Part shown: in pieces, positions 1-64,000 of the stretch
Position numbering within the stretch: position 1 is the stretch's first letter
Layout of the letters: the number at the start of each line of letters is the position of its first letter
Assembly (NCBI RefSeq): GCF_902652985.1
Contig: NC_047033.1
Coordinates: 26,288,001-26,352,000 of the forward strand
Length of the DNA stretch: 64,000 bases
Reading direction: 5' to 3'
Origin: Pecten maximus
Lineage: Eukaryota
Notes under the pieces: model-generated
What the model saw: only the letters and a program-made list of their open reading frames with translations
What the model was told of the DNA's origin: nothing
The model's database searches: none
Position numbers and translations under genes: made by a program

Positions 1-237
1 TGGAAATTAAGTTCGCCCATGATGAGTTCTTGTGATGTGACAGCGTTTCGTTATTATAAGAAGTATTTGTCAAAGAGTATAGACCAGATCGTACAATACG
101 TTGGGTGTGTTACTGGGAAACCCCCGGATTCCTTCTACAGATACACACATGGAAATGTGCTCATCATGTTATTGTACGCAAGGAATGTTTATGTCAATAC
201 CTGTTTACATCGCTAATATATTTAAGAAATGCTATTC

Positions 238-2527
238 GTTTATACCTCCATTACACACGGATAATCCCACGTGTTTACCGATTGTTTATACCATTAATAA
301 ACACGGATAATCCCACGTGTTATACCGCCATTACACACAGATAATCTCACGTGTTTATACCTTCATTACACATTGATAATCTCACGTGTCTATACCGCCA
401 TTACACACGGATAATCCCACGTGTTATACCTCCATTACAGACGATAATCCCACGTGCTTATACCTCAATTACACACGGATATTCCCACGTGTTATACCGC
501 CATTACACACAGATAACCACACGTGTTCTACCGCCATTACACACAGATAACCACACGTGTTATACCGCCATTACACACGGACAATCCAACGTGTTTATAC
601 CTCCATTACACACGATAATCTCACGTGTTTATACCGCCATTACACACAGATTACCTCACGTGTTATACCGCCATTACACACATATAATCCTACGTGTTAT
701 ACCTCCATTACACACGGATAATCCCACGTGTTATACCGCCATTACACACGGATAATCCCACGTGTTTATACCTCCGTTACACACAGATAATCCCACGTGT
801 TATACCGCCATAACCCATGGATAATATCACGTGTTTATACCTCCATTACACACTGATAATCTCGGGTGTTTTTACCGCCATTACACACTGACAATCCCAC
901 GTGTTATACCGCCATTACACACGGACAATCCCACGTGTTTATACCTCCATTACAAACTGATAATCTCACGTGTTTATACCTCCATTACACACGATAATCC
1001 CACGTGTTATACCTCCATTACAGACGATAATCCCACGTGCTTATACCTCAATTACACACGGATATTCCCACGTGTTATACCGCCATTACACACAGATAAC
1101 CACACGTGTTCTACCGCCATTACACACAGATAACCACACGTGTTATACCGCCATTACACACGGACAATCTCACGTGTTTATACCGCCATTACACACGGAC
1201 AATCCCACGTGTTATACCGCCATTACACGCAGATAACATCACGTGTTATACCGCCATTACACACAGATTACCTCACGTGTTATACCGCCATTACAAACGG
1301 ATAATCCGTGTTATACCGCCATTACACACAGATAACCTCACGTGTTTATACCGCCATTACACACAGATTACCCACGTGTTTATACGCATACACACGATAC
1401 CACGTTCCATTACACACATATAATCCTACGTGTTATACCTCCATTACACACTGATAATCCACGTGTTATACCCATACCCGGATATACACGTTAACCCATT
1501 ACCACGGATAATCCCACGTGTTTATACCGCCATTACACACAGATTACCTCACGTGTTTATACCGCCATTACACACGGATAATATCACGTGTTTATACCTC
1601 CATTACACACTGATAATCTCGGGTGTTTTTACCGCCATTACACACTGATAATCCCACGTGTTATACCGCCATTACACACAGATAATCCCACGTGTTTATA
1701 CCTCCATTACAAACTGATAATCTCACGTGTTTATACCTCCATTACACACGATAATCTCACGTGTTTATACCGCCATTACACACAGATTACCTCACGTGTT
1801 ATACCGCCATTACACACATATAATCCTACGTGTTATACCTCCATTACACACAGATTACCTCACGTGTTATACCGCCATTACACACATATAATCCTACGTG
1901 TTTATACCTCCATTACACACGGATAATCCCACGTGTTATACCGCCATTACACACGGATAAGCCCACGTGTTTATACCTCCGTTACACACAGATAATCCCA
2001 CGTGTTATACCGCCATAACCCATGGATAATATCACGTGTTTATACCTCCATTACACACTGATAATCTCGGGTGTTTTTACCGCCATTACACACGGACAAT
2101 CCCACGTGTTATACCGCCATTACACACGATAATATCACGTGTTTATACCTCCGTTACACACGGATAATCCCACGTGTTTATACCTCCATTACACACTGAT
2201 AATCTCGGGTGTTTTATACCGCCATTACACACGGACAATCCCACGTGTTATACCTCCATTACACACTGATAATCTCGCGTGTTTATACCGCCATTACACA
2301 CGGATAATCTCACGTGTTTATACCGCCATTACACACGGATAATCCCACGTGTTTATACCGCCATTACACACGGATAATCCCACGTGTTTATACCTCCATT
2401 ACACACTGATAATCTCGGGTGTTTTTACCGCCATTACACACGGACAATCCCACGTGTTATACCGCCATTACACACGGATAATCTCACGTGTTTATACCTC
2501 CATTACACACTGATAATCTCACGTGTT
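238..2527. repeat. 34-35 bp minisatellite (ttataccgccattacacacggataatcccacgtg)n
   Basis: Tandem periodicity; explains the ORFs at 101-2342. Confidence 0.95.
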
Positions 2528-2693
2528 AGTTGTACTTTTTTATTTTAATTTTTAATATTGCGTAACTCTCTGTTTCAGATAAGAAATCCAATGGGATCCG
2601 GTAACAGTTGAGTATACAGTTAGAGTGAGCAGAAGGACGCGTCCATCGTAAACAACCAATCAGCATAAGTACCTCATTCCTTGTCTCCAAATC

Positions 2694-3249
2694 ATGGCGA
2701 GTGTCAAGGCCGTTCTACGTCACATATACGTCATCATGTCCATGTTTATCACTTTAAGACTGTGTCAGGACGACTATTATGAATGTGAACCCTTACGAGC
2801 ATCTGTGTGCGAGTCTATGCCCTATAATTATACCATATTACCTAATACATTCAACGACAATAGCCAAGACGATGCTATAATCGCCATTAACCAGTACAGT
2901 CCCCTGATGAAAATAGATTGTAGTGTGAGTCTAGTGCCATTTCTCTGCGTCCTGTATCTTCCCGTCTGCACACAAATGCAGACTCCTCTACCTCCTTGTC
3001 GAAAACTGTGCAATGATGTTCGAAACGGATGCGAATCCATCATGAATGAATTCGGCTACATGTGGCCAGAGGAATTTAATTGTGCAAAATTTCCTTCAAG
3101 TGGATTATGTGTTGGTGAAAATCTGACGTCATCAGAAGGGAGCACCTCTATCTGGGCGTTGTCACATCCTCAGTTTACGACCCCCAAACAGATGGCGTCA
3201 CGGCCGATGGACATAACTTTGAAGCCAGGCAACAACGGAGAAAATACGG
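2694..3249 (+). CDS. Gene 1 coding exon 1: signal peptide and Frizzled CRD
   Basis: Hydrophobic N-terminus, then CEPL..C...YNYT.LPN..CS..L..FLC..Y.PVC..PPCR.LC..VR.GCE..M..FGY.WP...C..FP...LC (10 Cys). Upstream acceptor tttcag ends at 2578; donor G|gtaaac at 3250. Confidence 0.92.
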
Positions 3250-6200
3250 GTAAACATTTATTTATTTGCTTTAGCATTATAAATACTAGGTGGCGGATAA
3301 TGTGTAGTTACTGTTACTGGGTGACGGATACTGTGTAGTTACTGATGCTGGGTGACAGTTACTGTGTAGTTACTGATGCTGGGTGACAGTTACTGTGTAG
3401 TTACTAGTTACTGACGCTGGGTGACGGATACTGTGTAGTTACTGATGCTTGGTGACGGATACTGTGTAGTTACTGATGCTGGGTGACGGATACTGTGTAG
3501 TTACTGATGCTTGGTGACGGATACTGTGTAGTTACTGATGCTGGGTGACGGGTACTGTGTAATAACTGTTGCTGGGTGACGGATACTGTGTAGTTACTGA
3601 TACTGGGTGACGGATACTGTGTAGTTACTGATACTGGGTGACGGATACTGTGTAGTTACTAGTTACTGATACTGGGTGACGGATACTGTGTAGTTACTGA
3701 TGCTGGGTGACGGATACTGTGTAGTTACTAGTTACTGATGCTGGGTGACGGGTACTGTGTAGTTACTGATACTGGGTGACGGATACTGTGTAGTTAGTGT
3801 TGCTGGGTGACGGATACTGTTAAGTTCCTGATGCTGGGTGACGGATACTGTGTAGTTACTAGTTACTGATGCTGGGTGACGGATACTGTGTAGTTACTGA
3901 TGCTTGGTGACGGATACTGTGTAGTTACTAGTTACTGATGCTGGGTGACGGATACTGTGTAGTTACTGATGCTGGGTGACGGATACTGTGTAGTTACCTG
4001 GTACTGATACTGGGTGGCGGATACTGTGTAGTTACTGATACTGGGTGACGGATACTGTGTAGTTACTGATACTGGGTGACGGATACTGTGTAGTTACTGA
4101 TGCTGGGTGACGGATACTGTGTAGTTACTAGTTACTGATGCTGGGTGACGGATACTGTGTAGTTACTGATGCTGGGTGACGGGTACTGTGTAGTTACTGA
4201 TGCTGGGTGACGGATACTGTGTAATAACTGATGCTGGGTGACGGATACTGTGTAGTTACTGATGCTAGGTGACGGATACTGTGTAGTTACTGATGCTGGG
4301 TGATGGATACTGTGTAGTTACTGATGCTGGGTGACGGATACTGTGTAGTTACTGATGCTGGGTGACGGATACTGTGTAGTTACTGATGCTGGGTGACGGA
4401 TACTGTTTAGTTACTGATGCTGGGTGACGGATACTGTGTAGTTACTGTTGCTGGGTGACGGATACTGTGTAGTTACTGATGCTGGGTGACGGGTACTGTG
4501 TAGTTACTGATGCTGGGTGACGGATACTGTTTATTTACTGTTGCTGGGTGACGGGTACTGTGTAGTTACTGATGCTGGGTGACGGATACTGTTTATTTAC
4601 TGATACTTGGTGACGGATACTGTGTAGTTACCTGTTACTGATACTGGGTTGCGGATACTGTGTAGTTACTGATACTGGGTGACGGGTACTGTGTAGTTAC
4701 TGATGCTGGGTGACGGATACTTTGTAATAACTGTTGCTGGGTTACGGATACTGTGTAGTTACTGATGCTAGGTGACGGATACTGTGTAGTTACTGATGCT
4801 TGGTGACGGAAACTGTGTAGTTACGGATGCTGGGTGACGGATACTGTTTATTTACTGATACTTGGTGACGGATACTGTGAGGTTACTGATGCTGGGTGAC
4901 GGATACTTTGTAGCTACGGATGTTTGATGAAGGATAATGTTTAGTTACTGGTACTTGGTGACGGATACTGTGAGGTTGTAGTAAGTAAATCTCGGTTAGT
5001 GACTGATTGTTAATGCCTAATGTTAAGTGATTAATTAGCTGTTCTATATATTACTAATTGATCTTTTGTAATAACTTCTTCTTAGTGACAAGTATTTCAG
5101 TAAATTTTAACATAGTGACTATATCATTATCCATCCGATAGCTATATTTTACCACTGAAAGCTTAAAACAACAACCAAAGCTATCATTAGAGAAAGTTCT
5201 GACCTAGCCGGATCAAACATGTACACAAAAATAATTTTCTATTGTCTGAGACTGAGGCATCGCCATCAAAATGACAACCTAATGTAAGATCGCTGAAGTG
5301 TGGCTAAGATGAGCAAGGCTATTTTAACGAAGAACAGTCTTTGATCCCCACCCCAGCTCTCTCCGTAGAACTGAAGAACAACTTCCAGTAAGCACTTTGG
5401 TGATTGATGTCTCGTAGGATGGTTGCGTTATGTTCTGCGGAGTAAGTTATCTTCCCAACAAGGACACTGACAATTTGTATAGTCAGTATCCACGAGGTGA
5501 GGAGGATTGTGATTCCAACTAAAAGGTGAAGAAAAGAGTGTTCATTCTGATTTACTTACATGTATTGCTGAGGAGTAAAACGACAGCGAATACCAGCATG
5601 TGTAACTAATTACCATAATACATAAATTTCAAGGAGCCCTTGAAAAAGTCATACAAAACTTCCTCATAAAAACGTGCAAGTGGACTTGTTCAGAATCTAA
5701 CGGTCAAAGGTCAAGGTCACTGATCTCAGTGTATCTGTTATAAACGTAACTGTTCTCAAAGACTAAGGTTACTTTTCTCACGGGCCAAGGTAACTGTTCT
5801 CAAGGTAAGTATTCTTATACACCAAGGTAACTGTTCTCAAGGTAAGTATTCTTAAACACCAAGGTAACTGTAATCAAGGGCAAAAGCATCTGTTCTCAAG
5901 GTCATTGTTCTCAGGAACAAAGGTTCTCAAGGTCATTGTTTCAAGGACCAAGGCAACTGTTCTCAAAGACCAAGTTATATTAACCGTTCCAAAAGACCAA
6001 GGTAACTTTTCTCAAGGTCATTGTTCTCAAGGACCAAGGTAGCTGTTATTCTGGACTAAGGTAACTATTCTCAAAGACCAAGGTAACTATTCCCAAGACT
6101 AAGGTAACTGTTCTCAGGGTAACTGTTCTCAATGTCATTGTTCTCAAGGACCAAGGTAACTGTTCACAAAGACCTAGTTAACTGTTCTCAAAGTTAATTT

Positions 6201-9200
6201 CTCAAGACCATTATTCACAAGGACCAAGGTAGCTGTTATTCTGGACTAAGGTAACTATTCTCAAAGACCTAGGTAACTGTTCTCAAGGTAACTGTTTTAT
6301 AAGACCAAGGTAACTATTCCCAAGACTAAGGTAACTGTTCTCAGGGTAACTGTTCTCAATGCCGTTGTTCTCAATGACCAAGGTAACTGTTCACAAAGAC
6401 CTAGTTAACTGTTCTCAAGGTAACTGTTCACAAAGATCAAGGTAACTGTTCTCACAGACCAAGGTAACTGTTCTCACAGACCAAGGTAACTGTTCTCAAG
6501 GTAACTGTTCTCAAAGATCAAGGTAACTGTTCTCAAGGTAACTGTTCTCAAGGTAACTGTTATCAAGGTAACTGTTCTCAAGGTAACTGTTCACAAATAT
6601 CAAGGTAACTGTTCACAAATATCAAGGTTACTGTTCTCACATACCAAGGTAACTGTTCTCACAGACCAAGGTAACTGTTCTCACAGACCAAGGTAACTGT
6701 TCTCAAGGTAACTGTTCACAAAGATCAAGGTAACTGTTCACAAAGATCAAGGTAACTGTTCTCACAGACCAAGGTAACTCTTCTCACAGACCAAGGTAAC
6801 TGTTCTCAAAGACCTAGTTAACTGTTCTCAAAGACCTAGTTAACTGTTCTCAGGGTAACTGTTCTCAATGTCATTGTTCACAATGACCAAGGTAACTGTT
6901 CACAAAGACCTAGTTAACTGTTCTCAAGGTAACTGTTCTCAAAGATCAAGGTAACTGTTCACAAAGATCAAGGTAACTGTTCTCACAGACCAAGGTAACT
7001 GTTCTCACAGACCAAGGTAGCTTAACCAGTTGTTTTCTCAAAGATAGAAGATTGCCCAAGATGCCTTTCTATTTAGAGTTACTGAATGTTACTTAAACTG
7101 CATGTATGATGGGACTACTAATTTGTAGGCTCCCGGCATACAAATATTTATTTTACTGTTCTGACCAGGTTCAGCTTAATTGTGTTTAGCTGCACGTGGT
7201 TTTCGGTCGATTCACCTATAGAAGTATGTATTTATAGTTCTGCTCGTAGATGTTTTATAAACAATGCCAAACCGAACGCAGCAAGATAAGTTTATTTAGC
7301 GATTTTTCACCTTTGTCATGTGAACCAAGATCATATAGATTACTTTAGGATTTTTAGGATATCGTTTGCGTTGGAGATCCAAAATTATCATAACCGTAGA
7401 TATTTGGATATATTTAAATGCCTTATAACTTGAGTAAATAATAATTATATTGTGAATATATGACGATACATTTTAACACATGAACGGAAATATCGTATAT
7501 TGTATTTTATAAAAAAAAAACGTTCGTTTTTTTGAACAAAAAATCGTTGTTTACAAACTTCATTGTGTACACACTTTCGTTGTTTTCAAACTTCCGTTGT
7601 TTACAAACGTTCGTTGTTGACAAACTTTCGTTGATCATACAAATATAAATACAACTAATATTGTTTTATTGTGTTATTGTTATGTCATTGTTATTTGGGC
7701 TAACTACGAACGTAGGAGCCCAGGGAATAATTTGAAAGTTTAAAATCACAATAGGAAGTCCACACGAACGTAATACACAGTATTGCTGTAGACAGGCATT
7801 AATGAATTGCGATAACTTCTGTCTAATCCAAGGTTTAAATCGAATCATGAAAGAAATTCGGTTCAATTTGATTAAATAGCCATGTTGATATTTTACATAG
7901 TTTTACATATTGAATCGCCATTGACCACACAGGAAGACAGGGTGTCAAGTCTCAATGTAGTATATAGCAACCCGATAAATTCATTACAAAGACATTTGTA
8001 ACAGAATGCCTCCGCTAGGGATCGAACCCGGGACCTCTGGCTTACTTTCCTTACGTTCAACCGATTGTCGCGAAGAGAGGTTCTCTATCGGAGCGCTGCG
8101 ACGCTGAAAATAATACCTTCGGGTTGCCACGACCCCAAGGATTTTTCTGTATTACACAATTTATAACTCTCGATATGTATCGAAAGGTGCTAATATTTTG
8201 TGCGTTTTTTCTTCTTTCAGACACTGAAATCCCTGTGTTTATCATCCTGTCATCTTTACATAAACTGTTGCTGTATGACGTGTCGACCGGTGACCTGATC
8301 ACACTCTACTCCGGCCTAGACCAGGGCGCGGCTATCGACTACCATTTCGGCCTACAGTGGATTTACTGGGCCAGCCACGGGGACAGCAGGATATACCGGG
8401 GCTCTCTCGCTCTCGACGGTACGTTAGCTTTCTAATGTACCAGCAGAATTCAGTCGCCGAAATATTTTTTTATCTTCCTTAATAATTCAGACGTTTGTTA
8501 AAGTAGCAAGTAGCTGTTGACGCCACACAAATGCGCCAACATTAATCACTGTTATGTCACAAGTCTGAATGAAAAAATGGCCAATTGTCGAGGCAATTAC
8601 GCCTCGTAATGCCGACAAACGTTTAAAATAGGAAAAAATTGTTTGTGTAATCACCGTTACAATTTATAGGGAAACGATGAAAATTCCTCAATTGTCCAAA
8701 TTAGCCGCCGAAATGAACTTGACAACAGATTGACTTTGGATTCTCGCAGACCGAATAAAACACCGTTGTCATTAATAACATTTTTGATGGTGTATTTTGT
8801 TTGTATTGTATTTTGTTTGTAATAAACATTTCGTGTGATAATGTATTTTTGAAGAAGAACAAATACTTCATTGGTGAAAGTTTTTTTTCAATAATCCACT
8901 TACTAAAGCGCTGTTCTTCATTTATGAAGAAAATAAACATCACATCAACAATGATTGTATTTGTAGAAAGTTTTTGACATGTCACAAACGATTGTATTGG
9001 TAGATCAAAGAAATTCTGATACTGTAAACGTGGAGAAAGGGGGACATTTACGCTAATTACTTTCCTTTTTATCGCGAAAAATCCCCCCCCCCCCCCCCCC
9101 CCCCCCGCCGCGTATTATTTTGATATCAATTGCATAATCTCGATCAGCAAGCGAAAGTGGATAGATCGCGAAAATTACCCCAACGCGTATAGTTTAAATG

Positions 9201-12200
9201 TCGAAATCGCGAAATTAACCCCCCGCGAAAATAACCACGTTTACAGTATGTCACAAATGATTGTATTGGTAGATCACAGAAAGTCTGATATGTCACAAAT
9301 GATTCTATTGGTAGATCAAAGAAAGTCTGATATGTCACAAATGTTTCTATTGGTAGATGAAACAAAATATATTATGTAACAAATGATTGTAATGGTAGAT
9401 CAAAGGAATTCTGATATGCCGCCATTGACTATATTTCTAGTTCTGACAGACGTCCATTTGGTAGTTGACTCTGTGTCGTCCTCCATTGAAAGCATTGCTG
9501 TTGACTGGATCACACGTCATCTGTTCTGGATGGAGACATACCCTTCACAGATCAGAGTTGCCACCCTTGAGGGAGAAAATCCTACAATATTATTGGATAA
9601 AGAACTGGCCAATCCGAAGTCTCTGGTCCTTGATCCTATTGAAGGGTAAATCTGAATCCTTGGTAGTCCAGGGGTTACTCCCACTTTCTCTCTTTGCACC
9701 TTTGGAATATATCGTATCAAAATCGAAGGTTTAATCAACACCATCTTGTTGATAGAAAAAGACTAATTTGATAATTTCTTGCTCATTGCATACGAATTTT
9801 GAAGTCGCCATTACCGAAAACGCTGCACGAAATGTATCAGCTTAGCGATTGGTCAGTTTGTTTTTACTGTCACCAATCAAATAGCTAGTTGTGTGGCTCT
9901 GATTATGCAAGGAGCGAAAGTGAACGTAGAAAATGTTGCCTGTGTCACATTGAAGGCGAGCGAGATGTTGTGATAACATTTGTCTTAGTACTATAATTAT
10001 GTTACTGGAGGTTTGGGTGAGAAATTAACACAGATCCAATCGCTCGCTGGGAAAGCCAACAAACAGTTCATTGCTAATATTTTTAATTAACAAATTTCCT
10101 GTGAAAATGTCTGTGTCCTATGAAAATGATATACACTATGTATACAGGTGGATTTGATATTTTCGTGGGCATCATACCGACGTACCTGTTAAATTTCGCG
10201 GGCGAATATGTCGCGGTTGTTCACAGGGGCATGTCTAGTCTTATATTAAAAAATAGCCAGAAATACCTATATATAGGGACTTCTTATTTCTGGCTATTTT
10301 TTAATACAAGACTAGATATGCCCCTGTGGGATGTCCCAGTAAGATCTAGTTCGGGGGTGTTAATCTCGCGCAACCGCGCCTTGTAAACATGTACATAGCG
10401 CTAAAATAGATACTCATGTATGAGTATCTATTTTAGCGCTATAATTAATGACCGCGAATACAACAGAAATAAACCCCCGCGAACATAACAAAATACATTG
10501 TACATAAAATATTTTAACTGATAATTTGTCAGAATATATGCACAAGTTATTTCTCACTAAGGTGAAGATTTGAAAACTTTAAGAAAGAAAGTTTGCCAAT
10601 ATATCATCACTGATGTTTTACGTCACAAACATATGGGCCTGATTTTCACTGTTACAATAACATCCATACATTTTTATATTTACATTACGCGTTGTACTTC
10701 TTTGCTTCGGGTATGAATTTTGTAATTACACCTTGTACGTAATACGTAAATACGGGAATCTGGGATGTCTGCAATATTTAGCCTCCATCTTCGTCTAAGC
10801 CATTCTACAGCCGAGGATTAAAATTGATCGAACGTCTACGCAAGACAGCTTGGTGAAAGGACTCGGCACACACCGCCGATTGGATTAAGCAATGTTATGT
10901 CCAAAACTTTTATGTTTTTCATACACATGTTAGTAGGGTACCATGACACAGAGGTTGGATGAGAAAATAAGATCTATTTCGAGTTACATGGTTCGAAACA
11001 TAGCACATATCATTTACATTGACATTTATCAAACTTGTTCAAGATTGTAATCTAGCGACAGTGATCCAAGCTGATGATAGACAGTATGTTAATCTTAAAG
11101 AACATTGATACATGAACGATAACTAAAACACTGAAACAATGGAGGGAGAGACTGGATACTACGGTGGCTGATTTCAGCGCCGTCACATTTGCGCCCAAAC
11201 CATGCAAAGAGCAACAGTGCGCCATACGAGAAAAATGAACGCATAATAATACAACAAAATTCGTGATAGCGCGACATAAATAAAAATCTGTCGCCATTTC
11301 GGATTTGCAAGGTACTTTTGTCGCGTTGGCGGGGTATATTTTTCGCATGGCGCATTGTCGCTCTTCGCTTGGCGAACTGTCACCCTTCACGTGCACACTG
11401 CGACAATGTGCTGTGCGACAAAAGTGCCCCCCCCCCCCTCCAAAGCGACAAAAGTACCTTGCAAATGCGACAGGATTTGTTTAAGTCGCAATGTCGCGTA
11501 ATTTTGTCGTACGGCGCGTTCATTTTGTCGCATGGCGTATTGTCGCTCTTTGCATGGCGCACTGTCACATGGTCGTTATCACGTAGCGGGGCGCCAATGT
11601 GATAGTACGACAATGTAAGAGTGCGACAATTTGAGAGTGCGACAATGTGAGAGTGCGACAATGTGAGAGTGTGACAATGTGATAGTGCGACAGTGTGAGA
11701 GTGCGACAATATGAGAGTGCGACAATGTGAGAGTGCGACAATGTGAGAGTGTGACAATGTGAGAGTGCGACAATGTGATAGTGCGACAGTGTGAGAGTGC
11801 GACAATATGAGAGTGCGACAATGTGAGAGTGCGACAATGTGAGAGTGTGACAATGTGATAGTGCGACAATGTGAGAGTGTGAGAGTGTGACAATGTGAGA
11901 GTGTGACAATGTGAGAGTGCGACAATGTGAGAGTGCGACAATGTGAGAGTGTAACAATGTGAGAGTGCGACAATGTGATAGTGCGACAATATGATAGTGC
12001 GACAAGTTGACGTGTGATAGTGCAACAAGTTGACGTGTGATAGTGCAACAAGTTGACGTGTGATAGTGCAACAAGTTGACGTGTGATAGTGCAACAAGTT
12101 GACGTGTGATAGTGCAACAAGTTGACGTGTGATAGTGCAACAAGTTGACGTGTGATAGTGCAACAAGTTGACGTGTGATAGTGCAACAAGTTGACGTGTG

Positions 12201-15200
12201 ATAGTGCAACAAGTTGACGTGTGATAGTGCAACAAGTTGACGTGTGATAGTGCAACAAGTTGACGTGTGATAGTGCAACATAGCCGAAATCAGTCACTAT
12301 AGCTAACTGATTAGGGTGGCAATGTCTTCTGTTTTTGGGCACAGGGACTTGAGAATTTGTTATTGTCTACATGTATGTGGGCCTCCCTTAGTGTGTATAG
12401 CACATTTTCAGACGTTTTGGGGAGGCTAGATTAAAATTCGGTAAAAAAGACACCCCCGGTGTCATTCTGAAAATGTGCTATACAACATTTTCAGAATGAC
12501 ACCGGGGGTGTCATTTTACCGAATTTTAATCTAGCCTCCCCAAAACGTCTGAAAATGTGCTATACACACTAGGGGAGGCCCAAATACATGTAGACAATAA
12601 CAAATTCTCAAGTCCCTGTGGTTTTGGGGACGCCAGAGAACCCCATGTTGATCGCATGATGCGACTAAAGGTGTCTCCTGTAGAATCGGTGGATTTCTTA
12701 TGTCTCCTTTGCTCCAGGGGCCAAAAACTATCCGCCGCAGAATTAACAACACTTTCGTTCTTGATATTTGCCTGTGTGTCAGCTGTGTATTTGATAAATT
12801 GATATTATGTATCTTTTTTATGTTGTCTACAGTTTATAGATATTGTTTACCCTGTTTTGATATTATGTACAGTTTATAGATATTGTTTACCCCTCTGTTT
12901 TGATATTATGTACAGTTTATAGATATTGTTTACCCCACAGGTATCTGTTTTGATATTATGTACAGTTTATAGATATTGTTTACCCCACAGGTATCTGTTT
13001 TGATATTATATACAGTTTATAGATATTGTTTACCCCACAGGTATCTGTTTTGATATTATGTACAGTTTATAGATATTGTTTACCCCACAGGTATCTGTTT
13101 TGATATTATGTACAGTTTATAGATATTGTTTACCTCACAGGTATCTGTTTTGATATTATTTACAGTTGATAGATATTGTTTACCCCACAGGTATCTGTTT
13201 TGATATTATTTACAGTTTATAGGTATTGTTTACCCCACAGGTATCTGTTTTGATATTATGTACAGTTTATAGATATTGTTTACCCCACAGGTATCTGTTT
13301 TGATATTATGTACAGTTTATAGATATTGTTTACCCTACAGGTATCTGTTTTGATATTATGTACAGTTTATAGATATTGTTTACCCCACAGGTATCTGTTT
13401 TGATATTATGTACAGTTTATAGATATTGTTTACCCCTCTGTTTTGATATTATATACAGTTTATAGATATTGTTTACTCCACAGGTATCTGTTTTGATATT
13501 ATGTACAGTTTATAGATATTGTTTACCCCACAGGTATCTGTTTTGATATTATTTACAGTTTATAAATATTGTTTACCCCACAGGTATCTGTTTTGATATT
13601 ATGTACAGTTTATAGATATTGTTTACCCCACAGGTATCTGTTTTGATATTATATACAGTTTATAGATATTGTTTACCCCTCTGTTTTGATATTATGTACA
13701 GTTTATAGATATTGTTTACCCCTCTGTTTTGATATTATGTACAGTTTATAGATATTGTTTACCCCACAGGTATCTGTTTTGATATTATTTACAGTTTATA
13801 AATATTGTTTACCCCACAGGTATCTGTTTTGATATTATTTACAGTTTATAGATATTGTTTACCCCACAGGTATCTGTTTTGATATTATGTACAGTTTATA
13901 GATATTGTTTACCCCACAGGTATCTGTTTTGATATTATGTACAGTTTATAGATATTGTTTACCCCACAGATATCTGTTTTGATATTATATACAGTTTATA
14001 GATATTATGTACAGTTTATAGATATTATATACAGTTTATAGATATTGTTTTCCCCACAGGTATCTGTTTTGGATAGACTGGGTCGGTACTTTATACTCAC
14101 CTTCCGCCAGTATTGAGCGGTATGACATCAGTAGAAGCCGGCATGACGTCATTTTCAACATCACCAAGGAGATCTTACCAAATATGGGACGATCTATTGG
14201 CCTAGCTACGGACCTCCCGAACAAGCGTCTCTACTGGGTAGATGCAAAGTAGGTCAAATTTGGATTTCTATTTTTATCCTCCAATTAGATAAATAAATAA
14301 TTTCTGCTTGAAATAGAATACGATGCCATGAACTCTTCGATCTTTGATGCAGCTAATCTTAATATGTTTGTTGAAATAGGTGTAATCTGTTAATTTCAAA
14401 TTTCGAATCAAACCAAAACTTCCAAAGATACCTTATACACATGTTCGTATCTTCACCTGTAACAGGTGTGTTAATTAGGGTTTTGCATTGTTTAACGTCC
14501 TATCAACAGCTAAGGTCATTTAAGGACGGCCTCCCCTGTGTGTGTATGGTTTGGTTGTGTATTGTTTAACGTCCTATCAACAGCTAAGGTCGTTTAAGGA
14601 CGGCCTCCCCTGCGTGCAAGATGCCCGCGTGTGGTGAGTGTTTGTCTTGGGAGGCCGCGGAATGTTCGAATTTGTCTCGTGATAGCGCGGAACTGATGCT
14701 GACTTTATAGTGCTACCTCACTGGAGTATACTGCCGATTTCATGAAGCAGGGCACACCACTTGGCCACATTAAACTGACAGCGGGCAAACCAGTCGTCAC
14801 AGTCCTTAAATGCTGAGCTTTAAGCAGCACTGGGTTGAGTGTCGATGTGAACACGTACGTCACAATTAGAACTATACAATATTTGGAAAATGGTGGGAAA
14901 CTACATGTAGTTATCTCGGCGCAAGTATATAAATCTATACATGTTGTCTGATCACACCAGCGCTGTATCGAAAAGAAATGTGTTCAGTATCTATATAAAA
15001 AAAACAAAAACAAAAACAAAAACTGGCCCCGTATAAATCAATATATTGCCATCTTAAACCAGTAACTATTTCTATCAACTGTTGTACTCCAAACCGAACA
15101 AAGCTATTTACAAAAAGGTCCAGTATGGTTTAAAATACTACATTAGGGTAGCTCTGTGGTGTTCAATTGACCTAGATTTGTTTGGCATATGTCGTTGATT

Positions 15201-18200
15201 TCAAGCAAAGGCGCTTACTCTTCCGTACCCCTGGTCTTATTCTCCTTGTACGTGTTCTCATTGGAAATCTTTATTTTTGTTGGTATTTTAGCCTCGATTT
15301 ATTGGTTTCCGGTTTAATTCGTATTTCCTGTAGTGTTCAGTGACTTTTAGCGGGATTTCAATATGATTACACAACGGTACACGTACATTGCGTCTTGGAT
15401 TACGTTTTCTCAGCTTCAGTTGGACACGAAAGCTACTGGCAGTGCAGATCCGTTAATACTGCAGAAGACAGCTGGTGCAGAAAACGGCCCGTGATTCATC
15501 AAACACATTTTCTCGTCATAAAAACATGAAATATTATGTGGAAACTAGGCGGTTTCCCGCCGTTTTCCTATTTCTCAGGAACAGGGTAATTTCTAATGAA
15601 AGCTAATGACTGTTTCGTATTTTTTTCCGAAACAATAATCTATATGAAGGTCACACATAGAAATAAAAAAACATTTTGAAATCAGTGTAATAAACTGATA
15701 ATGTATACTCTCATTTACTTGACCTTAAAATCAAGGTCCTAGGGATGAAAGGTCATAGGGTAGAAAGGTCATGTGATTGAATTGTGTATCGGGTGTAATA
15801 TTTGAGTAGTTCTATCGTTCATTGATGAAACTGGTAAAAACGAGTGCTGCCTGCAACTAATTGGTCTTCACCTAGAGGTCAGGTCACAAAGACAGGGTCG
15901 GAGGTCATTTTCTTATTCATTGTATATTGAATATGTGGCGATATTAATTCTAGTTTATTAAAGGTCAAAGGTAACGTCACTACAATGCGGGTTGATGTTG
16001 TATGACGTTTCAGGGCTACGTGTATAGATACATTGGCTTTGGCAATTGGGGTCTGTACCATAGCATTAAGGTGTTTAACGATGAGACTGTTGTGAAGCTT
16101 ATAAAAGAAAGAAAATTCTGTTGGGTCGAAGATTAGTATAAATGCGATTTAATGTAACGTAACCTTGATGTATCCAGTGCTTACCGCCAAGGTCAATATC
16201 AAAGTAAACATCAAACTTCAATTAGAATTCATTCGAGTTGTCAAACGCTTAAGATTCTGTTCCACGTATCCACAGTGAAATAGTACCATAAAGCGGAAAT
16301 GACGTCAACGAGCTGTATCCCGACACGTTATACCTTAACTTGACATTTTTACCAGCAGGGTAAATACCTGTGTACAGCACTATTCCTGACGAGAGTTACC
16401 CTGCTGTGTCCCGATGGACTGGCATTAACAGCCTTCCCCGGTAATATAGTATCTCTCACAGCTAATGTTCCGTTCCTCTCTCGTGTTTCCATCAATCGTG
16501 CATCAGACTCTAACGTTAAAAGTTTGGGGTATTGGCAAACTTCTCAGACACATAAAAAGGCTGTGTAACAAATCAAATACACACCTTGTAAATTACTTAA
16601 TGACGTAATCCCGGGGCGAGTCTGGGACGTTTTCTGACGTAATCCAGTGTGAGTCTGGGGCGTTTTCTGACATAATCCAGTGTGAGTCTTGGACGTTTTC
16701 TGACATAATCCGAGGCGAGTCTGGGGCGTTTTCTGACATAATCCGAGGCGAGTCTGGGGCGTTTTCTGACATAATCCAGTGTGAGTCTGGGGCGTTTTCT
16801 GACATAATCCAGTGTGAGTCTGGGGCGTTTTCTGACATAATCCGAGGCGAGTCTAGGGCGTTTTCTGACATAATCCGAGGCGAGTCTGGGGCGTTTTCTG
16901 ACATAATCCAGTGTGAGTCTGGGGCGTTTTCTGACATAATCCAGTGTGAGTCTGGGACGTTTTCTGACATAATCCAGGGCGAGTCTGGGGCGTTTTCTGA
17001 CGTAATCCAGTGTGAGTCTGGGACGTTTTCTGACATAATCCAGGGCGAGTCTGGGGCGTTTTCTGACATAATCCGAGGCGAGTCTGGGACGTTTTCTGAC
17101 ATAATCCAGGGCGAGTCTGGGACGTTTTCTGACATAATCCAGTGTGAATCTGGGACGTTTTCTGACATAATCCAGTGTGAATCTGGGACGTTTTCTGATT
17201 TAGTTTTTGGTTTAGTATTGTTTAACGTCCTATCAACAGCTATGGTCATTCATGCATGCGTTAGGTGTTGAGCGCGCGGGTGTTTTGGGAGGCTGCGATA
17301 TGTTTGTGTTTGTCTCCATATGATCGACTTTATAGTGCTACCTCACTTAAGTATACTGCCGCAGACATCCAACAGGACACCCCACCCGGTCATATTATCC
17401 TGACAACAGGTAAACCAGTCGTCCCGCTCTCAAAATTCAGAGCATTAGCAGGAGTAGCAACTACTTTTTTTGAAAACGCCTCCGCTATGTCTCGGTCAGG
17501 GGCAGAACCCAAAGTCGTAATCCAGAACTTGGAGTCTTGGGAGTTTCCTGACGTAATGCAGGGCGAGTCTGGCGTTTACTGGCGTAAGTCTAGGAGAATC
17601 TAGGGGCGTTTTCTGACGTAATCCAGGCGGAATCTAGAGGCGTTTCCTGGCGTAAGCCTGGGCGAGTCTAGAGGGATTTTCGAACGTAATCCAGGGTGAG
17701 GCTGCGGCGTTTTCGGACTTATTCCAAGGTGAGGCTGGGGCGTTTTCGGACGTAATCCAGGGTGAGGCTGGGTCGTTTTCGGACGTAAGCCAAGGTGAGG
17801 CTGGGGTGTTTTCGGACGTAATCCAGGCCGAATCCTGAAAGTACGGGCTAACGTTTGTGGCTTTTAGCTTTACGTTTTACATGTACGAGCTGCTGTACAT
17901 GTTGCACGCACCTGTACCATCAAACATCACGCTGTGTTTTGTATTTTTGCTCTGTCTGGTATGTACAAATTGAAAGTAGCACACATCTTCCTTGATGGGC
18001 AAAAACACCTCTTGGTTTTATTCAGTGATTCTGACAACAACCCTGGTGTCGGCCGTGTTGTTCCGTAACCCTGATACCGTCTGTAGTGTGTACCGGATAA
18101 AAAGGTGTCCTAACTAAATGTATGTTTCAGAAATCAGACATTTATGCGCTTAGGCAAATACCATATTCCTTGTGGGAAGCACACCACGTGCGATTTGAAG

Positions 18201-21200
18201 TTGTTGCACACATTTTAAGAATAGCTTAGTGTGTACATCATTCTAACAATGGATACCGTATATGCACATCCATGGAATTTAAACACGTGGTTTGAAGAAT
18301 CCGAAGAATGTGTACCACAGGTTTTGTGGATTTTGACCTTTCCAGTTTTGGACGGTTTAGAGTAAAAATGGCACCCCGTAACCCGTTCTACTTTCAACTT
18401 TATATTTTTCATTATCTTAACAAAAATATGATGTGCAGTGAAAGCATATGTTCAAGAATTTAAAACAGTTGATCTTGCAAAGATTACGTAATATTTTGAT
18501 ATTTCGAAGTTAATCAGCTCTGAAAACTAAAATACACCTTAGGTTCAAATAGATCCGACTGTAACTAATGCTCAGGTCCGTGTGTTTCATAGCGATATGT
18601 GTCGGGTTTTTTTACTGCTTCCTCTTGCGATATGTAGTTCGGTAGATAATGGTTTACTGTGAATGTTTTTACTTTGACGATTTAAGGAGAGGTGCCGTCT
18701 TGGCGGTCATTTAATGACCAATTTACCCGATATGTCACGTTACATGTACAACGACATTGTCACATCACCACTATGTTTGTCAAGTTGAGAGAATCATGTA
18801 ACGACTTTTAGCCAAACCCTTCCTCGCGGGCCACACACTCAACTCAAAATACCCACGATGGAGCAGTGTCTAGAGATGCATTAGGTTGTTAAGAGTTGAA
18901 GAGAGAAGACGAAGAATTACAGACCTCAAATTCTCTACGCATTCTGTAGTCGCTTCTACAAAACGACGTGACGGGTACACCGGAATCCCTGCTGAAACGA
19001 CACATATGAATTATTCGAATTTGACTTATATACCTTTACTTACCACTCAGGAACGTATGGTCGTGTCGATTTTGATAGATAAATTTAACAGAATTACAAA
19101 ACCCATTAAAAATGTTATTTGGGCGCCAGATACTTTAACAGAATTACAAAACCAATTAAAAATGTTATTTGGGCGACAGATACTTTAACAGAATTACAAA
19201 ACCAATTAAAAATGTTATTTGGGCGCCAGATACTTTAACAGAATTACAAAACCAATTAAAAATGTTATTCGGGCGACCGATACTTTAACAGAATTACAAA
19301 ACCAATTAAAATATTTTTCAGGCGACAGATACTTTAACAGAATTACAAAACCCATTAAAAATGTTTTTCAGGCGACAGATACTTTAACAGAATTACAAAA
19401 CCAATTAAAAATGTTTTTGGGCGACAGATACTTTAACAGAATTACAAAACCAATTAAAAATGTTATTTGGGCGACAGATACTTTAACAGAATTACAAAAC
19501 CAATTAAAAATGTTATTCGGGCGACAGATACTTTAACAGAATTACAAAACCAATTAAAAATGTTATTTGGGCGACAGATACTTTAACAGAATTACAAAAC
19601 CAATTAAAAATGTTATTTGGGCGACAGATAATTTTAATGGCTATATTGTTATTTAATTGATAATTCCGAAACTTCTGTTTTACTCTCTGTGTATATTGCT
19701 ATTGTTAATCCGTTATTGGTTGGTCATCCATTACGTACATACAAAATATCACTTTCAGAAAGAGGGGCCGCGATATATTAGTCGGTTAGAGCGCTGGTCA
19801 TGTAGCCTCGCCGGGGCGAAGGTCTGAGGGGCGTGGTTCGACGCTCCCTACCTGTGTCGGTTTGTGTTTGAAATCTGAGAAACGGGTCGGTCTGTGGTGT
19901 TGTGGTTGTGTCTTTAGGCAGTACACTTTACCCTAATTACACAGGATACCATACGACGGGCCTCCCGTATGTTGTTCACTGAGGTAGTCACCAACTACTA
20001 CAAGTAAACCCCGCCTCAAAATGACTCTGGCTGTTTACGGGGCGATAAATCAAGTAAATAAACAAACAGTGTGACCTTTATTTTTATTAACAGGTCGGAG
20101 TCCGTGCAGACGGTCAGTTATGATGGCGCCTCATTCCGGGTCATAGTGAAGAGTAGGTTCCGAAATGGACTACAGAACCACAATTTCCTCACCGAACCCA
20201 GAAGTGTAGCAATTTTTGGGAAGAATGCATTCTGGTCAGATCGAGCCACTCAGTCCGTCGTCAAGGTTCGGGACACATAATATATATTACTACTTTCTCG
20301 TCAGTCAAAGGAATGAGTCTAACAAAATATGATAACTTAGTACTTTGTCAAATAAAATTGCTAAAAGGTACCTAATGAATGGGATGAATGGGGATATAGA
20401 TCGTCTACAGACTACAGTATAATCTGTAAAGGGAGAAAAATCCACCAAAATCTACAGAATATAATAGAAACATAAAAGTCCAGTATGTCTAAAGGGAGAT
20501 AAATCCACCAAAAAGTACAATACCTTGGTATATTATAGGGAGATAATTCCACCAGAAAATACAATATAAAATATGTAAAGGGAGATAATCCACAAAAAAT
20601 ACTGTATCATATGTAAAGGGAGATAAATTGGCCAAAAAATACAATATAATATGGAAAGGGAGATCATTCCACCAAAAGTAACAGTATAATATGCAAAGGG
20701 ATATTAATCCACCTAAAAGTATCCTCTATTAATGTACAGTATAATAAGGGATATTAATTCACAACAAATTACAGTATAATTTGTAAAGGGAGATAAATCA
20801 AACAAAAATACTGTATCATATGTAAAGGGAGATAAATCAACCAAAAAATACAACAATTTGTAAAGGGAGATAATCCTTCCAAAAAGTACAGCATGAAATA
20901 TGTAAAAGGAGATAAATCTGCAAAATGTAGTGGCAAAATATTGTTATTTTATATGTTACTTAGTCAAGCAAAGAATTGACACTAGATAGTGATAGTGCCA
21001 CCTAGTGAGTAATAAAAGTTGTCCCCCTGACTACGCTTATAGGAGACACACAATTATTTTTATGACAATGAAGTGTTATAGGCATAAGACAGTTTTATGT
21101 ATGATTGCATCTATCTGAAGTACATTTGATATCCAAAACTGGCTGAAATTAAGAGGTTTCAATTTATCTTCTCCAATATACTTAAAATCAATTTATGCCA

Positions 21201-21980
21201 ATTGAGATTCTTAATAAACAGTTGTATGATTCAAAGTTAAAGTTATCTGTGAGTCTCCTGTACAATCCTTTGTTTTTGTTTTGATTTTATTCACAGGCAA
21301 GAAAAGATGGCAGTTCTAAGGTAAAGTTACTGAAGACACTGACAGCTTCGCCTCCACTAGACTTAAAAGTCTTCCACGCCCTCATACAGCCCTCAGGTAA
21401 GAGTAGGCCTCAGGTAAGAGCAGGCCTCACATTAGAATATATCATTAATCAATACAGGTAAATGTGAATCTTCTACACTCTAACTTTGAAGAACCATTGG
21501 ACAGACTGGTAGGTCCTCCTTACCAATTTTCAGTTTCCATGAACATTATGAATCTAAGGCTTAAGGCTACCAGACCCAATTTGTATCTAAAGAAATGTCC
21601 AACTACAATCTTTTACTAGTGTATCATTCCTAAGAGACAATTTAGGTTTAGTAAGTTCTGGGAAATTGTTCTCCAGAATTGATGAGAAATGTCTCGCCCA
21701 TACCTTTGTTACAGTGCCGTGGCGGTTAGCTATTTGATACTGAAACTTTGGCCAAGACTTCCTCAGTTTCAATTTGAAAATATACTTTTAATGTTACATT
21801 TTAAGGATGTGATTGTGACTGTATACTGTATACAAGAGATGCTGTTTTATTGTAGGGACACCAAGGTACCAGATCAAACTGATGGCTACCTCCTCCAGTG
21901 ACGTTCATCGGTCCAGATATACAGTAGTGATGACAGCAGCCATACTGACTCTAACTGTAATGATAGCCATGTTTAGTTGA
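2694..21980 (+). CDS. Spliced gene, ~514 aa: signal peptide + Frizzled cysteine-rich domain + LDLR class B (YWTD) beta-propeller + putative GPI-anchor signal
   Basis: Exons 2694-3249, 8221-8418, 9441-9645, 14060-14248, 20094-20265, 21297-21396, 21856-21980. All introns are GT-AG with matching phases (1,1,2,2,0,1). Total is 1545 nt, ending in TGA. Confidence 0.85.
3288..4977. repeat. 31 bp minisatellite (ctgggtgacggatactgtgtagttactgatg)n
   Basis: Tandem periodicity; starts ~40 nt after the donor. Confidence 0.95.
5745..7020. repeat. Mixed 15/22 bp minisatellite (caaggtaactgttct[cacagac])n
   Basis: Tandem periodicity. Confidence 0.9.
8221..8418 (+). CDS. Gene 1 exon 2: start of YWTD propeller (AIDYH..IYWAS)
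   Basis: ctttcag| acceptor and G|gtacgt donor; LDLR class B-like motif. Confidence 0.85.
9022..9246. mobile_element. MITE, Tc1/mariner-type, TA target duplication
   Basis: TIR ctgtaaacgtgg / ccacgtttacag with TA on both sides; interrupts a 42-bp repeat. Confidence 0.8.
9441..9645 (+). CDS. Gene 1 exon 3: YWTD repeat (IAVDWITRHLFWME..NPKSLVLDP)
   Basis: ttctag| acceptor (an in-frame alternative AG ends at 9449) and GG|gtaaat donor. Confidence 0.88.
11162..12299. mobile_element. Non-autonomous TIR element with internal inverted segment and 16-bp/23-bp tandem arrays
   Basis: Imperfect TIR cggtggctgatttcagc / gccgaaatcagtcacta, TA-flanked; (gagagtgcgacaatgt)n at 11600-12000 and (tgatagtgcaacaagttgacgtg)n at 12000-12280. 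Confidence 0.6.
12340..12620. mobile_element. Foldback MITE (near-perfect 281-bp palindrome)
   Basis: cacagggacttgagaatttg ... caaattctcaagtccctgtg; flanks gtttttggg / gttttgggg. Confidence 0.8.
12826..14071. repeat. 50 bp tandem array copying the exon-4 acceptor
   Basis: Unit tacagtttatagatattgtttaccccacag|gtatctgttttgatattatg. Confidence 0.95.
14060..14248 (+). CDS. Gene 1 exon 4: YWTD repeats (YLFWIDW..GLATDLPNKRLYWVDA)
   Basis: ccccacag| acceptor and AA|gtaggt donor; hand translation. Confidence 0.88.
14488..14830 (-). mobile_element. SINE-like interspersed repeat, family A
   Basis: Shares tttaacgtcctatcaacagcta and tttatagtgctacctcact with copies at 17200 and 35075. Confidence 0.65.
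16600..17198. repeat. 33 bp minisatellite; degenerate continuation at 17513-17835
   Basis: (gacataatccagtgtgagtctggggcgttttct)n. Confidence 0.92.
17200..17512 (-). mobile_element. SINE-like family A copy inserted in the 33-bp array
   Basis: Same motifs as the 14488 and 35075 copies; array units on both sides. Confidence 0.65.
19083..19638. repeat. 50 bp minisatellite, ~11 copies
   Basis: (ttaacagaattacaaaaccaattaaaaatgttatttgggcgacagatact)n. Confidence 0.95.
19764..20068 (+). mobile_element. tRNA-derived SINE, family B
   Basis: A-box-like tagtcggttagagcg, B-box-like ggttcgac, CORE-like tgtgtctttaggcagtacacttta and (aaac)n tail; partial second copy at 24375-24583. Confidence 0.7.
20094..20265 (+). 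CDS. Gene 1 exon 5: YWTD repeat (PRSVAIFGKNAFWSD)
   Basis: taacag| acceptor and AAG|gttcgg donor. Confidence 0.85.
20420..20920. repeat. Degenerate ~40 bp tandem repeat
   Basis: Recurring tgtaaagggagataaatccacc. Confidence 0.75.
21297..21396 (+). CDS. Gene 1 exon 6: end of propeller (PLDLKVFHALIQP)
   Basis: tcacag| acceptor and CAG|gtaaga donor; resembles the PxDI.VFH..RQP closing strand of LRP-family propellers. Confidence 0.82.
21856..21980 (+). CDS. Gene 1 last coding exon: hydrophobic C-terminal tail
   Basis: ttgtag| acceptor; GTPRYQIKLMATSSSDVHRSRYTVVMTAAILTLTVMIAMFS*. Confidence 0.7.
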
Positions 21981-22082
21981 TATCAATCTCTATAGAACAT
22001 TTAGTCTGAAATCTTAAATAATGGGCTATCTAATTCATCTAAAGAATATAACAGAAACCAGGCTCAGGTATGGTGAATCATG

Positions 22083-23750
22083 GACATTATTACTAGGTGC
22101 TAACACCCAGGATGTGTATAACTAGGTGCTAACACCCTGGACATGTATTACGTGGTACTAACACCCCGGACATGTATTACATGGTACTAACACCCAGGAT
22201 GTGTATTACTAGGTGCTAACACCCAGGACATGTATTACGTGGTACTAACACCCCAGACATGTATTATGTGGTGCTAACACCCCGGACATGTATTATGTGG
22301 TGCTAACACTCAGGACATGTATTATGTGGTGCTAACACCCTGGACATGTATTACGTGGTGCTAACACCCAGGATGTGTATTATGTGGTGCTAACACCCTG
22401 GACATGTATTACGTGGTACTAACACCCCGGACATGTATTACATGGTACTAACACCCAGGATGTGTATTACTAGGTGCTAACACCCAGGACATGTATTACG
22501 TGGTACTAACACCCCAGACATGTATTATGTGGTGCTAACACCCCGGACATGTATTATGTGGTGCTAACACTCAGGACATGTATTATGTGGTGCTAACACC
22601 CTGGACATGTATTACGTGGTGCTAACACCTTGGACAAGTATTATGTGGTGCTAACACCCTGGACAAGTATTATGTGGTGCTAACACCCTGGACATGTATT
22701 ACGTGGTGCTAACACCTTGGACAAGTATTATGTGGTACTAACACCCCGGACATGTATTATGTGGTGCTAACACCCTGGACATGTATTACGTGGTACTAAC
22801 ACCCTGGACATGTATTATGTGGTGCTAACACCCTGGACATGTATTACGTGGTACTAACACCCTGGACATGTATTACTAGGTGCTAAAACCCAGGACATGT
22901 ATTACTAGGTGCTAACACCCAGGATGTGTATTATGTGGTGCTAACACCCTGGACATGTATTACTAGGTGCTAACACCCAGGATGTGTATTATGTGGTGCT
23001 AACACCCTGGACATGTATTACGTGGTACTAACACCCAGGACATGTATTACTAGGTGCTAACACCCTGGACATGTATTACTAGGTGCTAACACCCAGGATG
23101 TGTATTACTAGGTGCTAACACCTTGGACATGTATTACGTGGTACTAACACCCCGGACATGTATTACGTGGTACTAACACGCTGGATGTGTATTACTAGGT
23201 GCTAACACCCAGGATGTGTATTACTAGGTGCTAACACCCAGGATGTGTATTACTAGGTGCTAACACCCAGGATGTGTATTACTAGGTGCTAACACCCAGG
23301 ATGTGTATTATGTGGTGCTAACACCCTGGACATGTATTACGTGGTACTAACACCCTGGACATGTATTATGTGGTGCTTACACCTAGGATGTGTATTACTA
23401 GGTGCTAACACCCTGGATGTGTATTACTAGGTGCTAACACATAGGATGTGTATTACTAGGTGCTAACACCTAGGATGTGTATTACTAGGTGCTAACACCC
23501 TGGACATGTATTATGTGGTGCTAACACCTAGGATGTGTATTACTAGGTGCTAACACCTAGGATGTGTATTATGAGGTGCTAACACCCAGGATGTGTATTA
23601 CTAGGTGCTAACACCTAGGATGTGTATTACTAGGTGCTAACACCTAGGATGTGTATTATGAGGTGCTAATATACTCAGGACGTGTATTATACCATGCTAA
23701 CACCTTAGACATGTATTACATGGTGCTAACACCCTTGATGTCTATTACAT
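22083..23750. repeat. 29 bp minisatellite just downstream of the gene 1 stop
   Basis: (ggacatgtattacgtggtgctaacaccct)n. Confidence 0.95.
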
Positions 23751-24374
23751 GGAGATGATTTTTAATAACATCCTGGATATGCTTTCATAGTGTTATATTT
23801 ACCATTGTATGGCACTGCCACTATATAACCCTACCAATTCAGTTGCGAGTTCACCAGCTTATGAACTGCCAATTTCAAAAAAAAATCGCACGACAAATAA
23901 AAAATCGCAGATGGTAAATATAAGCATTGAACGGCTTTCAGTTGGCATTCATAGTCAATATGAATGCCAACTGAAAGCTGTTCAATGTTAAATGTAACAG
24001 AACAGAATGAATTCCAAATGTGTACTCAGCTCGGATTTTAAAATACAACAGCCTATTAGGGAATCAATACTGAAATTAAAACATTCTCTTCTCAGCAGAA
24101 ATTGAAAAATTTGTCATGGACAGGAAAAGTTTATTATAATGTATATTTGTCTATCAACAGATAAGATTTTACATTTAATTTATTATATAGATAATGATAA
24201 GTATATAATGTTGTTTATGATTATTTCAATTAATATATGTAGATTCATACTTTTTGACAATAAAGTATATGAGTTTGTGTTGAAAACAGTTTCTTGTTAT
24301 CTATATCATCGAACAGAGAATTTCTCAAAACTAGACTGTCACCAGGACAGGACTAAATCCCTTCTCCTTAACCT

Positions 24375-37300: not shown

Positions 37301-40300
37301 AAAATTTCATCAAAGTTCCCCTTTTGGGGCCCCGCCCCTCAGGCCCTAGTGGTCACACCAGCCTCATTTATATAAAATATGACCGCCCTCCCCAAATGAT
37401 GTTTCACAACATATCTGGTTGAAATCCACTAAAGGGTTAAGGAGGAGTAGGATTTTATAGCAAAATTTCATCAAAGTTCCCCATTTGGGGCCCCACCCCT
37501 CAGGCCCCAGGGGTCACACTAGCCTCATTTATATAAAATATGACCGCCCTCCCCAAATGATGTTTCACAACATATCTGGTTGAAATCTACTAAAGGGTTA
37601 AGGAGGAGTAGGATTTTATAGCAAAATTTCATCAAAGTTCCCCTTTTGGGGCCACGCCCCTCAGGCCCCAGGGGTCACACCAACTTCATTTATATAAAAT
37701 ATGACCGCCCTCCCAAAATGATGTTTCACAACATATCTGGTTGAAATCCACTAAAGGGTTAAGGAGGAGTAGGATTTTATAGCAAAATTTCATCAAAGTT
37801 CCCCTTTGGGGCCCCGCCCCTTAGGCCCTAGTGGTCACACCAGCCTCATTTATATAAAATATGACCGCCCTCCCCAAATGATGTTTCACAACATATCTGG
37901 TTGAAATCCACTAAAGGGTTAAGGAGGAGTAGGATTTTATAGCAAAATTTCATCAAAGTTCCCCTTTTGGGGCCCCGCCCCTCAGGCCCCAGGGGTCACA
38001 CCAACTTCATTTATATAAAATATGACCGCCCTCCCCCAATGATGTTTCACACCAAATTTAGCTGTAATCCACCCAAGGGTAAAGGAGGAGTAGGATTTTA
38101 TAGCAATATTCACCTAAGTTCCCTTTTTGGGGCCCCGCCCTTCTGGCCCCAGGGTTCAGACCAGCCTCATTTATATAAAATATGATTGCCCTCCCCCAAT
38201 GATGCTTCAAACCAAATTTGGAAGTAATCCACCCAAGGGTTAAGGAGGAGTAGCGTTTTGAAAGAAAAAGTTTACGGACGGCGCACGGCGCACGACGCAC
38301 GACGCCGGACGAAGCACGATGACAATAGGTCATCCTGACCCTTAACTGGGTCAGATGACCTAAAGATATGGAGGTCCCGGCCAGTCGACTATGTCATAGT
38401 CGGCGACCACCATATCTTTTAGTCGACTGGTCGGCGACTACCATATCTTTTAGTCGACTGGTTGGCGACCTCCATATCTTTTAGTCGACTGGTCGGCGAC
38501 CACCATATCTTTTAGTCGACTGGTCTATGACCTCCATATCTTTTAGTCGACTGGTTGCGACCTCCATATCTTTTAGTCGACTGGTTGTTACAACAAAGTC
38601 GCCCAAGGCCACTCGACAGATTTTTCAAGTAACAATCAAATATTTTATTATACCACTAATACATCACATGATTTATTTTACTCTACCTTGCTAGAATCTC
38701 GGCGTGTTCCTCCAGCATATCCTCAGTCATAGGGGCAGGTTCTTGTGTAACAGGAATGTACATTGATTCCTCAGAATCTATCAATTTGAGGTCTCCGAAC
38801 GGAGCCAGTCGCCCGACAGGTCCGTGGGTAAAGCTCTCTTTAAAGGCAGTGTCACTGTTGGAGTCCATACTGTCACCACTCCCCGGCTCCTCCTGCCCAT
38901 TATCACTATCAATATCACATTCATCAGCCTCTTTGTCCGGATCAGACAAGTGTTTTTTCCAGGAATCCTTCCTTTTAACCTGGTCATCCACACAGTCCTC
39001 AGGGTTTAGTTCCATACTGTCCTTACGAGATGTCGCTTCATCACATTCGAAAAACTCATCTTCACTTGAACTCTGCACATCCATGTGAGCTAGTTTTGTG
39101 GCTTTGTCACTTAAACTCGATAGTGATACACTCTTCTGTTTGAAATTTCCACTGGACATCGGCTGATCTGATTTACTATCAGCCGATGTCCTCCTCTCTG
39201 ACTGAGCGTGCCCCAAATCAGCACTTCCTGTGCCTTTATCTTTCTTTGTTTCTTCGCTTGCAAACATATTGTCCAAATTACCTTCATAGCCTTTATATAA
39301 TTGTTCACGCTTCATTTTTCGCTCAATGCAACAGTTAAGCATCTGAAATGAATAAAAATTTCCTTCATTAAACCTTTCAAAATATAATTCTCATGTTATG
39401 ACAGCTATGTTGTGTTTACCCATGCTTGTAACCTTACTACGTTAAATATCATACAAGGTTTCTTCTGAGTCAGTGCTTTTCTCTCTGGGTTAAATACAAA
39501 TGAACATACCATACTTGCCAACTTTTTAAAATTCTCATGGGGGAGAAAGTATGTGAGCGACATTTTTGACCGGAAAACACATTTCACGCGCGACACATTT
39601 AGCAAACAAAAACTAAGGGGAGATAATTTGCTATTGGAAAATAAATTCCTTGCATGAATACTTAAACTTCCTTCCCTCACTGAAAAAAAGGGGGAAAAAA
39701 CTTATTTCAAGCTTGGCCAATGATCTTTTTTATTCAAGTTTGGAAAGATAATTATATAAGCAACATGTTACAAAAAAATAGCTGCAAAATTACATCATTT
39801 TTAATTATTTCTGGAAATGATTTAACTCACCAGGTAGATATGTTATGAAAATTATGTTGTAAGATAGATGTCAGTCAATTAAATGCAAATTATCACAATG
39901 ATATCACCTTCTATCAAGCTTTAATTTCTCTCCAGCAGTAAACTTCAAAAGAAAATACCTAAAATGTCACGATAAATATCTAGAGTACAATATAATATCT
40001 GAATGAAATTTCAAAAAAAAAAAAAAAAAGGGCTGTACCAGCAGTTGTAATCAATTTAGGCTTACAACTCAGTACTTTGTAGCGCTAGCAGAGACATATA
40101 TACTGTATATATGTCTCTGTTTGTAGGTGGGGACTGATACATATGTACTTAAATTCAAAGTTTCAACACGACAGTATTTAGTTTAAGAAAGTGAGTATTT
40201 GTGGACATGTTTTTGTCTTTCAAAATGTGAATTGGGAAAGTTTCTGCCAAAATAAGTCTCTGCTAATTGAAACTAAGTATGCTGATGCTACGGTGATTGA

Positions 40301-43300
40301 AACGACGTTACCTACCGGCAACCAGGCCTTCGGTCTATATGGTCGTTATTGTGAATTTATTTCCTTGTGCTAATTATCTAAAGATCAGCCAATGTTTAAA
40401 TGTAGTTAAAATTTCAATAAGTAATCTGTCAAATTTGATACTCCGTTGATAACATTGCCAGTGTTGTTTTCACTTTTTCTGTCCGAGATATACTGTCAAG
40501 TAGAGGTCGTTTATGCGCTTGACATCAAAGGCAGTATACGAAGCCATGTACAAGCGTTTAATCAACCATGACTGACCTGCTACAAAACCATCACCACGCG
40601 TCCTCAGCTTAATTGGTTTTAATTAATTGTTTATTTATCGGGGTATTGTCACCCTTGCAGTCAGTGAAGTGTCAGAATTTCGTTACGGTCTGTAAGCAGG
40701 TCAGTTCACTGACCAATGCCCCACACGTCTTTCACTAGCCAGCAAGCGTTACCTGTCATAGGCCTAAATCAAACTAACAAGATGAATAGGGGCTCCATAC
40801 GGGGTTATCAAGACATATTCTCCAAAATCGGGAGAATACACTATGTTTTATCTATACGATCGGGAGACGGGGCAGGGAGTCTGGAATCGGGAAATTCCCG
40901 ACTAAATCGGGAAAGTTGGCAAGTATGACATACTTTATATCATTCTTCCTTAATTTCCCCCTTTTAAAATATAAACCAGGCTATCATCCATTCATTCTTC
41001 CAAAGATCATCTGTAACTTCTGTTACAGGTCACAGAAACTGTCATCTTCCTGTCTTTCTGGCTACTATCATACTTTCTGTGTTGCACTGGCTACTGTCAT
41101 AGACACGCTCACAGATTAGGATTAAGACTTACCTGTAGTTTTTGGTAGATCAGACACGTCCACAGGTTAATTAGGAGAAATACGTACCTGTAGTTTTTGG
41201 TAGATCAGACACGTCCACAGGTTAATTAGGAGAAATACGTACCTGTAGTTTTTGGTAGATCAGACACGTCCACAGGTTAATTAGGAGAAAGACGTACCTG
41301 TAGTTTTTGGTAGATCAGACACGTCCACAGGTTAATTAGGAGAAAGACGTACCTGTAGTTTTTGGTAGATCAGACATGATCCAAGGTTAGGAGCTCCAGG
41401 TTCAATACTGTACAGCAAAAAATAATCATAAGTTACAATTTGTGAACCAGGCAAGGATCATTTTTCAGAACATCAAACTTTTCACACAAACATAATTTAC
41501 TTTTAACAATTTTTACAACAAATACTGTTATGCATTAATTTTCAAGTTTTCGCAAAAACAATTTACCAGTAAGTTATAGATTTTTAAGATCTAAGTTTAT
41601 CTATTTCATCTATTAAATAAAACAACATTATAAATTAAAGTGATCTGTATACTCAAATTCTAAGAATGAGACTGGAGACATATATTACTCTTTGATGAAA
41701 CACTTATTTTTGATCTCCTAGTGGTACTGCATTTACAACATTCTCCGGACACTTACCATTAAATTAAACACTAATTCTCCCAGCGATACCTCACTCCCCA
41801 ACAATCTCCTGACATGTACCCTTTAATGAAACACTAATTCTCCCAGCGATACCTCACTCCCTAACAATCTCCTGACATGTACCCTTTAATGAAACACTAA
41901 TTCTCCCTGCGGTACCTCACCTCCAACCATCTCCAGACACTTACCCTTTAATAAAACATTAATTCTCCCAGCGGTACCTCACCTCTCACAATCTCCTGAC
42001 ACTTACCCTTTAATAAAACATTAATGCTCCCAGCGGTACCTCACCCCCAACAACTTACTGACACTTACCCTTTTATAAAACATTGATTCTCCAAATGGTA
42101 CCACACCTCGAACAATCTCTGGACACTTACCCTTTAATAAAACATTAATTCTCCCAGCAGTACCTCACCCCCAACAACTTACTGACACTTACCCTTTAAT
42201 AAAACACTAATTCTCCCTGCGGTACCTCACCCCCAACAACTTACTGACACTTACCCTTTAATAAAACACTAATTCTCCCTGCGGTACCTCACCTCCAACC
42301 ATCTCCGGACACTTACCCTTTAATAAAACACCAATTCTCCCAGCGGTACCTCACCCCCAACAACTTACTGACACTTACTCTTTAATAAAATATTAATTCT
42401 CCCAGCGGTACCTCACCCCCAACAACCTTCTGACACTTACCCTTTAATAAAACACTTGTTTTCCCAGCGGAACCTCATCTCCAGCACAAACTCCTGCCAG
42501 AGCTGGGCGACGCCCCGTAGACCCCCGTTACTGATGTTAATGATACACAGACAGACGGCCAGGCTGTGGACCAGGTTGTCACTGGGACAAGACTTCAACT
42601 GTTTGGAAAGGTTCTGGGAAATATAAATGTTCAGCATCATTAACACTTTCTATGATACTGTAAATGTGTAAATTTAGTGGTAATTATATTTTAGCACATG
42701 TTTATATTCTAATGGTAATCTTATTAAAGCACTTTTCGCTCTAGAAGTTCTCTGCTGAATTATGATTGTGCTAATTACATGTTGTAGACCTTGACTTTGA
42801 CCTACTTTCCATTGAAAATATGATGGCAAACTAATATGTTCACAGTAGCTCTCTCCCCCCCCCCCCCCCCTCTCTTTCTCTCTCTCCATCTTTCTCCATT
42901 GAATACTTCATCAAACCAACAGATTTTCTATCATCATATAACAAGTACAATTATAATGCCTTGATTCAACAGGCCTTCTTTGAGACCATTAACTAACAAA
43001 TGTATTCCTTAATATTAAAACTTTTTATTCAAATTTCAGCCAGAATTTTATCACACTTGGGCTATTACTGAAGAGACCATAACTATTTTATTTTCTATAC
43101 AGTTAAAATGTAAATATTATAATATACATTACCCTGATGACCTCTGTGTACCGGTTGTCAGACTCCGGAGCATCAACCTCTGTAGCGTCCATTTCTTTTT
43201 CTTCTTCTCCTTCCTCCTTCTGTTTGTCAAATGCATCTTTTGCATCCGGAAACAAGAGCTATGAAAGTCCAAACACAAGGCAGATATGAGGGATCATTAC

Positions 43301-46300
43301 ACAACCAATCATCCTTTATAATTTTAACAGAAATGGTCCATGGGGCCTGTATCAGTCATCTATCAGTTGCAATTTTGTTTTGTCAAGACAACGATACATT
43401 TTGAAATCAGCCTAAGCGCCCATATAACCAGATCGCCTCTAGACACACTTGTAGTTTAAAATACAAATAAATATCTAATTAAATCTTTTTTGTATGAAAT
43501 GAAGAATCAACAGCTAGTTACTAAGCTGCTAAAGAACTTGGGAGACAAACATGAACTTGCTGGTCAATGACAAATAAATGTATCTGTAAATTTAAAAGCA
43601 TCCTCAATACTCAAAGATTATCTTCACTTTCAATCTCTACACCCCCGGAATATGTCCAACCTAAATGTTCAAAGATCAACTTCACTTTCAATCTCTACAC
43701 CCCCGGAATATGTCCAACCTAAATGTTCAAAGATCAACTTCACTTTCAATCTCTACACCCCCGGAATATGTCCAACCTAAATGTTCAAAGATCATCTTCA
43801 CTTTCATTCCCTGAAAACAGACCTTATTGGTTAGCATAGTAACACTTCAGCACAAATGTAGGTCTAAGTTTGTATAGACTGTTTAAAACAGCCATATGAA
43901 TTGTTTACTATAACAACTCCCAGCTAGGTGTCATGTCACTCACCTCCAGAAGTTCGGTGAGAAGATCTGCCGATATTGGCGCGACCCCCGTCTTGACTGT
44001 CATGCGACTACTGGCGCGATTGACAACGTTGGATATGGACGGGATGCTGTAGCCTACGTTTGGCTCGGTCAGTCTCTGTAGAGCTTGGCTGATATCGCCA
44101 GTCTGGTCTACAAACCAATAATACATCAATCCATCAAACCAATGATACATCAATACATCAAACTAATAATACATCAATCCATCAAACCAATAATACATCA
44201 AACAAATAATACATCAATCCATCAAACCAATAATACATCAATCCATCAAACCAATGATACATCAAACCAATAATACATCAATCCATCAAACCAATAATAC
44301 ATCAATCCATCAAACTAATACATCAATACATCAAACCAATATTACATCGATCCATCAAACCAATACTACATCAATCCATCAAACCAATACTACATCAATC
44401 CATCAACCATATACATCAATACATCAAACCAATAATAAATCAATCCATCAAACCAATGATACATCAATCCATCAAACCAATAATACATCAATCCATCGAA
44501 CCAATAATACATCAAACCATCAAACCAATAATACATCAATCCATCGAACCAATAATACATCAAACCATCAAACCAATGATACATCAAACCAATGATACAT
44601 CAAACCAATAATACATCAATCCATCAAACCAATAATACATCAATCCATCAAACCAATAATACATCAAACCATGAAACCAATAATACATCAATCCATCAAA
44701 CCAATAATACATCAATCCATCAAACCAATGATACATCAATACATCAAACCAATGATACATCAAACCAATAATACATCAATCCATCAAACCAATAATACAT
44801 CAATCCATCAAACCAATGATACATCAAACCATCAAACCAATGATACATCAATACATCAAACCAATAATACATCAATCCATCAAACCAATAATACATCAAT
44901 CCATCAAACCAATAATACATCAATACATCAAACCAATAATACATCAATCCATCAAACCAATACTACATCAATCCATCAAACCAATAATACATCAATCCAT
45001 CAAACCAATAATACATCAATCCATCAAACCAATAATACATCAAACCATCAAACCAATGATACATCAATCCATCAAACCAATAATACATCAAACCATCAAA
45101 CCAATGATACATCAATCCATCAAACCAATAATACATCAAACCATCAAACCAATAATACATCAATCCATCAAACCAATAATACATCAAACCATCAAACCAA
45201 TGATACATCAATCCATCAAACCAATAATACATCAAACCATCAAACCAATGATACATCAATCCATCAAACCAATAATACATCAAACCATCAAACCAATGAT
45301 ACATCAATACATCAAACCAATAATACATCAATCCATCAAACTAATAATACATCAATCCATCAAACCAATAATACACATCAATCTATCAAACTAATAATAT
45401 GTCAATCCATCAAACTAAACAGTTTATGTTAACAAATTGATCATTATGATAATAAACTCATTATGATTTCAGAGTAAAAGAAACAGCATTTTAGCTGTAA
45501 ATTAAGTAGACAATAACTCATGCTTATATATTGTCTTTCCTTGTCTGCTTTCGGTGTCCCTGCAGGTAAACTCAATCAGTGACAACATAATCACTAATCC
45601 TAAAGAACAGCAGTGTTAACTGTTTTTTATCTCTTAAAACTACATGTGAATCTGACAACACACTGTATGTGCATGCTTTTTCAGAAATCTGATTTCAGTA
45701 ACATTCAAAATGAGACTGATCTGGAATTACAATGACCTTAACCTTTCAAGGTCATATGATTGTTAATGACTTCTGTTCTCAGGATGTATCAAAATAAGTA
45801 GAGGTCAATGAGGTCAAAGCAATCATCATCCAAGCGTCACATAAACAAACTAGATATTTGGGATCAGACTACCTATGAAACCTACCTGTCTCCTCCTCCG
45901 TCACCACCATATTCCAAAGAAGTTCCTCCGTACTCTCCTGTCGGTAACCATGCTTCACGAAGCTCTGTAGGTAATGGCCTTTATAGGAAATGAAACAATG
46001 ACTATACCTCAATCATCTATTATATAATCTTCAGCCTTTTAAACAAAAGACTCGGGATTGTTTTTCGCTACATAAGACATGTAAATATTATTTTTTCCAC
46101 CCAGATTTCCTAAGGAAACCTTTCCTGGTACACGGCTTATTAAGCACGCCCCTTTTGTGCTTTTGAAAGCACACAGTGCAATATTGAAATAATTCTGTGT
46201 TTCCAATATTTTTTCAATTAATTGTTGTATGTTATTATTATCCTGAAGTGACCCAGGTGACACATCTCAAACTAAGATTACAGAGAGTCCAAGCTCAATA

Positions 46301-49300
46301 GAGATGAAGTCCAGGAAGGCACAGATGTTTCAGTTTGTAGCTTATTCAGCTGATTCATACCTAATAAACAGTTGGGGTCATCCGACATGCCAATCTTTAC
46401 TGACCACTGAGGAGCCTGGAGAGGGTCAAGGTCACTGAAAATATATTTAAGTATAATAAGCAACTTAACTGTTAAAGTATAATTTTTCTAAAGGTTTAAA
46501 AAATAAAAAAAAACACTGATGATATGAGTAAGTTTAAAAGCTTGATTCTGATTGGTTGGAAAAGCTTGATTCTGATTGGTTGTAGAACTGAGCAGGGATC
46601 ATCAATCAATGAATGGGTTATGTTTCATAAATACTTGCCAGGGACATAGACCATATAAATAACTTGACACGTTGTCATGGGTAAAAATGTTATATATCAG
46701 GGGTTCACTAGTAAGGAAACCTGTGTGGATGTTCTGAGATTTACTTACAGAATTCTATATCACAATGATGGCTTAATGTGATCGTTCAATGTGTTCACAA
46801 AAACATGGTTCAAGAGATGTTTGAGGAACTTCAGTTCAAATGATAGTTCATAGTGCAGTTGTTCACAAAAAAAATCATAATTTCCAAAATAAATATCACA
46901 GATGGAAAGAGCTTCAGTGTGAGATCATTTACAGAAATTATCTCTGAGAACTATTTCAGTAAAATATCTACCCAATGGGAAGACGCTAGGTTTGTCATCA
47001 GGGACCACCCATAATTACGATTTAATTCAAACAGCATTTTCCCCAGCATCAATTGTGCATAGAATTTCTTTATTTCAGGATTTCTCCCAATGGATATTTA
47101 ATTTATTTCATTAGCCAAGAGATGTTTAAATAATTTTAAAAAAAATCTCGAAAAATATCTTAATAAAGATAATATGCAGACATTTCTTACCCATAATCCT
47201 CCCAAGCTGACATGCCTACAGTAATATAGACATGAATCTGAGTTTTATACTGTAGTTACCTGTAATTCTGGTTCTCAACAATCATATCCTCTGACAAACT
47301 CGGCCAGGTACAGGCGAGACGCAGTTCACTGAAACAGGGTAATTTTTATATTAGAAAGACAATACACACACATTCTCAGACAAACTCGGCCAGCCACGAC
47401 GCAGTTCACTGAAACAGGGTAATTTTTATATTAGAAATACAATACACACACATTCTCAGACAAACTCAGCCAGCCATGACACAGTTCACTTAGACAGGGT
47501 AATTTTTATATTAGAAAGACAATACACACACATTCTCAGACAAACTCGGCCAGCCATGACACAGTTCACTTAGACAGGGTAATTTTTATATTAGAAAGAC
47601 AATACACACACATTCTCAGACAAACTCGGCCAGCCATGACACAGTTCACTGAAACAGGGTAATTTTTATATTAGAAAGACAATACACACACATTCTCAGA
47701 CAAACTCGGCCAGCCATGACACAGTTCACTTAGACAGGGTAATTTTTATAGATGTATTTAATTAAAAAAACCCAATATACATCAAGTACTCAATTCCCCA
47801 GGTTTAGACTTATTTCTAATTACAACATAAACTAATATATAGTATATTGTTTAGATGTAAAATTTCATGCGGCTGTTTTTTTTTTTTAATTTATTGTCTT
47901 GGATCTTAAATAGTTTGCTGAACACCCATTTTTAAAGATACTGCAGTAAAAAATTCTATACATTTGTGTATACATTGTTAAAATCCAACATTACCAACAA
48001 CAGTAAAACTAGTTTATGACAAATTCCACAGGACCAGAGGAAACAGTTTGTTATATCCGCGAAATTTGTTATACAGTTTTGAAAATTATCATATTGAGTC
48101 AAATTCATGATTTAATTTTTTACTCTATACAATAATTTTTTTTTTTCATTATCAAAAATAAAATTAAAAGTTGAACATATACATAATAATGTTACATATA
48201 CAAAATGGCCGCTCACCTCACTGGGTCTTCACTCGCTCCAAAAGGAAGACTATTAAAGGATGTACACCCGATCTCATCCTCCATCAGTGAAGACAGATCT
48301 AAGGGAGATAATCCGGTTTTGGTTTACGATGTGTACATACACAATTCATCACAGAGTTGCAAGATACAATGATTTCAATATCATCATAAATATATCACAT
48401 AATTTTTTCGAATTTCAAATTGGAGAAAATTAAAGTCTTCAAAACCAATAAATGTTTACATGTATAATGTTTTATCTGACAAAAATAGCGAAACAAAAAA
48501 TCCATTTCAGCTGTTCTAAACAACAAACTCAGTAAAGAAATTCAACTTCAGTATGAATGCAAGGTATAAGATGTCTGCAGAATTCAAATGTAAAAATCTT
48601 AGTGTGAAAGTGAGAGAGACTTCCCATAAAATAGTTATATGGCTGGAAGGTAAAATGTAGGATCTAGGTGTATATGTATATGGTATCTGTATTGATGAGA
48701 AAATCCCAGCAGGAATTGGAATATGCACTTTGACCTTTCCACATGACACCTGTGAGACAATGGCTGGTTTACAACATACTAATATATATATGAAACAATG
48801 AGTAAGTTACGACTGATACTCATTAAGGTAGGCAGCAAACTTTTTATATTGATCTGGTAATTGTATGAGTACACCTTAAACCTACATCAATTAACCTTTT
48901 CAACCCTAAGAAACTTAAGTGGACTCTTCCAATCAATCATCATTTGAAGTCCAATATGGTCAGTAGGGGTGAAAGGGCTAGCGCTAATGTTCAGGTAGAT
49001 ATTTGTTGTAGTGAAGAAATTTGGATGGAGTGACAAGACTGACATTCCTAAATTCAGTTAGATTCATCAACATTTAAATATATTTTGTATCAGAATGGTG
49101 TTTTACAGAAACCATACATATCAAACAGAATAAGCATTTAACACAATGTAATTCACCACTCCAATTTCCCATACAGACATTAAATGCTTTTATAAGAGAA
49201 TATATTCAATGAACAAGTTTTCTTCAAATGTATAAATATCAAATACTGTGTATGTTCCCAAGGATAAACTTCACACAGAGACTTAAACTTGATAATATAC

Positions 49301-52300
49301 TCAAAATCCAGCTAATTTCTCACAAAATCTTAAATACCAGAGGAGCTGCTACATTATATGTTTAAAACCTGAAGAAAAATCTGTGTCTTCCTCGTCATGG
49401 CCCCACCCCCTGGGCCTTGACACACTGATTTTCAATGAATGTAGTTAGTAACTAGTACGGATGGCCCCACCCCCTGGGCCTTGACACACTGATTTTAAAT
49501 TGACATGGTTAGTAACTAGTATGTATGTCCCCACCCCCTGGGCCTTGACAAACAGATTTTCAATGGACGTGGTTAGTAACTAGTATGTATACTGTGCATG
49601 ACCCAAACTACATATTTAACAAAACACACAAAAGACTATGATGACAAACTGCACTGTCTTTGACCTTCATGCACGACTGCGTATATCTCCACACCTCAGT
49701 GATTAAACTTACTGAGATCCCCAGGGAAAAGTGATCAAAACTTAAGTTGTTTAGATATGGTCACCTGTAAGCTAAAGTGAGGTACCAGCACTTATCAAGA
49801 CAAGACTCAATAAGTATCGCGGAGCAGACACCCATTCCTGGTGGAGCAGTGACATAGATTTTTGTGCTAAAAGCATGAAAATACAGAAATGTAACAAGAA
49901 TTGACCTACTAATACATGATAGTTATGCATTATCAAACCAAACCCTTAAAAGCTGAGAGAGGAGATCTCAGGATAAAGAAAAGTTTATGTAGGACAGACA
50001 TAGATGCTTTAATCAAATTTTGATGGGTACTCAAAAAGGGGCATAACTCTAGGGGCTAAAGCTAAAGCACTGACAGGTCTGCCCCTTGGAAAGTAAAAAT
50101 AATGTGTAGTATCTCCAGTGCTCTTGACTACTTGTGAGTGACACAATAAATTACCTTGACTATATGTCATTAATAACACTTATAGTAATATTGGTGACCT
50201 TGACTACCTGTCAAAAACACTAGTGTCCTCAGTGACCTTGACTACTTGTGAGTGACATCATTAATGACCTTGACTACCTGACATTAATAACACTTATAGT
50301 AATCTTGGTAACCTTGACTACCTGTCAGTAGCACTAATGGCCTAAGTGACCTGTACAGCTAGCTGTCAACAACACTAGTGTCCTCAGTGACCTTGACTAC
50401 CTGTCAGTAACTCCAGTGTCCTCAGTGACCTTGACTACCTGTCAGTAACTCTAGTGTCCTCAGTGACCTTGACTACCTGCCAGTAACACTAGTGTCCTGA
50501 GTGACCTTGACTACCTGCCAGTAACACTAGTGTCCTGAGTGACCTTGACTACCTGACAGTAACCCCAGTATCCTCAGTGACCTTGACTATAGCTACCTGT
50601 CAGTATAACTAGTGTCCTCAGTGACCTTGACTACCTGTCAGTAACACTTGTGTCCTCAGTGACCTTGACTACTTGTCAGAAACCCTAGTGTCCTCAGTGA
50701 CCTTGACTACCTGTCAGTATCACTAGTATCCTCAGTGACCTTGACTACCTGACAGTAACCCCAGTATCCTCAGTGACCTTGACTATAGCTACCTGTCAGT
50801 ATAACTAGTGTCCTCAGTGACCTTGACTACCTGTCAGTAACACTTGTGTCCTCAGTGACCTTGACTACTTGTCAGAAACCCTAGTGTCCTCAGTGACCTT
50901 GACTACCTGTCAGTATCACTAGTATCCTCAGTGACCTTGACTACCTCTCAGTAACACTTGTGTCCCCAGTGACCTTGACTACTTGTCAGAAACCCTAGTG
51001 TCCTCAGTGACCTTGACTACCTGTCAGTATCACTAGTATCCTCAGTGACCTTGACTACCTCTCAGTAACACTTGTGTCCTCAGTGACCTTGACTACTTGT
51101 CAGAAACCCTAGTGTCCTCAGTGACCTTGACTACCTGTCAGTATCACTAGTATCCTCAGTGACCTTGACTACCTCTCAGTAACACTTGTGTCCTCAGTGA
51201 CCTTGACTACTTGTCAGAAACCCTAGTGTCCTCAGTGACCTTGACTACCTGTCAATAACACTTGTGTCCTCAGTGACCTTGATTACCTGTCAGTAACACT
51301 AGTGTCCCAAGTGACCTTGACTACCTGTCAGTAACACGTGTGTCCTCATTGACCTTGACTACCTGTCAGTAACACTAATGTCTTCAGTGACCTTGACTAC
51401 CTGTCAGTAACACTAGTGTCCTGAGTGACCTTGACTACCTGTCAGTAACACTAATGTCTTCAGTGACCTTGACTACCTGTCAGTAACACTAGTGTCCTGA
51501 GTGACCTTGACTACCTGTCAGTAACACTAGTGTCCTCAGTGACCTTGACTACCTGTCAGTAACTCAAGTGTCCTCAGTGACCTTGACTACCTGTCTGTAA
51601 CTCTAGTGTCCTCAGTGACCTTGACTACCTGTCAGTAACTCTAGTGTTCTCAGTGACCTTGACTACTTGTCAGTAACACTAGTGTCCTGAGTGACCTTGA
51701 CTACCTGTCAGTAACTCTAGTGTCCTCAGTGACCTTGACTACCAGTCAGTAACACTAGTGTCCTGAGTGACCTTGACTACCTGTCAGTAACACTAATGTC
51801 CTCAGTGACCTTGACTACCTGTCAGTAACACTAGTGTCCTGAGTGATCTTGACTACCTGTCAGTAACACTAGTGTCTTCAGTGACCTTGACTACCTGTCA
51901 GTAACACTAATGTCTTCAGTGACCTTGACTACCTGTCAGTAACACTAATGTCTTCAGTGACCTTGACTACCTGTCAGTATCACCAGTGTCCTCAGTGACC
52001 TTGACTACCTGTCAGTAACACCAGTGTCCTCAGTGACCTTGACTACCTGTCAGTAACTCCAGTGTCCTCAGTGACCTTGACTACCTGTCAGTAACCCCAG
52101 TGTCCTCAGTGACCTTGACTACCTGTTGAAATCAACAGATGGAGTTTGGAATATTATCTGAATTTATTGTCAGGAAAGGAGTAGTTGGCCATAATCATCT
52201 GGATTTCAAAGCACATGCAAATCATCTTCCCTGTTTTAATTTGCATGTTATTGAATCAATTTAAACACAAATTAATTTACTGACAGAAAACAAATAAGTA

Positions 52301-55300
52301 GTTAAATAAGTACATCTGAGCACAGTGGCTGAATCAGAGGCTGAAGGATGTTTTTACCTACAAACACTAAATCAACTTACTTACCTATATAATATATAGA
52401 TATGTAAATTAATTATGCAAATGTTATTTAGTGCCAACAGACACCACTCAGATTTAACTGTATTCTGTTGATGTCCTTTGTTCATGCTGCATTAAATTTT
52501 ATGGCATTAGAAATCAACGAAATCCTAAAAAGCCAGTCAGCAGTTAGTAATTACCAACGACAAGCAATAACGATCAATTAACAAATTAATGATTACAACA
52601 ATGATAACGATACTGATCGCAAATAAGATCACGTCCTGATAAACGAGCTGCTCAAATATAGCGTGGATCATAACATGGGGTACATATTTCTGTTTCTTTT
52701 GACAATAGACAATCGTAATCAATAAAACATTTTAAAAATGGCCATAAAACCATGAAAACTTCATTATAACTAAATCAAATGTATAGTTTTCATTTTCAGA
52801 TTTTTATCACATGTAACTTTTCAGATTATGAGCACCGTGACCTCATACACTAATTTAGCAGACATAACTCCCCTAACCTCTATTCACTAATTTAGCTTAG
52901 AGACAGGTAACTTTCCAGACAAAAGAGTCCTAACCTCTGTTCACTAATTTAGCTTAGAGACAGGTAACTTTCCAGATTAAGAGAGGTCATGACCTTGGTT
53001 CAGTAACTTTCCAGATTAAGAGAGATCATGACCTTGGTTCAGTAATTTAGCAGACATAACTTTCCAGATTAGAGAGGTCATGACCTTGGTTCAGTAATTT
53101 AGCAGACATAACTTTCCAGATTAAGAGAGGTCATGATTTAGGTTCACTAGTACTGCAGATGCAGTTGCATCATCATGCATCTGATAATTATGCAAGGAAA
53201 AGGGAAGCTCTTACCATTTCCACAACTGTCAACCACTAGTGAAGGGAGACAACTCAGTTTTAAGATAAATTACAATGTTTTCATAATAACTGACACAAAC
53301 ACTGACAAAATCTGCATAAATTATCATAATCTGCATAAATTAAAGTATAGAAATATACCTATTTATTTGCCTTTTTTTTTTTTTTGTAAAAACCCATTCA
53401 CCTTCATGGCTCACATCTAGTTTCCTCATTTTTACATCACCAACATCATCAGATAACCTTTTGATGTAAAACGCTAATACCAAATGAACTAATAGCGATT
53501 ATTTGTCAATAGTCTTAGCATTTTAATATAAATAGATGTAAAAATGCAATGAAACATTGAAAGAGTTCTTTATCTTTTCCCCCCTTAGGCAACATGTTGC
53601 AAAAACTAACCTACTTCATCCAGAATTTGAATATATTTGTATTTCTTTTGCCAACAAAGTTTGATCAAGTTTTTGTACAGCACTTTTTGAGAGGTCAAAT
53701 TCACATTGAGAAGATGATAACAGTTGTTGCACTATGTCTAAAACTTATTTCATGAGCTAAAAAAATCCCTTGTATTTGACTTAAAAAATGAAGAATAAAG
53801 GATTCAGAAGATTGTAAAAAATTTCACTTTTCAACATCTTGCTATTCATACTTAAAGACTTACCCGGTGGTTCTTGTGGCCAAGGGGAGTTAACCCATTC
53901 TTGAAGGAAGTAGGTAAATCGGACAGCAACAGTGACCTTTGGCCTTGGGGTTATTTGTGTAGCCTACAATCAAAGCAGCATTATCTAAATGGCTATAAAT
54001 TTGAATTTCAGGTACATCACATATACAGAATGATAGAACTGAATTAGAAAAAAGTCAAAACACACTGGCTAATTGGTTACTGCAGAGGTACGTCCAACAG
54101 ACCGGCTAAATGGTTACTGCAGAGGTACTTCCGACAGACTGGCTAAATGGTTACTGTGGAGGTACGTCCAACAGACTGGCTAAATGGTTATACTGCGTGT
54201 TACTATTTATAACATGCAAGTTTAGCTTTAAACACGTCCAACAGACCGGCTAAATGGTTTTACTGCGAAGTACTTTTTATAACTTACAAGATTAGCTTGA
54301 AACACGTCAAACAGACCGGCTAAATGGTTATACTATGAAAGTTTTTTATAACTTACAAGTTTAGCTTTAAACACGTCCAACAGACCAGCTAAATGGTTAT
54401 ACTGAGGTGGTACCCTTTGGAACTGTATGACATCAAAGTTGATGGTGGTCCCAGACATCAAACATATCCCAGAATACATCTGTCTCCAAAAGTGCTGGAC
54501 TTGAACAAACACTGGTACAGGACTGAAATGAAGAAATTCAAATTCTGTCTTTTTTTGCATTTCTGACTCCATTATCACAAAGAAATTGTGAAAATATTTC
54601 ATCAATATCAAGGATTCTGTAAGTGTCAATCTAGTGCTTTCATTGTTGTAATTGACATTCTATTTTATCTGTACAAAAAACAAAACAAGGCACTCTGATT
54701 ACATCTTTACAAATCAGATACAGGGAGTTAATTTACATGAACAGTAAATAATTCACTCTATGCTGGAAACTCCAGGGCATGAATTTAAGTTCATACAACA
54801 AAACTTATACAGCGAAGTATTGCAAACTATATAATTATACAGAGAAGTGCTGTAAACTTATACAGAGAAGTGCTGTAAACTTATACAGAGAAGTGCTGTA
54901 AACTTATACAGAGATGTGTTGTAAACTTATACAGAGAAGTGTAAACTTATACAGAGAAGTGATGTAAACTTATACAGAGAAGTAATGTAAACTTATACAG
55001 AGAAGTGCTGTAAACTTATACAGAGAAGTGCTGTAAACTTATACAGAGAAGTGCTGTAAACTTATACAGAGAAGTGCTGTAAACTTATACAGAGAAGTGC
55101 TGTAAATTTATACAGAGAAGTGTAAACTTATACAGAGAAGTGTAAACTTATACAGAGAAGTGCTGTAAACTTATACAGAGAAGTGATGTAAACTTATACA
55201 GAGAAGTGCTGTAAACTTATACAGAGAAGTGCTGTAAACTTATACAGAGAAGTGTTGTAAACTTATACAGAGAAGTGCTGTAAACTTATACAGAGAAGTG

Positions 55301-58300
55301 CTGTAAACTTATACAGAGAAGTGCTGTAAACTTATACAGAGAAGTGCTGTAAACTTATACAGAGAAGTGCTGTAAACTTATACAGAGAAGTGTAAACTTA
55401 TACAGAGAAGTGTTGTAAACTTATACAGAGAAGTACTGTAAACCTTTACAGAGAAGTGCTGTAAACTTATACAGAGAAGTGCTATAAACTTATACAGAGA
55501 AGTGTTGTACACTTATACAGAGAAGTGCTGTACACTTATACAGAGAAGTGTAAACTTATACAGAGAAGTGTAGTAAACTTATACAGAGAAGTGTAAACTT
55601 ATACAGAGAAGTGCAGTAAACTTATACAGAGAAGTGTAAACTTATACAGATAAGTGTTGTAAACTTATACAGAGAAGTATAAACTTATACAGAGAAGTGC
55701 TGTAAACTTATACAGAGAAGTGCTGTAAACTTATACAGAGAAGTGTAGTAAACTTATACAGAGAAGTGTAAACTTATACAGAGAAGTGTAGTAAACTTAT
55801 ACAGAGAAGTGTAAACTTATACAGAGAAGTGTTGTAAACTTATACAGAGAAGTGCTGTAAACTTATACAGAGAAGTGTAGTAAACTTATACAGAGAAGTG
55901 CTGTAAACTTATACAGAGAAGTGCTGTAAACTTATACAGAGAAGTGCTGTAAACTTATACAGAGAAGTGTAAACTTATACAGAGAAGTGTTGTAAACTTA
56001 TACAGAGAAGTACTGTAAACCTTTACAGAGAAGTGCTGTAAACTTATACAGAGAAGTGCTATAAACTTATACAGAGAAGTGTTGTACACTTATACAGAGA
56101 AGTGCTGTACACTTATACAGAGAAGTGTAAACTTATACAGAGAAGTGTAGTAAACTTATACAGAGAAGTGTAAACTTATACAGAGAAGTGCAGTAAACTT
56201 ATACAGAGAAGTGTAAACTTATACAGATAAGTGTTGTAAACTTATACAGAGAAGTATAAACTTATACAGAGAAGTGCTGTAAACTTATACAGAGAAGTGC
56301 TGTAAACTTATACAGAGAAGTGTAGTAAACTTATACAGAGAAGTGTAAACTTATACAGAGAAGTGTAGTAAACTTATACAGAGAAGTGTAAACTTATACA
56401 GAGAAGTGTTGTAAACTTATACAGAGAAGTGCTGTAAACTTATACAGAGAAGTGTAGTAAACTTATACAGAGAAGTGCTGTAAACTTATACAGAGAAGTG
56501 CTGTAAACTGTCAGAGAAGTGCTGTACACTTACACAGAGAAGTAGTGTATAATTATACAGATAAATGCTGTAAACTCACCAGCCAGCATTACTCAGGGCT
56601 ATGGAGACTGAACTCAACAGCAGTTTGATTCGACTTTCACTGTCGATAGCGTCAGACTTACTGGAGGGTGCTATCACAACAAACTCCTGTAAGCCGTACC
56701 TGTAATGATATGATCATTTCATCCTTAGGAATAACTCTTATTCAACTTTAGGATACACCCATCTGTCTATATAGGATATTACACACTTTCACCCTTCTGT
56801 CTATGTATATCAATTCTATGCTGTTTTAGTTTTAGCTTGATCCTCAGGGTTAATTAGTTTTAGAATATATGTACACTTGTCTTAAATTGATAATACATAT
56901 ATAAGTTAAAAAAAAGATTATCATAAAATTGGAAATTTATACCAGAGTATTAAGTTCAAATAAATATATAATTGACTGGAAAAATTATATCTATGGTGAA
57001 AACAGTGTTAAGAAGGTATTGCTAACCAATACTAATCTGGTCAAATAATTGGCATTTGTCAGTAAAGAGATACAGAAAAAGATCTTGACCTTGATATTTT
57101 ACCTCAGTGTGCATATTTTTGTAAATTGAACATCCAAATTTCATGTAAATCCGTCAATAAATACTTAAGTTATCAGCCGGGAACTAAATTCATGGACAGA
57201 CAGAGTGATTACTATAGTGCACCTGTATCGCCAATATGGGGCCCTTATAAAGAAACAGTGTATGAAGTTTGAATTTCAAAGGTTGACATAAAAACTTACT
57301 GTCTGGAAAGCAAATCTATCTTTAGTCACAGTGACCTAATTCTTTGACCTTTTGACCTGAAATCCCTAGCAAGCAGTTTGAGTTCTATCTGTCCTTTAAC
57401 TTATTAGTTATTGACTGGAAATGATGATGACAGATGGAATGATAGATAAACAACGGCATTACAGTATCCTCTTCTGGGCCTAGTTGTTCAAAAGGTGATT
57501 CACTTAATCACTTGATTAGTGAAAATTTCATTTCTCATTTGTTGCAAAACCTGTCTGTATATCGTCTTGAAATTATGCCAGTTGGAAGAGAACAAAGAAC
57601 AACAGAATTTCATAAAGTTTTGTCAAGTAAGTTCTACCAGAAACTTTTATATCAAGATTTGAAAAATGTTGTTGAAATCTAGCTAATCACCTTTTGAACA
57701 ACCGGGCCCAGATCTCAAATCGGGGAGACAGACAAAGTGTACTTACAACCGAGACAGGAAGTGTGCCTTAGAAGGGAAGTCATTCTCGGTATTCATCATA
57801 TCCATCATCACTGTAGGTATCACGTCTGTAATAAAATCGAAGGTACACCATTACAGGGGCTAAGCTCTCTGTATTATGTTGGTGGACAGTTAAATTTGTT
57901 TAGAGGAACAAGGACGTATCTCCAACATGGAGTGCTTAGAAGTAAAGGGTCGTATCTCAAATTTATCAATTTTTAGATTTTATTAAATTACAACTACGAG
58001 TGAGATTTTGTAATAGAATTTGTACATTATATAAAATTAAATGGTCTAATTCTGTTAAAATACTACCTGATTTAAAAGAATTAGACAATTTCCATTGATA
58101 TAAAGTACATATTCTATAAGAAAAACTCAGTCAGAATTGTAATTTATCAAAATAAAAAAATTGATAAATTTGAGATACGGTCCTTTTCTTCTAAGCACTC
58201 CATGTTGGAGATACATCCCTGTTCCTCTAAACAAACAGTAGGCAAGGTGGCGGAAGTATTGTATGTCAATAAACAGATGAAACACTGTACATGACCCCAC

Positions 58301-60688
58301 CACCTCTAGATGTTTTCCTGTTACAGGTGGCGGTAGTATCGTGTGACGATAGATAGAAGTATGTACAGGACCCCACCACCTCTAGATGTTTTCCTGTCAC
58401 AGGTGGCGGTAGTATCGTGTGACGATAGATAGAAGTATGTACAGGACCCCACCACCTCTAGATGTTTTCCTGTCACAGGTGGCAGTAGTATCCTGTGTCG
58501 ATAGACAGAAGAAGAAGCTCTGTATAGGACCCCACCACCTCTAGGTGTTTTCCTGTCGCAAACTTGATGTTCCTAAAAGCTATAACACAGACTTTAACAT
58601 AGAAGATCCTAGAAATTTCACCAGGAATTTATTTACCTTCTTTTTCTTCGACCTCCTCAATTTCCTCCCCCTCCTCGTCTGGACTCTGTCTCAGGTCCGG
58701 AGTCTGGTCAGGGGAGGAAGCAGGTTTTAAATAGTGATGAGACACCATAAACTTGAAAGTCGGCAAATGTGATCTCTTCCGTTTTCTCTATCCAGGTTCC
58801 ATTGTTCTGATCAGCCTGAAATAAGAGAAAGCTTGTGTAATGTACAGATATATTTCAGAAATGTAAGTTTTGCTTACAAAAATTTCTCATGTACATGCAT
58901 GTACACCCTTCAGAGAACAATACATTGGTATCATTAACACTCATTTCCAATTAGCACTATTAAATCAGGACTATTTAGTGACATATATTAACCCTTTTGT
59001 AGAATATGATACTTGTACAAGAGGTTTGGTGTATCTAACTTTATTACACGTATAAATAAAATGACATGACCCAGGCATTAAACCCCTCGGGACAGGATGG
59101 GACCCTAGGATCAATCCTAGTACTAGAATATTGTAGCTATTCAAGATATGATCTAGGCACTCCAGTCAATCAGGATGTCATACTCACCATGGTGACAGGA
59201 TGTTGTACTCACCTTGGTGACAGGATGTCATACTCACCTTGGTGACAGGATGTCATACTCACCTTGGTGACAGGATGTCATACTCACCTTGGTGACAGGA
59301 TGTCATACTCACCATGGTGACAGGATGTCATACTCACCATGGTGACAGGATGTCATATTCACCTTGGTGACAGGATGTCATACTCACCATGGTGACAGGA
59401 TGTCATACTCACCTTGGTGACAGGATGTCATACTCACCTTGGTGACAGGATGTTGTACTCACTATGGTGACAGGATGTCAAACTCACCTTAGTGACAGGA
59501 TGTCATATTCACCTTGGTGACAGGATGTCATACTCACCTTGGTGACAGGATGCCCTACTCACCTTGGTGACATGATGTCCTACTCACCATGGTGACAGAT
59601 GTCCTACTCACCTTGGTGACAGGATGTCATACTCACCATGGTGACAGGATGTCATACTCACCATGGTGACAGGATGTCCTACTCACCTTGGTGACAGGAT
59701 GTCCTACTCACCATGGTGACAGATGTCCTACTCACCTTGGTGACAGGATGTCATACTCACCATGGTGACAGGATGTCATACTCACCTTGGTGACATGATG
59801 TCCTACTCACCATGGTGACAGATGTCATACTCACCTTAGTGACAGGATGTCATACTCACCATGGTGACAGGATGTTGTACTCACCTTGGTGACAGGATGT
59901 TGTACTCACCATGGTGACAGGATGTCAAATTCACCATGGTGACAGGATGTTGTACTCACCTTGGTGACAGGATGCCGTGGCTGAACACTGACTAGTTTCC
60001 ACTCGTGAAGAATTTCTTCCAATCTGGCCACAAACCTAAAACCATGGATGCATGTAATTAGTGTACACAAACCTAAAACCATGGGTTACACAAACCTAAA
60101 ACCAGTGGCGCACAAATTATGTTACTTGTGACCTTTGACCCAGGGACATTGACCTTTGACCAATGCAAGAGGCATTGCCTTTGGTCAGTTGACTCCATGT
60201 TAAATTCCAACAAACATTGTTTCGCAGCTATAGTATCATCACAAAATGATGATAATTAAAAAAAATAAAAATTTGACCTTGATTTTTAACCCAGTGAATT
60301 TGATCTTTGACCTGGTAGTTAGATCAGTTGACTTTTTGTTTACTAGGTAAATTGTGACCAACGTTGCTTTATAGTGTCATCACAAAATGTTCATCAATGA
60401 AAAAATACAATATTTGACCTTGACCTTGATATTTGACCTCAACGTGTATTTTTGTGAACTGAACATCTTGACCAAACTTCAAGTACACTGTAAACCGGTC
60501 GATGAATACTAAAGTTATCATGCTAGGAACAATATTTATGGATGGACGGACAGACAGAACTATTATTATTGTATATTCTGTATATAGGGCGTCTGTATCT
60601 CCGATACCAATTCCTAAATATATGACTATACCAACCTCTCCCATTCTGAGGCGGTCGTAAAATCTGTGATTTCAAACACGTCTGCATC
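28087..60688 (-). CDS. RAB3GAP1: Rab3 GTPase-activating protein catalytic subunit (5'-partial; 23 exons; one +1 frameshift)
   Basis: Colinear motifs recalled from vertebrate RAB3GAP1: VFEITDFTTASEWER, NDFP.KAH, SDLDPLQAPQWSV, LWQEFVLEMRFRWEN, MLNCCIERK, YIPVTQEPAPMTED, MQSACLMSDMESFKAANPGC, PARRQKRLFDDTKEAEK, LAGAFSTDTTF*. All introns GT-AG. Exon total is 3220 nt (3n+1). Confidence 0.95.
28303..28907. repeat. 42-44 bp array copying the last-exon acceptor of RAB3GAP1
   Basis: Minus-strand unit contains ttgtattttgacag|gaaatcaacatg. Confidence 0.93.
29122..29340 (-). CDS. RAB3GAP1: RAB3GAP1 exon (IARAKSLKSKF..IHKLFIAAQK)
   Basis: cctcag| ... AAG|gtgggt. Confidence 0.92.
29800..29900 (-). CDS. 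RAB3GAP1: RAB3GAP1 exon (DSDIPKLKDVLDNLISRASKV)
   Basis: tttcag| ... GAG|gtcagt. Confidence 0.85.
30075..30262 (-). mobile_element. SINE-like family C (second, decayed copy at ~35965-36115)
   Basis: ggaaaccggagtacctgggggaaaaccc body; reverse B-box ggaatcgaactc. Confidence 0.6.
30341..30437 (-). CDS. RAB3GAP1: RAB3GAP1 exon (VLHFLSSMKPANL..IHSAIIKV)
   Basis: caacag| ... G|gtaaga. Confidence 0.9.
30737..30858 (-). CDS. RAB3GAP1: RAB3GAP1 exon with catalytic-arginine region (PARRQKRLFDDTKEAEK)
   Basis: aaacag| ... AAG|gtatgg. Confidence 0.93.
31024..32801. mobile_element. HINE/Helentron-associated element carrying a 155-bp satellite array
   Basis: Starts aacaaga; ~9.5 x 155 bp; (ggac)n microsatellite; terminal hairpin tagcccaccatc..gatggtgggcta. 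Confidence 0.8.
32903..34530. mobile_element. Second copy of the same HINE-like element
   Basis: Same structure; ~8.5 x 155 bp. Confidence 0.8.
34898..35003 (-). CDS. RAB3GAP1: RAB3GAP1 exon (AANPGCTLIDFVRWYSPRDWIEEE)
   Basis: tttcag| acceptor; donor taken as T|gtatgt, though a phase-compatible A|gtaaaa lies 9 nt earlier. Confidence 0.85.
35075..35650 (-). mobile_element. SINE-like family A, longest copy
   Basis: Homologous to the 14488 and 17200 copies. Confidence 0.65.
35722..35803 (-). CDS. RAB3GAP1: RAB3GAP1 exon (LGTSSEGAQLRARMQSACLMSDMESFK)
   Basis: atgcag| ... AAG|gtaaaa. Confidence 0.93.
36170..38364. mobile_element. HINE-like element, second family, with ~161-bp satellite array
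   Basis: Starts aacaagaggcccatgggcc; 161-bp units; (cgcacga)n microsatellite; terminal hairpin taggtcatcctgaccc..gggtcagatgaccta. Confidence 0.8.
38385..38587. repeat. 31 bp tandem repeat, ~6 copies
   Basis: Recurring ccatatcttttagtcgactgg. Confidence 0.85.
38687..39342 (-). CDS. RAB3GAP1: RAB3GAP1 large exon (MLNCCIERK..EDEFFEC..YIPVTQEPAPMTED)
   Basis: ORF 38683..39342; tttcag| ... AG|gtagag. Confidence 0.95.
39510..40927. mobile_element. Non-autonomous DNA transposon with 16-bp TIR and 6-bp TSD
   Basis: catacttgccaacttt ... aaagttggcaagtatg, flanked by acatac on both sides. Confidence 0.8.
41128..41377. repeat. 55 bp array copying a RAB3GAP1 donor
   Basis: acctgtagtttttggtagatcagaca at 41131, 41186, 41241, 41296, 41351. 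Confidence 0.95.
41353..41407 (-). CDS. RAB3GAP1: RAB3GAP1 exon (IEPGAPNLGSCLIYQKLQ)
   Basis: gtacag| ... CAG|gtacgt. Confidence 0.88.
41750..42490. repeat. ~62 bp array copying a RAB3GAP1 exon end plus donor
   Basis: gacacttaccctttaataaaacac..cccagcgg.acctca, about 12 times. Confidence 0.92.
42441..42613 (-). CDS. RAB3GAP1: RAB3GAP1 exon (GGLRGVAQLWQEFVLEMRFRWEN)
   Basis: tcccag| ... GG|gtaagt. Confidence 0.93.
43133..43258 (-). CDS. RAB3GAP1: RAB3GAP1 exon (LLFPDA.. acidic linker)
   Basis: tcatag| ... AGG|gtaatg. Confidence 0.85.
43612..43806. repeat. 58 bp tandem repeat x3
   Basis: caaagatcaacttcactttcaatctctacacccccggaatatgtccaacctaaatgtt. Confidence 0.9.
43944..44107 (-). CDS. RAB3GAP1: RAB3GAP1 exon (DISQALQRLTEP..)
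   Basis: ttgtag| ... GAG|gtgagt. Confidence 0.88.
44112..45415. repeat. 24 bp minisatellite abutting a RAB3GAP1 acceptor
   Basis: (accaataatacatcaatccatcaa)n. Confidence 0.95.
45886..45978 (-). CDS. RAB3GAP1: RAB3GAP1 exon (HYLQSFVKHGYRQESTEELL)
   Basis: ataaag| ... G|gtaggt; phases fit both neighbours. Confidence 0.8.
46361..46434 (-). CDS. RAB3GAP1: RAB3GAP1 exon (DLDPLQAPQWSV..PNCLL)
   Basis: tttcag| ... G|gtatga. Confidence 0.92.
47260..47328 (-). CDS. RAB3GAP1: RAB3GAP1 exon (ELRLACTWPSLSEDMIVENQNY)
   Basis: tttcag| ... AG|gtaact. Confidence 0.9.
47293..47750. repeat. 80 bp array copying a RAB3GAP1 acceptor plus exon start
   Basis: cagttcact(gaa/tag)acagggtaatttttata every 80 bp. 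Confidence 0.95.
48217..48298 (-). CDS. RAB3GAP1: RAB3GAP1 exon (LPFGASEDPV)
   Basis: ccttag| ... AG|gtgagc. Confidence 0.9.
50150..52126. repeat. 38 bp minisatellite
   Basis: (gaccttgactacctgtcagtaacactagtgtcctcagt)n. Confidence 0.95.
53864..53963 (-). CDS. RAB3GAP1: RAB3GAP1 exon (VAVRFTYFLQEW..WPQEPP)
   Basis: ttgtag| ... G|gtaagt. Confidence 0.9.
54063..54405. repeat. Diverged array copying a RAB3GAP1 exon end plus donor
   Basis: Recurring aaacacgtccaacagaccggctaaatggttatact. Confidence 0.85.
54357..54522 (-). CDS. RAB3GAP1: RAB3GAP1 exon (PVPVFVQV..YNHLAGLLDVFKAKL)
   Basis: tttcag| ... CTT|gtaagt; within ORF 54333..54629. Confidence 0.92.
54820..56578. repeat. 20-23 bp minisatellite abutting a RAB3GAP1 donor
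   Basis: (gctgtaaacttatacagagaagt)n. Confidence 0.95.
56580..56699 (-). CDS. RAB3GAP1: RAB3GAP1 exon (YGLQEFVVIAP..LLLSSVSIALSNAG)
   Basis: ttacag| ... TG|gtgagt. Confidence 0.92.
57474..57711. mobile_element. MITE (PIF/Harbinger-like GGCC ends)
   Basis: ctgggcctagttgttcaaaaggtgatt ... aatcaccttttgaacaaccgggcccag. Confidence 0.7.
57747..57825 (-). CDS. RAB3GAP1: RAB3GAP1 exon (VIPTVMMDMMNTENDFPSKAHFLSR)
   Basis: ttacag| ... TT|gtaagt. Confidence 0.9.
57895..58235. mobile_element. MITE with ~100-bp TIRs
   Basis: tttgtttagaggaaca..tatctccaacatggagtgcttagaag versus cttctaagcactccatgttggagata..tgttcctctaaacaaa. Confidence 0.75.
58245..58557. repeat. ~76 bp tandem repeat, ~4 copies
   Basis: Recurring gaccccaccacctctagatgttttcctgt. 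Confidence 0.85.
58637..58815 (-). CDS. RAB3GAP1: RAB3GAP1 exon containing +1 frameshift (GTWIEKTEEITFADF/KFMVSHHYL)
   Basis: tttcag| ... G|gtaaat; homology switches frame at ~58756. Confidence 0.85.
59170..59975. repeat. 25 bp array copying a RAB3GAP1 donor, ~32 copies
   Basis: Minus-strand unit catcctgtcaccaag|gtgagtatga. Confidence 0.95.
59960..60035 (-). CDS. RAB3GAP1: RAB3GAP1 exon (FVARLEEILHEWKLVSVQPRHPVTK)
   Basis: ttttag| ... AAG|gtgagt. Confidence 0.9.
60636..60688 (-). CDS. RAB3GAP1: RAB3GAP1 exon (DADVFEITDFTTASEWE)
   Basis: tttcag| ... AG|gttggt. Confidence 0.9.
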
Positions 60689-61064
60689 CTGAAATAAATT
60701 CCAACAGAAACATTGAACAATGTTAAAACACAGGCAATCAAATGTCTGTCACATCAAGAGAGACAGGTTCTTGACACTGGACATCACAAAAAGATTGACT
60801 GACAAACATGAATCACAAAATTCAAGATTACCTGACAACCATGAATCACTAAATTCAAGATTAATCGACAACCATGAATGCCATTATGTAAAATTCTCAA
60901 TTTTTATTTTTGTTTATCTATTTTCATATTAATGTATGTCGGCCCATTGAATGTGTATTATTTGATTAAATATTGAAACTCACTTCCCAAACCAATTTCT
61001 GAAAATATTGATGTATGTAACATGTTTATATTGGTTTCATACTATATCAGTCAACAGTCAGTCA

Positions 61065-61095
<31 letters not shown>

Positions 61096-63114
61096 ACCCC
61101 CCCCACCAATGTGTTGGGACCACCTGTATTTATCCCTTCTTATAATAAAATGTATTTTTTTCATAGACTGGACACTTGTTGTTTTATAATTGTTTATATG
61201 TTCAAGTTCAAGTTCAAGTTTTATTTTATTTGAGTGTCACATGTCAATACAATACTTGATTAAAAAATGTACATAAGAACAATAAAATACATATTGACAT
61301 CCAGCCATTATTGGCTTATGAGACACTAATTACGAATAAAATCTATTAAAAGCTATCACTTATGCTATCCGTTATTGTTAAATTATACAATGATTAAAAT
61401 ATATAGATTATCAATGTCACATACTTATTTTTGGAGTTCAGAGACTAACACTAGTCTGTAATAGGTATGGTATTATCAGGCTACACATGAGCCTTGAATT
61501 AATTAGTAAATAATTGTACTGCATATTAATGAGCAAATTGCTCATCTTAATAATTAATTAAATTTCACACTGGATATATGAAAGTTACAACTGTACCATC
61601 CTATAGTGTGGAACATGGTTAGTCTCCAACCCTCATATATACAAAATACAAGATATTACTTTCAGGAGAATTAAACATACTATAACAATGCTGTTGGTAT
61701 ATATTTCCTGCATTTGTACGTATTAAAAATGGTAGCTGCTAATATAAGCTATCAGAAATGCTATCCATTATCATTGATATCTACAATGATTAAAATCTAT
61801 CGATTATCATTTTATCAATATCACACTTATTTTGAGGTTCAGAGACTAACATTAGTCTGTAATGGTATTATCAGGCAACATACATCAGCCTTGAATTAAG
61901 TAAATACCATAATTGTACCGTATATCAACGAGCAAATTGCTCAACTTAGTAATTAATTAATTCCACAAAAACCATCATGTAGTGTAGAACATGGTTAGTC
62001 TCTGGCTAACCCTCATATATTACAGCATACAAGATATTACTTTTAGAAGAATTAAACATACCAGGGTTCACGCAGTATGATACATATACTATAACAATGC
62101 TATTGGCATATTTTTCCTGCGATTGTACATGTTAAAAATGGTAGATGCTAGAAAATGTGGCTCTGCACTCTGCATTATACAATTTAACTTTTCTGTATCA
62201 CTCATATTATCAAAAGAGCCATTTTCCAACTGCATTTTGGTAAAAAGGCTATGCCTGATATCTGAATAAAAATCACAGCTTATTAAAAAAAATATGTGTC
62301 ACACCTTAATGCACTAATATGGCACTAGGGTAATATATATAGACTACATGTAAACTTGTTGTGCCCCCCGGGCCCTTCCCCCTCCGAATGTACAGGTAAT
62401 GGACAGAGCCCTTGCAATTGGCTACCTGTGGTTTTTACCTGTACAGCTGTAGTCAACCTTACTTGGCTACCTGTGATTTTTACCTGTATAACTGTAGTCT
62501 ACCTTACCTGTCAATATGACTGAACTTGTTGTCTTAAAAAATTTGGTCTTATTAAATTAAATTTGTATTTTTATGTATTGAAATAAAATTGTACTTCTAA
62601 GTTCTATATTGTCAGCTCAAATCATTTATGAAGTGAGTTGTAAACATGAAAAAAAAAATTACTTACTCAAACAAATTTTAATTTGATGAAAAATTTCAAA
62701 ATGTTCAACTTAGTAATTGGCAGTAATTTAAAAACAAGAATACATCTAATTCTATGTCTCATCTGTCCCGATTTGTCAGTAAGTAACCCCCACCCCCCAG
62801 CCCACAAAAGAAACCCAACAAACCTCACTAATAAACTGATAGTATTGAAACACTAAATGTGTTACTGACATGTGTAAATATTGATTGATTACAAAGAAAT
62901 AACAAATTCACCTGGAAAGTGAGAAGAAAACAACAAATTAGATATATTTACATTAAACTATCATAGAACTTAAATTGTTCGAAGTTGACCATTAACTAAT
63001 TTTCAAGTCAGTTGTAATCCCAAAATATGCAAAAATAGGGTGTGATGAGATGTCCATATATTCCAGGTTTGGTCACCAGCTAGAGTGTATCAATACTTTT
63101 TGAGAAACTAGACT

Positions 63115-63733
63115 TAGAGCAAGGGTAAGTAATTTCGCACAGTACGTAAATTCACACACCTGACGATTTTTTGCGTTTTTCCTCCAAGCGGTCGAGGACT
63201 GTGTTTTTTGTTTATATGTTGACTAATGGCAACCTTTAGTGGAACATTTGCCGTTTTAAGTACATCTTTTCAAATTAAGTTCGTTTTGAAAACAAATTTT
63301 AACTGATACGACTCTCGTCCGATAAAATGGATACCAGATTATCAAATATTTTATTTAAAATAATCCCAGTTGTTGATTGGCATGTGACTTTGCAAATATT
63401 TAAGGAAAATATCATTTGATCAGATAATAAACAAAACTTGTTACAAATCCACCAAGTATAACTAATAACAGCGCTGACCTGCAGACACCCAGTCATTTTC
63501 ACCACCTTGTTTACATTACCTCCGTAGGGAGCGGTCATTATTTAAAGCAAAAATGGCGATAAATTGACACTTTCCAATTTTACATTATTTTGTTTTTAAA
63601 GATTTTTTTAATCATATCATTGGGCTTTATCTTAGTTTAGGATGTTGTTTGTCTACAAAATGGTTGAAAACTATTTTTACCAACAAAATTAAAGAAGTTA
63701 GATGGGTGTGCGAAATTACGTACCCCCAATCTA
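63115..63733. mobile_element. Non-autonomous TIR element
   Basis: tagagcaagggtaagtaatttcgcaca ... tgtgcgaaattacgtacccccaatcta. Confidence 0.55.
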
Positions 63734-64000
63734 ACATTTTAGTATAATTTTCCAGCATCCCATCATTAATTACATGAAGCTAAGCACACAAACCTAAACC
63801 ACAATATAATTGGTATTCCACCCATTAAAAGTATGTGTCTAGCTGTGTATGGTATAAAAAAGGAAAGAAATATTGATACATCTCTACCAGCCAGACAGCT
63901 TTTAATGTCAATTGTGCAAAATCATTGTACCATATAGGTTACCTATGATTATCAGTCACCAGGTGTGCCAGTCACAACACCTAGCAAGATCTCCTCCTCT

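Follow-up and report, generated by a model that had tools for sequence, protein, structure and literature searches.

A pectinid gene that joins a Frizzled-type CRD, a YWTD propeller and a putative GPI-anchor signal on one chain

Results

A spliced and transcribed seven-exon gene

We analysed a 64,000-nucleotide stretch of Pecten maximus DNA, hereafter the window, to which all unprefixed coordinates refer. Seven coding exons on the forward strand at positions 2694-21980 were spliced in silico and gave a protein of 514 amino acids that is identical to the Pecten maximus entry XP_033728071.1 (P0013; Table 1). In the genome sequence, AG acceptors and GT donors flank the coding exons at all their borders and the reading frame is intact. 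The exon set of the initial annotation splices to exactly this model, with the starts of exon 3 and of the last exon corrected to 9441 and 21856, respectively. The public entry carries the name "LRP1-like", which was assigned automatically.

Table 1. Features of the gene, with positions in the window unless a genomic coordinate is given.
Feature	Position	Strand	Basis
Non-coding first exon	ends at C19:26282936 of the genome (G000), ~5.07 kb upstream of the window		spliced to the ATG exon
5' untranslated part of ATG exon	2579..2693	+	acceptor AG at 2577-2578; RNA-like contigs match from 2578
Coding exon 1 (CRD exon)	2694-3249	+	CRD and linker on the same exon
Start codon and hydrophobic signal-peptide-like N-terminus, aa 1-24	2694..2765	+	sequence
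Frizzled-type CRD, aa 31-139, 10 Cys	2784..3110	+	Pfam PF01392, PDB sequence matches, pLDDT
S/T/P-rich stalk, aa 140-185	3111..3249	+	composition, low pLDDT; phase-1 donor 3249/GTAAAC
Exon 2, aa 186-251, propeller start (IYWAS blade)	8221..8418	+	RNA-contig ends match its first letters; exact P0013 match
Exon 3, aa 252-319, LFWME blade	9441..9645	+	Pfam Ldl_recept_b E 1.4e-4 on the exon alone; P0013 match
Exon 4, aa 320-382, LFWID and LYWVD motifs	14060..14248	+	domain search, P0013 match
Exon 5, aa 383-440, AFWSD blade	20094..20265	+	P0013 match
Exon 6, aa 441-473, last blade, closing VFHALIQP	21297..21396	+	P0013 match; alignment to LRP2 and LDLR propellers
Last coding exon, aa 474-514 and TGA, GPI-attachment-like signal	21856..21980	+	P0013 match, composition

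Pfam searches, a sequence search of the PDB and an AlphaFold model place the parts of the protein in the order signal peptide, CRD of the Frizzled type with ten cysteines, disordered S/T/P-rich stalk, six-bladed YWTD propeller and hydrophobic C-terminus. Together with the exact protein match, these analyses bear out the single-chain architecture that had been proposed from the DNA alone. All orthologues retain a hydrophobic N-terminus.

We additionally examined the transcript evidence. RNA-like contigs carry 45-91 letters 5' of the ATG exon that match only C19:26282906-26282935, where the genome continues with GTGAGT. In four runs that belong to three studies (X1, X2, X3 and X7), contigs cover the CRD exon up to 3249, and the depth over intron 1 is zero. 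Beyond 3249, the X1 contig continues with ACACTGAAATCCCTGTGTTTATCATCCTGT, the exact start of exon 2 at 8221, the X2 and X3 contigs continue with the same exon start carrying one or two differences, and the X7 contig reads 23 letters of it. The joint between the CRD exon and the first YWTD exon (3249^8221), named earlier as a test of the model, is present in contigs of all four runs. Two contigs, of 1783 and 1827 nt, reach 1066-1110 nt beyond this joint, compared with 989 nt of remaining coding sequence. These lengths fit an mRNA for the 514-residue protein and no further LRP-like exons were found in the 42 kb downstream, in keeping with a gene that has no conventional LRP-like continuation.

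The CRD is of the FZD1/2/7 class and retains the Wnt-lipid groove

The Pfam Fz profile (PF01392) matched residues 31-136 with an E-value of about 2e-29 to 2.7e-30, a score of 105.6 bits against a curated cut-off of 32.1, and coverage of profile positions 1-109 of 110. The ten cysteines lie at residues 31, 39, 76, 85, 92, 102, 106, 113, 130 and 139, and the domain is modelled with pLDDT >90. In the PDB sequence search, the CRDs of FZD1, FZD7 and FZD2 were matched at E ~4e-37, compared with ~1e-29 to 1e-27 for those of FZD8, FZD4 and FZD5, and sequence searches also placed the domain nearer to FZD1/2/7 than to sFRP3. Its identity to the CRDs of true FZD1/2/7 proteins is 47-51%, and it aligns to those of FZD1 and FZD7 without gaps, including across the QYSPLMKIDC and IMNEFGYMWP motifs.

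In structure 4F0A, the hydrophobic groove of Fz8 that holds the Wnt palmitoleate is formed by Q71, F72, P74, I78, M122, Y125, F127, W129 and P130 (PMC6873803). The scallop counterparts, mapped by motif position rather than by a printed Fz8 alignment, are Q67, Y68, P70, I74, M117, F120, Y122, W124 and P125, all of them identical or aromatic/hydrophobic swaps. Between the scallops and the ark clam, only M117 and Y122 vary, conservatively to V and F, and the other seven positions are invariant. Judged by its sequence, the CRD is thus of the FZD1/2/7 class with the Wnt-lipid groove kept. The Frizzled 7TM region (PF01534) was not matched in P0013, compared with E-values of 2e-93 to 3e-136 in P0085, P0090 and P0043, and neither was the NTR domain that marks sFRPs (PF01759).

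A generic LDLR-family propeller without its usual partner modules

The linker that follows the CRD (residues 141-185) is 36% S/T/P, and residues 146-182 are disordered in the AlphaFold model, with pLDDT <50 in a chain that averages 84.7 overall. Downstream, the whole protein matched the Pfam profile Ldl_recept_b (E 3e-12), and the translation contains all five YW-type motifs listed in the initial annotation (IYWAS, LFWME, LFWID, LYWVD and AFWSD) as well as the closing VFH..IQP. Residues 190-475 align over their full length with the propellers of LRP2, ApoER2, VLDLR, LRP4 and LDLR, and are mostly modelled with pLDDT >90, falling to ~71-82 in a few stretches. Foldseek recovered the propeller fold at E 8e-24, with an rmsd of 2.3-2.6 Å over ~290 columns to ApoER2, LRP6 E1, LRP4 and LDLR.

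Single propellers scored 103.9 bits for ApoER2, 96.8 for VLDLR, 95.9 for LRP4 P1, 91.2 for LDLR and 90.5 for LRP2 P1; the values for LRP6 (171 for E1E2 and 126 for E3E4) are each summed over two propellers. The Foldseek E-values of LDLR-family propellers all lie within a few orders of each other. On sequence and predicted fold, this part of the protein is one complete six-bladed YWTD propeller of generic LDLR-family type. Membership of the LRP5/6 group found no support, ApoER2, VLDLR, LDLR, LRP4 and LRP2 being equally close by both measures. The earlier suggestion that both types of Wnt-binding module meet on one chain is well founded in its CRD half, where the groove is retained, and is not supported for the propeller, which shows no LRP5/6 preference, and because such specific similarity is lacking a second Wnt contact through the propeller would be speculative.

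No cysteine follows residue 139 in the 514-residue sequence. As had been anticipated, EGF, LDLa and 7TM modules and a cytoplasmic tail are absent: a Pfam scan of the full model matched only Fz and Ldl_recept_b, the chain stops at its hydrophobic stretch, and tblastn revealed no LDLa, EGF or 7TM-like exons elsewhere in the 64-kb window. We also rejected an identity as an LDL-receptor-family receptor, given the lack of EGF and LDLa modules and of a TM helix with an NPxY/PPPSP tail.

The C-terminus consists of SSS (486-488), an 8-residue polar spacer (DVHRSRYT) and 18 hydrophobic residues that run to the stop codon, in line with the ~19 first counted for a tail with no cytoplasmic part. The tails of Ylistrum and Tegillarca differ in sequence and share this character, with KD values of 2.23 in Pecten, 2.12 in Ylistrum and 1.59 in the less hydrophobic Tegillarca tail. 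Read by a rule of thumb (an N-terminal signal peptide, small omega residues, a polar spacer of 5-10 residues and 15-20 terminal hydrophobic residues), the pattern is seen in Pecten and Ylistrum and more weakly in Tegillarca, and may specify a GPI anchor that would place the protein on the outer leaflet.

Conservation and probable origin

Orthologues with both Fz and Ldl_recept_b matches were found in Ylistrum balloti (517 aa, 80% identity), in Argopecten irradians (partial) and in the ark clam Tegillarca granosa, where a 440-aa model is accompanied by a contig of 1867 nt that encodes 508 aa; with the whole ORF in this length, the contig is necessarily intron-less. The matching Mizuhopecten model ends after blade 2. 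The genome models of Mizuhopecten and Tegillarca are truncated or missing an exon. Among the matches listed, the family occurs only in pteriomorph bivalves, with no orthologue in oysters, mussels or other phyla. The fold is kept at 47% identity between orders, and by sequence the architecture has persisted since the divergence of scallops and ark clams.

Incomplete models of this kind, and an automatic public entry with a misleading name, could be taken to favour a pseudogene in decay or a chimeric prediction in which a CRD exon is fused to an adjacent gene of the LDLR family. We consider such an artefact extremely improbable, as spliced contigs of three studies run from the CRD exon into the first YWTD exon, the intron-less Tegillarca contig holds the entire ORF, and the intact frame, canonical splice sites and fold retained across orders argue against it. 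That we are dealing with a spliced, transcribed gene for a secretory-pathway protein of the anatomy described, in its order of parts, single copy and conservation, is in our judgement nearly certain.

The gene is single-copy in P. maximus, where the next-best CRD belongs to the FZD1/2/7 orthologue, an intron-less gene for 586 residues at C19:26.97 Mb (51% CRD identity without gaps; PDB match to FZD1 at E 6e-225). This orthologue lies on the same chromosome at a distance of 0.68 Mb, and its partial duplication is the probable source of the CRD exon.

Discussion

Wnt reception normally takes two membrane proteins, one a Frizzled with a Wnt-binding CRD and the other LRP5/6, which acts through YWTD propellers. 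The scallop protein shares with FZD1/2/7 receptors (class F GPCRs) the signal peptide, ten-cysteine CRD, conserved YNxT sequon, QxxPLxxxxC and MNxFGxxWP groove motifs and a flexible linker that follows the CRD within a single exon. However, it lacks their 7TM core (PF01534), cytoplasmic KTxxxW and PDZ-binding tail, and its linker continues instead into a YWTD propeller, with a GPI-like signal after it. With LRP5/6 (Arrow) and the LDL-receptor family it shares a canonical six-bladed propeller at 23-26% identity, but this is single, Cys-free and without an EGF module packed behind it, and LDLa repeats, the TM helix and tail, PPPSP and NPxY are all missing. Without the 7TM core, a Dishevelled-binding part or LRP6-type cytoplasmic motifs, the protein would not signal on its own, which makes a membrane-tethered Wnt-binding modulator the most likely function.

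An engineered Drosophila protein, GPI-dFz2, in which the Frizzled2 ectodomain carries a GPI anchor, keeps Wg tethered and prevents it from signalling (PMC9926275). It likewise holds a Frizzled CRD at the membrane through GPI (putative in the scallop) with no signalling part, but is artificial and has no propeller, whereas the scallop gene product occurs naturally and is conserved. By analogy, the C-terminal signal would be exchanged for a GPI anchor, bringing the protein to the outer membrane leaflet; the CRD would engage Wnt through the latter's palmitoleate and 'index finger', in the manner of Frizzled CRDs; and the propeller would offer a second binding surface for some partner. The likeliest mode would be that of GPI-dFz2, a sink that retains surface-bound Wnt and dampens signalling. 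To this statement as a whole, a GPI-tethered Wnt-binding modulator acting most probably as a sink by the mechanism outlined, we assign a roughly even chance.

The same anatomy would serve a positive co-receptor or presenter equally well, in which the tethered CRD hands Wnt to Frizzled or LRP5/6, or the propeller acts as a bridge, and local signalling is raised. Glypicans and RECK raise local signalling for some Wnts, two binding modules separated by a long disordered stalk suit bridging or presenting, and CRDs of this class are normally found in active receptor complexes. Sequence does not separate a presenter from a sink, but the sole experimental precedent that we found for a GPI-linked Frizzled ectodomain is inhibitory, and we regard the presenting role as unlikely.

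Frizzled-fold CRDs of other families bind non-Wnt ligands, as in Smoothened, which binds sterols, and MuSK. The scallop CRD might similarly bind another lipid or protein, and the propeller a matrix or lipoprotein-type ligand, for example in bivalve-specific adhesion, matrix or uptake. The generic propeller, at least as close to ApoER2, VLDLR and LDLR as to LRP6, and the restriction of the listed matches to pteriomorph bivalves would suit such a role outside Wnt signalling. We nevertheless find it doubtful in view of the 47-51% identity to true FZD1/2/7 CRDs and of groove conservation between scallops and ark clam, which would be difficult to account for if the ligand were not lipidated like Wnt.

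Turning back to the tethered Wnt-binding modulator, sFRP/Frzb proteins also combine a Frizzled-type CRD with the absence of a signalling part and are presumed extracellular Wnt binders, but they are soluble and end in an NTR domain, where the scallop protein has a propeller and probably a lipid anchor. Glypicans (Dally, Dlp) resemble it in features that are putative in the scallop, namely GPI anchorage, Wnt-lipid binding and the shaping of Wnt distribution, but have an unrelated fold with heparan-sulfate chains and neither a Frizzled-type CRD nor a propeller. ROR/CAM-1, MuSK, corin, MFRP, carboxypeptidase Z and collagen XVIII similarly join an Fz CRD to unrelated extracellular modules. CAM-1/Ror can serve as a Wnt sink, MuSK partners the YWTD-propeller protein LRP4, and corin and MFRP have LDL-receptor class A repeats beside the CRD; to our knowledge, none of these proteins has a class B (YWTD) propeller or is GPI-anchored. 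The extracellular Wnt modulators that we know of rely on one of two devices, a CRD in sFRP and Ror or a lipid anchor in glypicans, and we found no paper describing an Fz CRD combined with a YWTD propeller.

A bolder and rather improbable reading is that of a natural single-chain 'receptor pair'. CRD and propeller would then grip a single Wnt by both of its receptor-binding faces, or would hold a Wnt along with a Dkk- or sclerostin-like ligand, forming a high-avidity, lipid-raft-tethered trap or presenter. It would be an invention of pteriomorph bivalves, in which part of a Frizzled gene was joined, after duplication, to a propeller of the LDLR family. If true, this would make it an extracellular Wnt regulator of a new class.

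Taken together, our results correct the misleading automatic names "LRP1-like" and "Frizzled" and describe a non-signalling, probably GPI-linked chain that unites a CRD of the Frizzled class with an LDLR-family propeller, in which a YWTD propeller can apparently occur without its usual EGF partner. Should the protein bind Wnt, it would be the natural equivalent of the artificial GPI-linked Frizzled ectodomain, and would provide a simple system in which to study what tethering and an additional binding module do to the range and strength of Wnt.

Gene structure and domain architecture

Searched exhaustively with HMMER, the CRD exon recovered a 514-aa Pecten maximus database protein, P0013 (XP_033728071.1), that is 100% identical across the exon and bears the automatic name "prolow-density lipoprotein receptor-related protein 1-like". 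The seven coding exons, whose splice sites all carry AG acceptors and GT donors, translate exactly into this protein, showing that the 514-aa reading frame spliced by hand in the initial annotation is identical to the public Gnomon model. The gene is single-copy in the Pecten genome, which rules out a tandem paralogue.

Only two Pfam domains were recognised across the whole of P0013: Fz, spanning residues 31-136 (E 2e-29), and Ldl_recept_b, with E 3e-12. The PDB sequences nearest to the CRD are those of FZD1, FZD7 and FZD2 (E about 4e-37), followed by FZD8, FZD4 and FZD5 (about 1e-29 to 1e-27), and residues 190-475 can be aligned over their whole length with complete YWTD propellers. An AlphaFold model based on a 52-row alignment (mean pLDDT 84.7; a 5-orthologue alignment gave 34.6) comprises a CRD with pLDDT >90, a disordered stalk (residues 146-182), a propeller (190-470) and, at the end of the chain, a helix (487-513). 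Since the chain has no cysteine beyond residue 139, EGF and LDLa modules are absent, and tblastn with LDLR-family and Frizzled protein queries detected no additional related exon over the other 42 kb of the window. Pfam, AlphaFold, the cysteine pattern and tblastn thus bear out the architecture proposed for this gene, a Frizzled CRD, stalk and YWTD propeller lacking EGF, LDLa and seven-transmembrane regions. A search of the ESM Atlas yielded no useful neighbours (best score 0.77).

Positions of gene features, repeats and neighbouring loci (window coordinates unless a chromosome is named)
Feature	Position	Remark
Upstream contig letters	C19:26282906-26282935	followed by GTGAGT
Acceptor AG of ATG exon	2577-2578	
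Coding exon 1	2694-3249	signal peptide, CRD and stalk; phase-1 end
Coding exon 2	8221-8418	
Coding exon 3	9441-9645	
Coding exon 4	14060-14248	
Coding exon 5	20094-20265	
Coding exon 6	21297-21396	
Coding exon 7	21856-21980	ends with stop
Duplicated donor	21397-21413	last-but-one exon
50-bp tandem array	12894-14071	24 copies, 92% matches
Minisatellite array	283-2527	
Minisatellite array	3289-4972	
Minisatellite array	6013-7019	
Minisatellite array	11591-12280	
Minisatellite array	16601-17198	
Minisatellite array	19084-19634	
Minisatellite array	20490-20918	
Minisatellite array	22082-23734	
Rab3GAP-like open exon	38683-39342	minus strand, 219 aa
Wnt-family exon sets	G000:C19:24.78-25.17 Mb	1.1-1.5 Mb upstream
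FZD1/2/7 orthologue	G000:C19:26968162-26969922 (L002:1348-3108)	same strand, 0.68 Mb downstream

The introns and flanks of the gene are filled with long minisatellite arrays, in which a unit of 16-50 bp occurs in as many as 65 copies. The repeat unit of the 50-bp array runs through a polypyrimidine tract and AG into the opening bases of exon 4 (TTTACCCCACAG/GTA), so that about 24 similar acceptors stand in a row and the true one, at 14059/14060, comes last. Further along the window, the Rab3GAP-like exon, which resembles the Rab3 GTPase-activating protein catalytic subunit (PF13890, E 6e-10) and contains the FFAT-like motif EDEFFECDE, is part of an adjacent gene in the opposite orientation.

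Transcript evidence for a single chain

In seven public runs, words of the region 2690-8440 were present at 7-12%, approximately the size of exons 1 and 2 together. Contigs were mapped to 2560-4290, a region that includes the donor at 3249 and lies beside an intronic repeat, in four runs (X1, X2, X3 and X7) from three studies. Each of the four runs contained a contig spanning the exon as far as 3249, those of X1, X2 and X3 beginning at 2578, and depth over intron 1 was zero in the mapped runs within 2560-4290. Past 3249, every contig reads on into the start of exon 2 at 8221: the X1 contig continues with ACACTGAAATCCCTGTGTTTATCATCCTGT, an exact match to exon 2, X2 and X3 show one or two letter differences, and in X7 only 23 letters are visible beyond 3249. 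The CRD exon and the first YWTD exon are therefore transcribed as one chain, as the initial annotation had anticipated for the 3249-8221 joint.

In two contigs, 1783 and 1827 nt long, 1066 and 1110 nt respectively lie beyond this joint. The coding sequence still to come measures 989 nt, and the lengths fit an mRNA ending shortly past the stop at 21980. Together with tblastn of the remaining window, they led us to reject the idea of extra downstream exons that would give a longer, conventional LRP-like receptor. At the other end, the contig letters upstream of 2578 match the genome once and are followed there by GTGAGT; combined with the acceptor AG of the ATG exon, this puts a first, non-coding exon some 5.07 kb upstream of the window.

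The C-terminal tail

At the C-terminus, SSS (residues 486-488) is followed by DVHRSRYT, a polar spacer, and then by 18 hydrophobic residues running to the stop (KD 2.23), bearing out as a sequence pattern the tail without a cytoplasmic part that had been described. The tail of the Ylistrum protein differs in sequence but is alike in character (KD 2.12), while that of Tegillarca is weaker (KD 1.59). Small residues followed by a polar spacer and a hydrophobic end are the classical arrangement in GPI-attachment signals, and we infer that the tail is a putative GPI anchor signal.

The donor of the last-but-one exon is duplicated (CCTCAG/GTAAGAGTAGG, then CCTCAG/GTAAGAGCAGG), and translation of the alternative last donors gave two short hypothetical C-terminal ends. 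If used, the second donor at 21413 would add 17 nt and shift the reading frame of the last exon; the predicted product, ending in IQPSGKSRPQGHQGTRSN before the stop, lacks the hydrophobic tail and could represent a secreted isoform. With the GT at 21402 as donor, 6 nt would be gained and the frame kept.

Wnt-binding potential of the two modules

The fatty-acid channel of Fz8 in structure 4F0A is formed by Q71, F72, P74, I78, M122, Y125, F127, W129 and P130 (PMC6873803). The groove-bearing motifs of the scallop CRD, QYSPLMKIDC and IMNEFGYMWP, align without gaps to FZD1/7. By motif position, we take the equivalent residues to be Q67, Y68, P70, I74, M117, F120, Y122, W124 and P125. All nine positions are identical or conservative, seven of them being invariant from scallops to ark clam, and the Frizzled YNxT sequon is retained. 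For the CRD (aa 25-150) paired with the part of a scallop Wnt encoded by its last exon alone (L012:1501-1968), complex prediction gave a score of 0.10, below the threshold, and counts neither way.

The propeller scored similarly against ApoER2 (103.9 bits), VLDLR (96.8), LRP4 (95.9), LDLR (91.2) and LRP2 propeller 1 (90.5); the 171 bits obtained with LRP6 E1E2 were higher but spread across two propellers. Foldseek likewise matched ApoER2, LRP6 E1, LRP4 and LDLR alike (E 8e-24 to 1e-20, identity 21-26%), with rmsd mostly 2.3-3.0 A and up to 4.6 A for some LRP6 entries. The initial annotation had proposed that two Wnt-binding module types are joined on one chain. Because the propeller has no special LRP5/6 likeness, this idea is supported for the CRD alone, which is FZD1/2/7-like and keeps the groove residues.

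Distribution and origin

The Fz-YWTD architecture is also present in Ylistrum balloti (517 aa, 80% identity), in a partial model of Argopecten irradians and in a 440-aa genome model of Tegillarca granosa, and a Mizuhopecten model named "Frizzled" ends at the exon boundary after blade 2. In addition, a 508-aa protein equals the Tegillarca model plus its missing blade-1 segment and is encoded on a contig just 1867 nt long, which is necessarily intron-less and hence transcript-derived, providing independent support for a single chain. A sixth sequence, P0037, covers exon 1 only and is 57-63% identical to the scallop proteins.

Among the best 150 CRD representatives of the exhaustive HMMER search, which were dominated by multi-CRD proteins of shrimp, corals and fish, only P0013 and the Tegillarca protein have a propeller. 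A further search for CRD-region homologues gave 51 candidates, with word-indexed searches being insensitive and a profile search missing even true Frizzleds. Among the matches listed, the architecture is seen in Pteriomorphia, and its taxonomic range may be wider. The multi-CRD proteins at the top of the CRD search (P0001, P0003, P0023 and others, from Penaeus chinensis, Montipora corals and an electric fish) carry 3-13 tandem Fz CRDs, are uncharacterised and are unrelated to the CRD-propeller locus.

The nearest Pecten CRD lies in an intron-less 586-aa ORF, an FZD1/2/7 orthologue (FZD1 E 6e-225) whose CRD is 51% identical and ungapped. Given this nearby gene and the single phase-1 exon shared by signal peptide, CRD and stalk, it is reasonable to suggest that the FZD1/2/7 gene was partly duplicated and then captured propeller exons. 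The same chromosome carries a cluster of several exon sets of the Wnt family, representing at least four or five genes; its linkage to the CRD-propeller gene and FZD1/2/7 may be coincidental.

A candidate membrane-tethered Wnt modulator

Through a flexible stalk, the protein joins a ligand-binding head of the Frizzled class to a second module of protein-binding type; it ends in a sequence of lipid-anchor type and has no signalling part, which points to an extracellular membrane-tethered modulator that binds Wnt. A non-Wnt ligand for the CRD is possible. An engineered GPI-dFz2 holds Wingless and arrests its signalling (PMC9926275), and by this analogy the likeliest mode for a Wnt-binding modulator would be that of a sink; presenting Wnt or acting as a co-receptor is also possible.

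The family sequences are public but mis-named, and a literature search found no paper naming the accessions or this architecture. To our knowledge, class B propellers and GPI anchors are both absent from the known CRD families (FZD, SMO, sFRP, ROR, MuSK, corin, CPZ, MFRP and collagen XVIII). Taken together, our results confirm the initial observation and partly support its interpretation, and the CRD-propeller protein adds a new domain architecture to the CRD proteins of the Wnt pathway.

What the first reader, a model, noticed from the sequence alone, without database searches (positions are those of the whole stretch)
12826..60105. Splice-junction-seeded tandem arrays: minisatellites built from the exon/intron boundary they touch, in both genes
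Seen: about ten arrays have a unit that spans an exon/intron junction, with the exon-side copy being the functional splice site. Acceptors: 14060, 28314, 29340, 47328, 60035. Donors: 21396, 41353, 42441, 54357, 59960. Two more arrays abut a site and share its sequence (44107, 56580). Units are unrelated to each other (17-80 bp), so each arose locally, and all extend into the intron. By my count this is close to half of the non-transposon arrays in the window, while junction-flanking DNA is a small fraction of it. Inference: either a junction-targeted duplication process (co-transcriptional R-loops or breaks, slippage, or RNA-templated repair at splice sites) or a strong survival filter. Either way the spliceosome must ignore rows of near-perfect decoy sites. 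I do not know of a description of this as a systematic genome feature.
Basis: partly seen in the sequence, partly recalled or inferred. Interest (0 to 1): 0.9.

Follow-up and report, generated by a model that had tools for sequence, protein, structure and literature searches.

The report
Splice-junction minisatellites ("mirages") in scallop
In this king scallop window, about nine intron tandem repeats are built from the exon/intron boundary they touch, so real splice sites sit next to rows of look-alike sites; this repeat type is known as "mirages" in amphioxus, and here it is mostly what an extremely repeat-rich genome would give by chance.

Summary
Homology fixes 54 splice junctions in the two genes, and RNA contigs confirm eight of them. 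The genes are Rab3GAP catalytic subunit on the minus strand and an Fz+YWTD gene on the plus strand. Nine arrays have a unit that spans a junction: 14060, 21396, 28314, 29340, 41353, 42441, 47328, 54357 and 59960. Site 60035 is a weak case, and 44107 and 56580 only abut. Units are unrelated, decoy sites score as high as the real ones, and RNA contigs from three studies use the exon-proximal donor at 41353 and 42441.

The kind is already described: "mirage" minisatellites in amphioxus and the human F7 intron-7 VNTR. The genome's size and scaffold count match the Pecten maximus assembly. In 151 independent junctions from it I found 8 further mirages (about 5%). Expected counts under random birth of arrays are 3.2-4.5 in the window (observed 8-9) and about 4.7 in the sample (observed 8). 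That is at most a roughly 2-fold excess. There is no excess over the adjacent 50 bp of intron, and the window was picked after the fact. No array lies inside the sampled coding matches.

Best reading: very frequent local tandem duplication, removal from exons, and tolerance at junctions. This is a new phylum for a known kind. Another first-stage note reports the same pattern elsewhere in this genome.

The parts
28090..60688 (-). Rab3 GTPase-activating protein catalytic subunit gene. 22 coding exons are mapped (E1 60688-60636 to E22 28314-28090). The exon with the start codon was not found.
   Evidence: phmmer and cluster name; tblastn exon map; boundaries read; Pfam PF13890 and PF19533; RNA joints
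2694..21977 (+). Fz (Frizzled cysteine-rich domain) plus YWTD-repeat gene. Exons: 2694-3249, 8221-8418, 9441-9645, 14060-14248, 20094-20265, 21297-21396, about 21819-21977.
   Evidence: Pfam Fz and Ldl_recept_b; ORFs and splice sites read. The last exon is not verified.
12835..14071 (+). Acceptor mirage at 14060. 50-bp unit, about 24 copies. The unit holds the acceptor plus the first 12-14 exon bases.
   Evidence: Phase and the motif 'DPIEG|YLFWIDW' fit only the exon-proximal copy.
21387..21429 (+). Donor mirage at 21396. 17-bp unit, 2.5 copies, with one decoy donor of equal score.
28303..28907 (-). Acceptor mirage at 28314 (last exon). 44-bp unit, 13.9 copies, 12 exon bases in the unit.
   Evidence: The homolog P0001 reads straight across the E21/E22 join.
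29329..29730 (-). Older, diverged acceptor mirage at 29340. 72-bp units, 4.3 copies. A 22/23-nt copy of the junction lies at 29707-29729.
41115..41389 (-). Donor mirage at 41353. 55-bp unit, 5 copies, 37 exon bases in the unit.
   Evidence: The RNA joint 41353 to 39342 is seen in three runs.
41736..42477 (-). Donor mirage at 42441. 62-bp unit, 11.9 copies, about 37-40 exon bases in the unit.
   Evidence: The RNA joint 42441 to 41407 is seen in three runs.
47289..47750 (-). Acceptor mirage at 47328. 80-bp unit, 5.4 copies. TRF starts the array at 47318; unit homology reaches about 47289 inside the exon.
54059..54404 (-). Donor mirage at 54357. 70-bp unit, 3.5 copies, about 48 exon bases in the unit.
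59171..59974 (-). Donor mirage at 59960. 25-bp unit, 32 copies. 15 decoys score the same as the authentic AAG|GTGAGT.
60031..60106 (-). Weak acceptor duplication at 60035. Three copies of a 13-mer holding the acceptor, spaced 37 and 23 bp apart.
44111..45415 (-). 24/48-bp array that abuts the acceptor at 44107. It ends 3 nt from the exon and has no exon sequence in the unit.
54805..56576 (-). 23-bp array of 78 copies that abuts the donor at 56580. It starts 3 nt into the intron and has no exon sequence in the unit.

Best explanation
These are 'mirage' minisatellites. In this scallop genome, short local tandem duplications arise in introns at a very high rate and then grow into arrays. The mechanism, slippage or unequal exchange of 17-120 bp, is inferred. 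A fraction set mainly by unit length times junction density happens to straddle an exon/intron boundary.

Such a duplication leaves one intact exon and one intact splice site at the exon end of the array. All extra copies lie in the intron. The duplication therefore survives, while duplications inside exons are removed by selection.

Splicing stays correct because site choice depends on position and context, not on the motif alone. The first donor after the exon body is used, as shown experimentally for the human F7 VNTR. The acceptor contiguous with the exon body and its downstream donor is used. Any use of a decoy would mostly give frameshifted or stop-containing RNA that is lost.

Shown here: the anatomy, the local origin, decoy strength, correct donor choice at two arrays, presence across the genome, and absence from exons. 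Inferred: the duplication mechanism, the rule for acceptor choice, and near-neutrality.
For: Anatomy and local origin:
- Nine junction-spanning arrays have unrelated units.
- Exon boundaries are fixed by homology and RNA.

Splice-site choice:
- Exon-proximal donors are used at 41353 and 42441 in contigs of runs from three studies.
- Decoys are as strong as the authentic sites.

Genome-wide presence:
- The same structures occur at eight unrelated loci in myosin, kinesin, TCP1 and SNF2 genes: L024, L033, L043, L049, L066, L067, L084 and L087.

Statistics:
- Observed counts lie within about 2-fold of random-birth expectation: 8 vs 4.45 or 3.2 in the window, and 8 vs 4.7 in the sample.
- There is no excess over the adjacent intron: 17 vs 12.
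- No array lies inside 25.2 kb of coding matches against 14 expected.
- The window is 42% array against 15.6% in the sampled loci, which accounts for its many cases.
- The exon share of the unit ranges from about 0.06 to 0.78, as random placement predicts.

Precedent: PMC3087553, PMC3902484 and PMC1557585.
Against: Pooled counts exceed the whole-intron expectation (15-17 vs 9.1, P = 0.01-0.05). For units of 100 bp or less the independent sample gives 6 vs 2.3 (P = 0.03), although that run overstates the at-risk length. Arrays also look about 1.6-1.7 times denser in the first 80-120 bp of introns (P = 0.09 and 0.13). A modest real bias towards exon edges is therefore not excluded.

Acceptor choice was not checked with RNA. 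Low-level decoy use cannot be seen in contigs. Copy numbers were not confirmed in raw long reads.
Confidence: 0.7

Rival explanations
1. A junction-targeted or exon-edge-targeted mutational process raises the birth rate of tandem duplications right at splice junctions. Candidates are co-transcriptional R-loops or breaks, a chromatin boundary at exon edges, or RNA-templated repair.
For: The pooled excess is about 1.7-1.9 fold over the whole-intron hazard. It is 2.6 fold for units of 100 bp or less in the independent sample. Arrays trend denser within about 100 bp of exons.
Against: There is no excess relative to the adjacent 50 bp of intron (17 vs 12, P = 0.23). The window was chosen after the pattern was seen. 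Interspersed repeats make up about 26% of the genome (PMC7191990). They dilute deep-intron array density and so inflate the apparent excess; my small repeat screen could not correct for this. The junction sits anywhere in the unit, with an exon share of 0.06-0.78. Donors and acceptors are equally affected.
Confidence: 0.17
2. The arrays are functional. They might be selected rows of decoy or recursive splice sites (AG|GT in the 14060 unit) that tune splicing kinetics, isoform choice or NMD-coupled expression.
For: Each unit of the 14060 array carries CAG|GTA, the form of a recursive splice site. Decoys keep full-strength motifs.
Against: Units are unrelated between sites and arrays are young (84-100% identity). 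Copy number runs from 2 to 32 with no pattern. The frequency is near the neutral expectation. Assembled transcripts show only the normal joints at the two arrays tested. In amphioxus and in human F7 the extra sites are silent.
Confidence: 0.06
3. The arrays, or their copy numbers, are artefacts of long-read assembly or polishing, or the exons were mis-called.
For: The assembly is PacBio-based and polished. One apparent 1-nt frameshift sits in exon 3 of the Rab3GAP gene.
Against: Exon limits agree with homologs and with RNA joints. Contigs of independent runs lie inside the 62-bp array and beside it, at 41651-41814, 42129-42210 and 42235-42343. The same architecture recurs at eight other loci on other chromosomes.
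Confidence: 0.04

Closest known systems
'Mirage' minisatellites of amphioxus (Adh3, troponin C, globins BflGb6/BflGb9, PGBD5)
   Same: These are tandem repeats whose unit spans an exon-intron boundary, at either donors or acceptors. Units are 10-160 bp, the extra copies lie in the intron, many carry AG/GT signals, and mRNA splicing is normal (PMC3087553; PMC3902484).
   Different: The amphioxus cases are single loci in a cephalochordate. Here the organism is a bivalve mollusc, with nine cases in two neighbouring genes and a measured rate of about 5% of sampled junctions. Length instability, the other hallmark in amphioxus, was not tested here.
Human F7 intron 7 37-bp VNTR
   Same: The first repeat element spans the exon 7 donor. 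The authentic donor is followed by identical pseudo-sites that stay silent, and the most upstream donor is chosen (PMC1557585). The RNA joints at 41353 and 42441 show the same outcome.
   Different: The F7 mechanism was shown by mutagenesis in mammalian cells, whereas here it is inferred. F7 has only donor decoys. Here acceptor arrays of up to 24-25 copies exist as well, and the F7 rule does not cover them.
Intron gain by tandem duplication across AG|GT proto-splice sites (Rogers model)
   Same: A local tandem duplication creates duplicate splice signals (discussed in PMC3087553; papers listed).
   Different: In that model the duplicate sites become a new intron inside an exon. Here the duplications straddle an existing junction and no new intron or exon is seen.

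Membership tests
mirage minisatellite | The tandem repeat unit contains both exon and intron sequence of one splice junction. | tested here: met
   Nine arrays in the window and eight in independent loci.
mirage minisatellite | The authentic junction is the terminal copy and the extra copies lie in the intron. | tested here: met
   True of all cases. No array lies inside 25.2 kb of coding matches.
mirage minisatellite | Normal mRNA splicing is kept despite the duplicated signals. | tested here: met
   RNA contigs from three studies join 41353 to 39342 and 42441 to 41407. The other sites are supported only by homolog continuity. Rare decoy use cannot be seen in contigs.
mirage minisatellite | Length instability or polymorphism between haplotypes or tissues. 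| not tested
   The single read-laying run was used on RNA.
F7-type donor VNTR (most upstream donor wins) | [quoted passage not shown] | tested here: inconclusive
   Pseudo-donors score the same as the authentic sites and are not used in contigs. Their functionality needs minigene tests.
recursive splice sites | A juxtaposed acceptor and donor (AG|GT) is used stepwise, giving intermediate junction reads. | tested here: inconclusive
   The motif is present in the 14060 unit. No RNA was laid there.
   The excess over whole-intron nulls is 1.7-2.6 fold. It is 1.4 fold and not significant against the adjacent intron. Only 205 junctions were available.

The most novel reading that the evidence does not exclude
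Minisatellite births in Pecten maximus are truly about 2-fold more frequent at and just beside splice junctions than deeper in introns, reflecting a transcription-, splicing- or chromatin-boundary-coupled mutational bias. Whether or not that holds, junction arrays are effectively neutral. Extrapolating the roughly 5% rate suggests the genome may carry very many rows of full-strength decoy donors and acceptors, which would form a natural large-scale test of splice-site choice, especially for acceptors.
Probability: 0.2. Interest if true: 0.65.

Novelty: new member of a known kind. Interest (0 to 1): 0.4.

Why it matters
The finding shows that 'mirages', so far described locus by locus in amphioxus and once in man, are common in a mollusc: about 1 in 20 sampled junctions, and 1 in 6 in this window. 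They occur at close to the rate expected if they were harmless. That gives a first quantitative baseline. It says that splice-site choice in this animal is robust to dozens of identical competing sites on either side of an exon. It also flags a practical hazard for gene prediction and RNA-seq alignment in repeat-rich invertebrate genomes. The published P. maximus repeat table lists only 0.99% simple repeats, whereas TRF arrays make up 15.6% of the sampled genic loci.

Tried and rejected
The single call went to 39250-44105 instead, so no acceptor mirage and not the 59960 array were tested with RNA.

2. One joint in run X5 (39342 to 41133) at first looked like use of the fifth decoy donor. Its 23-nt side is identical in all five copies, so it says nothing.

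The orthologous Mizuhopecten locus could not be fetched, and no cross-species comparison of the introns was possible.

The kinase, P450 and helicase hits gave no sequence, and the sample stayed at 151 junctions.

5. An automatic strand guess for the loci was wrong for several of them. I replaced it with the strands printed by the searches.

6. The run restricted to units of 100 bp or less lets the at-risk length pass through large arrays, so it overstates the enrichment. I report it only as an upper bound.

7. A screen for dispersed repeats by all-against-all BLAST of the 360 kb in hand found only 4-9% repeat. That is too insensitive to correct for transposon dilution.

8. L038 (doubtful coding match) and L090 (array ends exactly at the AG) met or nearly met the automatic rule but were not counted as verified mirages.

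All protein searches were made exon by exon, by reference.

Full report
**What the window is.** The window is G000:C19:26288001-26352000 of a genome of 918,306,378 bases in 3,983 scaffolds. These are exactly the figures published for the Pecten maximus assembly (PMC7191990). The best homolog of the minus-strand gene is a Mizuhopecten yessoensis protein named Rab3 GTPase-activating protein catalytic subunit-like. TRF finds 43 merged arrays covering 27.1 kb of the 64 kb, or 42%.

**Gene models.** I searched exon by exon, by reference, and built no joined model. tblastn with seven Rab3GAP1 homologs maps 19 exons on the minus strand. Three more exons were found as open frames. I read every boundary against its AG/GT and checked the phase. 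This gives 22 exons from 60688 to the stop at 28090. The plus-strand gene has an Fz domain exon (2694-3249) and YWTD exons. Pfam confirms Fz, Ldl_recept_b, Rab3-GTPase_cat and Rab3-GAP_cat_C. In all, 54 junctions are fixed. RNA contigs from runs of three studies show the joints 41353/39342, 42441/41407, 43133/42613 and 43944/43258, exactly as modelled.

**The observation.** I used a fixed rule: a TRF array must cover at least 3 nt on both sides of a junction. Eight junctions meet it.
- Acceptors: 14060 (50 bp x24), 28314 (44 bp x14) and 47328 (80 bp x5.4).
- Donors: 21396 (17 bp x2.5), 41353 (55 bp x5), 42441 (62 bp x12), 54357 (70 bp x3.5) and 59960 (25 bp x32).

Site 29340 is a ninth, older case. 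The junction aligns to each 72-bp unit, with exon bases included in three of five units. A 22/23-nt copy of the junction lies at the far end of the array. Site 60035 has three loose copies of a 13-mer. Sites 44107 and 56580 only abut, at 3 nt, and their units hold no exon sequence. Units of different arrays are unrelated. The description therefore stands, apart from the share. It is 9 of 37 arrays inside the genes, or 12 of 37 counting the weak and abutting cases, not close to half.

**Decoys and splice choice.** I scored sites with position weight matrices built from the window's own 54 sites. Most decoys equal the authentic site. Examples are 15 of 31 at 59960, all 4 at 41353, and 28 of 29 at the independent locus L043. 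In assembled transcripts the exon-proximal donor is used at 41353 and 42441, and the whole array is skipped. One contig joint, to 41133, has a 23-nt side that is identical in all five copies and is uninformative. For acceptors, only homolog continuity supports the proximal copy, for example across E21/E22 in P0001.

**Is it more than chance?** The right target is not 'junction-flanking DNA'. It is unit length times the number of junctions, measured on array-free sequence.
- *Collapsed-coordinate null.* Each array's unit is placed at random in the gene with arrays collapsed, and exon-internal placements are disallowed. This gives 3.22 expected, and P(8 or more) = 0.011.
- *Hazard null.* The rate at which a first array starts per bp of array-free intron is 1.79 per kb, and the mean unit is 51 bp. 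This gives 4.45 expected, P = 0.083.

The window was picked because the pattern was seen in it, so these values overstate the case.

**Independent sample.** I drew exon matches to Pfam myosin, kinesin, TCP1, SNF2, P-type ATPase and ABC families from the same genome, each with 1.5 kb flanks. After dropping two haplotig duplicates, I placed splice sites with the matrices. That left 151 usable junction ends.

Nine arrays met the rule. Reading them gives eight verified mirages.
- Donors: L033 (70 bp x3.6), L043 (26 bp x29.5), L066 (46 bp x3, 100% identical) and L024 (117 bp).
- Acceptors: L067 (40 bp x2.1), L084 (61 bp x25.5), L087 and L049.

L038 is doubtful, and at L090 the array ends exactly at the AG. 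The pattern is thus genome-wide, at about 5% of junctions. The hazard in these flanks is 0.57 per kb and the mean unit minus 5 is 54.5 bp, which gives 4.7 expected. P = 0.10 for 8 and 0.19 for 7.

Pooled with the window, the count is 15-17 against 9.1 expected (P = 0.045 to 0.012). Against arrays that start in the adjacent intron strip of equal width the count is 17 vs 12 (P = 0.23). Arrays seem 1.6-1.7 times denser in the first 80-120 bp of introns, but neither data set reaches significance. Restricting to units of 100 bp or less gives 6 vs 2.3 in the sample (P = 0.03). That run lets the at-risk length pass through large arrays and is biased upwards. Interspersed repeats, 26% of the genome, dilute deep-intron density. 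I could not mask them.

In contrast, no array lies inside 25.2 kb of coding matches, where 14 would be expected (P = 6e-7). The sampled loci are 15.6% array against 42% for the window, which explains why the window holds so many cases.

**What it is.** The literature already has this kind. [quoted passage not shown] They cite the Adh3 and other loci, report normal splicing, and suggest the phenomenon may be general in cephalochordates (PMC3087553). The same is reported for lancelet PGBD5 and troponin C (PMC3902484). The human F7 intron 7 VNTR begins with a unit that spans the exon 7 donor. Its identical pseudo-donors are functional but silent, because the most upstream site is taken (PMC1557585). 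No paper in the library links minisatellites, splice sites and bivalves. The P. maximus genome paper lists only 0.99% simple repeats.

**Mechanism.**
- *Shown:* local origin, terminal position of the authentic copy, full-strength decoys, correct donor choice at two arrays, purge from exons, and frequency within about 2-fold of random birth.
- *Inferred:* arrays start as slippage or unequal-exchange duplications of 17-120 bp anywhere in the transcribed region. Those inside exons are lost. Those across a junction leave the exon and one site intact, and so behave like intronic arrays.
- *Donor choice* follows the first-site rule known from F7.
- *Acceptor choice* probably rests on exon definition, that is, contiguity with the exon body and its donor. 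NMD would hide errors.

The exon share of the unit ranges from 0.06 to 0.78 and both site types are hit equally, as random placement predicts.

**Verdict.** The strong interpretation, a junction-targeted process and an undescribed feature, is not supported. A modest bias towards exon edges remains open and needs the genome-wide test. This is a new phylum and a first rate estimate for a known kind. Another first-stage note (s1-784576) reports the same pattern on another piece of this genome. I did not examine that piece.

Noticed in passing
window 58752-58761 (minus strand), exon 3 of the Rab3GAP gene: There is an apparent +1 frameshift. In the frame set by exon 2 the exon runs into TGA at 58710-58708, while homologs follow the next frame after 'ITFADF'. 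One T fewer in the TTT at 58758-58756 would reconcile the two frames. This is either a homopolymer error in the assembly or a real variant.
   Followed up: partly
window 31197-34395: The 155-bp array of about 20 copies is a dispersed family, not a local product. Units 93-97% identical form arrays at L015, L019, L053 and L062 on other chromosomes. It is probably carried by a transposon.
   Followed up: partly
window 39412-41031: This intron stretch is covered by many high-depth contigs in all four RNA runs, with word depth up to about 500 and many loose ends. It behaves like a multi-copy, transcribed repeat rather than part of this gene.
   Followed up: no
window 60688 and upstream: The first mapped Rab3GAP exon begins at an acceptor and has no in-frame ATG. 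The exon with the start codon lies further upstream and was not located.
   Followed up: no
window 9247-9450: The 42-bp x4 array ends 22 nt before the acceptor of YWTD exon 3. The stretch between looks by eye like a decayed unit that supplies the 'tttctag' acceptor, but alignment is not above shuffles. Two in-frame acceptors, at 9441 and 9450, are possible.
   Followed up: partly
all mirages, window and loci: Donor mirages tend to carry a larger exon share of the unit (mostly 0.55-0.78) than acceptor mirages (about 0.15-0.47). The sample is small and was not tested. Selection against decoy acceptors that carry much exon sequence could explain it.
   Followed up: no
L066:1690-1825: The three 46-bp copies across a TCP1 donor are 100% identical, so this is a very recent duplication. 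It is a good locus at which to look for presence/absence polymorphism.
   Followed up: no
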